Shown: piece after piece, positions 1 through 64,000 of the stretch | Layout of the letters: each line of letters starts with the position of its first letter | How positions within the stretch are numbered: the first letter of the stretch is position 1 | From: Candidatus Moranbacteria bacterium GW2011_GWC2_40_12 | GTDB lineage: Bacteria > Patescibacteriota > Minisyncoccia > Moranbacterales > UBA11712 | Direction: 5' to 3' | Assembly (NCBI GenBank): GCA_000995965.1 | Contig: LBYD01000002.1 | Span: forward strand, 135,889 to 199,888 | Length of the DNA stretch: 64,000 bases | Position numbers and translations under genes: made by a program | The notes under the pieces: generated by a model | Seen by the model: the letters and a program-made list of their open reading frames with translations, nothing else | Database searches by the model: none | Told to the model about the DNA's origin: nothing

Positions 1-127
1 CATACGCGGGCAAGCCATATTTTTTCGAACACAGAAAATGCCCAGCCACATCCAAGCAGGATTGGAAAAGAGACATATTTCTCGTCACCGTAAGTTCCCA
101 ATTTTTATTTCGAAAGCGAATCATATA

Positions 128-1576
128 TTATTTCCTTTTGATTATCCTCACAACCCCCTTATCCGCATCCACTTCCACTAAATCGCCGTCACGCAAAACT
201 TTTGTCGCGATTTTGGTGCCGATGATACAAGGCTTCTTCATTTCTCTTGCGATAATAGCCGCATGACAAGTTATTCCGCCCTCATCTGTTATGAAAGCAG
301 CTGCTTTTTCCATCGCACCTATAAAATCGGGTGTTGTCATGGCCGCGACCAAGATGCACCCTTTTCTGCTTTTTCTAAAATCTGATTTATCCCTAATAAT
401 AACTACTCTTCCTCTAACTTTTCCGCGAAAGGCGACATTGCCTTTGACTTCATGGTTTCCAATATTATCTTCTTCGAAATATTTGTTCTTATACTTTTCT
501 ATTTCTTCTTGATTGGAGGAAAAAATTATCTTATTGGGAGATTTTGAAAAAATAATATAATTCTTCAATCTTTTGGTGAGTTCCGATTTTCTGACTGATC
601 TAATCGATGAAATTTCATTTAGTCTAAACTGAGCAATTTCCCTAAAAGCATATCCCTTTCTTTTCCCTATTTCTGCGAGCAAAGGCCTGATATTAAACAT
701 GGCTAAATTCAAATAATCCGTTCTAAATGTTCGGAAATATACCAATTCCTTTGCGTTTTTAATCAATCGTCTTGCGAATTTATCGGCTTTAATTTGCCTT
801 AAAATTTCCTCTGATTTTTGTTTTAGATTGCGCCTGTTTTTTTCTAGAGTAACTAACTTCTTTGCGCAGTCCTCTTTTACTGATTCTTTCAATCTGACAA
901 ACACGTCTTCTTCAGTCCAAGCATCATCCAAACCGCCTCTTGTCATCCAGCCAAACTTCTTGATGTGTCTTTTGATCCTGACTCGATATTTTTTTGGCAA
1001 ACCAGAGACCAATTGAACGGATATCTTGCCCTTTCTGAACGCAACCGCAATTTTTAGAAGCGCCTCTTGCTCTTTGTTAATAATGTTTTTTTTATATGGC
1101 GAAGACAGAATTGCTAAATCTTCGCCGATATCAATTCTTCTTTTTAATAATTCTCTCAATTTTTCCTCTAAAGGAATCTGCAGACAAAAACCGGCAAGCG
1201 TGACCGAAAAAGTTTCATAATAATCTGTAAATTCATCAAAAATATAGACTAATTCTTCCAAGCTAAGATCTGTTAAATCTATCTTCTTAATATCTGCTGA
1301 TTTTTTTATTAAATCTTCTCCTAACTTATATGTATTCGAAAAAAACTTGTCCAGATAATTTTTTTCTTTCGAATCTTTTTCAAGCAGTCTTTCTCCTAGC
1401 TTCTTGAAGTCTTTGGAATAAAACCAGCGATCAAGAATCACTCCCGATGGTATAAACAAGCTAGAGATAAAGAATATCTTTTCGACCTTTTTTGGCTTAG
1501 AAAAACCTCTGATAAATAATTCGGATGTCAGCACGCCATATTTTCGGGATACGTATTGCTCAAATATTTTTTTCAT
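128..1576 (-). CDS. PEP-utilizing enzyme mobile (phosphohistidine swivel) domain protein, paralog 1
   Basis: 482 aa ORF. The C-terminal ~95 aa (GKVRGRV..TTPDF..AAAFITDEGGITCHAAIIARE..P..GTKIATKVL.DGDLVEVDADKGVV) matches the PEP-utilizers mobile domain of PpsA/PPDK/rifampin phosphotransferase, with the catalytic His in TCHAAI. The N-terminal ~380 aa is an unrecognised domain shared with five paralogs downstream. Confidence 0.75.
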   Translation of the reverse strand: MKKIFEQYVSRKYGVLTSELFIRGFSKPKKVEKIFFISSLFIPSGVILDRWFYSKDFKKLGERLLEKDSKEKNYLDKFFSNTYKLGEDLIKKSADIKKIDLTDLSLEELVYIFDEFTDYYETFSVTLAGFCLQIPLEEKLRELLKRRIDIGEDLAILSSPYKKNIINKEQEALLKIAVAFRKGKISVQLVSGLPKKYRVRIKRHIKKFGWMTRGGLDDAWTEEDVFVRLKESVKEDCAKKLVTLEKNRRNLKQKSEEILRQIKADKFARRLIKNAKELVYFRTFRTDYLNLAMFNIRPLLAEIGKRKGYAFREIAQFRLNEISSIRSVRKSELTKRLKNYIIFSKSPNKIIFSSNQEEIEKYKNKYFEEDNIGNHEVKGNVAFRGKVRGRVVIIRDKSDFRKSRKGCILVAAMTTPDFIGAMEKAAAFITDEGGITCHAAIIAREMKKPCIIGTKIATKVLRDGDLVEVDADKGVVRIIKRK

Positions 1577-2628
1577 CTGTATCTTTTTATTATCTTCACA
1601 ACCCCCTTATCCGCATCAACTTCCACTAGATCACCGTCGTGCAAAACTTTGGTGGCAATTTTCGTGCCAACAATGCAAGGTTTCTGTATTTCTCTTGCTG
1701 TTATAGCCGCGTGGGAGAGCGTGCCGCCAGCGTCAGTTATAAATGCCGACGAATTCATAATCAGGGACAAAAACGCCGGCCTTGTCATTCCAGTAACCAG
1801 TATTTCTCCTTTTTTAATCGTCTGAAGCGTAGGATCTAAGATGATTCTGACTCGACCTCTAACTTTTCCGCGAAAGGCTGGATGTCCTTTTAGAATTTTG
1901 GTAATTTGTTTTCCAATAATTTTATTTTCGTAAAGTTCAGCTTTCTTGCCAGACAGTATTCTGTATTCGCCTCGTTTAAATATCATCGCTATTTTTCTGA
2001 ATCTTTCTTCAAGTATTTTCATCATAGGGACGACATTTTCTTTGTGATAACAATCTATTTCATCCTCTGTTAATTCATTGATTAAAAAAACAGGATATGA
2101 AGTTTTCCGAGAAATCCCAAGGAAATATCTTTGAAAAAATTTTTCTGATTCAACATAAATATGTTCGGAATAAACTCGAGCCTTACTAAATTCTAAAAGC
2201 AACTTCCCATAATCTTTTTTCAAAAGAAAATCGCTAGAAAATTTTATTGCCGCATGCCAAGCGACATAATTTTTCATCGCCTCTAATACTGTGAAATAAT
2301 GTTTTTCTGTTAACTTTTTTTCTTTATGTATTTCCTTTAACATTTTATCTATATAATCGGTTTGCTTTCTAATATTTTTTATCCAAAGAAAAGCTATTTT
2401 TCTGTTTGATTCTATTTTTCGAGCTAGCTTATCGCCAAATTTGGTTATTTCTATTTCTGGCACGAAACCGGCGCTTAAGCCTTTAGCGCCTATTACAAGA
2501 TAATTATCAAAAGAGGTTCCTAGATATTTCCTCATACCTTTAGTATAAAGAAATCCAGGAAATGAAGATGACAACATTCCCCATTTTCCATCCCAAGTCT
2601 TTGTCCACTTCTTATCTTTTTCCATCAT
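1573..2628 (-). CDS. PEP-utilizing mobile domain protein, paralog 2 (short N-terminal domain)
   Basis: 351 aa. Same C-terminal swivel-His domain (TLSHAAITARE, HDGDLVEVDADKGVVKIIKR). Its 3' DNA is ~80% identical to paralog 1, and a 4-nt ATGA overlap couples it to paralog 1. Confidence 0.75.
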   Translation of the reverse strand: MMEKDKKWTKTWDGKWGMLSSSFPGFLYTKGMRKYLGTSFDNYLVIGAKGLSAGFVPEIEITKFGDKLARKIESNRKIAFLWIKNIRKQTDYIDKMLKEIHKEKKLTEKHYFTVLEAMKNYVAWHAAIKFSSDFLLKKDYGKLLLEFSKARVYSEHIYVESEKFFQRYFLGISRKTSYPVFLINELTEDEIDCYHKENVVPMMKILEERFRKIAMIFKRGEYRILSGKKAELYENKIIGKQITKILKGHPAFRGKVRGRVRIILDPTLQTIKKGEILVTGMTRPAFLSLIMNSSAFITDAGGTLSHAAITAREIQKPCIVGTKIATKVLHDGDLVEVDADKGVVKIIKRYR

Positions 2629-3086
2629 ACTTTATTTATCATCATAAGCGCCGCCTCAGCCGCTTCGCGGCCTTTGTTTTCTTTACCGCGGGAGCGGACT
2701 TGGGCTTGCTTCAGATTGTTGCACGTTAGCACTCCAAATCCGATCGGGATATCGAATTTTAGCATCACGTCCATGATGCCTCGCGAGGATTCATTGCAAA
2801 TATAATAATAGTGATCGGTCTGGCCTTTGATGACACAGCCGATAGCGACAAGCGCGTCGTATTTTTTTGTTTGCGCCAGCCTTTGGCAAGCCAGCGGGAT
2901 TTCAAAAGACCCTGGAACCCAAACAGTTTTTATATTTCCCGCCTTAACTTTATTTTCCTTGAGCGTTTCCAGCGCGCCATCAAGCATTGATTTCGTGATA
3001 TTGCTATTGAACTGCGAAACCACAATTCCAATTTTCAATTTTGACCCGTCATTTTTTTTCGAGTGCCCTTTTTTAGCATTTAGCAT
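2625..3086 (-). CDS. ribH: 6,7-dimethyl-8-ribityllumazine synthase
   Basis: 153 aa with KIGIVVSQFN.., GSFEIPLA and VIKGQTDHY motifs typical of RibH. Confidence 0.85.
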   Translation of the reverse strand: MLNAKKGHSKKNDGSKLKIGIVVSQFNSNITKSMLDGALETLKENKVKAGNIKTVWVPGSFEIPLACQRLAQTKKYDALVAIGCVIKGQTDHYYYICNESSRGIMDVMLKFDIPIGFGVLTCNNLKQAQVRSRGKENKGREAAEAALMMINKV

Positions 3087-3675
3087 GTCCGGTATTTTTT
3101 AAAATATTAAAAATATATTTCGCGATTGCATCCGTCTCAATATTCACTTTTGCGCCGACTTTGATTTTTCCGAGATTGGTGTTTTCAAGCGTATAGCTCA
3201 CGAGCGAGACCGTAAACCAGTTTTTCTTTGACTCAACGATTGTGAGGCTGATTCCATCAATGGAAACCGACCCCTTCGGCGCCATAAATTTCATAAATTC
3301 TTTCGGAACTTTTATTTTTATCACTATCGATTCTTTCACTTTTTTTATTTCAATAATTTTACCCACACAATCCACGTGCCCCTGCACAATGTGCCCGTCC
3401 ATGAGATCCCCAACCCGCAAACTTCGCTCAAGATTAACTTCTTTACCTTTTTGAAAATCTCCGACAGTAGTTTTTTTGACTGTTTCCGGCATATATTCGA
3501 CCGTAAAATTACCACGGCTTATTTTATTGACCGTCGAGCAGACACCATTCACTGAAATACTTTCGCCAAGTTTAATATCCCAGCCTCTTGGAATTTTTAT
3601 CTCAACAAAAAGACTTCCCTTTTGCCAAGATATTCTGTCGACTTTCGATAATTTTTTGATTATTCCTGTAAACAT
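3073..3675 (-). CDS. ribE: riboflavin synthase alpha subunit
   Basis: 200 aa starting MFTGII.., with SISVNGVCSTV and GDLMDGHIVQGHVD lumazine-binding repeat motifs. Confidence 0.85.
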   Translation of the reverse strand: MFTGIIKKLSKVDRISWQKGSLFVEIKIPRGWDIKLGESISVNGVCSTVNKISRGNFTVEYMPETVKKTTVGDFQKGKEVNLERSLRVGDLMDGHIVQGHVDCVGKIIEIKKVKESIVIKIKVPKEFMKFMAPKGSVSIDGISLTIVESKKNWFTVSLVSYTLENTNLGKIKVGAKVNIETDAIAKYIFNILKNTGHAKC

Positions 3676-3705
3676 AAGCGACTCGCGAATTTGAGCAAAT
3701 TATAG

Positions 3706-4485
3706 CTAATATAAGCGAACTCTTGGATTTACGATTCGTTTATACTGCAGTTTATTCAACTTGAAATTTATTATTATGCCGAGCTTTAAACCTGTTGCGT
3801 CTAGATATCTTAGCACTTGTTTAACGTCATTGTAATGTATAAAATTCACCCGCTTGAACTCCAGCAAAATTTTATTATCTATAACAAAATCTGCAAAAAA
3901 TTCTCCTATTTCAGAATTATCTTTGGTTTTTACCACCATTTGTCTTTCTTTCTCATAAGGCATTTTGAGCTTTTTTAGTCTTTCCTCAAACAATTTCTGA
4001 TAATGCTTTTCCTGATAAATATTTCCAAGTTCATTGTGCACTTCCATAGCCAAACCGACTATTTTATAACTTAACTCCGGATAAACCAAACCTTTATTCG
4101 CTCCCATTCGCTTTTCATTAGCTCCATATTCGCGAGTTATTCTTTCAATATCTTTTTTTATCTGCCTTTTCAACTCTTCCTCGCTTTTGAATTTCATGAT
4201 GTTTCTAATCTTCTCCCCAATCTCTATTTCAATTTCTTTTCCGTATAAATCCCCCTTGAATCCGATAAGATGCGCTTCGAGCAATTTCCCATCCTGACTC
4301 ACAAAAATCCCAGCCAACCACTCATTCGCTCCGATTCGCTTTCCATTCGCTCCTAATTCGCGAGTTATTACTTTCCCCGCATAAACCCCGTTTTCAATTT
4401 TTTCATGAAGCTTAATATTAGCCGTTGGAAAATCAAGTTTTTTTCCTTTTCCCTTGCCATGAATTACTGTTCCGCATATTTTCAT
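3706..4485 (-). CDS. riboflavin kinase domain fused to GxxExxY-family domain, with repeat-encoded in-frame insertions
   Basis: N-terminal GKGKGKKLDFPTANI..EAHLIGFKGDLYGKEIEIEI resembles the RibF kinase domain. C-terminal IVGLAMEVHNELGNIYQEKHYQ...LGIIINFK resembles GxxExxY proteins. Two segments, RELGANGKRIGANEW and REYGANEKRMGANKG, are encoded by copies of the dispersed attcgc repeat. Confidence 0.6.
   Translation of the reverse strand: MKICGTVIHGKGKGKKLDFPTANIKLHEKIENGVYAGKVITRELGANGKRIGANEWLAGIFVSQDGKLLEAHLIGFKGDLYGKEIEIEIGEKIRNIMKFKSEEELKRQIKKDIERITREYGANEKRMGANKGLVYPELSYKIVGLAMEVHNELGNIYQEKHYQKLFEERLKKLKMPYEKERQMVVKTKDNSEIGEFFADFVIDNKILLEFKRVNFIHYNDVKQVLRYLDATGLKLGIIINFKLNKLQYKRIVNPRVRLY
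4096..4138 (-). repeat. attcgc-family repeat copy inside coding sequence (encodes ..TREYGANEKRMGANKG..)
   Basis: Sequence attcgctcccattcgcttttcattagctccatattcgcgagtt; related copies at 4323-4366, 3686-3745, 12881-12960, 13416-13522 and 50706-50810. Confidence 0.7.
4323..4366 (-). repeat. attcgc-family repeat copy inside coding sequence (encodes ..RELGANGKRIGANEW..)
   Basis: Sequence cattcgctccgattcgctttccattcgctcctaattcgcgagtt, in the same orientation as the copy at 4096, ~230 bp away. Confidence 0.7.
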
Positions 4486-5951
4486 GATTTTCTTTTCAAT
4501 ATTTTTACGACGCCGTGATTCGCCCGCACTTCCACCAAATCTCCATCATGCAAAACTTTTGTCGCAATTTTTGTTGCCACAATCCCGGGAATTTTGAGCT
4601 CGCGTGAAACAATCGCCGCGTGGCAAGTCATTCCGCCTTCATCGGTCACAACTGCAGAGGCTTTCCTCAAAGCGACTATGTAATCAGGAGTTGTCATGGT
4701 TGTAACGAGAATATCGCCTTTTTTCATTTTCCCAATTTCTCTGGGACTAAGCACAATTTTTACTCTTCCCGTCACGTTTCCCCGGTTGACAACCAATCCC
4801 CTGAGTTCCTGTATATTTTTTTCCACACTTTTCTTCGCATACCGCTGAAATGTTTTTTGAGCAGCTATTCCCGAAAACAAATGGATCATTTCTTCGCCCG
4901 GATCCGCGTAGACCAAAAATCCTTTCTTTCTTCTCACGATTTCATCTTCGCTTACTGCCCGTCCGCTTACCAAACTTTCCAGATCCCCGACTGTATAAAA
5001 AAATAAGTTGTCGCTCTTTACTCTATACCTTCCGGAAAATTCCTTGAGAAACAAACTTATGACATAATTCGCCTGGAAAATGAATGATTTCCGGAGATCC
5101 TGCCACCAAATGCAAAAAGCCAGTTGTCGGCCTATTGTCAGGATTGTTTTTGGCAGTTTATGTCTTTTTGCTGTTTTTTTCTTATTTTTAATCGTCTCTT
5201 TTTTTATTTTTTCAATTTCCCTTATCTTCTTTCTCGCCCGCTCCGCAGTTATCCCGCCTAAATTTTTCCCGAAGAAAGAAATAGGCAATATTTGAACATG
5301 ATGGTAACTGTTGAGCATCCAAAAATATTTCTTCTGGTGCTCCGCCAGCCTTTCACCTCTTTTTTTATTATCTTTTTCAAGCGCTATTGCCAGCAAATCC
5401 ATACTTTCTTTTTGATAAAAAGAAAGGTCTTCCGGAGCAGTCAAGCTTTCAAGGGCCTGAATAAAATCGCTTTCGTCTCTTATTCTATTTCTCAATTCTT
5501 TCACGAGCAGCTGCTCGCCGCCCCAGCCGGCCATTTCCGGCAGAAGCCCATTTCGCCAAAAATTTCTATTATAAATTGAAATGAATTTTGAAAATAGTTT
5601 TCTCAAATCAACGTCCGCCAACGAAGAAAGATTCGTTTTTTCGATTTTATTTTTGATCAGGATAAAATTCTTCAAATCTTTTTGCCATTTCGCATAAGCT
5701 TTTTTGAATCTCGTTTTGCTCAAAACATATTTTTTGAAAATTTTCTCCCCGTCATCGTGCAATTTTTTGTGGTCGCATACAAAAACCAGTTTTCCTTTTT
5801 CATAAAAGATAACGTTGGGAGGCCACCCGGGTTGATAAATCCGGCTGAAAATAAACGTTCCCAAATTCCAAAAATCGGGGAACACCGGCTGGCCATCAGC
5901 CGGTCCCCAATAAAATATTTTTCTTTTTGGATCAATCTTGATCTTGATCAT
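4482..5951 (-). CDS. PEP-utilizing mobile domain protein, paralog 3
   Basis: 489 aa with C-terminal swivel-His domain (GGMTCHAAIVSRELKIPGIVATKIATKVLHDGDLVEVRANHGVVKILKRK). Confidence 0.75.
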   Translation of the reverse strand: MIKIKIDPKRKIFYWGPADGQPVFPDFWNLGTFIFSRIYQPGWPPNVIFYEKGKLVFVCDHKKLHDDGEKIFKKYVLSKTRFKKAYAKWQKDLKNFILIKNKIEKTNLSSLADVDLRKLFSKFISIYNRNFWRNGLLPEMAGWGGEQLLVKELRNRIRDESDFIQALESLTAPEDLSFYQKESMDLLAIALEKDNKKRGERLAEHQKKYFWMLNSYHHVQILPISFFGKNLGGITAERARKKIREIEKIKKETIKNKKKTAKRHKLPKTILTIGRQLAFCIWWQDLRKSFIFQANYVISLFLKEFSGRYRVKSDNLFFYTVGDLESLVSGRAVSEDEIVRRKKGFLVYADPGEEMIHLFSGIAAQKTFQRYAKKSVEKNIQELRGLVVNRGNVTGRVKIVLSPREIGKMKKGDILVTTMTTPDYIVALRKASAVVTDEGGMTCHAAIVSRELKIPGIVATKIATKVLHDGDLVEVRANHGVVKILKRKS

Positions 5952-7426
5952 TATAATTTTCTTATCAGCCCCTTTTCCGCATCGACTTCAATGGTATCTC
6001 CGTCTTTTATGACGGACAAAATTCCTTGCACGCCGACAATGCAGGGAGTCTTGAGCTCCCGCGAAACAATGGCCGCGTGGCAGGTGATGCCTCCTTCTTG
6101 CGAAATAATCGCTCCCGCGATTTTCAAAACGGGGAGAAATTCGGGGCGGGGGTTGGGAGCCACCAATATATCGCCCTTTTTCATTTTGTGAAAATCATTT
6201 TGGTCCCGGATGATTTTCACTTTTCCCTCGACAATCCCCGCGTAAGCCGGCATGCCACTAAGCCCCGAATATTTGCCAACTTGCTCTTTGAGAAATACAT
6301 TGAGTCTTTCGGCCTGTTTTCCCTTCATGGCCGAAAATTTTTCGAGGCCGGTTTTGAAATATAGCCAGCCTTTCGGCCGCGATTCAATTTCGCGTATTCT
6401 TTGTTTGTTCAGCTTGAACAAGTTTTTCATTTCCCAGTGGAACATATATTCCACTGCGTTTATCTCAAGTCCGGACTTGCGGCTGAATTCTTCCGCAAAT
6501 TTTCGCAAGGTGTTCCCGGCCATCTGGTTGAAACTTTTTCGCGCGTCACGGAAATTCCCCAGTATCGCCAGAAAATTTATCACGTTAATAAATTCTTTTG
6601 AAAGCCTATATTTTTTCGCTATTCTTTTTTTTCTGCTTTCTAAATTGGCAAGCGCTCTTCGCATTTCTTTTTCCTCCCGAAGTTTCTTTTTATCTTGAAT
6701 AATTTCTTTGATTTTTTTGAGGAAATGCCGCTGGTCCAGATAATGGACTTTCGCAAAATCATTCTGCAGCCAATAATAGTTTGCGACGATACTTCGCAAA
6801 TATTTGTTTCTCCCGTCTTCTGAAATATTTTTCTTCAACATTATCTCCGCCAGTTTCAGCAGGTCCATCCTTTCCTTTTGCAAAAATGACGGTCCCGGGG
6901 GAGTTAGCAAGATTTCCAAATCACTCCCATCAATATTTTTCTTTTCCCTGTCCATGGCCTTCCGCAATATTTCTTCTCCAAAATAGTCGAAGGAATCAAG
7001 AAAAATGGCTTCATACCAAACAGCAAGGTAGATATCGGTAAATTTTTTAAATAAAGCTAAAAGTTCGGCGTCTGAATATTTCGACAAATCTTGGCCAAAT
7101 GTTTTTTTGTTTAAGTTCAAATATGGGTTGACGTATTTTTTGTGCCAGTTGTTGATTAGCTTGGAAATAAATTTTTTATCCCTCTTTTGTCTTTCATAAT
7201 AATATCTTCCTCCGCTCTCCAAAGAGCGTTTAGAGATATAATCGTCCATAAAATCATTTTTTATATAGACAAAAAGTTCGTATTTCGGCGGAATCTTTTT
7301 CCCGAATATTTTCATGAGAGAACATGCGTGCCACGGATAGGAAATATAAAGCGGCTTCACCGCCGCTCCCTGCTGGTACCATTCGATTTTCCCGATTTTT
7401 TCCCTTATTTCTTTGCAGTTCATCAA
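5951..7426 (-). CDS. PEP-utilizing mobile domain protein, paralog 4
   Basis: 491 aa with C-terminus GGITCHAAIVSRELKTPCIVG..DGDTIEVDAEKGLI. Confidence 0.75.
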   Translation of the reverse strand: MMNCKEIREKIGKIEWYQQGAAVKPLYISYPWHACSLMKIFGKKIPPKYELFVYIKNDFMDDYISKRSLESGGRYYYERQKRDKKFISKLINNWHKKYVNPYLNLNKKTFGQDLSKYSDAELLALFKKFTDIYLAVWYEAIFLDSFDYFGEEILRKAMDREKKNIDGSDLEILLTPPGPSFLQKERMDLLKLAEIMLKKNISEDGRNKYLRSIVANYYWLQNDFAKVHYLDQRHFLKKIKEIIQDKKKLREEKEMRRALANLESRKKRIAKKYRLSKEFINVINFLAILGNFRDARKSFNQMAGNTLRKFAEEFSRKSGLEINAVEYMFHWEMKNLFKLNKQRIREIESRPKGWLYFKTGLEKFSAMKGKQAERLNVFLKEQVGKYSGLSGMPAYAGIVEGKVKIIRDQNDFHKMKKGDILVAPNPRPEFLPVLKIAGAIISQEGGITCHAAIVSRELKTPCIVGVQGILSVIKDGDTIEVDAEKGLIRKL

Positions 7427-7427
7427 T

Positions 7428-8861
7428 TTATAGCTTGATTATTTTTGCCACGCCCTTTGTCGCATCAACTTCAACAATGTCATTGTCCTCAAATATTTTC
7501 GTGGCAATTTTCGTCCCCACGATACACGGGATTTTCAATTCCCGCGAAACAATTGCGGCATGGCAAGTGAGCCCGCCCTCATCCGTAATAATTGCAGCCG
7601 CTTTTTTCATTACCGCGATATAGTCTGGGGTAGTCATGCCGCAGATCAACACATCTCTCCTTTTAATCTTCCTCAATGCGTCTTCTAGCCCATTACAGAC
7701 TTTCGCTGTTCCGGTCACTTTGCCCGGCATAGCTCCGAAGCCTTTAACTTCATTGCCGTTCTCAATATTTTCTTTAATCTCTGATCTGAATTTTTTTACA
7801 GCAGCCTTCCCTCTAAAAACCTTTAGTCCGTTGCCGTCTATAAGCGTAAGCGTTGCCTGTTTGCCTTTGATAATTTCTTTACGGTTAAACTTGCCTTTTT
7901 GCAGCGCTTCAAAAACCTCGTTGCCCCAAAGCCAGTTCAGGTCCTCTTCATCAATTTTGAGACGCCTGGACATTTCCAGCATAATCAAATAAAGGGCATG
8001 GTTTGTCTTTACCTGCATCTCTTTTCGCGCCTCGTGATAGTATGCATATTTATCTAAAAATTCGAGCCAAATCGAAATTTTTTCCAGCTTATATTTTTTT
8101 GTTAATCTTGACCGATTGTTTTTTATCTCCCGTTGCTGCGCTCTGATTTCTTTCAATTTTTTCTTTGCCCTGGCTTTATCTGAAATCCTTTTTATTCGAG
8201 AAATAAAATATTTTTCCGAGTGCGGCGTCAAATTTTCCCAGCCAAGACCCGTCCACCAATACCGCTTATATAGCCCCGTATAATCTTTTTCGGTTATATT
8301 TTTTTTCAGGGCAAGCTTCAGCACGGCTTCTTCCTCTTGGTTCAGATACGTTTTGTATGCGGGAATCGATATTGCCTCGAAGAATTTCTGGAATTCTTCT
8401 TCGTTTATTGGTTTTTTCAGATTCTCTTTTATTTTATTTCGAAGAAAATCTTCAAAGTGTACATCAAACGCATCGATGTCCACGTTTAGGAGCCCATGCG
8501 CGGGTCCCGCTTCTCTAATCAGAAAAATATAAAGATTGATTAATTCACCATTTGAACAATCGCGAAGATTGTACTCATAAATCTTTTCAGCCGCAATTAT
8601 TGCTTTTTTAATAAGTTTGTCGAACCGATGAAAGTGTTTTTTTCTTCCAAGGGAAGTGGCGCAAAGCTTCATCGTATGGCGGCCCAAGACGCGGATTCGT
8701 TTTTCTCCCCAAGCGAAGATGAGTTTTGGCCCATGATCAAAGAAAATAGACTCTACGACAGGCGCGCCGGTGAGTTTAGCCGAATACTCATGATGCCCCA
8801 GTAGCGCAAGCGTAAACCAATTTGGATAAATTGTTCCCCTTGAATAAGTTAACCAATCCAT
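7428..8861 (-). CDS. PEP-utilizing mobile domain protein, paralog 5
   Basis: 477 aa with C-terminus GGLTCHAAIVSRELKIPCIVGTKIATKIFEDNDIVEVDATKGVAKIIKL. Confidence 0.75.
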   Translation of the reverse strand: MDWLTYSRGTIYPNWFTLALLGHHEYSAKLTGAPVVESIFFDHGPKLIFAWGEKRIRVLGRHTMKLCATSLGRKKHFHRFDKLIKKAIIAAEKIYEYNLRDCSNGELINLYIFLIREAGPAHGLLNVDIDAFDVHFEDFLRNKIKENLKKPINEEEFQKFFEAISIPAYKTYLNQEEEAVLKLALKKNITEKDYTGLYKRYWWTGLGWENLTPHSEKYFISRIKRISDKARAKKKLKEIRAQQREIKNNRSRLTKKYKLEKISIWLEFLDKYAYYHEARKEMQVKTNHALYLIMLEMSRRLKIDEEDLNWLWGNEVFEALQKGKFNRKEIIKGKQATLTLIDGNGLKVFRGKAAVKKFRSEIKENIENGNEVKGFGAMPGKVTGTAKVCNGLEDALRKIKRRDVLICGMTTPDYIAVMKKAAAIITDEGGLTCHAAIVSRELKIPCIVGTKIATKIFEDNDIVEVDATKGVAKIIKL

Positions 8862-8959
8862 TTGAAGGAATAATCAAGCTGAATTACTAGCCAAATGTTA
8901 GCTTAAAAAGGCCTTTTTTACAAGAGATTTCGCAATTGTTTCACGGAAACACACCGAAC

Positions 8960-8988
8960 TTGACATTTAGAGAAAAAGAGGCTATAAT
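8960..8988 (+). promoter_or_regulatory. consensus sigma70-type promoter (TTGACA-17-TATAAT) driving the high-GC cassette gene
   Basis: ttgaca at 8960-8965, a 17-nt spacer, then tataat at 8983-8988; a perfect match to both hexamers. Confidence 0.6.
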
Positions 8989-9131
8989 TATACGTTATTG
9001 TTCTTTGAAAGCGGGTTTCACGCATTTGCCTGCCGATTAGTTAACTCCAATGTGGTCGCAAAAAAATAATCTTGCGTTTACTTTGAGTTAACTAACGGCA
9101 CCTGGTGCCGATCATTTTGAAGAAGGATGAC

Positions 9132-9779
9132 ATGAACGACAAACCCCAAGTAACGATTGAAACGGTTGAGGTTAATATCCACGGCATGCGCCATGGGGAC
9201 AAGGACGGCGATACCCTGACTGAAAAAGGCAAGGAACAAGTCGCGAAAAGTGCGCGGAAAAACCTGGCCGGTATTTCGATTGACGCCTACTATTCTTCCC
9301 TGCGTACTCGCGCCTTCGAGACGGCTGATGTCGTCTATGAAACCATCGGCTCGAAGACCGAGGTCGAAATCGCCCATCGCCGCGCCGCTTTCGATTTCTG
9401 TGGCGCACCCGGCATCACCAACACCAAGGCTGTAACGGAGGGCGAAAAAGCCTACCGCGAAGAGCACGGCATCGAGAAAGAAACGGTAGGCACCTGGAGG
9501 CAAGGCGCTCCTGCCTGGACGGATTTCCTCCGCGGCCGCGTTTACCAGGGACTCAAAGATGTGGCCACCGAGCAGGCCTTCGACGCCAAGGGCAACGCGG
9601 TGAAAAACGTTTTTATCGGTTCCCACAGCCCGACCATCGAGTTGGCCGTGGCCGACCCCAATTTTCCCCGGCTCCGGGAAGCGGACATGGTGCTCTACCG
9701 TTTCATCGTCGTGAAGACGAACGGCGAAATTACCTCTGTGAACCTGGAAACCGTCGACTACATCGACCGCGGGTTCTAA
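9132..9779 (+). CDS. histidine phosphatase (phosphoglycerate-mutase-like) family protein, in a high-GC horizontally acquired cassette
   Basis: IHGMRHGDKDGDTLTEKGKEQ fits the RHG...LTE.G..Q signature, and FIGSHSPTIE the C-terminal SH motif. GC is ~58% against ~38-40% in the flanks. ATG 9132 has an aagga RBS. The ORF track starts at GTG 9105, which lies inside a cggcacc/ggtgccg palindrome. Confidence 0.6.
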   Translation: MNDKPQVTIETVEVNIHGMRHGDKDGDTLTEKGKEQVAKSARKNLAGISIDAYYSSLRTRAFETADVVYETIGSKTEVEIAHRRAAFDFCGAPGITNTKAVTEGEKAYREEHGIEKETVGTWRQGAPAWTDFLRGRVYQGLKDVATEQAFDAKGNAVKNVFIGSHSPTIELAVADPNFPRLREADMVLYRFIVVKTNGEITSVNLETVDYIDRGF

Positions 9780-9822
9780 ACTCGCACCAACCAGGCCGGC
9801 TAAACCAAAGCCCGTGCCTGCG

Positions 9823-9859
9823 AAAGCCCAGTCTTCGGATTGGGCTTTCTTCTTTTTTG
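9823..9859 (+). terminator. rho-independent terminator (possibly bidirectional)
   Basis: Stem aaagcccagtc, loop ttcg, stem gattgggcttt, followed by cttcttttttg; lies between convergent genes. Confidence 0.7.
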
Positions 9860-10054
9860 AAAAAAAATCGGCACACATCTGAAATATGCCGACATTATTC
9901 ATTCTATTTTTGGTCATTAATTATTGTTTTTTTCTTAATTTTTCCATCCCTTCTTCCGCGATTTTGCGAAATTCGTCATAAAATAAATTTTCCATCATCT
10001 TTTCCAGAAGATCGAGCAGTTTTTTTCGGTTTTTGTAAACAAATGCCATATTAG

Positions 10055-10522
10055 TTATTCTCTCTTCCGTATATCTGCCAAAGCGTCCATGTCATGAAAA
10101 AATTTCTTATTCGGCGTGTCATAAACTTTTTTCCATTCAACGTCCTTGAGCTGATCAAAATCGTTAATGGTGATTATATCCACAACCTCTTTCGTTTTTT
10201 TCTTGTCATATCCCACTGAATCCAAAATGTCTTTGGCTATTTTAGCGCCGGCCAGCATATGCACCAGTTTCGCGTTGACGATTTTTTTTGGTCCAGTCAC
10301 ATAGGCAAAATGTTCCGGAAGAAGCAACGCATGACCAATGTCGTGCATCATTGCAACTGGAATGATCACGTCTTTGTCATGCTTTATATTTCCCTGGTAG
10401 CTTAATACTAATTTTACAGTTTCTTTCGCATGCACGTCATCACCCGGACGGCCTTTTTTCAAGATCGGCAAAGCCTTTTTCCAGATTTTTTCGTATTTCT
10501 CCGGAAGGTTCTCGATTTTCAT
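10055..10522 (-). CDS. HD-domain phosphohydrolase
   Basis: 155 aa with HAKETVKL and MMHDIGHALL, an H..HD metal-binding signature. Confidence 0.65.
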   Translation of the reverse strand: MKIENLPEKYEKIWKKALPILKKGRPGDDVHAKETVKLVLSYQGNIKHDKDVIIPVAMMHDIGHALLLPEHFAYVTGPKKIVNAKLVHMLAGAKIAKDILDSVGYDKKKTKEVVDIITINDFDQLKDVEWKKVYDTPNKKFFHDMDALADIRKRE

Positions 10523-10526
10523 AAAA

Positions 10527-12074
10527 TTACGCTTTCCTTAAAATTTTAACGATCCCCCTATTGGCATCAACCTCGACTAGATCGCCGTCTTTCAAAATTT
10601 TCGTGGCAATTTTTGTTCCGACGATGCAGGGTTTCTTGAGTTCCCGAGAAACAATCGCCGCGTGCGAGATAATTCCTCCTGTGTCCGTCACGATCGCTGC
10701 CGCTCTTTTGAGACCCATAATCAAATCCGGATTAGTTGCCGAGGAAACCAATATATCCCCGTCTTTTACTTTGGCTGCATCTTTAGCGACAAGAACTATT
10801 TTCACCATTCCTTTAGCTTTTCCTTTATACGCCATCATCCCTTTGAGTTCACCAGTTTTCTCCTGGTCGAACTCTTTGTCGCTTTCTATTTTCAGTTTAG
10901 TAATAATTTCTTTTGCCTCCTTGCCTTCAAAAACTTTTATTCCCCCATTTATTGCGATATAACAACAGCGCCTTGTCCTTTCTTTCGCAATCTTTCGGTA
11001 TTTTTTTGCTTTCCTGTTATTAATCGCATCCTTGATATCTTCGAGCACTAAATATTTAATCTCCTTGGATGTCATCACTAATCTTCTCGCGATCTCATTA
11101 ATTATTTTATCCATGGCGACATATGATTTCTGATAAATTCCTTTTCGGAAATCCTTGATGAACATCATTTCCGCTGAAACTTGAAACGCATACTTCAAAT
11201 TTTCTGGCAGTTTTATTTTTTTTTGAATCCTCTGTTTCTCTTTCCTAATATTTTCATAATGATTCAGTATTATATTTTTCTGCTTCTTGGCGTCCCCTGT
11301 TTTCAGATTTTCGGCAAGCGCCCCAAGAAGATATTCCGCAGTCATGGCCGGTCCGGCATAGGCATATGTCAGCCAACCAAAATCTTTGAGATGTTTTTGA
11401 AATAGCTTATCAACCGACGGATACTTTTCGCTAAAATTTTTGTAATTGTTCTTTTCAATGTCCTGAATGACATTTTTTGATTTTTTGTCGGCCATTATTT
11501 TCAGGAGTAAATCCAACCTGGCAATTTCTTCTTCCTGAACTTCACTTTTCTTTTCGCTGGAGCTAAGAACCGTATAGTAATCACTAAACTTTTTCTCCTG
11601 CCCAAGTTTTTCAAGATACTTTCTAAACTCTGCTATGAGATAATCGCTCAAATAGGCTTTCTCCATCCCATCCATTGACGAAGGGATCCAACCCCAAACT
11701 CTCAAGGTCCGCAGTTTCCCCATATAATCAAGATACAATTGTAATAATTGCTTATCGCTTAATTTTTTTACGTTGGCTATTCTGTCAATGCGTTTGCAGA
11801 ATTTCATCAGTTCATCGCTATACTGATAAATGTTCTTGATAGATTTTCGGAAGAATGCTTTATCATCGATTAACTTTTTCAAAAAACCTTCTCCGACAGC
11901 ATTTGCCGATTCGCGATCATAATACATATGAATTCGGTCCTTTTCAAAATAGACGACAGCTTTTTTCACCACTGCCCTGGAAATTTTTCCTATATCTTTG
12001 GTAATCGTGAGGTCAGAAATATACCATGGGTAGATATACATATTGTCCCGCTCAAAAAGAAGTTTGAGAGCCAT
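10527..12074 (-). CDS. PEP-utilizing mobile domain protein, paralog 6
   Basis: 515 aa with C-terminus GGIISHAAIVSRELKKPCIVGTKIATKILKDGDLVEVDANRGIVKILRKA. Confidence 0.75.
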   Translation of the reverse strand: MALKLLFERDNMYIYPWYISDLTITKDIGKISRAVVKKAVVYFEKDRIHMYYDRESANAVGEGFLKKLIDDKAFFRKSIKNIYQYSDELMKFCKRIDRIANVKKLSDKQLLQLYLDYMGKLRTLRVWGWIPSSMDGMEKAYLSDYLIAEFRKYLEKLGQEKKFSDYYTVLSSSEKKSEVQEEEIARLDLLLKIMADKKSKNVIQDIEKNNYKNFSEKYPSVDKLFQKHLKDFGWLTYAYAGPAMTAEYLLGALAENLKTGDAKKQKNIILNHYENIRKEKQRIQKKIKLPENLKYAFQVSAEMMFIKDFRKGIYQKSYVAMDKIINEIARRLVMTSKEIKYLVLEDIKDAINNRKAKKYRKIAKERTRRCCYIAINGGIKVFEGKEAKEIITKLKIESDKEFDQEKTGELKGMMAYKGKAKGMVKIVLVAKDAAKVKDGDILVSSATNPDLIMGLKRAAAIVTDTGGIISHAAIVSRELKKPCIVGTKIATKILKDGDLVEVDANRGIVKILRKA

Positions 12075-12162
12075 AAATTTTGCTTTTATTTGAAATATTT
12101 CCTTAATCCCCCTACTATATAGAGTAAAGGCAAATAGCTAATAAATCAATCATCTACATCTT

Positions 12163-12879
12163 ATGTCCGGACACTCACATTTCGCGGGAATAAAGCATAA
12201 AAAAGCCGCCCAGGACGCCAAGCGCGCGGGAGTTTTCACCAAGGTCGCGCGACTGGTGACTCTGGCCGCCAAAGAGGGAGGAGGCGACCCGGTCACGAAC
12301 TTCAAGCTGCGCCTCGCCATTGACCAGGCGCGGGCGGTGAATATGCCCAAAGACAATATCGACCGGGCGATAAAGCGAGGAACAGGCGAGCTAAGGGACC
12401 AAGCCGCGATCGAGGAAGTTGTGTATGAAGCCATGGCGCCGGGGAATATCGCCATGCTTGTGAAAACCGCGACCGACAACAAAAACCGGACTCTTGGAGA
12501 AATCCGGAACATCGTGGAAAAATCCGGCGGCAAAATGGCGTCAGCCGGAAGCTTGCAATATCTTTTCAAAAATATAGGGGTGATATACACGACGACAAAC
12601 AAAGATAATGCAAATGATGTCGAACTCAAGGCCATCGATGCCGGAGCAGCAGACACAGCCTTTCAAGGGGAGATTCTGCAAATTTTCACCGACCCGCGCG
12701 ATCTCAAAGGGATCAAAGAAGATCTGGAGCAAAAAGGAATTCAAATTGACAATGCCGGGCTGATATTCATGCCCCTTTCCCCAATTCAAATTGACATGGA
12801 AACAAAAATTGACTATGAAAAACTTTTAGAAAAATTGGATGAGTTGGATGACGTTCAAGAAATATACGATAACTTGTAA
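12163..12879 (+). CDS. yebC: YebC/PmpR-family probable transcriptional regulatory protein
   Basis: MSGHSHFAGIKHKKAAQDAKRAGVFTK..KEGGGDP..N.KLR is a canonical YebC/TACO1 N-terminus, and the conserved yebC-ruvC synteny is present. Confidence 0.85.
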   Translation: MSGHSHFAGIKHKKAAQDAKRAGVFTKVARLVTLAAKEGGGDPVTNFKLRLAIDQARAVNMPKDNIDRAIKRGTGELRDQAAIEEVVYEAMAPGNIAMLVKTATDNKNRTLGEIRNIVEKSGGKMASAGSLQYLFKNIGVIYTTTNKDNANDVELKAIDAGAADTAFQGEILQIFTDPRDLKGIKEDLEQKGIQIDNAGLIFMPLSPIQIDMETKIDYEKLLEKLDELDDVQEIYDNL

Positions 12880-12880
12880 A

Positions 12881-12960
12881 AACTCGCGAATGCGGAGCTA
12901 ATGCAATGCGAATAAGTGCGAATTCGCTCAAGTTAGCTTTAATTCGCTCAAATTAGCGAG
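12881..12960. repeat. attcgc-family palindromic repeat element (intergenic yebC-ruvC)
   Basis: aactcgcgaatgcggagctaatgcaatgcgaataagtgcgaattcgctcaagttagctttaattcgctcaaattagcgag, made of left-arm gcgaat units and right-arm attcgc units. Confidence 0.65.
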
Positions 12961-13466
12961 TGCGTATTATTGGAATCGACCCGGGAACGGCCACGACAGG
13001 CTGGGCCGTCGTTGAGGAAGTGAAAAAAAATCCGCGGCTCATTGCTTGCGGGTGCATCAACACGAGCAAATTTAACTCCGACGCGGAGCGGCTGGTTGAA
13101 ATTGGGCGTGATATCGGTTCGCTCATCAAAAAATACAAGCCCGATGAAGCAGCCATTGAGGATCTTTTCTTTTTCAAAAATTTGAAAACCGCCATCACTG
13201 TCGCCCAAGCGCGCGGAGTAATTCTCTACGAAATAAAAAAAAACGGGGTGTCCCTTTCAAATTATACTCCGCTTCAAGTGAAACAAGCCCTCACCGGATA
13301 CGGCCGGGCTGAAAAAAAACAAATTCAGATCATGGTAAAAAATATTTTGAAGCTCCGCTCGGCTCCAAAACCGGACGACGCCGCCGACGCGGTCGCGATT
13401 GCGATATGTCATCTTAACTCGCGAATGAGAGAGCGAATTAATCGCGAATCGGAGCGAACTCGATAA
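12960..13466 (+). CDS. ruvC: crossover junction endodeoxyribonuclease RuvC (GTG start; C-terminal tail encoded by a repeat element)
   Basis: RIIGIDPGTATTGWAVVE.., AIEDLFF.KN and ADAADAVAIAICH motifs. The last ~16 aa (SRMRERINRESERTR) are read from the attcgc repeat at 13416-13522. Confidence 0.85.
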   Translation: MRIIGIDPGTATTGWAVVEEVKKNPRLIACGCINTSKFNSDAERLVEIGRDIGSLIKKYKPDEAAIEDLFFFKNLKTAITVAQARGVILYEIKKNGVSLSNYTPLQVKQALTGYGRAEKKQIQIMVKNILKLRSAPKPDDAADAVAIAICHLNSRMRERINRESERTR

Positions 13467-13522
13467 CAAGACACACTGTTATTCGCTCGTATTCGTTTCA
13501 CATTTGCTCAAATTCGCGAGTT
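13416..13522. repeat. attcgc-family palindromic repeat element (full-length, with terminal inverted repeats)
   Basis: aactcgcgaatgagagagcgaattaatcgcgaatcggagcgaactcg...ttattcgctcgtattcgtttcacatttgctcaaattcgcgagtt; termini aactcgcgaat and attcgcgagtt. Confidence 0.7.
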
Positions 13523-13594
13523 TTTTGTTGACAAAACCGCCCAAAAGCGGTATTTTTTAATCAGTATTTTACCTAAATTTAAGCCAAAAACCAT

Positions 13595-14248
13595 ATGGAC
13601 AACGTAAATCCGTTCGTCACCTTGGCGGCCACTAGCGGAGTGCCCCTTGACACCCTGGTTCTAGTGTTGATTCTTCCCATCATCGTCACAATGATCGCTT
13701 TCTTCCGCCAAGTGATCGGGATCAAAGCTTTCGGCATCTATACGCCGGCTATCATCACTTTTGCCTTGCTTGCCACCAGCCAGCTGAAATACGGAATCAC
13801 GATTTTCGCTACTGTCATTGTCGTTGGAACAATCACTCGTTATCTTCTCAAAAAGGCGAGGCTCCTTTATCTTCCTCGCGTAGCCATCATGATCACCGTG
13901 GTCGGATTTTCAATCCTGCTTCTTCTTTTTGTGGGAGGAGCCTGGAACCGGACCGGGCTTGCGGGCGTGTCCATCTTCCCGATTCTCATTATGATAACAC
14001 TGGTTGAAAAGTTCATCGCCGTTCAAATCGAAAAGGGAAACCGGGCCGCTGTCATCCTCTCGCTCGAGACGCTTTTCATTTCGGTTATCGGCTACTATAT
14101 CGCGAGCTGGCCGCAACTAATCAGAATGATTTTGCACTATCCGTGGATCAGCCTGCTTACCATTCCGATAAACATTTTTTTAGGAAAGTGGACCGGCCTT
14201 CGCCTATCAGAATATTTTCGTTTTAGGCAGATTATCAAACCTAAATGA
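13595..14248 (+). CDS. 7-transmembrane membrane protein (7TM partner of RimK-like ATP-grasp systems)
   Basis: 217 aa with seven hydrophobic segments; sits immediately upstream of, and translationally coupled to (ATGA overlap), the alpha-L-glutamate-ligase-like gene. Confidence 0.5.
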   Translation: MDNVNPFVTLAATSGVPLDTLVLVLILPIIVTMIAFFRQVIGIKAFGIYTPAIITFALLATSQLKYGITIFATVIVVGTITRYLLKKARLLYLPRVAIMITVVGFSILLLLFVGGAWNRTGLAGVSIFPILIMITLVEKFIAVQIEKGNRAAVILSLETLFISVIGYYIASWPQLIRMILHYPWISLLTIPINIFLGKWTGLRLSEYFRFRQIIKPK

Positions 14249-15651
14249 TTTCATATTTCAAGGCTCGACGAAATATATTGGGAATGAACGCCCGCAATCT
14301 TCGGTTTATCCGCCCGAACAATCTTCGGCGAGCCAAAAAAATCGCCGACGACAAGCTTTTGAGCAAAAAAATTCTTGAGAAGGCCGACCTTCCCGTTCCG
14401 AAACTAATCGCGAAAATAGGAAACTTCGAAGAACTTGAAAATTTCGAATGGGGAATTCTTCCGGAAAGCTTTGTCCTGAAGCCCAACCGCGGATTCGGCG
14501 GAGAAGGAATTTTGGTCGTTTACGGAAAGAAGAAACATCTCGAAAATACCTGGATCAAGGCCGACGGTTCAATCGTGACGGCGAATGACATAAAGACGCA
14601 CGTGAGAAATATCTTAGACGGGAGTTTTTCCCTGGCCGGCGTTCCCGACGTTGCTTTTTTTGAGGAAAGACTCAAACTTCTCAAGCTTTTCAAAACTTAT
14701 GCCTACAAAGGAATTCCGGATATCCGAATAATCGTATACAATAAGGTGCCCGTGATGGCGATGCTGCGCCTTCCGACGCGCGAATCAGACGGAAAAGCCA
14801 ATCTCCAGCAGGGAGCGATCGGCGTGGGAATTGATATGGCCACAGGCGTGACTACCACGTCTGTCCTCGGAAAAGGAAAAATGATTGACTATATACCGGG
14901 AACGCGTCTTCTTCTTTCCGGAATCAAAATTCCCTACTGGAAAGATATGCTCCGAATGGCTGTCCGGGCGCAGGAAATTTCCGGCCTGGGGTTTTTGGGC
15001 GCCGACGTTGCCATTGACCGGGACCGGGGACCGGTCTTTTTGGAGCTCAATGCCCGACCGGGGCTTTCCATCCAAATTGCGAACACCGACGGATTGCTGG
15101 GGCGCTTGCGCCGGGTCGAAGATCTCAAGATAAAAACTGTCGAAAAAGGCGTGGCAGTTGGGATGAATCTTTTCGGCGGTGAAATCGAAGATGAGATTGA
15201 AGGAATTTCAGGAAAGAAAATAATTGGAATAATCGAGAAAGTAAGGCTGATCGGAAAAAAGGAAAAAGAAGTCGAAGTCGAGGCGAAAATCGACACAGGC
15301 GCGCAATCATCATCACTGGATATCGACATTGCAACTCAACTGGGTTTTGGAGAAATCGCTGATAAATTTTCAAGCATTGATCTTTCCTCTTATGAAATAG
15401 CCCCTGAAAATGAGAGCCGCATCAAGAAAGATATCCTGGAAAAATACAAGGATTTTGTCCCGGGGCTTGAAGATGTCGCTGTTATTTTTTCCGCCAGCGG
15501 AAATTCGATCCGCCCGGTAGTAAAAATAGAATTTGAGATGGACAAAGAAAGAATTATCTCAAAGATGAATTTGGTGGATCGGAAAAATCTCAAATATCCG
15601 ATGATTATCGGAAAACGCGACCTGAAAAAATTTTTAATCGAAGTGAAATAA
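14245..15651 (+). CDS. alpha-L-glutamate ligase-like (RimK-related) ATP-grasp fused to DUF785 retropepsin-like aspartic protease
   Basis: N-terminus MNARNLRFIRPNN..ADDKLLSKKILEKADLPVP...FVLKPNRGFGGEGILVV...FLELNARPG is RimK-related. C-terminal EVEAKIDTGAQSSSLDIDIA carries the D-T-G-A aspartyl protease motif of the RimB/DUF785 family. Confidence 0.65.
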   Translation: MISYFKARRNILGMNARNLRFIRPNNLRRAKKIADDKLLSKKILEKADLPVPKLIAKIGNFEELENFEWGILPESFVLKPNRGFGGEGILVVYGKKKHLENTWIKADGSIVTANDIKTHVRNILDGSFSLAGVPDVAFFEERLKLLKLFKTYAYKGIPDIRIIVYNKVPVMAMLRLPTRESDGKANLQQGAIGVGIDMATGVTTTSVLGKGKMIDYIPGTRLLLSGIKIPYWKDMLRMAVRAQEISGLGFLGADVAIDRDRGPVFLELNARPGLSIQIANTDGLLGRLRRVEDLKIKTVEKGVAVGMNLFGGEIEDEIEGISGKKIIGIIEKVRLIGKKEKEVEVEAKIDTGAQSSSLDIDIATQLGFGEIADKFSSIDLSSYEIAPENESRIKKDILEKYKDFVPGLEDVAVIFSASGNSIRPVVKIEFEMDKERIISKMNLVDRKNLKYPMIIGKRDLKKFLIEVK

Positions 15652-16625
15652 TGAAAAAAGTTTTGATATTATTCAGCAAAAGCGATTGGAAGACCAGTAC
15701 TCCCCCCAAAGATAAAGCTTACCGTTATTCGTATGAATATTTTTACACGCTTTGCAGAAAAAACAACATTCAAGTGTACCGAGCTTCTTATGAATGGTAT
15801 GACTTCAAGAAAAAGATTTTCAAATATGCTTGGATTTTTGAAAGTGCCGGAAACAATTGGCAAAGAGTCCGGAACATCAAGCCGGACTTTATTTATGACA
15901 AGACAAAGGCACGTCCCGAAATATTTTATAAAAAGGATTTGATAGGTCTAGATTATCCTTTCATAAATCATCTTGAATTCACAAAGATTGTTGACAACAA
16001 GTATACCAACAGCCTTATGTTTTTTAGGTGGAGCAAAAAAGCTTGGCTGGCCCATAATCAAAAGGAGATGAAAAAAATTATTAGGAGCATAAAGACCAGC
16101 AAAATTGTGCTAAAGCCATTGCGCCAGAGCGGGGGTGAAGGTGTTCAAATATTAAATAAGGCGGATGCGTCGAAGTGCCCTAATTTCAATCAGACGCACC
16201 TGTTGCAGGAATTTATCGATTCCTCAGAAGGAGTTCCGGGAGTGGTAAAAGGCATTCATGATCTGAGGCTTATTATGGTTAACAATGAGCTCATATATTC
16301 GTTAATCCGGCAACCTGCCAAAGGCAGTTATCTCGCTAATCTGGCTCAAGGAGGAACAGTGACGTTCATACCATTAAATAAGGTTCCCAGATCTGTCTTT
16401 CCTATTATTAACCAAGCAAAAAAACTTTTTGAATCATTCCGACCTCGAATTTTTTCCATTGATGTTATGTTCGATAAGAAAAAAAAGCCTTGGGTCGTGG
16501 AATTAAATTCAATGCCAGGGCTATATTTTTCTCCAAAAGGAAACCGCTACATGGAAAAGATGTATGCAGCGTTATTAAAAGTTTTTCAGGCTCGCTTAAA
16601 AGATTTATCTGGGAAAAAAATATGA
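15651..16625 (+). CDS. ATP-grasp ligase, YheC/YheD-like (tandem copy A)
   Basis: KIVLKPLRQSGGEGV.., GIHDLRLIMVN.., RQPAKGSYLANLAQGGTV and ELNSMPGL. Confidence 0.6.
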   Translation: MKKVLILFSKSDWKTSTPPKDKAYRYSYEYFYTLCRKNNIQVYRASYEWYDFKKKIFKYAWIFESAGNNWQRVRNIKPDFIYDKTKARPEIFYKKDLIGLDYPFINHLEFTKIVDNKYTNSLMFFRWSKKAWLAHNQKEMKKIIRSIKTSKIVLKPLRQSGGEGVQILNKADASKCPNFNQTHLLQEFIDSSEGVPGVVKGIHDLRLIMVNNELIYSLIRQPAKGSYLANLAQGGTVTFIPLNKVPRSVFPIINQAKKLFESFRPRIFSIDVMFDKKKKPWVVELNSMPGLYFSPKGNRYMEKMYAALLKVFQARLKDLSGKKI

Positions 16626-17581
16626 AAAAAGTTCTCATTCTATATGGGAAAAAAGGCGTAAAGCGACCTCCCTTTGAAAATGATTCCTACCGGATTTCTT
16701 ATGAAATCCTTTACGCCCTTTGTGAGAAAAGAGGAATAAAAATGTTCCGTGCTCCTTATCAAGAATATGACCACAAAAAAAAATATTTCAAGCGGGCTTG
16801 GTTTTTTGACGCGAAACATAAACGCTGGAGCATAACAAAAAATGTCATACCCCATCTTATTTTCGACAAAACTGCGGCAAACTCTCAAGCCGACTGCGAA
16901 AAAGAATCGATCGGGAAAGATTATTTATTTTTCAATGCGCTTGAATTTTCCCAGCTGGTAAGAAATAAACTCGCGATTAGCCTGTTATTTAGCAAATGGA
17001 GCAAAAAAAGCTGGCTCATCGAAAACAAACGCGACTTAAAAAAAATATTACTCAAAATTACCACCGGTAAACTGGTCATCAAGCCGCTAAGGGGCGGCGG
17101 GGGCAAAAATGTCCAGGTACTCGAAAAAAAGGACGCCCTCAAAAACGCTCGCCTAAAAGGTACCTATTTGATTCAGGATTATATTGACTCTTCAGCCGGC
17201 ATTTCCGGCATTAGCAAATCCATGCACGATTTACGGTTAGTTATGATTAACGATAAGATTATCTATTCTTTCGTCCGAGAGCCAAAAGCAGGATGTTTTC
17301 TCGCAAATTGTTCGCAAGGAGGAACTTTGAAAATTGTCCCTTTGAAAGATATTCCGAGGTCTGTTTACCCGATCATTAGCCATGCAACAAAAATGTTCAA
17401 TACTTTTTCTCCCCGATTTTATTCAATTGATCTAATGTTTGACAAAACAAAAAGGCCATGGGTAGTCGAGCTCAATGCCATGCCCGGGCTTAACATATGC
17501 GCTAAGGAAGAGAAGCCATATATTTTACGGTTGTATAAGGAACTAGCCAAGGTTTTTAAGGCTAAAGCAGAATTATGCTAA
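16622..17581 (+). CDS. ATP-grasp ligase, YheC/YheD-like (tandem copy B)
   Basis: Paralog of the preceding gene (KLVIKPLRGGGGKNV, HDLRLVMIN, REPKAGCFLANCSQGGT, ELNAMPGL). Start set at ATG 16622 (MKKVLILYGKKG), which is coupled to the upstream stop; the track ORF begins further upstream at 16490. Confidence 0.6.
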   Translation: MKKVLILYGKKGVKRPPFENDSYRISYEILYALCEKRGIKMFRAPYQEYDHKKKYFKRAWFFDAKHKRWSITKNVIPHLIFDKTAANSQADCEKESIGKDYLFFNALEFSQLVRNKLAISLLFSKWSKKSWLIENKRDLKKILLKITTGKLVIKPLRGGGGKNVQVLEKKDALKNARLKGTYLIQDYIDSSAGISGISKSMHDLRLVMINDKIIYSFVREPKAGCFLANCSQGGTLKIVPLKDIPRSVYPIISHATKMFNTFSPRFYSIDLMFDKTKRPWVVELNAMPGLNICAKEEKPYILRLYKELAKVFKAKAELC

Positions 17582-20136
17582 AAAAAAGACCAAAAATTAT
17601 CAAACGCTGGTTCCTTGAAGGACCAAATAGATACGGAGACCATCCCTCCTTCAGAATCGAGGTACCGGCGCGAAAGGTATCACGGAACTTTGTTCTGATG
17701 AAATCAAAAAAATTGTCGCTCGACGCGAAAGATATGGTTTTCTCAACGAAATCCGATATTTCTTCCTGGATGTTTTCAGTAAAAACTCTCACGCGTCTCG
17801 CGGGCATTGCACTCGAATATCATGAACACTCCGCCATTCAAACAGGAAATGTTTTTGTGGTTTTTAGGGCAGATTCGGCGGAAATAGGAAACACAATCGC
17901 TTGCGAAGCCGCAGCATGGATCAATTCCGGTTTCCAAAAAAACGTTTCTCCATTCGTGACAAGATTGAAAATTGCCGCAAAAAAATATAGCACGGGACCA
18001 ATCACAGGAAGATACCTGCTCCAAGCGAAAAGAAGAGGCATCCCCTCTATCATACTTGCCAAAGAACCAAATTTACTTCAATTTGGATATGGAAGGCGGC
18101 TCAAGAAAGCATTGTCAGCTTCCACCAGCAACACCTCGAGAATCGGATCAAAAATCACCTCGAATAAAAACACGCTCAATGTTTTGCTAAATAAAATTGA
18201 TATTCCGGTTTCATTATCTGAGAAAATTTCCAATCTTTCCGAATTATATTCACTACTCAAAAAATTTAATCTTCCAGTTGTAATAAAACCGGCTGACTCT
18301 ACCGAAGGAAAAGGTGTTTCACTGAACATCCGGGATATTGGAGCTGCAAAAAAAGCATACCGCCGCGCAAGAAAGTTCAGCCGAAATGTCATAATGGAAA
18401 ATCAAATCGAAGGCCGATATTACAGGATAACGTTTGTCGGCGGCAAGATGATAGCATGTGCTAAGGCTAGTCCAGCCTGCGTGATCGGCAATGGAAGAAA
18501 AAAGCTTTCTCATTTAATCAGGGAAGAAAACGCAAAGCCATATCGCCAAACAAACAACAAAGACGCCGCTTTTTACAAAATTGAACTGACGCATAAACTT
18601 AAAACCATTCTTTCTTTCCAGGGAGTTGACTTGAATTCAATTATCCCGAAAATGCGAAAGATATTTCTTTCCTACTCGGGCGTTGACGGCGGAGAATGGA
18701 TAGAAGACAACGCTTCAGTTCATCCTGAAAATATTGATCTGATCAAACGCGCGCTGTTATTTGCCGAACTAGACATTGCCGGAGTGGATATTATCTCGCC
18801 GGATATTTCCAAGCCGCTGGCGTCCAACGGAGGAAAAATAATTGAGATCAATGCTGGCCCCGACACAAACATCCACGCCAACGTTAACCGCGGCAAAAAA
18901 ATATTCGTTGAAAAAGCAATCTTAGATTACCTGTATCCTTATCCCGAAAAAGGACGTATTCCTATTGTGAGCGTCACCGGAACAAACGGAAAAACGACCA
19001 CTTCTAAGCTCATTGCCCATCTCATTAATAATCCCTCCCGGTGGACTGTGGGCCTTGCCACTTCGGATAACAAATATATTAACGGCGAGCTTGTGGCGAA
19101 AGGTGACAAATCAGGCTTTCTCAGCGCCCGCTCACTTCTTATTAATCCTGAAATTGACGCGGCTGTCCTTGAAACTTGCCATATCTTGGGCATAGACATG
19201 CGGGGTTTGGGATATGACTGGAGTGATGCAAGTGTTATAACAAATGTAACTGACGACCATATTGGAACTTTCTGCACTCGAACTGCCGGAGATTTGTTTA
19301 GGATAAAGTCGGTCGTGGCAAAACGAACAAAAAAGAAAGGGTATCTTATTCTTAACGCCGACGACAAAAATGCGCCTCGAATGGCAAGACACACAAAAGC
19401 TACGATCGCTTATTTTAGCTTGGATTCCCATAATCATCAAATAAAATCACATTCCGCCAAGGGGCTACCCGTCTATTACCTGCGGAATGAAAAACTTTGG
19501 GAAGAGCGCGAGGGAAAGAAGACCTTATTGGCTGAGGTAAGTTGTATTCCTATTGCTTTTTCTGGAAAAGCCGAGTTTAATATCCAAAATTGTCTTGGAG
19601 CTCTAGCGGCCGTCAGATTGGTTTTTGGATCTCGTTTTCCTATCGAGAAAATTCGAAACAAATTATATTCTTTTGGCCGACATCCTCAATCCAATCCGGG
19701 ACGCTTCAATCTAATAAGAAAAAAAAATTATCACGTAGTTGTTGACTATGCTCATAATCCCGACGGTTATAAAAAGACCATAGAACTGGCAAGCAAAATC
19801 CCCCATAAAAGATTTGTCGGAATAATTAAGTCGGCCGGCGACCGTCCCGAAGGTTTTATTCACGAACTGGGAAAAATTTCCGGAAACAGCTTCGACTATA
19901 TTTTCATTAAAGAACCATCACCTGAAAAAATTAGGAACAGAGAAAAAGGGGTAGTCTCAAATCTTTTGCAAAAAGGCGTTCTTTCTACCGGATTTCCAAA
20001 AAAATTGACACGGATTATCCATGACGAAAAAACCGCTGTCAACAAAGCTCTGCAGCAATCCCGAGGCGGCGATCTTTTGGTTGTATTTGCACATGATATT
20101 GATAATGTAATTGAACAAATAAACAAATATCCCTAG
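17575..20136 (+). CDS. cphA: cyanophycin synthetase-like (ATP-grasp + Mur-ligase domains)
   Basis: 853 aa. N-terminus ..LEGPNRYGDHPSFRIEV. ATP-grasp: LPVVIKPADSTEGKGVSLN...RITFVGGKMIACAKASPACVIGNGRKKLSHLI. Mur-ligase: YPYPEKGRIPIVSVTGTNGKTTT...DYAHNP. Confidence 0.65.
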   Translation: MLKKRPKIIKRWFLEGPNRYGDHPSFRIEVPARKVSRNFVLMKSKKLSLDAKDMVFSTKSDISSWMFSVKTLTRLAGIALEYHEHSAIQTGNVFVVFRADSAEIGNTIACEAAAWINSGFQKNVSPFVTRLKIAAKKYSTGPITGRYLLQAKRRGIPSIILAKEPNLLQFGYGRRLKKALSASTSNTSRIGSKITSNKNTLNVLLNKIDIPVSLSEKISNLSELYSLLKKFNLPVVIKPADSTEGKGVSLNIRDIGAAKKAYRRARKFSRNVIMENQIEGRYYRITFVGGKMIACAKASPACVIGNGRKKLSHLIREENAKPYRQTNNKDAAFYKIELTHKLKTILSFQGVDLNSIIPKMRKIFLSYSGVDGGEWIEDNASVHPENIDLIKRALLFAELDIAGVDIISPDISKPLASNGGKIIEINAGPDTNIHANVNRGKKIFVEKAILDYLYPYPEKGRIPIVSVTGTNGKTTTSKLIAHLINNPSRWTVGLATSDNKYINGELVAKGDKSGFLSARSLLINPEIDAAVLETCHILGIDMRGLGYDWSDASVITNVTDDHIGTFCTRTAGDLFRIKSVVAKRTKKKGYLILNADDKNAPRMARHTKATIAYFSLDSHNHQIKSHSAKGLPVYYLRNEKLWEEREGKKTLLAEVSCIPIAFSGKAEFNIQNCLGALAAVRLVFGSRFPIEKIRNKLYSFGRHPQSNPGRFNLIRKKNYHVVVDYAHNPDGYKKTIELASKIPHKRFVGIIKSAGDRPEGFIHELGKISGNSFDYIFIKEPSPEKIRNREKGVVSNLLQKGVLSTGFPKKLTRIIHDEKTAVNKALQQSRGGDLLVVFAHDIDNVIEQINKYP

Positions 20137-20140
20137 TGTT

Positions 20141-21634
20141 ATGGAAAAAAAGGCAAAGCCGAGTGGTACTTTCATTCGCGATATTGAAAACCTCAAAACG
20201 CTATTTTCGAGAAACAAAATAAAGATTTTTGGAATCGGGGCTTACCCTTCAACGCGAAGCGAGATCCGCCCCTTGATAGATGATTCCGAAATCATCTGCG
20301 CGAATCAGACCGGCGAATTCGCTTCGGTAAGCCAAAAAATAAAAGTGTCCTGCTTTCGGATAAAAAACAGGCTATCCAGTCTATATCCCGTGCAAAATCC
20401 AGAAGAAATCCTTTCAAAAAAAAGCGTAATCGCCCATATCAGGAAAAATTCAGCGGGCAAAAGAATCGGGATATACATATACAAACCGTCTTTAAAAATA
20501 GAAAAGATTTGTCGGGCAAATGGCTGGATTTTGATCGCAAACCGAATTTCCGTTTTTGACAAACTGGCTGGTAAAGACGAGGCTTGCCGCATTTTCCAAA
20601 AAATAGGAAAAAATCGAGATTTTCAAACAGTACCCCTAAACAGTCTTGAGAAAAAATTACCCGGTTTATTTTCAAGATTTGGAGACAAGATTGTTTTGCA
20701 ATTCCCGCGAGAGGGCGGAGGACGAGGCACTTTCTTTTTCCGCCGCGAAGATTCGAAAAATATAAGTTCGGAAATAGCAAAAAAAAGGAAAGGTTCGGAG
20801 ATAAAAAATTTTTCAAATAGAGTTTTGGTCAACGCTTATATTAAGGGGCCTTCTTTGAGCATCAGCGGCTGCATAACAAAAAGCAACGGCATTCTTTGCG
20901 ACAGCCTTCGCTATCAGCTGATCGACATCGCCGAGGCGAAAAAGATCAACTCCGCCGGAGTATTTTGCGGAAACGACTGGACGCTTGCGAAAAATATTCC
21001 CGCTTTCCTCGACAAACAAGCAAAAAAAATCGCCGTCCTAGTCGGCAATGTCCTAAAATCTGAAGGAGCACTCGGCATGTTTGGAATAGATTTTATCCGA
21101 TGCCGAGAAAGCGATACTCTGGTTCCTATTGAAATAAATCCTCGCCTGCTCGGCACGACCCCTGTTTCAGTTTATGTCCATTTACAAAAAGAACAAATCC
21201 CTCTTGAGGCTTTCCATCTGCTGGAATTCTTGAACATACCCTACAGAAAATTAAAAACTTTACCCAAGGAAAGTTTTTTATCGGCTCATGGGTGCCATTT
21301 GATACTATATAATCAGACTAGCGGCCGCGTTCGCGTCGGCAACGAGTTAAAGGGCGGCGTCTACGCGTTAACGAGGGCTTCGCGGCCCGCGCTCAAATAT
21401 TTGCGCCCTGGTTTTGAGCTTAGCGATATCAAGAATATGAATGAGTTTATTCTTACGGATGGAATGCCTCTTAAGAAGCTGGTCTACCAAAAAAATAAAA
21501 AACTTTTGAGGATTATTTCCAAAAAATCTCTAGTTAAAAAAAGCGCCGCCGAATTAAACTCCTGGGGGAAAAAAGTAGTCAGCCAAGTGCGGAGCAACCT
21601 TAAGATTCATCCGCTAAAAAAAATCAATAGGTAA
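20141..21634 (+). CDS. ATP-grasp domain protein (fifth ATP-grasp of the cluster)
   Basis: 497 aa with GMFGIDFI...PIEINPRLLGTTP, a typical ATP-grasp C-terminal Mg/ATP region. Confidence 0.5.
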   Translation: MEKKAKPSGTFIRDIENLKTLFSRNKIKIFGIGAYPSTRSEIRPLIDDSEIICANQTGEFASVSQKIKVSCFRIKNRLSSLYPVQNPEEILSKKSVIAHIRKNSAGKRIGIYIYKPSLKIEKICRANGWILIANRISVFDKLAGKDEACRIFQKIGKNRDFQTVPLNSLEKKLPGLFSRFGDKIVLQFPREGGGRGTFFFRREDSKNISSEIAKKRKGSEIKNFSNRVLVNAYIKGPSLSISGCITKSNGILCDSLRYQLIDIAEAKKINSAGVFCGNDWTLAKNIPAFLDKQAKKIAVLVGNVLKSEGALGMFGIDFIRCRESDTLVPIEINPRLLGTTPVSVYVHLQKEQIPLEAFHLLEFLNIPYRKLKTLPKESFLSAHGCHLILYNQTSGRVRVGNELKGGVYALTRASRPALKYLRPGFELSDIKNMNEFILTDGMPLKKLVYQKNKKLLRIISKKSLVKKSAAELNSWGKKVVSQVRSNLKIHPLKKINR

Positions 21635-21647
21635 CTCTATTTTTCTT

Positions 21648-23036
21648 ATGGAAAAGCCAAGTATTTTCAGTCAATCATATCTGGAGAGACGTGATCCGAA
21701 AGCTTACGATAAACAATGGCGCCATTTAATTAACCTTTGTCGTTCCTATAACGATCCTTTTACTTATTTAGGGGGCGAAGAAAAATACCGCAAACAGCAG
21801 AAAGATGATTTTTTATCTGGTAAAATTGAAAATCCGGTTCTTGATTATCCGGATATCAATATCGAAGATATAGACAGACGAGAAAAAAAGCTCCTTGAAA
21901 TAAAAGAATACATACTGAAAAAGGAGAAGAGGGAATTCGTTCGCCAGGCATATAAATGGAGAATAAATGAATTAGTGGCCGGCTTTAGAATGCTAAAGGC
22001 CACCGCCTCGGGAAACATGAAAAGATTCCAGCGCTATACCGAATATATCTACGGCAATCCTTCCCGAGATATTTTTTCCTATTCGGTAGAAAAGATTAGA
22101 GCCAACCTGGAAAATTATCTTGACTCGGATAATCTGGACCTGCAGAGCGCTGCCCAAAATCTTTTTGACGCGCTTCCGAAAGATCTTCCCGAGGCTAAAG
22201 TGATTCATTTGCCTGGCCAAGACGTGATTTCTAACGCGAAAAAAATTATCGATGAAGAATTCAGCAATCTATTCGAAATGCCTTCGGAAAAAAAAGAGCT
22301 CGACGCTGAAGATATTTGTCTCATCGCTTCTCAAATTATTAAAGATAAAAAGGCTTTCGACTGGAAAGCGATACTAATCGACGGAGGCAGCGGAAGCAGT
22401 CTGTCAGTGGATCAAGAAAGAAAACAATTTAAAATTCCAAAAGCAAAGACTGTTTCGCCTTCCGAATTTACAGGCACCGCTCGTCATGAAGCGGGCCGTC
22501 ATTTTTTCAGAAGAATTGAGGGTGATCGGAGCCGCTTGCGGCTGTTGGGAATAGGTCTCGACAGATATGACCGAGGGGAAGAAGGAGTCGCCACTGCCAC
22601 AGAACAAGCGGCAGAAGAACGAATGGATGATTTTGCTGGTCTCGCGAGCCATCTCGCGATCAGTTTGGCCATCGGACTTGACGGCAAACCACGAAACTTT
22701 AGGGATACTTATGAATGGATGAAAAAATACTTTACATTTCTCAAAGTTAAAAACGGAAAGAGTTTTTCCTCCGCTGAAACCGAAGCGCGATCGAATGCCT
22801 GGGCAATTTGCATTCGAACCTTTCGCGGAACAAATTGTTCCACTCCCGGCGTTTGTTTCACGAAGGATATCGTGTACAGAGAAGGCAACATAGAAACATG
22901 GGGAATCCTTGAAGAAAATCCTGAAGAAGCTCATCGTTTTAGTGTGGGGAAATACGACCCAGCCAATATGCGGCATCTCTGGATTCTTGATCAAATGGCT
23001 ATAGAAGATCAGGATTTAGAATATTTAGAGAAATAG
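21648..23036 (+). CDS. DUF1704 / QEGLA-family (MATCAP-like) putative metallo-carboxypeptidase
   Basis: 462 aa with an HEAGRH (H-E-x3-H) motif and a GEEGVATATEQ segment resembling the EEGLA signature. Confidence 0.5.
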   Translation: MEKPSIFSQSYLERRDPKAYDKQWRHLINLCRSYNDPFTYLGGEEKYRKQQKDDFLSGKIENPVLDYPDINIEDIDRREKKLLEIKEYILKKEKREFVRQAYKWRINELVAGFRMLKATASGNMKRFQRYTEYIYGNPSRDIFSYSVEKIRANLENYLDSDNLDLQSAAQNLFDALPKDLPEAKVIHLPGQDVISNAKKIIDEEFSNLFEMPSEKKELDAEDICLIASQIIKDKKAFDWKAILIDGGSGSSLSVDQERKQFKIPKAKTVSPSEFTGTARHEAGRHFFRRIEGDRSRLRLLGIGLDRYDRGEEGVATATEQAAEERMDDFAGLASHLAISLAIGLDGKPRNFRDTYEWMKKYFTFLKVKNGKSFSSAETEARSNAWAICIRTFRGTNCSTPGVCFTKDIVYREGNIETWGILEENPEEAHRFSVGKYDPANMRHLWILDQMAIEDQDLEYLEK

Positions 23037-23150
23037 TGTATTATATTGACATAGGCTCAATTTTGATAGAAAATTGAGACTTACCGAATTCGTAATATAT
23101 CCCAAGCCATAGTAATATCTATTTTATCCTGTGGTACGGGATCAGCAAGA

Positions 23151-25385
23151 ATGAAAAACGAACTCGTGGATAACACGAAAAATGCTTTGAAAAAGCCAAA
23201 AAAGAAGCGGAAATGGCTTCGGCGGATTTTCAAAATTTTTGTTTGGTGCTTTGTCGCCGGGCTGCTTTTAGCTATAGGCGTTTTTGCCTATTATGCCAAA
23301 GATTTGCCTAGTCCCGGAAAACTCAACAAGAGGCAAGTCGTCGAATCTACCAAGATATACGACCGCACGGGAGAGCACCTTCTCTATGAAATCCACGGCG
23401 AGGAAAAACGCACCACTATCCCCCTAAAAGACATGGGCGAAGTCATCAAGGCCGCCACTCTTTCTGCCGAAGACCAGAGCTTTTATCAGCATCACGGAAT
23501 TTATTTCAAATCTATCGCGCGGGCCGCGATTTATGATCTTATCGGCCGCCAAGTCAGCCAGGGAGGATCGACCATCAGTCAGCAGCTAATCAAAAACACG
23601 GTACTTACAAACGAAAAAACTTTCACCCGCAAAGTAAAAGAAGTGATTCTTTCGGTCGAGCTCGAGCAAAGATTTTCCAAAGACGAAATTCTCGAGATGT
23701 ATCTCAACGAGATTCCTTATGGCTCCAATGCCTATGGGGTTCAGGCGGCTGCTCAGACTTTTTTCGGAAAAGACGCTAAGAGCCTTACTCTGGCTGAAGC
23801 AGCCCTTCTTGCTTCCCTTCCGAAAGCTCCAACCTATTACTCCCCTTATGGCTCAAACACAGATGACTTGAGAGGCCGGCAGGAGTACGTCTTGGACCAG
23901 ATGGCAAAACTTGGCTACATCACCAGAGAAGAGGCAGAAGGCGCCAAAGAAATTGATATAATTTCCGAAGTCAGACCCTTTCAGGAAAGCATCCAAGCGC
24001 CCCACTTTGTGATGTATGTGAAAGATCTTTTAGTGAACAAGTACGGCGAACAGCAAGTTGAAGAGGGCGGAATGAAAGTATTTACCACTCTTGATTGGGA
24101 CAAGCAGCAAATTGCAGACGAGGCGGTAAAAAAGGGAGTCGCGAATAACTCCAAGTATAAAGCCTCAAACGCGGCTCTCGTCGCTATTGATCCAAAGACG
24201 GGACAAATCCTGGCCATGGTCGGTTCCCGCGATTATTTTGACAAAACCATTGACGGAAACGTGAATGTTGCTATCCGCGACCGTCAACCTGGATCAAGTT
24301 TCAAGCCCTATGTTTACGCAACCGCTTTCAAAAAAGGCTACACCCCGAATACCATGCTTTTTGATGTTGAAACAAATTTTGGGACGAAGGAGAAGCCTTA
24401 TGCTCCTCAAAATTATTCGAATAATTTCAGCGGTCCGGTGAAAATGAAAGAGGCGCTTGCGAGATCCTTGAATATCCCGGCTGTGAAAACCCTTTACCTG
24501 GCCGGCGTGCAAAATTCGGTCAATACGGCCCAATCAATGGGAATCACTACTCTCAAGAACCCAAGCCGCTACGGTCTGGCTTTGGTTCTCGGCGGCGGGG
24601 AAGTCAAGCTCGTTGACCACGTGAACGCGTTCGGGACATTCGCGACAGGAGGAGTCAGACATGACAAGACAGCCATTCTCAAAATCACCTACTCTCAGGG
24701 AAACCTTCTGGACGAATATAAAAATTCAGCCGGGGAAAAAGTGCTGGATCAGGATATTTGCGCCAAAATTGATTCTATTCTTTCCGATAACAGCCTGCGC
24801 TCATCTGTTTTCGGCTCGAACAGCCCTCTCCGATTCGACAGCCGCCCAGTAGCCGTGAAAACCGGGACTACCAATGAATGGCGGGATGCCTGGACAGTTG
24901 GATATGCGCCAAATCTCGTAGCCGGCGTTTGGGCGGGAAACAACAACAACGCACCGATGGCACAAGGGTCCGATGGAGTGTATGTCGCCGCGCCAATTTG
25001 GCGGGAATTTATGGATAGGGCGTTTTCCAATATGGCCATTGAAAAATTTCCTGAAGTGAAAGACGAAAAAACCGGAAAAGCTATTCTCGACGGGACGGTG
25101 CAGGGAGAGGAGAAAGAGGTAACTGTTTGCAAAATCAGTGACGGAAAATATTGCCTTGCCAACGATAATTGTCCAGACAACGAAAAGAGGCGACACAAAA
25201 AATTCTTTTCGGCCCATTCCATCTTATATTGGATTGACAAAGACAACCCCCGCGGAGATGCCCCTAAACAGCCTCAAAAGGATCCTCAGTTTTCCGCTTG
25301 GGAAAAGGGAGTTCAGAAGTGGGCAGAGAAAAAAGAACTTGATGTTCAAGAAAATGTTGAGGAATGCAAGTCCAGTGATTTTTAA
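23151..25385 (+). CDS. class A penicillin-binding protein (PBP1A; transglycosylase + transpeptidase)
   Basis: EDQSFYQHHGI...GGSTISQQLIKN is a GT51 transglycosylase; SGSSFKPYVY is the transpeptidase SxxK motif; an N-terminal TM anchor is present. Confidence 0.9.
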   Translation: MKNELVDNTKNALKKPKKKRKWLRRIFKIFVWCFVAGLLLAIGVFAYYAKDLPSPGKLNKRQVVESTKIYDRTGEHLLYEIHGEEKRTTIPLKDMGEVIKAATLSAEDQSFYQHHGIYFKSIARAAIYDLIGRQVSQGGSTISQQLIKNTVLTNEKTFTRKVKEVILSVELEQRFSKDEILEMYLNEIPYGSNAYGVQAAAQTFFGKDAKSLTLAEAALLASLPKAPTYYSPYGSNTDDLRGRQEYVLDQMAKLGYITREEAEGAKEIDIISEVRPFQESIQAPHFVMYVKDLLVNKYGEQQVEEGGMKVFTTLDWDKQQIADEAVKKGVANNSKYKASNAALVAIDPKTGQILAMVGSRDYFDKTIDGNVNVAIRDRQPGSSFKPYVYATAFKKGYTPNTMLFDVETNFGTKEKPYAPQNYSNNFSGPVKMKEALARSLNIPAVKTLYLAGVQNSVNTAQSMGITTLKNPSRYGLALVLGGGEVKLVDHVNAFGTFATGGVRHDKTAILKITYSQGNLLDEYKNSAGEKVLDQDICAKIDSILSDNSLRSSVFGSNSPLRFDSRPVAVKTGTTNEWRDAWTVGYAPNLVAGVWAGNNNNAPMAQGSDGVYVAAPIWREFMDRAFSNMAIEKFPEVKDEKTGKAILDGTVQGEEKEVTVCKISDGKYCLANDNCPDNEKRRHKKFFSAHSILYWIDKDNPRGDAPKQPQKDPQFSAWEKGVQKWAEKKELDVQENVEECKSSDF

Positions 25386-25430
25386 AAAGGGCTATATCCT
25401 GAAATCCCTCCCGTATATCTGGGGGGATTT

Positions 25431-25718
25431 TTATTTTACTTTTATTTCTTCTACGCTTTCGCTTTCCAGAAAGTTATTAATTTCTTTTTTCAGCCCCTCT
25501 CTTTTCCTCCAAATTTCACTGGCAATCGCCGGATGGGCAGTTTTGATATATATTTTTTTTTCCTCCAGCCTGAAATCAAGAATATCTACTCGCGCGATAC
25601 TTGGTATTTTTTTTTCAAGCAGGCCAAAAAAAACGCTTTCGATGGATTTTTCATCAATTTCCCGCGCGTAATTTCTGCGACTCTTTTTTTTTGCCAGCAA
25701 GTCAGCTATAGCCTTCAT
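25431..25718 (-). CDS. DUF721 (DciA-like) protein
   Basis: 95 aa located immediately downstream of dnaN in the origin neighbourhood, with an IASEIWRKREGL.. pattern typical of DUF721. Confidence 0.45.
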   Translation of the reverse strand: MKAIADLLAKKKSRRNYAREIDEKSIESVFFGLLEKKIPSIARVDILDFRLEEKKIYIKTAHPAIASEIWRKREGLKKEINNFLESESVEEIKVK

Positions 25719-25788
25719 TTTATGTCTAAAGTTCGATTTTTTTCTTTGCCAGCTGACGCTTGCAGTTCATCAAAGTCGAACTTTTTTT

Positions 25789-26940
25789 CTAGTTTCGAAT
25801 CGGCATTATGATATGAAGATAATTTTCATCCAATTTTTCTTTTTCCAGCACCTCCCGGAAAATTACCGGCCCGAAACTGTCATTAAAACCGATATAGACC
25901 ATGTTATTTGAAAAAGAGTTGAGGGCGTCCACAAGATAACGGTTATTAAAAGCTATTATATTTTCTCCCTTGGACTTGCCTTGACAAGGAACTTCGGCAA
26001 TATTTTCACCGGTTTCAACTGACTGGGATTCGATTTTCATTTTGCCGCTGTCTCCTTTTATGCAAAGTTTCACTTCGCGGCTTTTGCTGTCAGAAAAAAT
26101 ACTGGCTGTCCGAACCGCTTTGACTAAATCATCCCGCCCGACAAATACGCTCGAAGAAAATTCTTTTGGTATGACTTGCTTGTATTCTGGGTATTTTCCA
26201 TCAATCAGCCGTGAAACAAACACAACTTCATCGATTTCAAAAAAAATCTGGCTTTCACCGATATAAACCTTTATGCGGCCGCTTTCTTCGCTTATGCTCC
26301 TCGTCACCTCCTGCAAAGTTTTGGCTGGCACAATGATGGAGGAGTTTTTTGAAATAAATTTTTGGTAATTTGCTCCTATATCATTTTTTTCCAGCTTTAT
26401 TTTGGCCTCCGCCAAACGAAAGCTATCCGTAGCCGCAAGAACGAGGCCATCTTTCTCAAAACCGAAATAAACTCCTGTCAATTCTTGCCTCGTCTCTGAA
26501 ATTGCGGCCGAAGCAATCACTTTAGCGGCTTTATTTTGAAAAACCGGCCCATCAATTTCAAAAAGATGCTCTGATTGGGGCTTGGGTATGATTGGAAAAT
26601 CTTTGGCATCAACCCCTTTTATAACCGCCCGACTTCCTTCGCTTGTCAGATATAGCGTTTGATTTTTTGCTTCAATACTCATTTTTGATCCATCTGGAAT
26701 ATTACTCAAATAACTTCCCGCAATTCTTCCCGGAACAGCGATTTTTCCTTCTTTTTCAATTTTTGCCCGAAGCGAACAAACTACGCCAATTTCAAGATTT
26801 GTCGCTGATACTTTTAGCCGGCTTTTTTCCACTTCCAGCAGGATATTTGATAAAATAGGCAGAGTGAGATTTTTGCCTATTATTTTTTCAGCAATTAAAA
26901 TCCCTTTTTTAAAATTTTCTGACAAAGATTGCAATTTCAT
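25789..26940 (-). CDS. dnaN: DNA polymerase III beta sliding clamp
   Basis: 383 aa; the N-terminus reads NLTLPILSNILLEVEKSRLKVSATNLEIG. Confidence 0.9.
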   Translation of the reverse strand: MKLQSLSENFKKGILIAEKIIGKNLTLPILSNILLEVEKSRLKVSATNLEIGVVCSLRAKIEKEGKIAVPGRIAGSYLSNIPDGSKMSIEAKNQTLYLTSEGSRAVIKGVDAKDFPIIPKPQSEHLFEIDGPVFQNKAAKVIASAAISETRQELTGVYFGFEKDGLVLAATDSFRLAEAKIKLEKNDIGANYQKFISKNSSIIVPAKTLQEVTRSISEESGRIKVYIGESQIFFEIDEVVFVSRLIDGKYPEYKQVIPKEFSSSVFVGRDDLVKAVRTASIFSDSKSREVKLCIKGDSGKMKIESQSVETGENIAEVPCQGKSKGENIIAFNNRYLVDALNSFSNNMVYIGFNDSFGPVIFREVLEKEKLDENYLHIIMPIRN

Positions 26941-27213
26941 TTTAGTAGTTAATAATAATTATTAAAGTTATATTAGTTATTTATTATATTAGGCGAGATG
27001 TTGTGGGGGTAAATTGTATTTTCGGCTTAAATAAAAATAATTTAGCGCGGTAAAATTGTGAATAGGGTTGTGGATAATTGTGGATAAGTTGAGTATATTT
27101 GTTTCAATTTCAGCACCATGGACTTTCTCCCAAGTTTATCAACTGTTTTTTCCTCTGTTATTTTTGTTAAAACAGGAACTCAGGGACACTTTTCCTCAGT
27201 TTATCCGCAGTTT
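26941..27213. promoter_or_regulatory. oriC-like region: AT-rich unwinding element plus DnaA boxes (dnaA-dnaN intergenic)
   Basis: An AT-rich tract at 26941-26995 (ttagtagttaataataattattaaagttatattagttatttattatatta), then two perfect tgtggataa boxes (the complement of ttatccaca) at 27069-27077 and 27079-27087, plus a tgtgaatag variant. Confidence 0.6.
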
Positions 27214-28608
27214 TTAGCCATTATTATATATTTTCGCTTTAATATTTTGAAGCTCCTGCTCCAAAGTTTCGTCTTGTTCAACTTCCCGGCTGATTTTTTC
27301 GTAGGCATGCATGGCTGTTGAATGGTCTCTTCCTCCCAGTTGGTCGCCTATTCCCGGAAAAGAGGCTCGGAGCTCTTCTCGCATCAGATACATGGCCACC
27401 TGGCGTGGCCTAACAATATCTTTTCTCCTCGACCGATTCACAAGTTCCTGATGGTTAACGTTATAAAAATCAGCTACGGCTTCAAGTACCTGCTTAAACC
27501 CAATCCCCTTTTTTCTGCCAGAGTGAATAATGTCAGAGAGAGTTTTTTTCACATAGCCCAATGTGGGCTCGGCGTTTTTTAGCTCACAGGTGACAATTAT
27601 GCGGCTTAAGGCCCCCTCGAGCTCTCTGATGTTATGCTGGATGTTCGAGGCTATATAGTTGAGGGCTTCATTTTCAATTTCGAAATCTTTTTGGGCGGCT
27701 TTATGCTGTAATATGGCAATTCTGGTCTCAAGATCTGGTCGCGATACGTCGGCGATCATTCCTCCTTCAAAACGGGACCGGAGACGATCTTCCAGAGTCG
27801 CGATGGCTTTCGGCGGACGGTCGCTTGACAATATAATCTGCTTGTTTAGCTGGTAAAGAGTGTTGAAAATATGGAAAAATTCTTCCTGAGTCTTTTCTTT
27901 TCCGGCAATAAACTGAATGTCATCAATAATAAGGAGATCGGTGTTGAGGTATGATTTTTTGAATTCACGGGCCTGCTGGTTTTTCACCATATCAATATAA
28001 CGGTTAGTGAAAAATTCAGCGGTAGAATAGATTATCCTTTTTTTTGGGTCTTGGGTGAGAATTGAATTGGCGACTGACTGAAGAAGATGGGTTTTCCCAA
28101 GTCCGACACCTCCATAAATGAAGAGAGGGTTGTATGTTCGGCCGGAATTTCTCGAGACTGCGAGACAGGCCGCGTGAGCAAGTTCATTGTTCGAACCAAC
28201 AATGAAATTTTCAAAAGTGTAGCGATGGTTGAGGCCGATATGGCCTCCTTCAGCTTGCTGGAAAGATGTTTCTGTGTTTCGCAGGTCAATAAGGCTTTCT
28301 TCGCCCCCGGAAAGAACTGAATCAACTTCTTTTTTCTGAGAGCGAGGCACTCCCTGCATATTTTTTGCTGAAACAACGCAACGGACTTTTCGGATGTTTT
28401 CCCGGAAATTTCTAAGAGCTTTCAGGATAAACTGATTATATTTGTTTTCCAGCCATTCCTTGGCAAAGCCGTTGGGGACGCTTACGATCACGGCGTCATC
28501 TTTAAATTCAATTATGGAAGTATTTCTAAACCAAGTAGTGAAACTAGCTGGAGAAACAGCCAGTTCAACTTCCCCTAGGACAGCCTGCCAAATTTCATTG
28601 TTGGTCAT
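27214..28608 (-). CDS. dnaA: chromosomal replication initiator DnaA
   Basis: 464 aa with Walker [15 protein letters not shown], the AAA+ domain and a C-terminal DNA-binding domain. Confidence 0.95.
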
Positions 28609-28807
28609 TGTTTAATATATTGAGTTCCCTAATTATAGCACAAAGGAAATCGGGAAGATGTGAGATCTGTTGATAATAATGTTGATAACCTGTTGAAATG
28701 GTAGCGGAGAGGGGTGAAAAAATCAAGATATTTAACGAATGCGTTGACCAAAGTGTTTTTTGCTGGTAAACTTTCAAGAGTTAATAAGAACTTATAAGAC
28801 GAAAAAG
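28609..28807. promoter_or_regulatory. dnaA-rpmH intergenic region with DnaA-box variants and candidate rpmH promoter
   Basis: tgttgataa at 28668-28676 and 28680-28688 (the complement of ttatcaaca, one mismatch from consensus); ttgacc at 28744, 17 nt, then taaact. Confidence 0.45.
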
Positions 28808-28942
28808 ATGAAGAGGACATATCAGCCAAAAAAGAAGAAAAGAGTGAGAAGGCATGGTTTTCGAAAAAGAATGCGGACCAAAGATGGTCGGGCAGTTTTG
28901 GCGCGGAGGCGCAAAAAAGGCCGGAAGAAATTAAGTGTTTAA
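28808..28942 (+). CDS. rpmH: 50S ribosomal protein L34
   Basis: [44 protein letters not shown]. Start set at the internal ATG 28808; the track ORF starts at 28760. Confidence 0.9.
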
Positions 28943-28944
28943 AA

Positions 28945-29292
28945 ATGCTGCCAGCCAAATTCAGATTGAAAAATAAGAAGGATTTCAACAATGTTTTTCA
29001 GCGAGGAAAGACGGTGTCTGACGAAGCTCTTGTGATGAAACACAAAAAAACCGAGGGCAGTATGCTTCAAATTGGTTTTTCTGTCGGTTTAAAGCTTTCT
29101 AAGAAGTCATCAGAAAGAAACCGGGTGAAGAGATGGATGCGGGAGGCAGTCAGACAACTTCTGGGCAAGATAAAAACGGGCCGTCAAATTATTTTTTTGA
29201 TTAATTCTAAGTTTCCATACGAGCAGATAAACTACGAACTTGTTAGGAAAAAAACAGAAGATCTGCTTATGCGGGCTAAGCTAATTAAATGA
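28945..29292 (+). CDS. rnpA: ribonuclease P protein component
   Basis: 115 aa; the RLKNKKDF..VFQRGK pattern and the position after rpmH. Confidence 0.85.
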   Translation: MLPAKFRLKNKKDFNNVFQRGKTVSDEALVMKHKKTEGSMLQIGFSVGLKLSKKSSERNRVKRWMREAVRQLLGKIKTGRQIIFLINSKFPYEQINYELVRKKTEDLLMRAKLIK

Positions 29293-30011
29293 GCCAAGTC
29301 TTTCATTCTTTAGTATTCCAGCCAATCTATAATGCGCTGATATTGCTATATAATATCATCCCGGGCCATGATTTGGGCGTGGCTATCATCTTGCTGACCG
29401 TTGTTGTCCGTCTGTTGCTTTACCCTATCTCGAAAAAGCAGATAGAATCTCAGAAAAAACTTCAAGACCTTCAGCCGGAAATCAAAAAACTGCAAGACAA
29501 ATATAAGGGTGACAAAGAAAAGCAGGGGCGGGCCCTAATGGATTTCTACAAGGAAAAGAAGGTCAATCCCGCTTCCGGCTGTCTCCCGCTGGTTGTCCAG
29601 ATAGTTTTTTTCATTGCTCTCTATCAGGCATTTATCGCGGGAATCAATTTCAATTCGGCCTGCAGCGATCTTTATAAATCGGTCGCCTGTCCGGACAGTA
29701 TTAATGTGAACTTTTTCGGAATATTGGACCTTGCAAAGCCAAATATTGTCCTGGCAATTATCGCCGCGGCCGGACAGTTTATACAGACTAAAATGATGAT
29801 GACCAAAAATCCCGTTCCGGCAAAGAAGGGCGATTTCTCGTCAATTATGACCCAGCAAATGCTTTATCTTGGCCCTCTGCTCACCCTTTTTATCGGGATG
29901 AGATTTCCGGCCGGCTTGGCTCTTTATTGGGTGGTGAATACTCTCTTCGCGATAGTTCAGCAGTATCTGACGATGAAAAAATCGGAATTGGCAACCAGCG
30001 ATAATAAGTAG
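29289..30011 (+). CDS. yidC: membrane protein insertase YidC (short form)
   Basis: 240 aa, multi-TM, with LYPISKKQ..SQKKLQ.LQPEIKKLQ.KYK.D and GCLP..VQ motifs, in the conserved rnpA-yidC-jag order. Confidence 0.85.
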   Translation: MSQVFHSLVFQPIYNALILLYNIIPGHDLGVAIILLTVVVRLLLYPISKKQIESQKKLQDLQPEIKKLQDKYKGDKEKQGRALMDFYKEKKVNPASGCLPLVVQIVFFIALYQAFIAGINFNSACSDLYKSVACPDSINVNFFGILDLAKPNIVLAIIAAAGQFIQTKMMMTKNPVPAKKGDFSSIMTQQMLYLGPLLTLFIGMRFPAGLALYWVVNTLFAIVQQYLTMKKSELATSDNK

Positions 30012-30025
30012 CTTTTGATAAAATT

Positions 30026-30514
30026 ATGGCGAAACCGGAAAACATAGAAATGCTCAAGAAGCTTGTCGAAGAAACGCTTGGGAAAATGACTTTTTCCGAT
30101 TTTTCGCTGGATGTTCGGGATGAAGCAGGATCGGATGGAGAAAATATAGTTTTCAACATAAGCTCTCGGGAGTCAGATCTTCTCATTGGCCAATACGGAG
30201 TGAATCTTCGGGCTCTCCAGCACATTATCCGGGCAATAGCCCGGAAAAAAACCGATGAGAAGCTGAAATTTTCGGTGGATGTCAATGATTATAACAGAAG
30301 CAAAATCGGAACTCTCGAGGATTTGGCAAAAAATATGGCCCGGCAAGCCACAAATGATAAGCGCCCGGTGGTTTTGAGGCCAATGACCGCCTATGAGCGG
30401 AGAATTATCCATTTAGCTCTTGCGGAGAATGACCAAGTGCAGACAGAAAGTATCGGAGAAGGAGAAGAAAGGAAGGTCGTTATCAAACCGGTGGGAAATA
30501 TCGAGAGCGAATAA
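30026..30514 (+). CDS. jag: Jag/KhpB-like KH + R3H domain RNA-binding protein
   Basis: 162 aa with MTAYERRIIHLAL (R3H) and LIGQYG.NLRALQHI (KH). Confidence 0.8.
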   Translation: MAKPENIEMLKKLVEETLGKMTFSDFSLDVRDEAGSDGENIVFNISSRESDLLIGQYGVNLRALQHIIRAIARKKTDEKLKFSVDVNDYNRSKIGTLEDLAKNMARQATNDKRPVVLRPMTAYERRIIHLALAENDQVQTESIGEGEERKVVIKPVGNIESE

Positions 30515-30627
30515 TGCAAAATTAAAAAATCAAAATGAAAAATGACATTGTAAAATGCTAAAATTTAGAACATTTTTACAGTTTAAATTGCAATTTTGAT
30601 TTTTGACTTTTGTATTTTACATTATTT
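30515..30627. repeat. AT-rich palindromic 'caaaatg' intergenic element
   Basis: aatcaaaatgaaaaatgacattgtaaaatg ... ttgcaattttgatttttgacttttgtattttacatt form inverted arms; related elements are at 49017-49143, 49845-49900 and 50255-50290. Confidence 0.55.
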
Positions 30628-32076
30628 ATGTCTCTTCCTCGGCGCATTGCTTATAATGCTATTTTCACATCAGCTGCCAAAATTCTTGGCACAATTTTAT
30701 CGCTGGTCAGCATAGGATTCATCACCCGCTATTTGGGCAGGGAGGGGTTTGGAGATTATTCTACGGTTCTCGCTTTCTTCGCTTTTTTCTCAGCCATTGC
30801 CGATCTTGGACTTTATGTCATTTCAACAAGGGAAATATCCAGGCCGGAAAGCGATGAGAAGAAGATTCTCGGAAATGTTTTTGCCATCCGGATCGCCGTT
30901 TCTTTTTTCATCCTTCTCGTCTCTCCCCTTCTCATTCTTTTTTTCCCCTACTCCGGGGATGTGAAGGTAGGGGTGGTAATCGCTGCCTCGGCCTATTTTT
31001 TCGCTTCGGGATACTCAGTCCTTATTGGTCTTTTCCAGAAGAGGCTGGCCATGGACAAGGTGGCTATCGGGGAATTTGTTGGAAAAATGGTTCAGCTTGC
31101 CATAGTCGTGATAGCAGTCAAAAGCAATTTTGGATTTTTGGCGATCACGAGTTCTCTTCTTTTTAATATGCTGGCGAGTTTTTTCGTCGTATATCTTTTT
31201 TCGAAAAAATATATCACCTTTTCCCTCCGTTTCGACTGGCAGGCTTGGAAAAAATTCTTGAAGGAATCATATCCTGTCGGGGTCTCAGCGATTATCGTGT
31301 TTGCCTATTTTAAGCTGGATACGATCATCCTCTCAATTCTCAAAACAAACGCGGATGTGGGGATTTATAATGCGGCCTATAAAGTGGTCGAAAACGTGGC
31401 TTTTTTCCCAGCAATGTTTGTGGGTCTTGTCATGCCGATAATGTCCCGCTACATTTTTCACGAACGGGAGAAATTTGAAAAAGTAGCTGACAAAACCTTC
31501 AAAGTTTTTTTAGTTCTGGTTGTGCCTCTTCTGGTCGGCATGATTTTTTTTGCCAAAAATATCATCGGACTAATCGGCGGAGCGGGCTATGAAGATTCAG
31601 TGCTGGTTCTCAAAATATTGGCCTTTGCTATGGCGTTTATATTTTTTGGAAGCTTCTTTACGAATGTGATAATCGCCGGAAATCAGCAACGAAAATTGAT
31701 TGCCATTTTGCTTTTCTGCGCGGTTTTCAATATTACGCTTAACTTGTATATGATACCCCGGTTTTCCTATAAAGGCGCGGCGGTCACATCGAGTCTTACG
31801 GAGTTTTTGGTCGCTGTTCTTTCGGGAGCGGCCTGCTGGAGATTGCTAAAGTACACGCCTTCTTTTGAAAAATCTTTTGCCATTATTTTTTCGGGCATTG
31901 CGATGGGAGGATTTTTATATATTTTTTCGAATCTCCATTTTTTAGTGCGGGCGGTGGCGGGAGCAGCTCTCTATTTTGTGCTGCTTTGGGTTTTCCGGGC
32001 GGTCAGCACCAATGAAGTTCTAAGTCTCATTAGCCGGAAAGGGCCGGAGATGAGGGAATACGAACCGTTGGCTTAG
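30628..32076 (+). CDS. polysaccharide biosynthesis protein / Wzx-like flippase (MOP superfamily)
   Basis: 12 or more TM segments. Start set at ATG 30628; the track begins at TTG 30610. Confidence 0.6.
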   Translation: MSLPRRIAYNAIFTSAAKILGTILSLVSIGFITRYLGREGFGDYSTVLAFFAFFSAIADLGLYVISTREISRPESDEKKILGNVFAIRIAVSFFILLVSPLLILFFPYSGDVKVGVVIAASAYFFASGYSVLIGLFQKRLAMDKVAIGEFVGKMVQLAIVVIAVKSNFGFLAITSSLLFNMLASFFVVYLFSKKYITFSLRFDWQAWKKFLKESYPVGVSAIIVFAYFKLDTIILSILKTNADVGIYNAAYKVVENVAFFPAMFVGLVMPIMSRYIFHEREKFEKVADKTFKVFLVLVVPLLVGMIFFAKNIIGLIGGAGYEDSVLVLKILAFAMAFIFFGSFFTNVIIAGNQQRKLIAILLFCAVFNITLNLYMIPRFSYKGAAVTSSLTEFLVAVLSGAACWRLLKYTPSFEKSFAIIFSGIAMGGFLYIFSNLHFLVRAVAGAALYFVLLWVFRAVSTNEVLSLISRKGPEMREYEPLA

Positions 32077-32091
32077 CTAATATTCAATAAA

Positions 32092-32880
32092 ATGCTCCTT
32101 ACGATTCAAATTGTAAACTACAACAGCCGCGACAATCTTCATGCCTGCCTTCGTTCGATACGAGAAAATATTCCCGAACAAATAAACCTTCAGATCATAG
32201 TCATCAACAATGACAAAGAGAAGCTGGAAGTATATTCAGAAGAATCCAGAGTCGAATTAATCGAGAAAAATGAGAATATAGGATTCGGGAAAGCTCATAA
32301 TATCGGATCTCAGGCGGCAAAAGGAAAGTATGTCTTGTTTCTCAACCCGGACACGAAACTTTTTCCATCAGCGGTAGAAAAACTTCTAAGCGTTTTTTCA
32401 AAAGATGAAAAAATCGGCATAGTTGGCCCGGTTCATATGGGAGAAAATGATATTTCGGAAGAAGAATATTTTGGTTGGCAAAGGACGCCGCTTTCGGTAA
32501 TCAGAGCAAAAATATGGAGGAAAAGACAGCCAATTCCAAACGATGTTTTTGAAACGGATTGGGTAAGCGGCGGGGCACTGATGGCAAAAAAAGATTTATT
32601 TTTGGATCTTGGCGGATTTGACGGGAATTATTTCATGTATTTTGAGGATGTGGACCTCTGTCTTCAGGCCAAGAAGAAAGGATGGAAAATAGTCGTCCAC
32701 CCGGAAGCTAAAATATTTCACAAAAGCGGACAAAGTTTTTCCTGCAATCGAAAGAAAAAAAAATACTACTACGATTCGCAGGCTTACTATATAAAAAAGA
32801 ATTTCGGGCCTTTTTGGTCCTGGTTTGTGAAAATATTACGTTTTCCCCTGTATGTTCGGAATGTATATTGCAAGAGGTAA
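32092..32880 (+). CDS. family 2 glycosyltransferase
   Basis: LTIQIVNYNS.., LFLNPDT.. and YFEDVDLC are a GT2 DxD-type signature. Confidence 0.75.
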   Translation: MLLTIQIVNYNSRDNLHACLRSIRENIPEQINLQIIVINNDKEKLEVYSEESRVELIEKNENIGFGKAHNIGSQAAKGKYVLFLNPDTKLFPSAVEKLLSVFSKDEKIGIVGPVHMGENDISEEEYFGWQRTPLSVIRAKIWRKRQPIPNDVFETDWVSGGALMAKKDLFLDLGGFDGNYFMYFEDVDLCLQAKKKGWKIVVHPEAKIFHKSGQSFSCNRKKKKYYYDSQAYYIKKNFGPFWSWFVKILRFPLYVRNVYCKR

Positions 32881-34190
32881 TGAAAAAATATATTTTTTTA
32901 GGCATCGTTGCTCTTCTCCCCCTCCAGTTCGCGCTTAACGCGGGCAGCAGTGTTGACTTGGTTACGACTCGTTTGCTGGTCCCGGCAATTTTATTGCTAT
33001 GGCTTTTGGACGGATTTTCCAGAAAAAATATTTGGGTGGCAAACAAGGCGGAAACTTGGCTGATTATATTGTTTTTATTTTTGCCCGCGTTTTCTCTGTG
33101 GATCGGATTGGATCCGGGGAAGGGCGTGAGGAAAATCCTGTATCTTTTCTCAATTTTTCCGATATACTTTGTGGCGGCGGATTTTGCCCGGGATGAAAAA
33201 TTTCGTGCCGGGATAGTCAAAGCAATTTGGGCGAGCGGAGCGTTGGCGGCCGCGGTTGGAATCGGGCAATTTCTGCTCCCCTTTTTGGTCGGCCTCGATC
33301 CGACGCTTGCCGCTTGGCGAAAAATAACCCCGTTTTTTTTGGGGAGTTCTTTTGGCAAGTTAGTCACGGACAATCCAAGCTGGCTGGTGAATATTTCCGG
33401 TGAAACCTGGATGCGGGCTTTTGGCTTTTTCCCCGATCCGCATACGTTTTCTTTCTTTGTGAGCTTGTGTTTTTTCGCCGGTCTGGGATACTTTGCTTGG
33501 GAAAGGAATAGGAAATGGAAAATAGTGGCGGGCGTTTCTGTCGCTCTCATGTTTTTTGCGATAGTGCTTTCATTTTCAAGGGGGGCGTATCTTGGCGTGA
33601 TAATCGGAGGGCTGTTTTTCCTTGCCGTGTTGCTGCACGGATCAAGGAGTGCGGGAAGGGTCGTGGTGATAGGAGCTGTTTCTTTTTTTCTGGCGGCCAT
33701 TTTTTTTCAGGGGACATTTCAAAACCGGCTCGTGTCCGCGTTTGATCTCAAGGAAGGATCAAACGCTGAGCGAATGAAAAATTGGCAGCAGGCAATAAGT
33801 GTGGTCAGGGAATATCCTCTTTTTGGGATCGGATTGGGGAATTATTCATCATATGTAGATCCGGCTTCGGGGGAACGTTCTTCAATTTACGCCCACAATA
33901 CTTTGCTGGATATTTCTTCGGAAACGGGAATCATAAACGGGTTTGTATTCTTAGCTTTGATATTGGCTAGTTTTTGGCGGAACGCCGACTCAAAAAATAT
34001 GCTGAATCTCGGGTTAGCTTCAGGGTTGGTATATTTTCTCGTTCATGGCATTTTTGACACGGCGATTTGGTCGCCGCAAGTGATGGTGATCTTGCTGGTT
34101 ATATTGGCGGTGGGATTACACAAAAATAATGAAAAGTTCAAATATCCCGCCGACGCTAAATCTTTGGCGGGCAAGCAAAATTCAAAATGA
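32880..34190 (+). CDS. O-antigen ligase/polymerase-like membrane protein (Wzy_C family)
   Basis: Multi-TM with YAHNTLLDISSETGIINGF, the H-N..L...E.G. signature. Start set at ATG 32880, which overlaps the upstream stop. Confidence 0.6.
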   Translation: MKKYIFLGIVALLPLQFALNAGSSVDLVTTRLLVPAILLLWLLDGFSRKNIWVANKAETWLIILFLFLPAFSLWIGLDPGKGVRKILYLFSIFPIYFVAADFARDEKFRAGIVKAIWASGALAAAVGIGQFLLPFLVGLDPTLAAWRKITPFFLGSSFGKLVTDNPSWLVNISGETWMRAFGFFPDPHTFSFFVSLCFFAGLGYFAWERNRKWKIVAGVSVALMFFAIVLSFSRGAYLGVIIGGLFFLAVLLHGSRSAGRVVVIGAVSFFLAAIFFQGTFQNRLVSAFDLKEGSNAERMKNWQQAISVVREYPLFGIGLGNYSSYVDPASGERSSIYAHNTLLDISSETGIINGFVFLALILASFWRNADSKNMLNLGLASGLVYFLVHGIFDTAIWSPQVMVILLVILAVGLHKNNEKFKYPADAKSLAGKQNSK

Positions 34191-35461
34191 CAATTCAAAA
34201 TTTCAAATTGATAAAAGCAAATATTCAGGAGGTTTTAATTTTGGCTGTTTTGTTTCTTCTGCCTTTTTATTTCATAAAGCTTAAATATGGCTGGGTTTCT
34301 TTGAATTTGATTGAAATTTTGATAATAGCGCTTTTTTTTGTTTGGTTTTTTAATAAAGATAAAAAATTCTCAATTCTCAATTCTCAATTCTCAATTCCTG
34401 CTGGATTAATCCTACTTGGTGTCGCATCCTCAATTCTGGTAAACAAAAACTACTATATTGGGCTTGGCATCCTCAAGGGCTGGTTTATCCTTCCGATAAT
34501 TTTTGCGGTGATTTTATATAATAATCTCAAAAAAGATGAAAAGCTGCTGGAAAAAATATTCATTGCTCTTTTCGCTTCCGGCGTATTTGTTGCGGCAGAG
34601 GGAATATATTTTTGGTTTTCAGGACTTCTGACATACGACGGGCGCCTGCGAATATTTTTTGATTCGCCTAATCAGCTGGCGATGTTTCTTGCGCCGGCGT
34701 TTCTGATCGGAATATTACAGCTTGGCAAAAGCTTGGCTTTGATGAATTGTTCCGGCTTAGACGGGACAAGAGAAAAGCCGATCTTTGGAAAAAAGGCCGA
34801 GCTTTGGAAAAAAGTTCTTGCAATCGCTGGGATGTTATTTATTTCATTCAGCTTATATCTCACAAAATCATATGGAGCATGGCTCGCGACTGGCTTGACG
34901 CTTGTTGCCGTATTTTGGCTTAAATATAGGGAAAAATGGTCAAAAAAATATCTTTCTATAATTATTATATTATGCATAATTCTTATATCTCTGGCTGGCT
35001 TTGGGAAATTTGAAAACATAAAAAAACTTGGCGATCGCTCCTCGCTGGCGTCGCGAGAGATGATCTGGAAATCAGCCGGGCTGATGATCGAGAGGAATCC
35101 TGTTTTTGGAATCGGGCCGGGAAATTTTCAAAAGACCTATCTCGAATACCAAAAATATTTTCCACCTTATCTCGAGTGGGCGGTGCCCCAGCCGCACAAT
35201 TTATATCTCGCTTTTTGGCTTGAGTCAGGGCTGTCAGGCCTCATCGGATTTATTTGGCTATTGGTTTTATTTTTCCGCGACAACAAAAAAGCCCGTGAAT
35301 ATAATCTTGAAACGGGCTTGCTGTGCCTCGCGATAATTCTCTATTTTCTTATTCACGGACTTGTTGACACGACATATTGGAGAAACGATATGGCGGTGAT
35401 TTTTTGGGCGGTGATTGTGGCGAATTTATATATTTCGAAACAATCCGATAAAGTTGATTAG
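34187..35461 (+). CDS. O-antigen ligase/polymerase-like membrane protein, second copy
   Basis: PQPHNLYLAFWLESGLSGLIGF signature. Contains a 7-bp repeat (ttctcaa, four copies) at 34367-34398. Confidence 0.6.
   Translation: MTIQNFKLIKANIQEVLILAVLFLLPFYFIKLKYGWVSLNLIEILIIALFFVWFFNKDKKFSILNSQFSIPAGLILLGVASSILVNKNYYIGLGILKGWFILPIIFAVILYNNLKKDEKLLEKIFIALFASGVFVAAEGIYFWFSGLLTYDGRLRIFFDSPNQLAMFLAPAFLIGILQLGKSLALMNCSGLDGTREKPIFGKKAELWKKVLAIAGMLFISFSLYLTKSYGAWLATGLTLVAVFWLKYREKWSKKYLSIIIILCIILISLAGFGKFENIKKLGDRSSLASREMIWKSAGLMIERNPVFGIGPGNFQKTYLEYQKYFPPYLEWAVPQPHNLYLAFWLESGLSGLIGFIWLLVLFFRDNKKAREYNLETGLLCLAIILYFLIHGLVDTTYWRNDMAVIFWAVIVANLYISKQSDKVD
34367..34398 (+). repeat. heptanucleotide tandem repeat (ttctcaa x4.3) inside coding sequence
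   Basis: ttctcaattctcaattctcaattctcaattcc; the unit length is not a multiple of 3. Confidence 0.8.
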
Positions 35462-35582
35462 CCAATTATTTTCTATAAATTAAATATCCGATTTCGCCGG
35501 ATGTTTCCAGCGCGGCTGATGGGGCAACATACTAAAGCATAAGCACACTATACTTTTGTGATACTATTCGTTAAGTATATTT

Positions 35583-36833
35583 TTATTTTTCCAACATCCA
35601 CTTCCAAATCGGCATAACCGTTATAGTTTTGCCATTTTCTTTCATAGCAGACTCTTCTTCGTGTGTCAGGATGAGTCCCTTCTCCAGCTTGTAGGTTTCC
35701 ATCGCTTCTCTCAATCCTGCCAGCTCTCTTTTCTTTGTTTCCGCGGGAGCGATTGTTTGAGCCACTTGTATCGCTTCTTCAATCTTTCCATATTCGCGCA
35801 CGACAAAGTCGCACTCCCTTTTGCCGCGGTGATAATAAACTTCCTTTTTTCTCCTCTTTAGTTCCAAAAAAACCGCGTTTTCCAAAATCTTCCCGGCGTT
35901 GCCGGAGAATTTGAAAGATACGGCATTAACAACGCCCGTGTCAATCGCGTAGACTTTTCTGTCGTTGACTATTTGCTTTTTCACGGAATAATCGAACTTG
36001 GGAATCGCGAAAAAAAGATAAGCCTCTTCCATAAAATCAATATAATTTTTCACCGTGGTAACGCTTTTAACTCCCAGAACATCGCGAACTTTGTGAAAAC
36101 TGATCGGGGAGGAAATATTGGAAAGAAGAAAAAGCGCCGTCTCTCTGAAAGATTTTGTCTCTCTGATCCCGAATCTGACAAGCAGGTCTTTTATGAGAAT
36201 ATCCTGATACAGCTGTTTGAGCTCCTCGATGTTTTCGCTGATAACAATTTCGGGAAAACCGCCGAGCCGAAGATATTCGTTGAATTGCTTCAGTATTGTT
36301 ATTTTTTCCTTCGTATCCAATGTGTTTTTCGCCGCTAAATTGTGGTATGTCAGAAATTCCGCGAAGCTAAAAGGAAAAAGTTCGAGTTTCAAGTGCCTTC
36401 CCGACAATGTGGTCGCGAGCTCGGAACTTAATATCTTAGCATTGCTGCCGGTGATAAAAAGCTTCTTTCCGTCTTCAAAAAGTCTCCGGGCAAACTTTTC
36501 CCAGCCAAAAATATTCTGGATCTCGTCGAAAAGAAAGGCCCTTTGTTCTCCGTGGAGTTCGAGAAAAACTTCGTAGAGCTTGTTGAAATCGCGAAAAGTG
36601 AAATCCAAGAACCGTTCGTCTTCAAAATTAAGATAATGATAGGATTCGAAAGTTTGCGCGATCTCCTTGAGAAGCGTTGATTTCCCGCTGCGTCTTATGC
36701 CGCTGATGACGGAAATTTTCCTGGTTTTCAAAAAATTAGAGGGGATATCCCGCTTAATTATGCTCATCTTTTTCTCAAAAATTTTCCTCTGCTCGATCAC
36801 AGCCAGCTTTATGATGTTTTTGTCCATTAGCAA
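35583..36833 (-). CDS. AAA+ ATPase (AAA_14 + DUF4143 family)
   Basis: ISGIRRSGKSTLL Walker A, LFDEIQ Walker B, and a typical COG1373 layout. Confidence 0.8.
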   Translation of the reverse strand: MLMDKNIIKLAVIEQRKIFEKKMSIIKRDIPSNFLKTRKISVISGIRRSGKSTLLKEIAQTFESYHYLNFEDERFLDFTFRDFNKLYEVFLELHGEQRAFLFDEIQNIFGWEKFARRLFEDGKKLFITGSNAKILSSELATTLSGRHLKLELFPFSFAEFLTYHNLAAKNTLDTKEKITILKQFNEYLRLGGFPEIVISENIEELKQLYQDILIKDLLVRFGIRETKSFRETALFLLSNISSPISFHKVRDVLGVKSVTTVKNYIDFMEEAYLFFAIPKFDYSVKKQIVNDRKVYAIDTGVVNAVSFKFSGNAGKILENAVFLELKRRKKEVYYHRGKRECDFVVREYGKIEEAIQVAQTIAPAETKKRELAGLREAMETYKLEKGLILTHEEESAMKENGKTITVMPIWKWMLEK

Positions 36834-36966
36834 TGTATGCTATTTAGGATTATTGAACATTTCAAATGTATAATATCTGAATTTATTTGTCAAATATTGT
36901 TGTTCGGAGTTGTCTCTTTGGCAAGCCAACTATCACATAATAGTTGTGTAGCGAATAACACAGCTA

Positions 36967-37710
36967 TTAGTATGTTTGCTTCTTGACTTCCCTATACCTT
37001 CTCCAAAGCCAGAATCCTAAACTGGCGAGGACAAGAATTATTCCGGCAGCGATGAGAATCCATTTGCCTGGCGCCGTGGAGTTATTTTCCGTGTCAGTTT
37101 GCACGATGCCGGCTTTTTCCATCAAAACCGGATCAAGTTTCGTCTCCCCTTTCACGCAATCCCGGGGGCAATTTTCGCTGTCCTCAATCGGTGTGTCGCA
37201 CTTTCCATTCTCATTGCAGGTGGCTTTGGAAGCGAGATCAATCGTCAAAACCTTTTTCCCGAATGGGTCGTAGATGTCGGCGTATTTCCCGTTGGGGAAA
37301 TATGGCATATCAATAGTGAGCTCTCCTTCAGTAAGATCGCTACACCCGCCGCTTATCTTTTCAGAGGCCATATCAAAGTGATCTTCACAGAGCGTAGAAG
37401 ATAAATTATTGGCTACCGGAAAAAATCCCAGAGAATTCCCCACGAAAGATACGATTACTCCATTGGTTATTTTTCCTTTGTAAGAACTGTAATCTTTGCT
37501 ATATGAACAGCTCCCCAATATAATCTCAAATTTCTTCACCTCAAGCTGCTTTTCATTTTTAAATATACTAACTTTAACTTCTCGTTCTGTTTGATAAGAA
37601 GGTGGAGCAATGTTTTCCGAGACCGCAGATACTCGAATGCTATAAATCAGAAAAAACAGTATGCCCATAGTAATGTCTAAAAAAGCTAAGTCTCTTTGTT
37701 TCAAAGTCAT
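36967..37710 (-). CDS. secreted/membrane-anchored hypothetical protein
   Basis: N-terminal signal/TM, Cys-containing ectodomain (CPRDC), C-terminal TM anchor. Confidence 0.4.
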   Translation of the reverse strand: MTLKQRDLAFLDITMGILFFLIYSIRVSAVSENIAPPSYQTEREVKVSIFKNEKQLEVKKFEIILGSCSYSKDYSSYKGKITNGVIVSFVGNSLGFFPVANNLSSTLCEDHFDMASEKISGGCSDLTEGELTIDMPYFPNGKYADIYDPFGKKVLTIDLASKATCNENGKCDTPIEDSENCPRDCVKGETKLDPVLMEKAGIVQTDTENNSTAPGKWILIAAGIILVLASLGFWLWRRYREVKKQTY

Positions 37711-37749
37711 AAGCGTTACAAAAAATAGCTGTTTCCTCTTGTGTTTAAT

Positions 37750-39474
37750 CTAGTATTCTATAATAATGGTCTCTTTAACTGGTGAGATTAAGTCGCCCAG
37801 CTCATTCCACGGACCTTTAGGCCATTGAATAGCCCAGTATTTTAAGATAAATGTGTTTACAGATCCGAATGTTGCGTTAGAATCACTTTTCATAATACTG
37901 CTACTGGAAGATCTATAAAATTCGGTTGTTGAGTATAAGCATCCGGGGACACATTCTTGGCTTAAATTCCGATTTTTCCATTTAGGACAATTTTTGTCGG
38001 GCGTGCAATTCAAAGTATATCCGAACGAGTTTTGGAAATAATTTCTATAATCTTTCCCTAAATTAGTATATTCGTCATCTAAATGTCCAAAAGAATGACC
38101 TATTTGTTCATGGGAGAAAACATTAGGCTGTATTAGCGCATCTTCGCAATATTGCGCAGACCCATTAATTATGGCTCTTGCTTTTTTGCCCGTCCCCGAA
38201 AAGATATAGCCGTAGCTTGAATATTTTGCTTCCGGGCAGTTTTCATCTTTTTCGTTCACATCTAATATTTTACTGCTCCAATATATCGCAAATTTTGAAT
38301 CAAAATATGGAAGATTTTGCTCGGACTCGTTTTCAGCAATCTGCGCTGCAACTGGTGGTTCGATAATATGGGAACCATCCTCTTCCCAGTCAGATTGTGA
38401 AAACGGACATAGTTTATTTCTGACATTTGTGTCATTGCTTCGAACAAGAATGAAAATAAACTCTGCAGACGGATTGCCGCCAGAAAAGTGACAGGTGTTG
38501 TTTTCGCCACAAGATGTGCAGCCCTCAGTATTAAACGTTGGCTTCCCCGGGACTTGCGCATTCACTTTCGGAATGTTTAAACTATTTCCTAAAAAAGAAA
38601 ATTTATCTTTCGTTTCCGCGCCGGCGGTTTCCGTATTCGGGCACGAATTTATATAAACCTTCGCCTGATTCGAATTTTTTTCCTGATATTTCGCTTCGAC
38701 ATACGGCGGGCTTTCAGATGATGATCCAAGCGAGGTCGTCACGGCCTGAACGAGGCCTTTCGCCACTTTGATTTGCGTTTCGTCGCTGGCTTTCCATTCA
38801 GCTTGCGCCGTTATATTCTCTTCGCTTGTTTCAGTCGAGCCGTCGCTTTTCTGGCAGGTGTATTTTGCGACGGCTTTGAGCTGTTTCGTTTTTCCTTTGT
38901 CGTCTTCAGAAAGCGTATCGAGGACAATATAAAATCCGGTTCCGTCTCCTTCCAGCTTGAAATCTTTTTCGTCGCATTGGATTTTGATTGAATCAAGCTT
39001 CCTGTCTTTCTGGTCGCATTTGGTTTCGGCCTTTTTCTCCCCGTCTTCGCTCGCAGTCTGGCTTTCGTTGCTGGCTATGTCAGCGCTGCCCTGGCAGTCA
39101 AACTGCCACCAGTTGGTGACTTTGTTGTATCCTGTCGCTTTGAGGATCGCGTCGACGACCAGCCAGGAGAAATGATAAAGTAAAAAGCCGGCGAGGACGG
39201 TGATAAACGTTTTTTTTGCGAGCTCCATCAAATTCTTGCTTCCGCTTGAGAACATATACAGTATTCCGGCGATGATGATGAAAACAGTCACGACGGCGAC
39301 AATAATAATCCCGAGATAGTCAAAAATCCTTTTCATGCCCGATATGATGTCGCAGAGATTGCAATTGTCCTTGCAGGGGACAAGTTCGAGCGCATGAGCG
39401 CAAAAAGGCGACGCGAAGATAAGCGCGAAAAAAATCAATAAGAAGATTGTTTTCTTACTCTTGATCTGGCTCAT
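37750..39474 (-). CDS. VirB2/TrbC-like pilin-domain protein with large extracellular C-terminal domain
   Basis: Signal peptide, Cys-rich segment, then two TM helices (IIIVAVVTVFIIIAGILY / FITVLAGFLLYHFSWLVV), followed by a ~450 aa Cys-rich domain that includes SHEQIGHSFGH. Confidence 0.45.
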   Translation of the reverse strand: MSQIKSKKTIFLLIFFALIFASPFCAHALELVPCKDNCNLCDIISGMKRIFDYLGIIIVAVVTVFIIIAGILYMFSSGSKNLMELAKKTFITVLAGFLLYHFSWLVVDAILKATGYNKVTNWWQFDCQGSADIASNESQTASEDGEKKAETKCDQKDRKLDSIKIQCDEKDFKLEGDGTGFYIVLDTLSEDDKGKTKQLKAVAKYTCQKSDGSTETSEENITAQAEWKASDETQIKVAKGLVQAVTTSLGSSSESPPYVEAKYQEKNSNQAKVYINSCPNTETAGAETKDKFSFLGNSLNIPKVNAQVPGKPTFNTEGCTSCGENNTCHFSGGNPSAEFIFILVRSNDTNVRNKLCPFSQSDWEEDGSHIIEPPVAAQIAENESEQNLPYFDSKFAIYWSSKILDVNEKDENCPEAKYSSYGYIFSGTGKKARAIINGSAQYCEDALIQPNVFSHEQIGHSFGHLDDEYTNLGKDYRNYFQNSFGYTLNCTPDKNCPKWKNRNLSQECVPGCLYSTTEFYRSSSSSIMKSDSNATFGSVNTFILKYWAIQWPKGPWNELGDLISPVKETIIIEY

Positions 39475-39485
39475 GAATCAGATAA

Positions 39486-40649
39486 TTATATAGACAGCTT
39501 GTGAAGTTTTCCATCACTCTTTGAGACAAAGAAGAGTGATTTTTCATCCGGGGAAAGGAAAGGGTTGAGGACGTCGTAGGAGCTGCCGATTTTCTCCGGA
39601 TCAACCAGTCTCTCTTTTTTGCCGCTTGTTATGTCGATTTTCCAAAATGTATCTGAAGTCGTGACTTTTCCCTCTTGCCAGTCGTTGGGAAGAATGGCCG
39701 AATCCGGAATATCTCCGGGCATGGCGCAATATAAAGTTTTTGAATCAGACGACCAGGCGCATTTCGCCGCAAAGGTAGGAAAAACCAATGACTGAATCTC
39801 GCCTCCCTGCCGGCTCATAAGGAGAAGATCAATCTTATGGCCCCCTTTTTCATCTGAAGCGCTTAAAGCGGCCTGGTCTCCATTGGGGGACCAAAGAAGG
39901 TCAACTCCATAACGGTCCTTGAAAAGCTCTTTTTGGTTTTCTCCACCGAACGTCACAGAAGCTACAAAAGCAGCGGTAAAGGCATTGGGGCTGGGCCAGA
40001 AAGAAATATCGGATGAGCCTGGGATGGGGGCCATTTCAGCGCTGCGATAGCTCATTTCGGCAACCGTATGCCAGTTTTTGCCATCCGGATCAGCGACATT
40101 TACGGTTCGCTTTTTTGTTTTTGGATCATAGTGTTTATAGATAATCTTGTCTCCAAGATTGGACCAGGAAACTGAGTCAATATTTCCTTTGAGCACGGAC
40201 ACTTTTTTCCCGGAAATGTCAAAATAGAGAAATTTCGCCATGCCCGGCGCGGGTTCTGTTTTGATGATCGCCTTGTTTCTTGGCTTGTTCCAAGTGATTT
40301 TTTTGATATCTTCAAATTTTTCAGTGGAGAGAACCTTTTCCAATTTTCCGGAAAGGTCGAATTGGTTAAGCTGTCCGTTGCTCGCCAAAAAAGCGTAAAG
40401 AAAATTCCCGTCTGGCGAGAGAGTCGCGCCAAAAACGGGCTCATCAGAAATAGCTTGGATGGACGCGTTTTTTTCGGCTGTTTTTCCCGAAGAATCCGTT
40501 GCGTTGAGTTTCCCCTCCTCGCTGATCTTCGCGTTGTCCAAACCCTCCTCCTGGGAAGCCGGTTTTTTGAAAAGAAAATTATAGGCAAAAATGGCCCCAA
40601 TCACGAGCACCAGAAGAAGAGTCGAAATGGCGAATATTTTTTTAGTCAT
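39486..40649 (-). CDS. secreted beta-propeller (TolB/PD40-like) protein
   Basis: N-terminal TM plus repeated ..SPDG..LY.. / WSPNGD.. / LSPDEKSLFF segments. Confidence 0.5.
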   Translation of the reverse strand: MTKKIFAISTLLLVLVIGAIFAYNFLFKKPASQEEGLDNAKISEEGKLNATDSSGKTAEKNASIQAISDEPVFGATLSPDGNFLYAFLASNGQLNQFDLSGKLEKVLSTEKFEDIKKITWNKPRNKAIIKTEPAPGMAKFLYFDISGKKVSVLKGNIDSVSWSNLGDKIIYKHYDPKTKKRTVNVADPDGKNWHTVAEMSYRSAEMAPIPGSSDISFWPSPNAFTAAFVASVTFGGENQKELFKDRYGVDLLWSPNGDQAALSASDEKGGHKIDLLLMSRQGGEIQSLVFPTFAAKCAWSSDSKTLYCAMPGDIPDSAILPNDWQEGKVTTSDTFWKIDITSGKKERLVDPEKIGSSYDVLNPFLSPDEKSLFFVSKSDGKLHKLSI

Positions 40650-40670
40650 ATAGTTGAGAACAAAGCCTTT

Positions 40671-41222
40671 TTATTCATTTTGATAATAATCAATCAGCAA
40701 ATTTCTGATCTCTTCATCGGGATTGCCTAGAATTTTATATTCTTCTCCCGAAGAAGTTTCTTCCGAAAGCAGATAAACTCGGCTACCAGATTTATCATAG
40801 GCGATAACAATTCCCGTCCCGCCGCAATTGTGTTCCGTGCATCCGAATAGAAGGAGGATTTCCCGGCCATCGTTCAGTACGATGTTTGATGCCGGTGTTG
40901 ACACGGCCATTTTAGCGATTGAAAAATCAGACATCAGCTCTTTGGTTTGTCCGACTATGTTCGGGCTGTCCTTCAGAATATCATGGGAATATTGCTCCAA
41001 TCTGTAGGGCTGGTACTTATTTTCCTGTTTCCTTTTTTCCCATTCAGAGGAAAAAGAAGAAGGCGGGAGCGGGATGGGCTGGTCGATTTCTTCCGGAGCC
41101 TTTTTTTCCTCGGGACGATTTGCGTTCTTTTTTGAGATGAAAAAAATCAAAGTCAGCGCAAGGGCGAATATCGTCAAGGAAATAAAAATAATTGAAAAAT
41201 ATTTTTTTGTTGCGCCACTCAT
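40671..41222 (-). CDS. small secreted/membrane-anchored hypothetical protein
   Basis: 183 aa with an N-terminal TM. Confidence 0.4.
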   Translation of the reverse strand: MSGATKKYFSIIFISLTIFALALTLIFFISKKNANRPEEKKAPEEIDQPIPLPPSSFSSEWEKRKQENKYQPYRLEQYSHDILKDSPNIVGQTKELMSDFSIAKMAVSTPASNIVLNDGREILLLFGCTEHNCGGTGIVIAYDKSGSRVYLLSEETSSGEEYKILGNPDEEIRNLLIDYYQNE

Positions 41223-41310
41223 ATTTTTTTAGCGAGGCGATTATACCATTATGGATTATCTTTGGAAAGAGGCGAACAGACGACCGGGAAATTTCCAGTT
41301 TTTTCAGTTT

Positions 41311-42222
41311 CTATTTGACGGTGCACGGTTCATTTTTGTATGATTCGGATTTTCCCATGACACTGGGGATGTATTTTTTGGTTTCGTTGGGCATTGGCTG
41401 TCCCTTTTTGCCTAGTCCTGTTTTCAAAAAAGAATCCATGTTTCCCGTTCCCCAATTGTATGCTCCTAAAGCATTTTCCCAATTGCCGTATTTGCTGTAC
41501 ATCTGGGATAAATATTTGGTTCCTCCCATGATGTTTTGGTATGGATCAGCACTGTTCGTAACGCCAAGCCCGCTGGCTGTTCCTGGCATAAGCTGCATCA
41601 AGCCAAAAGCACCGGCAGGGCTTTTAGCATTGTAAATCCCCATGCTCTCCTGGTCGATAACGGCCTTTATTATGTATTCGGGCACTCCAAATTTTGCGGA
41701 AGCTTCCATGATGATATCGCAATATGAATTTACCCGTTCCTTGACCGATCCTTTGAGAGAAATGGCGTCATATTTTCCGCTAGTCGTTCCTGTCGCTACT
41801 GTCCCCGTTGGCGTTTCCGCGATGTTGATAGTGCAGGGAACTGTTTCGCCGAGGCTCACTTTCACGAGATTGGGGTTGATGGTGTAGAGGATTATCCAGG
41901 AAAGAAGCCCAAGGAAGAGACCCAGTATGGCGTAGTTGACGGTGTTCTTGGCGCTGGTCATCTTGGCCGTGTTTCCGATGGAGACAATATACTGGAAAGC
42001 GCCGATGCCCAGCATGAACATGGTCAGGATTCCGATGGTCGCGTAGCCGAAACAGATGATTTGCTGGATATAAGTGGATATGTCGCAAGTCCTCGAAGTA
42101 GCTCCGGGAATCATCTGCTGATTGGAATAGAGGTTTACTTCCGCGGAGAAAACAGGCCGGAGAATAAAAATACTCACAAAAAAAATAGCGAACGCCAGCA
42201 AAATTGTTTTTTTGTTTTTCAT
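41311..42222 (-). CDS. VirB2/TrbC-like pilin domain fused to SLT-family lytic transglycosylase (VirB1-like)
   Basis: N-terminus IPGATS..CFGYATIGILTMFMLGIGAFQYI..AILGLFLGLLSWIIL is paralogous to 42376-42765. C-terminus ..DQESMGIYNAKSPAGAFGLMQLMPGTA..AYNWG is an SLT domain. Start set at the internal ATG (MKNKKTILLAF). Confidence 0.6.
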   Translation of the reverse strand: MKNKKTILLAFAIFFVSIFILRPVFSAEVNLYSNQQMIPGATSRTCDISTYIQQIICFGYATIGILTMFMLGIGAFQYIVSIGNTAKMTSAKNTVNYAILGLFLGLLSWIILYTINPNLVKVSLGETVPCTINIAETPTGTVATGTTSGKYDAISLKGSVKERVNSYCDIIMEASAKFGVPEYIIKAVIDQESMGIYNAKSPAGAFGLMQLMPGTASGLGVTNSADPYQNIMGGTKYLSQMYSKYGNWENALGAYNWGTGNMDSFLKTGLGKKGQPMPNETKKYIPSVMGKSESYKNEPCTVK

Positions 42223-42375
42223 TTTTCCAATTCCAAAAATGTCTTGAAAAAATTCTTCGATTTCTGGGATAAAATTACCAACCGGTTCCTGATCCTCCTC
42301 CTCCGCTGCCGGTTCCCCCGGCATTTCCCGTGCCGGTACTCCCACTTTGCGAGCCTGGTGGTGAGCTGCTCTGAT

Positions 42376-42765
42376 TTACTGCCCCCCCACAGAGATATTC
42401 TTGAAGGCCACGAGATCAGGATGGATTTTGGAAAGGATTATCCAGGAAAGAAGCCCAAGCACAAGGCCGAAAACGGCCGAACCAATCGTTTCCCGGGCGC
42501 TTTCCGCTTTGCCAATGTTCCCGGCGGCCATCAGATACTGGTAAGCTCCGATACAGAGCATAAACATGGCCAAAATTCCAATCGTCGCGTAGCCGAAACC
42601 GATTATATCTTTGACATACGGAATAAATTCCGATTGCTGACTGGAGGCTCCCGGAATTTTTTCCTGGTTTTGGTACTGATACTGAGCCAGAGCCGATGAT
42701 CCGAAAAGAATAGCAATGCACAAGAAAGCGGAAACATTCAGAAATAATTTTCTAATTATTTTCAT
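42376..42765 (-). CDS. VirB2/TrbC-like pilin
   Basis: 129 aa: signal peptide then IPGASS..IGFGYATIGILAMFMLCIGAYQYL..AVFGLVLGLLSWIIL. Confidence 0.55.
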   Translation of the reverse strand: MKIIRKLFLNVSAFLCIAILFGSSALAQYQYQNQEKIPGASSQQSEFIPYVKDIIGFGYATIGILAMFMLCIGAYQYLMAAGNIGKAESARETIGSAVFGLVLGLLSWIILSKIHPDLVAFKNISVGGQ

Positions 42766-45700
42766 GGCCTGTGAACTTTTGAATTAGGGAATAAAGCCAA
42801 AAACTGGCAAAAAGCATGATAAGAACGGTGAGTGCCAAACGAAGATTATACATTACATAATGCGGCAGGTGGGTTCCGATGGCGGCCAGGAGCTGGGTCG
42901 GTTTACCCGAACTGATTATGTCAGTCACCGGTTCTTCGACGGTCGTGACGGTGATAGAGCGGTCGCTTTCGAGAGGACGCGGGACGATGTCCCAAGCGTT
43001 GAGCATAATATTCACTTCATCTTCTGACCAATATTTTTTCAGGTTGACCGAGATATTCAAGTAGGCGCCAACGCTTTCGGGAGCGACGAAAATCAAATCG
43101 TCTCCTTCAACTGTGAGCACATTGAGGTCTCCGTATGTTTCTTCAAAGCTTTCATCGCTGATGCTCAATCCTCCAAATTGCCAGTCAATGACGGTGTTTT
43201 CGTCTTCCGCGAGAAGATAATAGGGCACAAAATCAAGATAAAGGGAAACATTTGAGCCTGGAAAAGTTTCGAGCATATTGAGATTTTCCACAACCTGGTA
43301 CGAATCCTTTGTTGAGCCGACTTTTACGTTTTCGGACTTGGGCCAGGCAGTAAGTTTGTCTGACGATCGGATGAGCGCTACCGGTTCTACAACCGTGATA
43401 AGCCGGCTAGATTTCACCGGCTCAAGTTTATCCTTTGGAGTCACGGTAACGGAAACCTCTTCAATCTGCTGCTCATTTTTGGTGATCGGGAAAAAAACGG
43501 TAGTGTTTGACCAGCCGTTGAAATATTCGGAAACATTCGTTGGCGTGTTGAGGGGATTTCCGTTCGTCTGCCAGGCAAATTCACTGTTGCTGGTATTGTA
43601 GCGATCACCGGAAATTTTGGCGGCAAGCATCTGGCCTTTGACAGCTGGGCAAAGAGCGGCATAGAGCCCCTCCGTGCAAATTTTGTCGGGGCTGCTGCTT
43701 CCGCTGTCAAAACCGGCTTTTTTGTCAGTGATAACCACTCGATATAGGTCAATTTTAACGCCATCCTTGTTTACGGGAATGATGACGCTCGATCTGCCGC
43801 GATTTGCTTCAACGCCGGAGGTTTGGGCAACCGTGGCCGTGACTTTGAAATAAATGATATTATCTGCGGAAGCCTCCAGAGCCTTTTCCTTTGGAGTGAA
43901 ATTGAAATCGGTCAGTCCCAGTCCGGATGATTTGGAAGTCGTCGTGAAATTGTCGCTGATATCCAGGGCATCCCCCCAAGTGTCGGTTTTTGGGTCTCCC
44001 CTTTGGATTTGCCAGGTATAATAGAGAAAATTTGGATTGAGCTGGGTGTTGTCAAGGGAAGAAGAAACCGAGATTTTGTCAGCGTCAAGAATATTTCCAT
44101 TCTCGTCAATATTTTCAGCGTTTGCATCGCTGGGGTCTGCCACGGGATTGTCGGGAGAAAAAGAAAGGGAAATCTTCAATTTAACATTGCTCTGTTCATT
44201 CGGAGACCTTGTCGCCATAAATCCATAATTGTAATCACCAGAATTGTCGCAAAGGTCGCCGTCCAAAAGCTTGGTTTTTGTCGGATCGCAGACATCGAGA
44301 TAGCCCCACATAATCTTATAATAAGCGTTCTGCTCGTCAGTCGGGATCATGGAGGTTCCTTCAACGATGACTCCGACGCGATCGCCCGGTTGGTAAGTCC
44401 AGGTGAAATCCTGCTGACCGAGGCCAATGACATCGGCTTCGTCATTGAAGCCGTCGCCGTCCGTGTCGGGGTCAATCGGATCGGTTTTCCAGTATTGTTC
44501 TTCGCCAGTCGGAAATTTTCCGGAGCCGCTTTTGTAGCCAGGCGCGTTTTCCCATCGGTGCTTGCAATCCGTGCGGAAGTCCTGTCCTGAGGGATCCCCC
44601 CCGTAATCATTGGACGATCCGGAATATCCCTGATAGCCCAGGGGATCATAACTTGTTCCAAAATTATGTTCGAAGCACCTTGAATAGGAAGTATTGTCGC
44701 CGTATATGTTTCTCGCTTCTGCGGAGCCAACCGTAAAACTGCTTTCGTGGATAGCATCCCACTCTGCAACGCAGGCGCTATATTGGCTGTCGAGGCAACT
44801 TGCGAGCAGGCTTGTGTTTGTCGATTGAAGGGCACTGTAATCATAGCAACTTTCATAGGCTGCATCGTAGGAGCTGGGACAATAATTTGCGGCGCTGTCG
44901 TATTCTGAATAATCCGTATCCTCTGGGGCAGTAACAAGATAACAGCATTGGTTGTTTGAAGACAGAGTTGAGGAAAAAGTGATATTTGCTTGGCAATAGG
45001 TGCAATACTCGCCTGACTGGCTGGGCTGCATGGCGTAATAGCTGTTGAAACTGCTTTTTTCGGTATAAAGATTGCAGCTGCCCACAGAATGAGCCCCTTT
45101 GTCGTTGCAATAACCAGCGGCCGTGTTATAGGGCTCAAAATTATCGCTTTCTTCAGTCAATCCCCCGACACCGTCAGCTCCTCCCATTGGAGCCGCAGTC
45201 CTGCCTTCGTCATAGCTGTCGTCAATTGCCGGCCAGCCATCCCCGTCAGGGTCATCACTGGCGCTAGATGCGTAGTGTTGGCCGTCAAGGATGGGGTCAT
45301 AATCCCCCCGGGACATGATTCTGGCGGCTTCCCTTTTTCCGGAGTCGACTGAATTGGTGGCGGTTTGGGATGTGCCGTCTTCAGTATGGATCAAATACCA
45401 GGTGTAATAGAGATTCTGCGGATCATTCTTGAAAAATTCCGGCATTGCATGAGCCGTCACTTTCTCGCCGGCTTTCGGATTAGTATTGTCGAAAAACAGT
45501 TCCACCTTGGGAGGCGTGGTCTTTCGCTGGGCTGTTCGCCAGACATTTTCATTGATTCCGTACCTATTTTCGGAAGAACTCAGAAAATTTTCCGTGATGT
45601 CATTTGTGCGGGTCAAGGTTTGGTTTATGGCGTTGTTTGTTTCTTCGGCCACGTTGACCGTGCACCCATCCCAGAGAGAGCAGGAAAAAGCCTCGGCTGT

Positions 45701-45814
45701 TTTCGGGCTGAACGAAACAAGATTCAGAAAAATAAAGACAGATGTTGTTATGGTGGAAATTAGTTTTCTGTTTTTTTTCATTTTCATATATTTAAAGCGC
45801 TTAAAAACCTCCAA
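42752..45814 (-). CDS. very large cell-surface protein with thrombospondin-type-3-like Ca-binding repeats
   Basis: 1020 aa with signal peptide, DPDGDGWPAIDD and DPDTDGDGFNDEAD motifs, many Cys/Tyr/Ser, and a C-terminal TM anchor. Confidence 0.6.
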   Translation of the reverse strand: MEVFKRFKYMKMKKNRKLISTITTSVFIFLNLVSFSPKTAEAFSCSLWDGCTVNVAEETNNAINQTLTRTNDITENFLSSSENRYGINENVWRTAQRKTTPPKVELFFDNTNPKAGEKVTAHAMPEFFKNDPQNLYYTWYLIHTEDGTSQTATNSVDSGKREAARIMSRGDYDPILDGQHYASSASDDPDGDGWPAIDDSYDEGRTAAPMGGADGVGGLTEESDNFEPYNTAAGYCNDKGAHSVGSCNLYTEKSSFNSYYAMQPSQSGEYCTYCQANITFSSTLSSNNQCCYLVTAPEDTDYSEYDSAANYCPSSYDAAYESCYDYSALQSTNTSLLASCLDSQYSACVAEWDAIHESSFTVGSAEARNIYGDNTSYSRCFEHNFGTSYDPLGYQGYSGSSNDYGGDPSGQDFRTDCKHRWENAPGYKSGSGKFPTGEEQYWKTDPIDPDTDGDGFNDEADVIGLGQQDFTWTYQPGDRVGVIVEGTSMIPTDEQNAYYKIMWGYLDVCDPTKTKLLDGDLCDNSGDYNYGFMATRSPNEQSNVKLKISLSFSPDNPVADPSDANAENIDENGNILDADKISVSSSLDNTQLNPNFLYYTWQIQRGDPKTDTWGDALDISDNFTTTSKSSGLGLTDFNFTPKEKALEASADNIIYFKVTATVAQTSGVEANRGRSSVIIPVNKDGVKIDLYRVVITDKKAGFDSGSSSPDKICTEGLYAALCPAVKGQMLAAKISGDRYNTSNSEFAWQTNGNPLNTPTNVSEYFNGWSNTTVFFPITKNEQQIEEVSVTVTPKDKLEPVKSSRLITVVEPVALIRSSDKLTAWPKSENVKVGSTKDSYQVVENLNMLETFPGSNVSLYLDFVPYYLLAEDENTVIDWQFGGLSISDESFEETYGDLNVLTVEGDDLIFVAPESVGAYLNISVNLKKYWSEDEVNIMLNAWDIVPRPLESDRSITVTTVEEPVTDIISSGKPTQLLAAIGTHLPHYVMYNLRLALTVLIMLFASFWLYSLIQKFTGHENN

Positions 45815-46481
45815 AATTTATGTACCTTATTAGCATTATATCCAAGCCCAAGGAAATTAGCCACATTGCCGCGGCGGAATAATATAATGATCGGCTTTTT
45901 TGAACCACAAAACCGGAGAAAAGTGATGACCCCAAAACGAGAAAAATCATAGGCCACGGTCCCCTGATGGCAAGCAGAGTTTGAAAAAAGCTTTGCAGAA
46001 AAAGCGAGAATATCCCAAGCTTTTTTTCAAGTCCCAGCTGGATGAACCCCCGAAAGAAAAATTCCCAGAAAAAATGCATGGGAAGGGCGATGATAAGCTC
46101 GAACCAAAGAAAATACCAAAAATTTCTGGCTATTCCGGAAGGGAGGAAGAGCTGGTTGCGCCAAAAGACTTTCGAAACAATGAAATAGCTGGCGGCCGCA
46201 AGGACAAGGAAGGCAATCGCGGCAAGGATCATGCCGTTTCGGGCGTTTCCGATTTTCATTCCGAAATCTTTCAGATTTTCGTTGAGGACAAAACGAATGA
46301 TCAGCAAAGGAAAGACGAAGAATAAGGCCAGGGACATCCAAAAAACCTCGCCGCTCAAGTTTGCCGGGAAGATTAGCCTGACAAGGAGGACAAGGAGGGC
46401 GCAAAAACCGATCAAAAATTCACGCCGATGTTTTTTCAGAAATGGAGCTTGGGGGGATGTGTTTTTTAAGTTTATAGCCAT
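45801..46481 (-). CDS. CPBP (CAAX/Abi)-family intramembrane metalloprotease-like membrane protein
   Basis: Multi-TM with WEFFFRGF resembling the EExxxR motif. Confidence 0.4.
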   Translation of the reverse strand: MAINLKNTSPQAPFLKKHRREFLIGFCALLVLLVRLIFPANLSGEVFWMSLALFFVFPLLIIRFVLNENLKDFGMKIGNARNGMILAAIAFLVLAAASYFIVSKVFWRNQLFLPSGIARNFWYFLWFELIIALPMHFFWEFFFRGFIQLGLEKKLGIFSLFLQSFFQTLLAIRGPWPMIFLVLGSSLFSGFVVQKSRSLYYSAAAMWLISLGLDIMLIRYINFGGF

Positions 46482-46518
46482 TTTGTTAATTGAAATGATT
46501 TTTTATTTAAGCCGCTTC

Positions 46519-47148
46519 TTATTGCGAATAGCCGTCGGCGTATTGGGGCTTGGGCTGGTTTGGTTCATCTTTCTTTTCTTGGGATGAGGTGGCTCTGCCG
46601 AAGAGGACAAAACAATAAATCACAAGTGTATCAATGAACGCGAGAGGCAGCCAGCCGATGGCGGGAAGAGCTTCTAAGACGAATCCAATCCCCAATCCGG
46701 CAAAATATTTTCCGCTTTTCCTTGATGAAAGTTTTTCACCAATAAGCATAAGGCTGATAATTGTAAGAATCGTGAGCATTAATGAGAGGATGAAAAGGAT
46801 AATTGTTCCCAGCCCCGGAAGCATTGCATCTAGAGCGGCGCAACCGAAGTCGAGCAAATCTTTCAGCAGGGAAAACGGCAGGGCCAGGCAAAGATATGGC
46901 CAATCACGGGTCGGCGCAATTTGGCGAAACATGCCAAAAGCTAATTGAGCTGCTTGGCGCATGGCTGATTGAGGATCGGCGGCTATCTTGGCAAGATTTT
47001 TTGTAGCTTGTTTTGTATCGATTTTGCTGCTATTAATTTGCTGTCTTTGCTCGTTTTTCAACGCCTGACTCAATCTTTCTTGGCCTCTGGGATCGACAGT
47101 ATCACCGTCGCCGCCGAATTGATTGTTTTCTCCGGGTGATGAAAGCAT
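46519..47148 (-). CDS. membrane protein, hypothetical
   Basis: 209 aa; soluble N-terminus then 3-4 TM segments. Confidence 0.4.
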   Translation of the reverse strand: MLSSPGENNQFGGDGDTVDPRGQERLSQALKNEQRQQINSSKIDTKQATKNLAKIAADPQSAMRQAAQLAFGMFRQIAPTRDWPYLCLALPFSLLKDLLDFGCAALDAMLPGLGTIILFILSLMLTILTIISLMLIGEKLSSRKSGKYFAGLGIGFVLEALPAIGWLPLAFIDTLVIYCFVLFGRATSSQEKKDEPNQPKPQYADGYSQ

Positions 47149-47171
47149 AACTTATGCCAATATTATCTATA

Positions 47172-49016
47172 TCATTCCGCTTTTTCCACTGCTTCCTCTT
47201 TTCTTCTCAAAATCTGCTCGGGGTTTGTTGTCACCAGCTGGTCTTCCGAATAGGAAGCTACAATCTGGATGGCCACGTGTTTCGTGCCGGCGAAAAATAT
47301 TCCTTCCCCCACGCCGCACTCGAGCAGCATAAACTTTTCCTGGTCAGTAAGATAAAAAGTGTCGCCGATCACGTCAATCGCTGCCGGAGACTGCTTGAGG
47401 AGAAGCTGAATTGAGGAATTGGTGACGATCGGCTTGCCGTAGCGCGAGGCTAAAAAGTCAGAAATGTCCTGAGTGATGGTCGTAAGGCCGGCAAAATATT
47501 TCCGGCAGCGCTTGGCGATGGAAAACATGAAAGATCCAGCGTCCTCATGCTGCATCATCACCCAGGCCTCGTCAACGACAATCATCCGTTTTTTGAGCTT
47601 TGAGCGGATTTCATTCCAGATGAAATCCAATACGACATACATTGCCACCGGCCGCAGCTCTTCTTCCATGTCGCGGATATTGAAGACAACCATTTGGTTA
47701 TCGAGACTGACGTTGCTTTGGTTGTTGAGAAAGCCGGAAAAAATTCCTTGGGTGTATTTTTCAAGGCGCGTGGCGAGATCCTCCCCTCCTTCCATGTTCC
47801 GAAGCACATCGTATAAGTCGGACATTGTTGGAATTTGTTCTTTCGGGAATATCCTAAGTTTGCTTTCCAAAGTGATGTCTTTTATGGCATAAGTCTCGCT
47901 GATGGCCCGGTCAAGTATAGAATCCTCTTCCGGCGTTATATTCCCGAGCATGATGTGGAGCAAGCCGAGGAGGCTCGCGATGTTGCTTCGGAGTATATCG
48001 TTCAAATCCTCGTTCTCTCCAATGTCAGGGAGATCAAAAGGATTGAGGTGATAGTTGGAAGTCAAGGAAATGTTTATGAAGCTTCCTCCGATAGCCTCAC
48101 AAAGAAATTGGTATTCATTTTCCGGATCGATGACAATAACATCCGTTCCGAACATAAGGGAGCGGAGAATCTCGAGCTTCACGGCATAACTTTTTCCCGC
48201 GCCTGACTTGGCGAAAATGACCATATTGGCGTTTTCCATTTCAAACCGGTCGAAAAGGACCAAGCTGTTGTTGTGCCGGTTGATTCCATAGAGAATGCCG
48301 CTTGAAGAAGAGAGGTCTGAGGAGACGAAAGGGAAAGTGGTCGAAAGCGGCTGGCTGTTCATGTTGTTCGAAACGTTCAGCTCGTCATTGGCCAGCGGCA
48401 ATGTGGAGGAAAAGCCCTGCTCGGAACGGAAAACGGCTTCTTTGACATAAGTCAGCCTGGACTCCAGGAGGGACTCGATGAACTGGGCGGATTTTTCCGC
48501 CTCAAGCTTGCTTTTCCCGTATATTGTGATATATAGACCGAATCGGAAAAAGCGCTCGGTTCCCTGCTGAAGCTGGTCGCGAAGCTGTTCGATGTCCTGA
48601 AGAGCGGTTTCGAGGGCCGGATCACGGACCTTTCCGGCTTCGGCTTCGAGATGAATTTCCGATTCGACTTGGGTGATCCGGCGCCGCAGGCTCTTCATCA
48701 CGGTGACACTTTCCACCGGATAAATGGACATGGAGATATCCATCGGGATATCGAGGTTGATGATCGGAGAAAACCAGGCCGTGTGGAGAAATCTCGGATA
48801 AGTGGTGACGAAAATTGTTTTAGCGAATGTCTCGCCAACTTGGATGAAATTTGAGCCAATATCAAGTGCCGACGGGGCGATAAGATCGGTGATGGTGGCA
48901 AGCCCTTCGCGGAATATTTTTTCCACGTCGGATCCCTCAACGAAGAGTTCCGCGGGTTTCTTTTTTTCTTCCTTTATATTTTTGAGAAAATCTAGCATGA
49001 AAAATTGAAAATGCAA
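47172..49016 (-). CDS. virB4: VirB4/TraE-like type IV secretion ATPase
   Basis: 614 aa with Walker A FAKSGAGKSYAV and Walker B MIVVDEAW; length and layout fit the VirB4 family. Confidence 0.8.
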   Translation of the reverse strand: MHFQFFMLDFLKNIKEEKKKPAELFVEGSDVEKIFREGLATITDLIAPSALDIGSNFIQVGETFAKTIFVTTYPRFLHTAWFSPIINLDIPMDISMSIYPVESVTVMKSLRRRITQVESEIHLEAEAGKVRDPALETALQDIEQLRDQLQQGTERFFRFGLYITIYGKSKLEAEKSAQFIESLLESRLTYVKEAVFRSEQGFSSTLPLANDELNVSNNMNSQPLSTTFPFVSSDLSSSSGILYGINRHNNSLVLFDRFEMENANMVIFAKSGAGKSYAVKLEILRSLMFGTDVIVIDPENEYQFLCEAIGGSFINISLTSNYHLNPFDLPDIGENEDLNDILRSNIASLLGLLHIMLGNITPEEDSILDRAISETYAIKDITLESKLRIFPKEQIPTMSDLYDVLRNMEGGEDLATRLEKYTQGIFSGFLNNQSNVSLDNQMVVFNIRDMEEELRPVAMYVVLDFIWNEIRSKLKKRMIVVDEAWVMMQHEDAGSFMFSIAKRCRKYFAGLTTITQDISDFLASRYGKPIVTNSSIQLLLKQSPAAIDVIGDTFYLTDQEKFMLLECGVGEGIFFAGTKHVAIQIVASYSEDQLVTTNPEQILRRKEEAVEKAE

Positions 49017-49143
49017 ATGTCAAAAATCAAAATGACAATTAAAAATGTAAAATTAATTTTAGCGTCCGTTAAGGAAAATTTATAATTTAATGTATATTTT
49101 AATTTCGTATTGTCATTTTCCATTTTGATTTTTTAATTTTGAA
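49017..49143. repeat. AT-rich palindromic 'caaaatg' intergenic element
   Basis: tcaaaaatcaaaatgacaat ... attgtcattttccattttgatttttt inverted arms flanking a ~70 nt AT-rich core. Confidence 0.55.
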
Positions 49144-49866
49144 TTAAATGCGGTTTATCTCCAATTTCTCCGCTTCTATTTTTTCCGCTGACTCGGTCAC
49201 TTTCGGATTATAAGCGTTGTAGAAAAGCTCGACTAGCTCTTCCGTCTCAAGCGGAGCGATTTTTATTCCGGTTCCGGAAAGTCCGGCGACAATGTGGTCC
49301 ACTCTCTGCCAAAGCTGGCTCCTATAATTCTCAAACTCCATTTCTCGTTCGATTTTGGCTTGCTTTGGATTAAGGGCTATTTTCAGCTTTTCCAAAAAAC
49401 CGTCTTTTTTTCCTTCTGTCAGGGCGAAGGGAACGACAATATAGAAATTTTTGGCCATAATATTCGAGGTGTTGACCAGGTTTTTGATAAAAGCGTGATA
49501 CTCGCTGATTTGGAAACGGAGCAGGTCATTGGGCTGGGTATGCTCTTTCTCCGAGAGCAGTTCGAGATAGGGATTGATATCCAGCTTCCGGGTGCTGATG
49601 AGTATCTGAAGCGGAAAATCGAGAGAATTCAAGAAGCCCTGGTAGGCGGCGACAATCGCCTCCTGCTCCTGCGTGGCTTTCAGGTCAAAATTTATGGAAG
49701 ATACCATCAAGACCGCTCGGAGCGAATTATTCTTGAGAATAACCACTCCGTCTTTGATTTCAGAAATATCAACAAAATCCTGGGTTGATTTCCCGAGAGC
49801 ATCGTTTTTGGTTAAATTTTTGGAATGTAAGCTTTCCATGATAGAAATGTAAAATGTAAATCTCAA
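49144..49866 (-). CDS. hypothetical protein (T4SS-locus associated)
   Basis: 240 aa with no recognisable motif; sits between the virB4-like and prgI-like genes. Confidence 0.4.
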   Translation of the reverse strand: MRFTFYISIMESLHSKNLTKNDALGKSTQDFVDISEIKDGVVILKNNSLRAVLMVSSINFDLKATQEQEAIVAAYQGFLNSLDFPLQILISTRKLDINPYLELLSEKEHTQPNDLLRFQISEYHAFIKNLVNTSNIMAKNFYIVVPFALTEGKKDGFLEKLKIALNPKQAKIEREMEFENYRSQLWQRVDHIVAGLSGTGIKIAPLETEELVELFYNAYNPKVTESAEKIEAEKLEINRI

Positions 49867-49896
49867 AATGGAAAATGATAGTGTAAATTGTCAAAA

Positions 49897-50265
49897 TCAT
49901 TTTTCCTTTAGCGTTATAATGCCCTTAGCTATAATATTTGATATTTCAATTAATTCTTGCAGAAGCCACTCTAGTTCTTTTCGGTCGCCTTTTTCAGTGT
50001 CCCGAAGCAGTGTCAACCAAACTTTTGATTCATTCGAAGATTTCAGAGAATGGGTGAAAAAATTAATGAAATCTTTTTTAGAACTCGCCGAGTTTGCTTC
50101 AATATAGTTCGCTAAAATACTTGTCCCGCTTCTCAGAAGCTGTTTTCCCATGACGCCGCATACAGAATCTTTTGGCAGCTTATCTATGAATTTAATAAGT
50201 CTCAAAACCCAATTATATAATCTCTTTTTGAATTCATTTTTAAACTTTGCCTTGTCATTTTGCAT
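49897..50265 (-). CDS. four-helix-bundle protein (23S rRNA intervening-sequence protein family)
   Basis: 122 aa with LRSGTSILANYIEA and KDFINFFTHSLKSSNESKVWL; flanked by AT-rich caaaatg elements. Confidence 0.65.
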   Translation of the reverse strand: MQNDKAKFKNEFKKRLYNWVLRLIKFIDKLPKDSVCGVMGKQLLRSGTSILANYIEANSASSKKDFINFFTHSLKSSNESKVWLTLLRDTEKGDRKELEWLLQELIEISNIIAKGIITLKEK

Positions 50266-50282
50266 TTTTATTTTTCAATTTT

Positions 50283-50699
50283 TCATTTCTTCGTGTCCAG
50301 CACCCACGCGATCCTTTTCAGTTGGCTTTGGCTGGGGATGCGTTTTATCTGCGCCGCGGGAGCGGCCTGTTTTTTCCTGGCCTCGTGGAGAGATTTGGAA
50401 AAGGTCGATTCTTTCGCGTTATACATTCTTCTCCAGACATATTTTTTTGGGCTGGCGAAATACTGGACCATGTATCCGAAAAAAGATAAAAAAGTAATCC
50501 CTTGCGGCCGGTAAAAAGTAAAAGTCCCAAAAATAATAATTACGAAAATGGCAGCGAAAAGGAAAACTTTGCGATCGACGAGGCTATAGAGAATGATGAG
50601 GCAACCAGCCATTCCGCCCATCCACAAAAGCTGCTTCGAGGTGAGCCCGAAAGCAATTTTGTCTTCAATGTCTATGAATTGGGGGACATTTACATGCAT
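50283..50699 (-). CDS. PrgI-like (VirB3 analogue) small membrane protein
   Basis: VPQFIDIEDKIAFGLTSKQLLWMGG plus two TM helices, placed ahead of virB4. Confidence 0.5.
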   Translation of the reverse strand: MHVNVPQFIDIEDKIAFGLTSKQLLWMGGMAGCLIILYSLVDRKVFLFAAIFVIIIFGTFTFYRPQGITFLSFFGYMVQYFASPKKYVWRRMYNAKESTFSKSLHEARKKQAAPAAQIKRIPSQSQLKRIAWVLDTKK

Positions 50700-50705
50700 A
50701 ATATT

Positions 50706-50810
50706 GACTCACGAATGAAGAGCGAATTAGAAACGAATTAGAGCGAATATTTTTCCATGCTAGCAAGTTCGTTCACATTCGCTTTCCATTCGTTCTTTAA
50801 TTCGCGAGTT
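50706..50810. repeat. attcgc-family palindromic repeat element
   Basis: gactcacgaatgaagagcgaattagaaacgaattagagcgaat...attcgctttccattcgttctttaattcgcgagtt. Confidence 0.65.
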
Positions 50811-50813
50811 ATT

Positions 50814-52271
50814 TTATTCATCTCCGCTCAAATCAACGATATTCCCCTCAACCCTTGGTTCCGGCTTTTCTTCCCTTTGAGGTCCATAATGGGGATAAAA
50901 GATATTTTTTGGACGGCTGGGAGCGTAGGGCTTTAGAGGCTCGGTAGGAGCTAAAGCTTGATTTTGAGGAACCCCGACGTTACGTCGGGGGGGAGAAGTC
51001 GAACCTTGATTAGCAGGTTGAACCTTGGACGATACAGGAGGAACCGAACCTTGATTATCCCTTGAAATCCCCTCCGAAAATCCCTTGAGTTTCACGGGCG
51101 CTTCGCCAGCCACTTCGTGGCTTTCCGGCGCCGGAAAGGGATTTACAAACTGTATCGCTTTGCGAGAATTGGGAATATTTTTTTGAATTGGCCGGGGCAA
51201 AGTTGGCGGTTTTGCTGGAGCAGCGGACCTGTCCGCCGCATTTCCCGCAGGGCGGGATACGGGTGGATAAGGCCTGATGAAGCTGTTTTCAACTGGTTTA
51301 AGGGGAGATGTTGGCCTTGGCACAACTTTCGGGTATGCCCTAATGAATGATTCTTGCGCATGACTTTGGCTTGGGATCGAAGTTCTGCGTTCTGCGTTCT
51401 GCGTTCCTAGATTCTCAAACACCACCTCATTGTTCTCCGTGTCAATCGGAAGCGGCGTGTTTTCGTCAAAGGACTTCAGTATTATACCCAATTTATCCCG
51501 TTCTGACGAGGACAAGTTCTTCGCGTTTTCCGACCGGAAAAGATAATTTGTCCTTTGTATTGAATCGTGAGCCCCTTGCCCGAGAATGGAAGTATAATCA
51601 TAAAGCCAGTTTTTGATCGAAGGCCGGACGGGACGGTCGAAACTTTTGATTTTCAACGGCGACGAGGTAATTCCCTGCTCGCCGATTTTGGGATATTGCT
51701 GGATAGCTTGTTTGATTGTGTATTTTTCCAACTTTTTCGTAGAGGTGGCAGCTTTTTTTCCGAGTGCCGGAAGCATTTCTGCTTTTATTTCTTGCAATGA
51801 TTGGGAAAGATACATCGGAAATTTCATGATATATTCAACTGCTGTGTCATCCAAGTCCACAATCGGTTCGATCAGGAAATAGTCGTAAAGGCGGAAAATC
51901 CGCATAAGCCTGATTTGATCTTTTTCGTTCAATCTTTGAATCTCCGGATTGTTCATTGAATATTCAAGAAAAGTATTTGGCTCCCGGGGAGTCCTCCGTT
52001 GCTTGTCCAGGTATCTCTTGAGCCAAACGTTCACCGGCATTCCTCCAATGTTTTGAGTATTTTTCTTCAAATAGAAATTCAGAAGCCTGATCAAAGATTC
52101 TCTCGCGGAATAATCAACACTGATGAATTTATTCATAACTTCCCACTCCAAATATGTCGGGTCTTCGACTTCAAGAGTCTCCAAAAGATGTCCTTGAAGC
52201 AACAGGCCGCACTCCTGATCGGAAAGTCTCGAAAAATTAGCTAAAGTTTTTTCCATCTTTTCATTGGGCAT
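50814..52271 (-). CDS. hypothetical protein with proline-rich low-complexity C-terminal half
   Basis: 485 aa. C-terminus PRPTSPLKPV..PPVSRPAGN..APAKPPTLPRP. Contains a tgcgttc x3 repeat at 51386-51406. Confidence 0.45.
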   Translation of the reverse strand: MPNEKMEKTLANFSRLSDQECGLLLQGHLLETLEVEDPTYLEWEVMNKFISVDYSARESLIRLLNFYLKKNTQNIGGMPVNVWLKRYLDKQRRTPREPNTFLEYSMNNPEIQRLNEKDQIRLMRIFRLYDYFLIEPIVDLDDTAVEYIMKFPMYLSQSLQEIKAEMLPALGKKAATSTKKLEKYTIKQAIQQYPKIGEQGITSSPLKIKSFDRPVRPSIKNWLYDYTSILGQGAHDSIQRTNYLFRSENAKNLSSSERDKLGIILKSFDENTPLPIDTENNEVVFENLGTQNAERRTSIPSQSHAQESFIRAYPKVVPRPTSPLKPVENSFIRPYPPVSRPAGNAADRSAAPAKPPTLPRPIQKNIPNSRKAIQFVNPFPAPESHEVAGEAPVKLKGFSEGISRDNQGSVPPVSSKVQPANQGSTSPPRRNVGVPQNQALAPTEPLKPYAPSRPKNIFYPHYGPQREEKPEPRVEGNIVDLSGDE

Positions 52272-52297
52272 TTATTCTGGCTTCAACAATAAAATAT

Positions 52298-54457
52298 TTA
52301 ATAATCCATATCATATTCATCCTTGAGTTCTCGATTGCCTTTCCCCTGCCCTTTGCCGCCAGCTTTAGTTTGTTTTTCCTTGTAGACATCAGTAATGAGA
52401 CTCACAAAATGTTCTCTCCCCTGCCCTCTCAAAATTTCAGCGGCATCCATGTTCTTAGTGGGGAAATCAGGTCGGCAACGATTCAGATGCAAGCCATTTG
52501 CATTTTCAATCACATCCATTACTTTTGGTCCGACTAAGCCATTCATGTTTACGGGATTACCTTTCGCGTCAACTTCCAAAGTCGCTTCGGGGTGAATGTT
52601 TATCATCAGGTGCTGTATATTGGCGTTCTTGAGTTTTCCTGCAACATCCTCTGCTTGTTCCCATTCCTCTGTCAATCTCAATGTGCCATCGGCATTTCTT
52701 CTTGTCATTCCATATAAATGATAATCTCCTTTCCCCCAAGCTTGGTCGCTGAATTTTTCCATCTCTTCAAGAGCTGCTTGTTCGTCCATTCCGCTGTTTA
52801 TGAAAAGATCATACATGGCCTTTTTCGCGTTTTCTGAAGACATATGTATGCCAAGCCCCTGTTTAAGCCATTCGTTCCAGTTTCTTCCGTCCTCTAGGAT
52901 TTGAGAATAGGCAACAAGCATTTCTTGGGATTCGCTGTCAGTTCTGCCTTGCAGAGCTTTGATGCCTGCGACGCAAATCTTGTCCGTAGTGCCCATAACT
53001 TCCAATTCTTTTTTACGTCTTGCGATATTTTCCGCGCGCCTCTTCTTTGGATAATAACCAGCCGGCTTCTGGCCTTTTTTGAAGGTTTGACTCAATGTTT
53101 CTTGTGCATCCGCTTGCGCGTCTCCGTATATTTTTTCGTCAATTTCTTTTTTCCTGGTGTCCCAAGCTTGTTTCAAGGCTTTTGGACTAAGAGGTATCTT
53201 CTTCCCTCCGATTGTGATCGATTTCTGCGCCAATTTTCTGTCAGCTGCTTCCCAACCCTTCTTCGCCCCCCATTTCGTTCCCTTCCAGCCTTTTTGCGGG
53301 AAGAATGACATAGCCTTGTTTGCCCGGCTGGTGATGGCGCCGGCGAAAGCAACGCCAAATTTTTGGGAAATGATGAGGCCGGCATAGAGGAAAACAAGGA
53401 CGACGAAATAAGGAACGATAGACACCACAACAAAAGCAAACACGGGATCTGCATTGCTGGATCTTTGGGCTTCCAGTGTCTTGAAAAGGGATGAATCTAG
53501 CAAAAATGTGGAAAGCCAGAGAAAGAAAGCAATGGCCGGGCCGACATAGGAATATTTGAAAAGGGCGTCCCACCAGTCGGAGGACATTTTTTTGAAATCA
53601 GGAATGGCGTTGAACAAGAAAGCGAAAGGAGAGACGATTATCAAGAGCCACAAGGCGATGATACGAATGAGGAGATAGATGGCCATTACAAAAAGAGCGG
53701 TTCCAAACATAAACAAAAAAACAATCGTAAAGAGATATTTCACGGCCAGAGAAAGCCAGCCTTGTCCGTATGAAATAGTGAGCTGCTCGTTGCTCCAGAT
53801 CGTTTTCGCAATCTTTGAAGTATTGGCAATCGTGGTTGCATATGAAGAGCCTCCGCCTGACAGTTTGTTCAGAAAAAAATTCATGAGAAGCTGGGAGCCG
53901 TCGAAAATGAAGATGGCGATGGGCTTGGAAAAATTGACGAGAAGGGCCATCAGGATGAAGGTGAGAAGGATTTTCTTGGCATGATATCTTTCAATTTGGA
54001 GAATAGTGCAAAAAGCGATGAAGAGAAGGATGAGGAGAAAAAAAAGATTGCAGACGTCCCGCACGGCTATCCAACCGGTAGTGATCATTGATTCTCCCGT
54101 GAAATTATACAGGCTGGGGCTGAGCATCGACTCCAAAAAATAGGCGGCAATATTAACGAACAAATAGCAAAAAGACGCGATAATCCATAATACGGCGATA
54201 ATTGGGGCAAAAAAAGCAGTTCCAAGGAAATTCGCAACTTTTTCCCATACCCTTTTTTCTATGTTGGATAACGGGGTGTTGACTTGTGGATCCAGGTCTG
54301 TTCCTTGCGCCAGGCACAATTTTGAAAAGGAAAAAAACATCGTTGAGACTACGATGACAAAGAATAGGAGAAATAATATATTTTTAGAAGTCAGAATGTT
54401 AGCAAATTTTTTTTTGATGATTTTTGACATCAACTGTATATTTCTATTATTCTTCAT
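52298..54457 (-). CDS. VirB6/TrbL-like polytopic membrane protein with Lys-rich cytoplasmic tail
   Basis: 719 aa: signal peptide, about seven TM segments over ~380 aa, then a charged tail; sits in the T4SS-like locus. Confidence 0.4.
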   Translation of the reverse strand: MKNNRNIQLMSKIIKKKFANILTSKNILFLLFFVIVVSTMFFSFSKLCLAQGTDLDPQVNTPLSNIEKRVWEKVANFLGTAFFAPIIAVLWIIASFCYLFVNIAAYFLESMLSPSLYNFTGESMITTGWIAVRDVCNLFFLLILLFIAFCTILQIERYHAKKILLTFILMALLVNFSKPIAIFIFDGSQLLMNFFLNKLSGGGSSYATTIANTSKIAKTIWSNEQLTISYGQGWLSLAVKYLFTIVFLFMFGTALFVMAIYLLIRIIALWLLIIVSPFAFLFNAIPDFKKMSSDWWDALFKYSYVGPAIAFFLWLSTFLLDSSLFKTLEAQRSSNADPVFAFVVVSIVPYFVVLVFLYAGLIISQKFGVAFAGAITSRANKAMSFFPQKGWKGTKWGAKKGWEAADRKLAQKSITIGGKKIPLSPKALKQAWDTRKKEIDEKIYGDAQADAQETLSQTFKKGQKPAGYYPKKRRAENIARRKKELEVMGTTDKICVAGIKALQGRTDSESQEMLVAYSQILEDGRNWNEWLKQGLGIHMSSENAKKAMYDLFINSGMDEQAALEEMEKFSDQAWGKGDYHLYGMTRRNADGTLRLTEEWEQAEDVAGKLKNANIQHLMINIHPEATLEVDAKGNPVNMNGLVGPKVMDVIENANGLHLNRCRPDFPTKNMDAAEILRGQGREHFVSLITDVYKEKQTKAGGKGQGKGNRELKDEYDMDY

Positions 54458-55466
54458 TGAAATAAATGGACTCCCTCATTCCCGATTGGATGTCGCTTTG
54501 GGTCTGGTTGATGCTCGTTCCGACTTTGTTTCGGACATCCGTGATGGATTTGTCAATCGGATCGGTCACTTGGCGGATGCCGTTGCTGATGAGGTTGGTG
54601 AGGGTCTGGGCCACCATGTTGGCGACCACTTCGGGGATAGATCGGGCAAATTCAGTCATTTTCACGCCCATGAGAGAAATTTCTGACGTGATATCTTTCA
54701 TAATCGAACCGGGGAGAGAAGTAAGCCCGTCTTCGGAAACCGATGCGGAGTCTTCCCCTTCCGTTCCGTATCCCCCTGGGCCGTATTTTCCGGCGGCATA
54801 TGAGGAGCTTGAAGATTTTTTCTCTGTTCCGGTGAATCCTTCAAAGGCGATGGCCTTTGTCTCACGAATCTTTTCTTGCGATTCACGGGAAATTTTATCC
54901 AGGGCGGCCGCTCGAAGGAAAAAAGAAGCTTCGGCATTCTGGGGAGCGAAGGCCATTCGGCCAGCCTGCCAGGAACTGGTTGATTTTGTTGGGTCAAATA
55001 TGAAGGCTGCTTTTCCTTCGCTGACATAATTCTGAAGGTCGGATTTTTGTGTTATGGCATCGGCACCCATTGCTTTTTCCGCGTTGTTCACCACCCTCTC
55101 CATTCCTGAGCTGATGCCGCTTCGCATGCCGTTGAAAAAAGTATTGACGGTGTTATCGGCTGTTCTTTGCGCCGAGCCGAATATATAATCCTGCCAGTCG
55201 GTGATGAATCCCGATGAGCCGCCGATGCAATAGGCGCCGCAGGATCCGGTGAGAAGCACTTGGAGCCTTCCCTGGATGACGCGGATAGCCATGATTTTGA
55301 GATTAGCGACCATTGTTTTCTCAATCGTGTCGAGCATATTGGTGAGATTCACTCCTTCGATGGCGGCGGCCAAATTTGTCCCCCAGGCCTCAGCCGAAGC
55401 TCGCTTTGGCGCGAATAAGAAAAGAGTTGAAATAATTAGCAATGTAACAAGGGCTTTCTTTGGCAT
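54447..55466 (-). CDS. secreted hypothetical protein
   Basis: Signal peptide MPKKALVTLLIISTLFLFAPKRASA. Confidence 0.4.
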   Translation of the reverse strand: MPKKALVTLLIISTLFLFAPKRASAEAWGTNLAAAIEGVNLTNMLDTIEKTMVANLKIMAIRVIQGRLQVLLTGSCGAYCIGGSSGFITDWQDYIFGSAQRTADNTVNTFFNGMRSGISSGMERVVNNAEKAMGADAITQKSDLQNYVSEGKAAFIFDPTKSTSSWQAGRMAFAPQNAEASFFLRAAALDKISRESQEKIRETKAIAFEGFTGTEKKSSSSSYAAGKYGPGGYGTEGEDSASVSEDGLTSLPGSIMKDITSEISLMGVKMTEFARSIPEVVANMVAQTLTNLISNGIRQVTDPIDKSITDVRNKVGTSINQTQSDIQSGMRESIYFNEE

Positions 55467-55505
55467 TTTTTTATTTTAGTTTATAAATGGCCTAAAACAA
55501 TTCTC

Positions 55506-56612
55506 CTAGGGGAAATTTATAAGGCTGATTCCATACTGTTCGGCGACTGATTGCATCTCCTGGCCGAGTTTCATGGCCGCATCCCCCACCGCTCGGATTG
55601 AACTGAAAGCAGCCAGGCTTTTCAAGGGGTCATTGGGATCAACAACAGCCTTGTCTTTGAGGTCGAGAGTATATATCGCGAGTTGCAATGCCGACTTGTG
55701 AAGGTCTTCGAGGACATAAGGCACCTCAATTTTTTTGATTTGATCGATTCCGGCGCGGGCTTTTTGGGCGTATTCGTCCACTTTGGCCTTGTTACCGCTG
55801 GTGAGGGCCGTGAGCAAATTTCCCTGCTCTTTTTCAAGACTCGAGACGAGATTTTCCGGCTCATCAATTGAAAAAGGAGAGTTTGAGGCAAAGACAAAAG
55901 CCAGAGACACCAGGTATTTTTCAATTTCTTTTTTCTGCTCCTCCTTCACTTCCTCGGGCTCGAGCCCCTTTTCATCAACGGGCGGCAGAAGCTTGATTTC
56001 ATCTTCCCGAATGGCAGGCAGTTCTTTGGTGATATCAGTAGATCGAAGGGCGTTTTGGGCGACCAATGAAAGGTCATCGGCAGAAAAATTCGGGTTGCTG
56101 GCAAAATCTTCGGAACTCCCGGCTTTGTCTTTGGTCAGGCTCATCAGCTGCCCGATCATCTCATTGGTCAGATTCGGATTTTCAGGGTCAGAGGACAAAT
56201 CGCCCAAAGTGTCATTGGTCAGATTCTGGCTGTTGAGGTCCACAAGGCTGGTTGAGCCGGAAATATTTCTGGGGTCGGAAGCCGTTGACGCCGCAGCTGG
56301 ATTTTGGGTAGCGGCAAGGTCGGCTCCAGCCACGATCTGGTCTCCCGGCGCGGCCTTCAGGGGATTATAGCCGCTTGCCACTTCTTTTCCGTCGGAATAT
56401 CCGTCTTTGTCACTGTCCGCTTTCAGGGGGTCGGTGCCGATCATTCTTTCCTCCTGGTCTGTCAGTCCATCCTGGTCGGAGTCGAGAAAAAGAGAATTTG
56501 CGTTCTTGTTTTCGGCGACGGCAAAAAGCGTCCAGAAAAACACGGTGAAAGTGGCGATTCCCGTTCCGATGATTTTTATCTTATTCACTTTTTTTGCTTC
56601 GCTTGAAAGCAT
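55506..56612 (-). CDS. membrane-anchored protein with Ca-binding TSP3/dockerin-like D-x-D repeats
   Basis: N-terminal TM plus DSDQDGLTDQEE...DSDKDGYSDGKE. Confidence 0.45.
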   Translation of the reverse strand: MLSSEAKKVNKIKIIGTGIATFTVFFWTLFAVAENKNANSLFLDSDQDGLTDQEERMIGTDPLKADSDKDGYSDGKEVASGYNPLKAAPGDQIVAGADLAATQNPAAASTASDPRNISGSTSLVDLNSQNLTNDTLGDLSSDPENPNLTNEMIGQLMSLTKDKAGSSEDFASNPNFSADDLSLVAQNALRSTDITKELPAIREDEIKLLPPVDEKGLEPEEVKEEQKKEIEKYLVSLAFVFASNSPFSIDEPENLVSSLEKEQGNLLTALTSGNKAKVDEYAQKARAGIDQIKKIEVPYVLEDLHKSALQLAIYTLDLKDKAVVDPNDPLKSLAAFSSIRAVGDAAMKLGQEMQSVAEQYGISLINFP

Positions 56613-56866
56613 GTTTTTGTTTTGGTTAATTTCTTTTTATGTCCCTGGCAAAATTCCCCCGCTAATCTTTTCCCATGAGGAAATGCTAACGGGTTTGATA
56701 TGGAAAAATTATACCATATTTTTTTATTGTCAACAAAGGAAAATATTGATAAATGGCAATCTCTATGCTAGTTTGTGGATAAGTCAGAAAGAAACGTCAA
56801 AAAAAGAATAGAAAATATGCTGAACAAAAGCTAAAATTTCAATGTTTTTGCCTTTTTGCTGCTATT

Positions 56867-58555
56867 TTGCGCTTTTCGATTCCAGTGTGTAATTTTTTTA
56901 TGAAAATGCTCCAAAAAATCAAGAAAATAGTCGATGCCATCGAAAACTTCCCCCTCTCACTCTCCCGATTTATCCTCGCTTTCTCGGCCCTTATCGCTCT
57001 TCGGGTGCTGGGCGAAAACTTTTTGTCGCATTTTGGAAGCCGGCCGGCCGAGTTTATTGCTGGCTCAATCCTTGCCACATATCTCTTTTTCCTTTTTTCG
57101 ATAATCCTTTTGATTTTGTTTTTAGGCGCATATCTCCAGGAATCTTCCAAGAAAATTGCCAATCTCCTTCTTTGGGGTTTTTTCTTGGTCATTTCTCCTC
57201 CGCTTCTCGATAAATATTTCTGCGGAGACCAGCGGTGCTGGAGCTTCTATGCTTTTGACAGTCTGGCGGGGCTCGGGAAAAGATTTCTCACTTTTTTCGG
57301 AAGCGACCCGGTGATCGGGATCACCTACGGCGTCCGGATTGAAGTGGCGCTGGCGGTTTTGTTCCTGATAATCTATATATTTGTCAAAACCAAAAACGCT
57401 CTCAAGGCTTTTTTAGGGGGATTTTTTGCGTACACGATCCTTTTCATTCTTGGCTCATTCCCTTCCTGGCTCGCGTTCCTCTTTTTAGCGCCTGAAAAAA
57501 GCATTGCTCGCGTCGAAGGGCTTGATATAGCCGGGCTTTTTCTCTCCCCGATACGCTACTTTTCTTTTTCCGGGACTGAAATCTTGAACGCGCTCAACGC
57601 CAAGATGAATTTGATCTACGCTTTTCTTTTGGTTCCAGCAATTGTTTTCTTTTTTTGGCTCAACTTCAGAGAGAAATTCTGGGCGGTGGCGAAAAACGTC
57701 CGCTGGATCCAGATTCTGATTCACGCGGGACTCGTTCTTTTTGGCGCGGGTTTGGGGGCGTTCTATTTTCCAAAAAATATCACGTTTGACGCGTTCTCTT
57801 TTTTTGCCCTTGCAAACCTCATTCTGGCGGCCGTTTTTGCTTGGATCGCCTCGGTATTTTTGAACGATATCGCTGATATTGAAATTGATAAAATAACCAA
57901 CAAAAAAAGGCCGACGGCCACGGGAGAAGTTCCAACAGAAGATTATTGGCAGCTCTTTCTGGCCAGCTTTCTCATATCCCTTGTTCTAGCGCTCACAGTC
58001 GGGGTGAAATTTTTTCTTTTGATTCTTGTCTACCAAATCATTGGCTGGGCGTATTCCTGCTGGCCCTTTCGTCTCAAAAGATTTCCGGGAGTGGCCGGGT
58101 TTCTCTCGGCTTTTGCCCTCGCTCTCCTTTTTTCGGACGGATTCATGCTTCTTGCCGATGATCAGGACATTTCCCGTCTTCCGGCCAAGGTTTTTTGGCT
58201 GCTCATCATTGCCTTCATGATTTCCCTTCCGATAAAAGATTTGAAAGACATCGAAGGAGATCAAAAAAATGGAATTTGGACGATTCCCGTTCTTCTCGGC
58301 GAAACTTGGGCGCGGTTCGCAATCGGCTTGGGAATCTTTGTATCCTACGCTTTGAGCGTCGTCTGGCTCAACGCCAAAGTTTTGTTTTTTCCGGCCATGG
58401 TTCTGGGAGCTGTGTCTTTTTGGATTTTGCAGAATAAAAAAATATCGCCCCGAAGGGTGCATATCTTTGTTTTTGGGTTGTTGTTTCTTTACGTTTTGCT
58501 TATGGCCTATTTTCTTTTCTGGAAAAATATGCAATTAGTAATTAGTAATTTGTAA
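56867..58555 (+). CDS. polytopic membrane protein with C-terminal UbiA-family prenyltransferase domain
   Basis: NDIADIEIDKITNKKRP is the UbiA NDxxDxxxD motif, with a second Asp-rich region further downstream; the N-terminal ~300 aa is an extra multi-TM domain. Confidence 0.55.
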   Translation: MRFSIPVCNFFMKMLQKIKKIVDAIENFPLSLSRFILAFSALIALRVLGENFLSHFGSRPAEFIAGSILATYLFFLFSIILLILFLGAYLQESSKKIANLLLWGFFLVISPPLLDKYFCGDQRCWSFYAFDSLAGLGKRFLTFFGSDPVIGITYGVRIEVALAVLFLIIYIFVKTKNALKAFLGGFFAYTILFILGSFPSWLAFLFLAPEKSIARVEGLDIAGLFLSPIRYFSFSGTEILNALNAKMNLIYAFLLVPAIVFFFWLNFREKFWAVAKNVRWIQILIHAGLVLFGAGLGAFYFPKNITFDAFSFFALANLILAAVFAWIASVFLNDIADIEIDKITNKKRPTATGEVPTEDYWQLFLASFLISLVLALTVGVKFFLLILVYQIIGWAYSCWPFRLKRFPGVAGFLSAFALALLFSDGFMLLADDQDISRLPAKVFWLLIIAFMISLPIKDLKDIEGDQKNGIWTIPVLLGETWARFAIGLGIFVSYALSVVWLNAKVLFFPAMVLGAVSFWILQNKKISPRRVHIFVFGLLFLYVLLMAYFLFWKNMQLVISNL

Positions 58556-58590
58556 TTCGGATATTATTATCCAGATTACAGCAAGTGCAA

Positions 58591-59382
58591 CTAGCGAAAT
58601 TGCTCATTACCAATTACTTCGTATAGCTTCACCCAATCCTCCACCCCCAGTTTCTCTGCCCGCACTCCCGGCTCAAGGCCGGATTTTTTCATCCATTCCA
58701 AAATTTTATCTTTGGAAATTTGAAAACTCGAAGACAGATTATTGACGAGCATTTTGCGCTTGGATGAAAATCCGGCGCGGACGAGAGAGAAAAATTGTTT
58801 GATATCGATATCCGGAATATTTTCTTTTCTTTTTATCCTAATCACCGCTGAATCTACCTCCGGAGAGGGATCAAAATTTTCCCGGGAAACGTCAAAAAGC
58901 AATTCCGGATCGGCGTAGAATTTCACGGATATGGACAGGATGCTTTCTTTGCCGTCGAGCGCGACGATTCTCTCCCCGACTTCTTTTTGGACCATCAAAA
59001 CCATCTCTTGAGGCGTATATTTTGTCTCAAGAAGCAGGCGGATGATTTTCGAAGTGATGTAATAGGGCAGATTTGCGACGACTTTATATTCTTTGAAATT
59101 ATTTTCTTCAATCAAGCGCGGCAAGTTTATTTTCAAAATATCTCCCTCGATTATTTTCGTGTTTTTATATTTTTCTTTTTGCAACTTGCCGGCTAAATCG
59201 CGGTCTATTTCCAGCGCCAAAACTTTCGCAGCCTTTTTGGCGAGATATTTTGTCAGGATTCCCGTTCCCGGGCCGATTTCAAGGACGTTTTCACGGGATG
59301 AAAAATTTGCGGAATTCGCAATCCGTTCAGCGATGGAATCGTTGGCGAGAAAATTTTGACCCAGTGATTTTTTCGGTTGCAT
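58591..59382 (-). CDS. rsmA: 16S rRNA (adenine1518/1519-N6)-dimethyltransferase
   Basis: KSLGQNFL and LEIGPGTGILT motifs. Confidence 0.9.
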   Translation of the reverse strand: MQPKKSLGQNFLANDSIAERIANSANFSSRENVLEIGPGTGILTKYLAKKAAKVLALEIDRDLAGKLQKEKYKNTKIIEGDILKINLPRLIEENNFKEYKVVANLPYYITSKIIRLLLETKYTPQEMVLMVQKEVGERIVALDGKESILSISVKFYADPELLFDVSRENFDPSPEVDSAVIRIKRKENIPDIDIKQFFSLVRAGFSSKRKMLVNNLSSSFQISKDKILEWMKKSGLEPGVRAEKLGVEDWVKLYEVIGNEQFR

Positions 59383-59390
59383 AGTCAGAT

Positions 59391-60431
59391 TTAGCTCAAA
59401 ATACGGACTAAAATGCGTCCAAGAAGTCTTATCCTGACGCCGATAGCGACTAAATCGAAAACAAAATTTCGCAATGGGCCGGAATAGTAGACAATTCTCA
59501 AAAGCAAATGGTGCCAGTCGCGCTCTTGCAGAGCCTCTTTTATCAGTCTTGGCTGGTAGTTCTTTTCCAAAATTATGCGGGCGATCTCTTCACCGGAAAC
59601 CAACGCCTGATATATTCCTTCCCCGGTGAATCCGGAAGCGAGTCCAGCCGCGTCGCCCGCTAAAAAAATATTTTTGAATTTATATCCTCGAAAATCACAG
59701 TTTATTGGAAATGATTGAAGGGCAATATTATCAAGGCAAATGTTATTTTTTCGAGCCCAATAGCTAAATCCCCCCCTTATTTTAACCGGGTCAATTTTTT
59801 TTAAATTATGGGATTTTGACGGATGGCCGTAGCCGACAGAGACATAATCATGGCGCGGGAAAATCCAGGCATACCAACAGCTGAAAAGGACCGAGTCGAA
59901 ATGCAGCTCAAGATCTTCAAATTTATTTTGAGGGACAAGATATTGGATTGCCACGCCATATATTTTGGTCGGAACTTTCAAATAGCGTCGGACAATCGAG
60001 GCTGATCCGTCCGCGCCAATCAGATATTTGTAACCTGTTTTTTCTCCGTTATTAATAATCAAGGAATCTTCCATAATTTTTGTTACCCGGGCTTTGGTTC
60101 TCACGGTTACGTTTTGGCGATTTATTTTTGCCAGCTGCCACTGCCCGAGTTTTTCTCGGTCAACGAGAAAAAAATAATCTTTTTCCAGGCGGATTTTTGT
60201 TTTGAAATGCGGGGATCGGAAAATTATGGAAGAAAAACTTTTCTCGATGAGATTATCCGGCAGTCCAAGATATTCTCGGCTTTTTCGGGTCAATCCGCCT
60301 GCGCATATTTTTGGCCCGATCCTCTCATTTTTTTCGAGGAGCAAAACTTTTTTTCCGGCATTACCCAAAATTTCGGCGGCTCGCAATCCAGCTGGTCCGG
60401 CTCCTGCAATAATAACGTCAAATATTTGCAT
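59391..60431 (-). CDS. geranylgeranyl reductase-family FAD-dependent oxidoreductase
   Basis: DVIIAGAGPAGLRAAE..KVLLLEKN..KICAGGLT FAD fold in a GGR-like arrangement. Confidence 0.6.
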   Translation of the reverse strand: MQIFDVIIAGAGPAGLRAAEILGNAGKKVLLLEKNERIGPKICAGGLTRKSREYLGLPDNLIEKSFSSIIFRSPHFKTKIRLEKDYFFLVDREKLGQWQLAKINRQNVTVRTKARVTKIMEDSLIINNGEKTGYKYLIGADGSASIVRRYLKVPTKIYGVAIQYLVPQNKFEDLELHFDSVLFSCWYAWIFPRHDYVSVGYGHPSKSHNLKKIDPVKIRGGFSYWARKNNICLDNIALQSFPINCDFRGYKFKNIFLAGDAAGLASGFTGEGIYQALVSGEEIARIILEKNYQPRLIKEALQERDWHHLLLRIVYYSGPLRNFVFDLVAIGVRIRLLGRILVRILS

Positions 60432-60435
60432 AAAT

Positions 60436-61371
60436 TTAATTCAATATCTCCTCCACTTTCACATTGATCACTCCCGCTCCGATGTCCCCTATTTTTTGGA
60501 AAGCTTTTTTATTGAGATCAATGACGCGGCCTTTGCCGTAGGGGCCGGAGTCGTTCACCTGGACAATCACCGATTTCCCATTCGACCGGTTCGTCACGCG
60601 GAGATATTTTCCTTGCGCGAAGTCGAGACTGGCGCAGGTCAGGCCATCGCCATAGACATACCAAGTGGCGGATCCGGTTTGGGTTTTTCCTACGATGATT
60701 TTTGTCCCGACGACTTCGATTTGGGAAACGGGTGTCTTCGTGATCTTGCTTCCCAGCAATTGCCGGTTGGTTTCTTTGCCGTTGGTATAAGTGATTTTGT
60801 ATGTTTTTTCACGAATTCCTTTTTCCCCTTTCTGTTTTGTTTCCTTTTTTCTCCAGAGAACAGTTTTATCTTCTTTTTCGACCGTTTGGAAAGGAATATC
60901 TTCCTCGAGCGTAATTTCTTCGAAATTTATTCTTGTGACAATAATATCGGCATTGGGTTTGAGGAGGGAATCAAGAGCCGGATTGATTTTATCGGCATGC
61001 GACAAAATCAGATCAGCTTCATTTATTGCATCTCTCACTGTTATGCCAAGAGTATCCATTTTAATCTTTTGTCCGTCAACTGAAATCCCTACCGGCATGG
61101 CCCGGCGGACGGCGATTTTGCTTCCCGGAAAAATTTTCGTATCCAGTGCGGGAAAAATATAGTCCCCTTCGCCGAGCGCAATATTTTCTTCAGCGAGAAA
61201 TTCGGAAACGGTTATTTTTTCGGTGATTGCGTGAAAAACCACTCCATTGTCAGAAATTTCCACCGCGAAAGCCTTTTTTTGGTCAAATATCCTCTTCTCG
61301 AAAGGCCAAAAGAAATATATCAGTATTGCCGCAACCACTGCCAGCAGAAATATTTTGAAATAAAAACGCAT
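60436..61371 (-). CDS. DUF348/G5-domain protein with RlpA-like double-psi beta-barrel (RpfB-like architecture)
   Basis: N-terminal TM; a G5-like stretch (..VEKEDKTVLWRKKETKQKGEKGIREKTYKITYTNGKE..); C-terminal ATWYVYGDGLTCAS..VIVQVNDSGPY..VIDL DPBB domain. Confidence 0.5.
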   Translation of the reverse strand: MRFYFKIFLLAVVAAILIYFFWPFEKRIFDQKKAFAVEISDNGVVFHAITEKITVSEFLAEENIALGEGDYIFPALDTKIFPGSKIAVRRAMPVGISVDGQKIKMDTLGITVRDAINEADLILSHADKINPALDSLLKPNADIIVTRINFEEITLEEDIPFQTVEKEDKTVLWRKKETKQKGEKGIREKTYKITYTNGKETNRQLLGSKITKTPVSQIEVVGTKIIVGKTQTGSATWYVYGDGLTCASLDFAQGKYLRVTNRSNGKSVIVQVNDSGPYGKGRVIDLNKKAFQKIGDIGAGVINVKVEEILN

Positions 61372-61373
61372 AA

Positions 61374-62105
61374 CTAAATGTTTCTTCTCATAAATTTTAC
61401 GAAGTTTCGCTGAAGATCCGCTATTTCGGGATTTTCAATTATAACACCAACGAGATTAACAAGCGAGAGCATGGCAACCTTATTTCCGGCGACCATGAGA
61501 TCAACCGATAATTCAAAATCTTTCGGCAAGATTTTGGGTGTGCCAATTCCAGTATAAAATTCTCTTTTTGCATGTTTCTTGCCAGTCGAGCTGTTTTCAA
61601 TCAGATCTTTTATCTTTCCTCCGCTCTCTCGGATATTTTGGAAAAACTTCTCATTGTCTTCATTGTTAAAAATGGCAAAATATTTTTCGGCCGAAAAAGC
61701 TCCGTAAATTGTGTGCGAGGTTTTTGTCATCTCGTCGTATATCGTTCGCAATCCTTCGATGCCTTCGTAAAATCTTATTTGCGGATGGTGGCGCGAAACG
61801 GCGTATATTTCTTTGAGCTGCGGCAGAATGGACGAGATCTTCCTTTTCCTTTTTTCCAGTATCTTCACAAGCTTATCGGGATTTTCGGCGGCATAAAAAA
61901 TTCTTTTCTTCCGGATGGTTTTGTAAAGCAGACTTTCGCTTGTCAGCTTGTCCAGATACTCATAGATCGTTGTTCTCTTGATTCCCGACTTTCGGGAGAT
62001 ATCCGAAACCGTCGCTTTCCCCAATTCCAAAACCGCCAAATATATTTCAGCCTCCTTTTCTTCGAATCCAGCTTCTTTGAGCTGTTTTAGAATGCTTTCA
62101 TGCAT
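61374..62105 (-). CDS. TrmB-family transcriptional regulator
   Basis: LKEAGFEEKEAEIYLAVLELGKATVSDISRKSGIKRTTIYEYLDKL is a winged HTH. Confidence 0.7.
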   Translation of the reverse strand: MHESILKQLKEAGFEEKEAEIYLAVLELGKATVSDISRKSGIKRTTIYEYLDKLTSESLLYKTIRKKRIFYAAENPDKLVKILEKRKRKISSILPQLKEIYAVSRHHPQIRFYEGIEGLRTIYDEMTKTSHTIYGAFSAEKYFAIFNNEDNEKFFQNIRESGGKIKDLIENSSTGKKHAKREFYTGIGTPKILPKDFELSVDLMVAGNKVAMLSLVNLVGVIIENPEIADLQRNFVKFMRRNI

Positions 62106-62297
62106 AGCGAGAGATTAACATTTCCTTATTAAAGTGTCAATATATTCGTCATATTATTTATTATTTTTTTATTTATTAGCTTATATAAAGTATATTATGA
62201 TAATTAATCTAAATATATTTGTCTCATATTTTTCTTTATTATATTCTAATTTATTCCCTATTATGGGATAGCTATTTAACAACTTGGGAGGAATGTT

Positions 62298-62555
62298 ATG
62301 AAAATCACCAAAATCGCTTTTTGGATTTCTTGGGGAATCCTGCTTGTGGGGGTGATTTCAACTCTTGGAGCTTGGATTTATGCAACATTACTGGCAACCG
62401 CGGGAAATACGAACCAATATCTTTTTTGGAAGAACATCAGTGACAAATCTTTGGCATCATTGCCTCTGGGAAGTATACTGCTACTGATTTTTTCTGCAGT
62501 CCATGTTGTGAAGCTAAATGAAATTAACAGGAGAGGGAAAAATGAAAAAGAGTAA
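62298..62555 (+). CDS. small membrane protein, hypothetical
   Basis: 85 aa with two TM segments. Confidence 0.35.
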   Translation: MKITKIAFWISWGILLVGVISTLGAWIYATLLATAGNTNQYLFWKNISDKSLASLPLGSILLLIFSAVHVVKLNEINRRGKNEKE

Positions 62556-62877
62556 AAATAACACCTTCGACTTTAGTTTTGCGTACTGGATTACTATTTT
62601 TATTATAATCCAGCTGTCATTTAACTTTTTCACCACTTTAGTTTTCTCTTTAGCTCTGGCAAATCTCCACCACAACACCATAGCCAATTTCCAAATTGGA
62701 TGGTGGCAAATAGCTGGCATTGCAACCTCATTAATTTCATTCATATACGCTATTGCTGCCTTAGTCTTGATGTTTATTCCCTTGGTACACTTTTCAGTTG
62801 GTCGGCAGCAACAAAAAGAAAGGATGGAAAGGGAGGGGGCAGGAGCTGGAGTAACTGAAGAAAAAGATGAAGGCTAA
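62518..62877 (+). CDS. small membrane protein, hypothetical
   Basis: 119 aa with three TM segments and a charged C-terminus. Confidence 0.35.
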   Translation: MKLTGEGKMKKSKNNTFDFSFAYWITIFIIIQLSFNFFTTLVFSLALANLHHNTIANFQIGWWQIAGIATSLISFIYAIAALVLMFIPLVHFSVGRQQQKERMEREGAGAGVTEEKDEG

Positions 62878-62937
62878 GGTGAAGATTTGGGAGAATCGCG
62901 AAACTGCGCGGTTATCAAAACCACTTAGGGATTCTCT

Positions 62938-62978
62938 GGGAGACTGTCAACGCGCAGTTCTCCCTCTTTTTATTTCCC
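62938..62978 (+). terminator. rho-independent terminator with upstream near-duplicate arm (possible alternative structure)
   Basis: gggagactg tcaacgcg cagttctccc followed by tctttttatttc; an upstream copy gggagaatcgcgaaactgcgcgg at 62889-62911 can pair with the same 3' arm. Confidence 0.5.
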
Positions 62979-63112
62979 GCAATTTTTCCACAAATATAAT
63001 TTACAAAAACCAAGTTCCTTCTTGCCGAACGCATTACACATGTTTGCGATCGTCATCATATGTAATATAATGAATGCATAGAAATAATGATAAATTTTGT
63101 TAATACGAAACC

Positions 63113-63697
63113 ATGCCAAGCCAAAAAATGCTTTCGTCTCTCGCCAAGAGCATAATGAGCGGAAGCTACAGGACATCTAGTTTTATTTGCACCACTCTAT
63201 TTGAATTGGGAGAAATATATCTGGAAATCTTTTTCAATCCGAAATATGCCTTCACCCGTCCCTCGCGGAGATTGTTTGATTTGGATCAGAACTGGCAGCC
63301 GAGCCGGAACTCCCTCCAGGTTGAGGTTAAAAGGCTGATCGATCAGGGTATTGTTGGAAAAAAGAACTCTAAGCTGGGTCTCACGAAAGAAGGCCGCTCA
63401 ATTATCAGCGGCTTGGTGGCTAAGCGAAAAATATTGGACAAGAAATGGGACGGAAAATATCGGCTGGTGATATTTGACATTCCTGAAATAAAAAAAGCAT
63501 CCCGAAGATGGCTGCGTGAAGAATTGTATCTTTTGCAATATATTCAGCTTCAAAAAAGCGTTTTCATCGGTAAATATCCTTTGAGTCAGAATATCATAAG
63601 AGATATAAAAAAGTCGAGGCTAAGCGATTTCGTGAATTATCTACTGGTGGATAAAATTTATGATGAGAGAAAATTGAAACTTTTCAATCCGCATTAA
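63113..63697 (+). CDS. PaaX-like transcriptional regulator family protein
   Basis: WDGKYRLVIFDIPE...RRWLREEL...GF..LQKSVFIGKYP resembles the PaaX C-terminal region. Confidence 0.4.
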   Translation: MPSQKMLSSLAKSIMSGSYRTSSFICTTLFELGEIYLEIFFNPKYAFTRPSRRLFDLDQNWQPSRNSLQVEVKRLIDQGIVGKKNSKLGLTKEGRSIISGLVAKRKILDKKWDGKYRLVIFDIPEIKKASRRWLREELYLLQYIQLQKSVFIGKYPLSQNIIRDIKKSRLSDFVNYLLVDKIYDERKLKLFNPH

Positions 63698-63820
63698 CCG
63701 TTTCCAGCGTGATTGCGAATATGCTTTGTATTACACTTGTTGACGATCGTAAATAAGTGTAATATGAGATACTGGAAAGCGCAGGATATTTATTTGCGAA
63801 TCAAATATATCTTTCAATAC

Positions 63821-64000
63821 TTATATCTGTCTCTGCCGATATTGGATTGCTTCGGCGAGGTGCGGGACTTCGATATTTTCGCTGTCCGCGAGGTCCGCGA
63901 TGGTGCGGGCGATTTTTATTATTCTGTGAAAAGCCCGGGCGCTAAGATGGAGAGAGTCGACGGCTTGGCGGAGAAGTGCCATTTCTTTTTCACCGAGCGG
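63821..64000 (-). CDS. ComM/YifB (Mg-chelatase-like) family protein, C-terminal fragment (runs off window)
   Basis: The reverse translation ..[38 protein letters not shown] matches the conserved YifB C-terminus. Confidence 0.55.

Follow-up and report, generated by a model that had tools for sequence, protein, structure and literature searches.

Type IV secretion systems (T4SSs) have already been described for the ultra-small CPR/Patescibacteria. The consulted part of one such report presents Patescibacteria T4SSs with the same components as the locus considered here, located near dnaA, ksgA and rnpA and lacking relaxases; T4CP homologues are common in these bacteria, yet are encoded far from virB4 (Quinonero-Coronel et al., 2025; PMC12102498). 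Essentiality of a T4SS for epibiotic growth has been shown in one Saccharibacterium, Southlakia epibionticum (Wang et al., 2023; PMC10633639).

The locus analyzed here occupies positions 36967-56612 of the window, the whole 64-kb stretch of DNA under study, which comes from a member of Candidatus Moranbacteria and thus from a CPR bacterium, as had been supposed. The locus is an ordinary copy of this known kind of system, with modest new detail: in the Moranbacteria copy, one pilin-like anchor is joined to an enzyme that cuts the cell wall and another to a metalloprotease. With good confidence, it can be regarded as a vertically inherited chromosomal Patescibacteria-type T4SS, most likely used for host-cell contact and not for plasmid or ICE transfer.

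The secretion core and its chromosomal setting

The locus comprises 17 tightly packed, co-directional ORFs, all on the minus strand, as are all features described below. It lies 8-28 kb away from dnaA/dnaN/rnpA (dnaA, dnaN, rnpA and yidC are found at 25.8-30 kb of the window) and adjoins ksgA. GC content is 0.43-0.475 over most of the locus and 0.40 in its leftmost bin (36-38 kb), with flanks at 0.40-0.46. Across a comparison sample of 80-odd Moranbacteria loci (counts are given of 82), the core order VirB6, g14, PrgI, TrsD, VirB4, CPBP-like protein, ~1000-aa Ig protein, pilin and propeller is recurrent. Gene order and housekeeping flanks (ksgA, ubiA, Wzy) are kept across Moranbacteria loci whose VirB4 proteins are 58-93% identical, and the locus is chromosomal and syntenic throughout the lineage. 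As the preliminary description had stated for VirD4 and relaxase, no relaxase, VirD4/T4CP, integrase or reverse transcriptase was found among ORFs of at least 110 aa in the 64-kb window. A search around the locus found no flanking repeats, no competence or recombination genes flank it, and no VirB8-like component was identified within it.

The signature proteins of a T4SS or pilus-like locus pass HMM tests. The VirB4 ATPase g10 (47172..49016) is a 614-aa ORF, the public annotation of which begins 6 codons in (608 aa), and NCBI lists a protein of 100% identity under the name VirB4 component-like. It matches PF19044 (8e-27), AAA_10 and DUF87, and reaches 370 bits (cut-off 325) with NCBIfam NF045971, the 'VirB4-like conjugal transfer ATPase, CD1110 family'. 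Its best solved relative is 4AG5, the C-terminal domain of Thermoanaerobacter VirB4 (1.5e-49), while TrwK is matched at 1e-7. The translation shows Walker A (GAGKS) and Walker B (VVDEAW) motifs with an intact P-loop. g10 has neither a TM helix nor a match to FtsK/VirD4 families, and the VirB4 assignment stands against the FtsK/TraG-like alternative. Just upstream of virB4 is the previously overlooked g11 (49144..49866, 240 aa), a TrsD-like, stand-alone homolog of the VirB4 N-terminal domain. This protein matches NF041427 TrsD (1.6e-10; 41 bits, under the 200-bit cut-off) as well as the N-terminal portions of VirB4 models (NF045971 positions 3-121, NF045975 positions 92-233), and a profile alignment with the VirB4 N-terminus is in register, if weak (E 0.012). 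Orthologs of g11 bear PF26593 TraC-like, and the gene is present in 78/82 loci.

Two further membrane components had been correctly named. The PrgI/VirB3-like g13 (50283..50699, 138 aa) has two TM segments, matches PF12666 PrgI (1.3e-12; 48.5 bits, cut-off 27) and occurs in ~70 loci. The VirB6/TrbL-like polytopic protein g15 (52298..54457, 719 aa) combines ~6-7 TM segments with a hydrophilic C-terminal domain of ~340 aa and is conserved in 50+ loci. Its own sequence has no direct Pfam match, and its assignment comes through orthologs: PF04610 TrbL/VirB6 is matched by 10 of the 40 that were aligned (best 6.7e-10), and the ortholog in L001 gives a weak TrbL_3 match.

Two other genes of this region had been overlooked. 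The conserved g14 (50814..52271, 485 aa) separates VirB6 from PrgI in 64-67 of the 82 loci and encodes a cytoplasmic or soluble protein, free of TM segments and with a Pro-rich tail, for which no Pfam or PDB match was obtained even via a 40-sequence profile. By comparison, g12 (49897..50265, 122 aa) is a four-helix-bundle protein (23S rRNA-IVP/TIGR02436) that matches PF05635 (3e-18) and TIGR02436 (79.8 bits, cut-off 24). Presence or absence of these ~330 bp distinguishes the window from L003, L004 and L001; the gene is a variable insertion and probably not a T4SS part.

Pilin domains fused to enzymes

Three VirB2-like pilin-domain genes had been proposed. Each of them (g02, g05 and g06) encodes a signal peptide and a two-helix hairpin, and the 26.6-bit cut-off of PF18895 is passed only by g06, at 28.0 bits, with g02 (25.8 bits) and g05 (24.2 bits) just under it. 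The stand-alone pilin g06 (42376..42765, 129 aa) also weakly matches the Mycoplasma ICE pilin-like family NF045849. In g05 (41311..42345; likely true start an ATG at 42222, for a product of 303 aa), the pilin domain is joined to an SLT lytic transglycosylase domain (3.3e-26) with intact catalytic motifs (ES, GLMQ, AYNWG). The lytic transglycosylase listed earlier as a separate gene is therefore a real domain, but it is the C-terminal half of this pilin gene. PF18895 is matched by all 24 fused pilin relatives, and 25 of 35 pilin-domain genes in the clade are extended by at least 100 aa; SLT is the added domain in 13/24 fusions, and others are lysozyme-like. Pilin and SLT domains are both spanned by ~24 of the best 150 representative clusters. 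Such fusions are, as first remarked, unusual for classical T4SSs, yet they are common in this Moranbacteria clade.

Directly after the SLT fusion is g04 (40671..41222, 183 aa), which encodes a membrane-anchored, Ivy-like protein overlooked before. It matches PF08816 Ivy at 19.8 bits, under the 21-bit cut-off, and this family is matched by 5 of 8 relatives (best 2.2e-5). The top four PDB matches are all Ivy, and GCTEHNCGG aligns with their CKPHDC loop. The same arrangement is found in L003, L004, L083 and L011, whereas L088 has the SLT fusion and lacks the Ivy-like gene. Judged by sequence, g04 is a candidate inhibitor of lysozyme or lytic transglycosylases; Ivy proteins inhibit lytic transglycosylases in vitro (PMC10139938).

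The third pilin domain is found in g02 (37750..39474, 574 aa; TrbC 22 bits), where it is followed by an Ig-like (Big_2-like) domain and an M64-like zinc metalloprotease domain that had escaped notice. The motif HEQIGHxxxxLxDEY is conserved in the g02 family, which is rare (only 19 homologs among 5.8 billion proteins), and PF09471 is matched by 6/19 members. Its neighbor g01 (36967..37710, 247 aa), described from topology and neighborhood, has a signal sequence, a Cys-rich ectodomain and a C-terminal TM segment; a g01 homolog (41-55% identity) adjoins a g02 homolog in 6/6 further loci. Beyond the region first described lies an AAA_14/DUF4143 ATPase (35583..36833; PF13173 3e-35, PF13635 8e-21), which often accompanies this pair and is adjacent to it in L086, L087 and L088. 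Relative to L001, L003, L004, L007 and L011, positions ~35430-39490 of the window are an insertion. Together, g02, g01 and the ATPase are a separate, patchily distributed module of ~4 kb appended at the operon end. The leftmost genes (36967-39474) belong to it, and the region is not the single ~20 kb locus that had been proposed. In L083, an IS110 transposase is located at the operon end.

Surface and membrane accessory proteins

The first gene of the operon, g17 (55506..56612, 368 aa), encodes a protein with TSP3 Ca-binding repeats (PF18884 TSP3_bac, 6.9e-11; 42.2 bits, cut-off 25), in agreement with the D-x-D Ca-binding protein predicted earlier. It has one N-terminal hydrophobic segment acting as anchor or signal, and homologs occupy the equivalent place in 15 related loci. 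It is followed by g16 (54447..55466, 339 aa), a secreted or anchored protein with an N-terminal signal-like segment, which occurs in closer relatives only and has no Pfam, NCBIfam or PDB match.

The largest surface protein, g07 (42752..45814, 1020 aa), was described as a giant Ca-binding TSP3 protein. This is overstated: two Asp loops are present, yet the protein is mainly an Ig-like chain. A signal sequence is followed by a region rich in Cys, by the TSP3-like Asp loops, by about five beta-sandwich domains of Ig-like type and by a C-terminal TM anchor. This layout comes from an AF2 model (mean pLDDT 70.8), for which Foldseek returns tandem Ig/cadherin/FN3 arrays, and from motif conservation, one Asp loop being invariant (DTDGDGxxD) and the other nearly so. 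g07 itself has no Pfam match, although a few of its homologs match PF02412. Only 149 homologs were found, the named ones mostly from Moranbacteria, and the gene occurs in 56-61 loci.

Other accessory proteins include g09 (46519..47148, 209 aa), a weakly conserved protein with a hydrophilic N-terminus and three C-terminal TM helices, homologs of which are found in 16-18 loci. The multi-TM protein g08 (45801..46481, 226 aa; 58-59 loci) is distantly CPBP/Rce1-like, as noted before, with PF02517 at 21.3 bits against a cut-off of 22.4. Its role as a protease is doubtful: across 59 sequences only ExxxR is conserved, the catalytic histidines are missing and no histidine is conserved, and the pattern suggests that it is probably not a canonical protease. 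Finally, g03 (39486..40649, 387 aa) is an anchored beta-propeller (PD40/WD-like) which closes the operon in L001, L003, L004 and L007. The PD40 matches reported for it exist and are weak, as is its match to the NUP159 propeller; PDB matches are to designed six-blade and Kelch propellers.

Likely role and comparison with known systems

General knowledge of VirB/Trw T4SSs provides the basis for the roles suggested here. Patescibacteria T4SSs derive from monoderm conjugation machinery of the MPF-FATA class. VirB4, with VirB3 and VirB6 keeping it at the membrane, would form an inner-membrane platform that pulls pilin subunits from the membrane to build a pilus or conduit across the cell wall. The SLT domain, on its own pilin-like hairpin, would open the peptidoglycan, and the Ivy-like g04 may restrain it. 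The Ig-repeat protein g07, the TSP3 Ca-binding protein and the propeller are probably the surface or adhesion part, and the system would most likely move proteins or other molecules on contact with a host cell. Because no relaxase, coupling protein or integrase is nearby and housekeeping synteny is conserved, host-cell contact is favored over plasmid or ICE transfer. This agrees with the earlier view of an appendage or secretion system and with the published reading, and, by analogy, with the homologous Saccharibacteria system essential for epibiotic growth.

It is rather unlikely that the locus is a contact-dependent attack or feeding device, in which pilin-like hairpins deliver or anchor the SLT muramidase and the M64-like protease against the host envelope while g04 and g01 provide self-protection. 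Such a device would account for enzyme domains predicted to lie outside the cell (signal peptide plus two TM helices), for intact catalytic motifs in both the SLT and M64-like domains, and for the predominance of fusions in the clade. The Ivy-like gene with its CxxHxC loop after the SLT fusion in five loci, the inhibition of lytic transglycosylases by Ivy (PMC10139938) and the constancy of the g02-g01 pair also fit. However, the SLT domain could simply serve as VirB1 and act on the wall of the cell that makes it; g04 scores under the Pfam cut-off for Ivy, and L088 has the SLT fusion without an Ivy-like gene; g01 has no recognizable inhibitor fold; and the structure model of g02 is poor.

A machine importing DNA or nucleotides to feed a nucleotide-auxotrophic organism, like the archaeal Ced or Helicobacter ComB T4SS, is distinctly improbable. 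VirB4 does weakly match the CedB DNA-import ATPase (3.7e-15), but its matches to conjugative VirB4 families are far stronger. Relaxase and T4CP are absent from the 64 kb, as in uptake systems, and ABY1-class T4SS loci adjoin comF, recG and radA according to the consulted part of PMC12102498, yet no competence or recombination genes flank the present locus. In Southlakia, cells that lose comEC are no longer competent yet stay viable, whereas the T4SS is indispensable (PMC12857230). It is hardly credible that the locus represents a monoderm conjugative element (ICE) of MPF-FATA type, active or surviving as a remnant, that passes DNA from cell to cell. VirB4 does score above the equivalog threshold that NCBIfam sets for CD1110, a family of conjugative ATPases, TrsD and PrgI are Gram-positive conjugation components, and L083 carries the IS110 transposase; however, the missing relaxase, T4CP, integrase and flanking repeats (64 kb), the same chromosomal neighbors across divergent relatives and a GC content unremarkable against the flanks argue against mobility.

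The host-contact T4SS proposed here shares several parts with monoderm MPF-FATA systems (C. difficile CTn2/CD1110, pGO1 TrsD/TrsE, pCF10 PrgI/PrgJ, Mycoplasma ICE): a VirB4 above the CD1110-family cut-off, TrsD and PrgI homologs, and a pilin-like protein that weakly matches the Mbov_0395 family of Mycoplasma ICE. It differs from them in its fixed chromosomal position, its prominent VirB2-like pilins and the lack of relaxase, T4CP and integrase. It also lacks an adhesin assignable to a known family, PrgB for example; the model of g07 matches generic Ig arrays only. The Xanthomonas-type X-T4SS is a bacteria-killing diderm VirB/D4 system that employs peptidoglycan-hydrolase effectors and immunity proteins; these effectors are soluble and carry a C-terminal secretion signal recognized by VirD4. 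Muramidase and protease domains beside small membrane or secreted possible inhibitors recall this system by analogy only. In the present locus, by contrast, each enzyme is joined to a pilin-like hairpin, and the neighborhood contains no VirD4.

Patescibacteria T4SSs, as presented in the consulted part of PMC12102498, resemble the window in their MPF-FATA-like VirB4, adjacent TrsD, PrgI/VirB3 and VirB6, in VirB2-like pilins and a VirB1-type muramidase (noted for Paceibacteria) near virB4, in the lack of a relaxase or T4CP nearby, and in proximity to dnaA, dnaN, rnpA and ksgA. The same part makes no mention that we found of pilin-SLT or pilin-M64-like fusions, an Ivy-like neighbor, a ~1000-aa Ig-repeat protein, a CPBP-like protein or a cytoplasmic g14; on sequence grounds, these appear to be Moranbacteria-specific accessories. 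The Southlakia T4SS (SEML1_0006-0019) has the same local order of PrgI, hypothetical SEML1_0009, here read as TrsD-like, and putative VirB4 SEML1_0008, a ~613-aa ATPase with a structural match (e4ag6) to VirB4 in the gene table (PMC10633639). It also shares a VirB6/TrbL-like protein, PF18895 pilins in the cluster and the absence of coupling protein and relaxase. In contrast to its six tandem short pilins and NTF2-like (VirB8-like) protein (PMC10633639), the window has no recognized VirB8-like protein and combines one short pilin with two enzyme-fused pilin domains.

ATPase and membrane components of the locus

The 17 tightly packed ORFs between 36967 and 56612 all lie on the minus strand, and the proposal that they form a type IV secretion system (T4SS) or pilus-like locus with the claimed key genes was borne out by Pfam, NCBIfam and PDB sequence searches. 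The VirB4 ATPase (g10, 47172-49016, minus strand) is a 614-aa ORF that matches PF19044 (8e-27), AAA_10 and DUF87, and reaches 370 bits, above the cut-off of 325, with NCBIfam NF045971 ('VirB4-like conjugal transfer ATPase, CD1110 family'). Among solved structures, the closest is that of the C-terminal domain of VirB4 from the Gram-positive Thermoanaerobacter (4AG5, 1.5e-49); the Gram-negative TrwK was matched at only 1e-7 in the PDB sequence search. The protein has no transmembrane (TM) helix, and its Walker A and Walker B motifs are intact. Because VirB4 families were matched and HMM searches returned no FtsK/VirD4-type family for this ORF, the VirB4 assignment holds and an FtsK-like ATPase can be set aside. 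The mechanical start of the ORF is probably too far upstream, as the public annotation begins six codons downstream and gives 608 aa. A public protein that is 100% identical, from Candidatus Moranbacteria bacterium GW2011_GWC1_45_18, is already annotated as 'VirB4 component-like protein'.

Directly upstream of virB4 lies g11 (49144-49866, minus strand, 240 aa), a TrsD-like gene overlooked in the preliminary description. It matches the TrsD model NF041427 at 1.6e-10, under that model's cut-off, and PF26593 is present in its orthologues; a search of g11 against the PDB gave no match. Direct BLASTP between g11 and VirB4 was not significant, and hhalign placed the two in register at a weak E value of 0.012. 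Their relation is settled by the NCBIfam VirB4 model NF045971, of which g11 matches positions 3-121 and the VirB4 ORF positions 176-733. A split or frameshifted VirB4 was considered and rejected: since 78 of 82 loci share this layout and VirB4 keeps a length of 600-610 aa across all close relatives, the two ORFs represent a two-gene arrangement and not a broken gene. The comparison set behind these counts consists of 80 genome loci fetched with the VirB4 protein (designated L001, L003 and so on) plus two found by exact look-up, and every window gene was searched by tblastn and BLASTP.

The PrgI/VirB3-like gene (g13, 50283-50699, minus strand) was confirmed with 48.5 bits, the cut-off being 27. 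The VirB6-like polytopic protein g15 (52298-54457, minus strand, 719 aa, about 6-7 TM segments) also stands, with family support that comes solely through its orthologues: the window protein itself matches no family, and 10 of 40 aligned orthologues match PF04610 (TrbL/VirB6; best 6.7e-10). A search of the PDB with a profile of these 40 sequences brought up nothing but low-complexity coiled-coil proteins; TrwI/VirB6 was not among the matches. The locus showed no recognisable VirB8-like protein. Nothing was found with a g14 profile in the PDB and Pfam or with g16 in the PDB, and g14, g16, g09 and g01 yielded no homologue of known function.

Between prgI and trsD, inside the T4SS operon, g12 (49897-50265) encodes a four-helix-bundle protein (23S rRNA-IVP/TIGR02436) that was missed on first reading. 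It constitutes a presence/absence difference of about 330 bp among close relatives: L007 (87% amino acid identity, more than for the genes around it) and L030 have it, L001, L003 and most other loci lack it, and L004 carries a copy with 42% identity at another place in its locus. As an Avd-like protein, g12 was considered as a marker of a diversity-generating retroelement (DGR) and rejected, the window having no reverse transcriptase among ORFs of at least 110 aa. CPBP/Rce1 proteins carry the motifs EExxxR, FxxxH and HxxxN/D. The supposed CPBP protease, g08, scores under the Pfam cut-off and conserves ExxxR alone, with no conserved histidine across 59 aligned sequences; it is probably not a protease of the canonical type.

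Pilin domains, fused enzymes and their partners

Three proteins combine a signal peptide with a VirB2-like two-helix hairpin, in agreement with the three pilin-domain genes first proposed. With PF18895, the stand-alone pilin g06 (129 aa) scores 28.0 bits, above the cut-off of 26.6, and g02 (574 aa; 25.8 bits) and g05 (344 aa; 24.2 bits) fall just below it. A purpose-built pilin HMM picks out exactly these three in the window, and hydropathy profiles of all three display the VirB2/TrbC pattern of a signal peptide and two hydrophobic helices with a short polar loop. The AF2 model of g02 places a helical hairpin at residues 38-114 (pLDDT 62-73).

The SLT lytic transglycosylase reported for the locus is present as a domain (3e-26) but not as a separate gene, as it makes up the C-terminal half of the pilin-domain protein g05. 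The mechanical ORF of g05 (41311-42345) is probably too long; its likeliest start is the ATG at 42222, which gives a 303-aa protein with the signal peptide at its N-terminus. Pilin-domain fusions had been called unusual and turn out to be the rule in this clade, with C-terminal extensions of at least 100 aa in 25 of 35 pilin-domain ORFs from the window and the related loci. All 24 fusions scanned match PF18895; SLT is carried by 13 of them and lysozyme-like domains by others. Among the best 150 clusters retrieved with g05 from 1.84 billion representative proteins, about 24 align singly across both pilin and SLT. The enzyme domains of the fusions are predicted to be extracytoplasmic.

Directly after the pilin-SLT fusion, g04 (40671-41222) encodes an Ivy-like protein that is anchored in the membrane and contains a CxxHxC loop. 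It scores 19.8 bits against Ivy, below the 21-bit cut-off, and five of eight relatives match (best 2.2e-5). Its four top PDB matches are all Ivy proteins, and its GCTEHNCGG segment aligns on the inhibitory CKPHDC loop (4PS6, 1UUZ); the histidine is missing in L011 and L023. The SLT fusion and its Ivy-like neighbour occur together in the window, L003, L004, L083 and L011, and not in L088. Ivy proteins inhibit lytic transglycosylases in vitro, and such lysozyme inhibitors are said to be encoded only by certain Gram-negative bacteria (PMC10139938). The candidate described here is encoded in a monoderm CPR bacterium.

A rare three-part protein is predicted for g02, in which the pilin hairpin is followed by an Ig-like domain and an M64-like zinc protease; only 19 homologues were found among 5.8 billion proteins. 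Its zinc-site motif HEQIGHSFGHLDDEY is conserved and follows the pattern HEQIGHxxxxLxDEY. PF09471 has no match in g02 itself, and 6 of the 19 homologues match it (best 3.5e-5). The full AF2 model has a mean pLDDT of 51 and gave only noise in Foldseek against the PDB (E of 1 or more); because this model is unusable, the M64 assignment rests on the motif and the homologue matches. The partner gene g01 (36967-37710, 247 aa) accompanies the g02 homologue in six of six further loci, and an AAA_14/DUF4143 ATPase is often present as well. In the window, these three genes occupy about 35430-39490, a 4-kb insertion relative to L001, L003, L004, L007 and L011, in all of which nothing separates the propeller gene from Wzy_C. 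The module adjoins ruvA in L084 and L087, and the operon end of L083 (L083:11957-13015) contains the protease, an IS110 transposase and the partner gene. The T4SS operon end is a variable spot. A search for repeats flanking the 4-kb insertion gave chance-level matches only.

Surface proteins and neighbouring genes

The 1020-aa protein g07, described initially as a giant Ca-binding TSP3-repeat protein, does have conserved Asp loops, but it has no Pfam match and consists mainly of Ig-like domains. Its AlphaFold model (mean pLDDT 70.8) comprises a signal sequence, a Cys-rich region, about five Ig-like beta-sandwiches and a C-terminal TM anchor, and Foldseek returned generic tandem Ig/cadherin/FN3 arrays only. 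One of its TSP3-like loops (DTDGDG) is invariant and another nearly so, and a few homologues match PF02412. A protein of GW2011_GWC1_45_18 is 100% identical to g07. The first gene of the locus, g17 (55506-56612, 368 aa), encodes a true TSP3_bac protein (PF18884, 42 bits against a cut-off of 25). Both g17 and g07 have Asp-rich loops of the DxDxDGxxD kind that marks TSP3 Ca-binding repeats.

Further genes were noted in other parts of the window. Six tandem paralogues of about 480-515 aa (128-12074, minus strand) are interleaved with the riboflavin genes ribH, ribE and ribF; a PEP-utilising-enzyme mobile domain of 72 aa at the C-terminus is all that can be recognised in them, and their N-terminal regions of about 400 aa match no family. 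A 259-aa ORF (3706-4485, minus strand) joins a riboflavin kinase domain to a PD-(D/E)XK nuclease domain (PDDEXK_3), an odd pairing or two merged genes. On the plus strand, an ATP-grasp cluster (13595-23036) encodes 7TM_transglut, ATPgrasp_ST with a Zn_protease domain, two RimK-like proteins, an 853-aa ATP-grasp and Mur-ligase protein (cyanophycin-synthetase-like), ATP-grasp_3 and a MATCAP-like carboxypeptidase. The cluster resembles a system for modifying peptides or polyamino acids. At 60436-62105, a G5/DUF348/DPBB (YabE/RpfB-like) wall hydrolase and a TrmB regulator adjoin ksgA. Related TrmB, DPBB_1, ksgA and ubiA genes are likewise clustered in the distant locus L002, and the region looks like housekeeping synteny outside the T4SS. 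Scans for tRNAs and Rfam families found nothing in the window. A promoter/terminator scan marked no operon boundary, the sites being scattered on both strands and mostly within genes; its counts exceed the shuffle means (44 against 25.3, sd 4.3, and 38 against 25.6, sd 5.8).

Likely role and relation to known systems

On the general model of T4SSs, VirB4 with TrsD, PrgI and VirB6 would form a membrane platform that polymerises the pilins, the tethered SLT domain would open the peptidoglycan, and the Ig-repeat, TSP3 and propeller proteins would make up the surface part. The ATPase, membrane and pilin components are present and intact, their synteny is conserved, and the window contains no DNA-processing genes. 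Rather than conjugation, the likely role of the system is contact with a host and the passage of proteins or other molecules. A conjugative element would share such components and would be expected to bring a relaxase, a coupling protein (T4CP), an integrase or element boundaries. Pfam scans of ORFs of at least 110 aa in the 64 kb detected no relaxase, T4CP, integrase or reverse transcriptase, in keeping with the earlier remark that VirD4 and a relaxase are missing. No flanking repeats were found, and the GC content of the locus is unremarkable relative to its flanks. The Moranbacteria core has a fixed order (VirB6, the cytoplasmic g14, PrgI, TrsD, VirB4, sometimes g09, the CPBP-like protein, the Ig protein of about 1000 aa, pilin gene or genes, propeller), and closer relatives share ksgA and ubiA on one side and two Wzy_C genes on the other. 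Since this order and these flanks persist at VirB4 identities of 58 to 93%, the locus is a vertically inherited chromosomal system and not a mobile element. To our knowledge, the T4SS of Patescibacteria is the only one essential to its owner.

Two further rivals to host contact and transfer are a DNA import system and an enzyme-armed attack device. The most far-reaching version of the latter, which we regard as improbable, is that the VirB2-like hairpin of Moranbacteria would be a general module placing hydrolytic enzymes (lytic transglycosylase, lysozyme-like, M64-like protease, NlpC/P60) on or along the T4SS pilus, each with a cognate inhibitor gene adjoining (the Ivy-like g04; g01), so that an enzyme-armed pilus would breach the host envelope. 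If true, this would be a way of delivery for which no T4SS precedent has been described. The accessory gene content, above all the pilin-enzyme fusions and their candidate inhibitor partners, is the only part of the locus that may be new, and it is put forward as a hypothesis. The two testable enzyme-partner pairs (pilin-SLT with the Ivy-like protein, and the pilin-M64-like protease with g01) hint at the role of the machine at the host surface.

The locus is real and was correctly read, and it belongs to a class of systems described in 2023-2025, in a genome public since 2015. One survey relates the Patescibacteria VirB4 clade to MPF-FATA, names TrsD as the most abundant accompanying component, places PrgI/VirB3, VirB6 and VirB2-like pilins near virB4, links VirB1 homologues to virB4 mainly in Paceibacteria, and reports almost no relaxases, with dnaA, dnaN, rnpA and ksgA nearby (Quinonero-Coronel et al., 2025, PMC12102498). 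The window agrees with this account: it encodes a VirB4 that by sequence similarity is related to the MPF-FATA class, a TrsD-like protein next to it, and VirB3/PrgI, VirB6-like and VirB2-like pilin proteins nearby. The locus is chromosomal, no ORF of at least 110 aa in the 64 kb is a relaxase or T4CP, and the window carries dnaA, dnaN, rnpA and yidC (25.8-30 kb) as well as ksgA (58.6 kb). The T4SS-like, non-conjugative interpretation given at the outset is therefore correct and corresponds to a class already in the literature (PMC12102498; PMC10633639). In Southlakia, the only organism for which this has been shown, the homologous cluster was found by Tn-seq to be essential for epibiotic growth, and its gene table lists a PrgI family protein, a hypothetical gene and an ATPase with a VirB4-like structural match (Wang et al., 2023, PMC10633639); this is the same local order as here if the hypothetical gene is read as TrsD-like. 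A 2025 review counts these systems as new members of the T4SS family (PMC12857230). The basic picture is unchanged. The locus provides a clean Moranbacteria example of the class, in which the conserved core is defined and three of its conserved proteins (g14, the Ig-repeat g07 and the CPBP-like g08) are without assignment.
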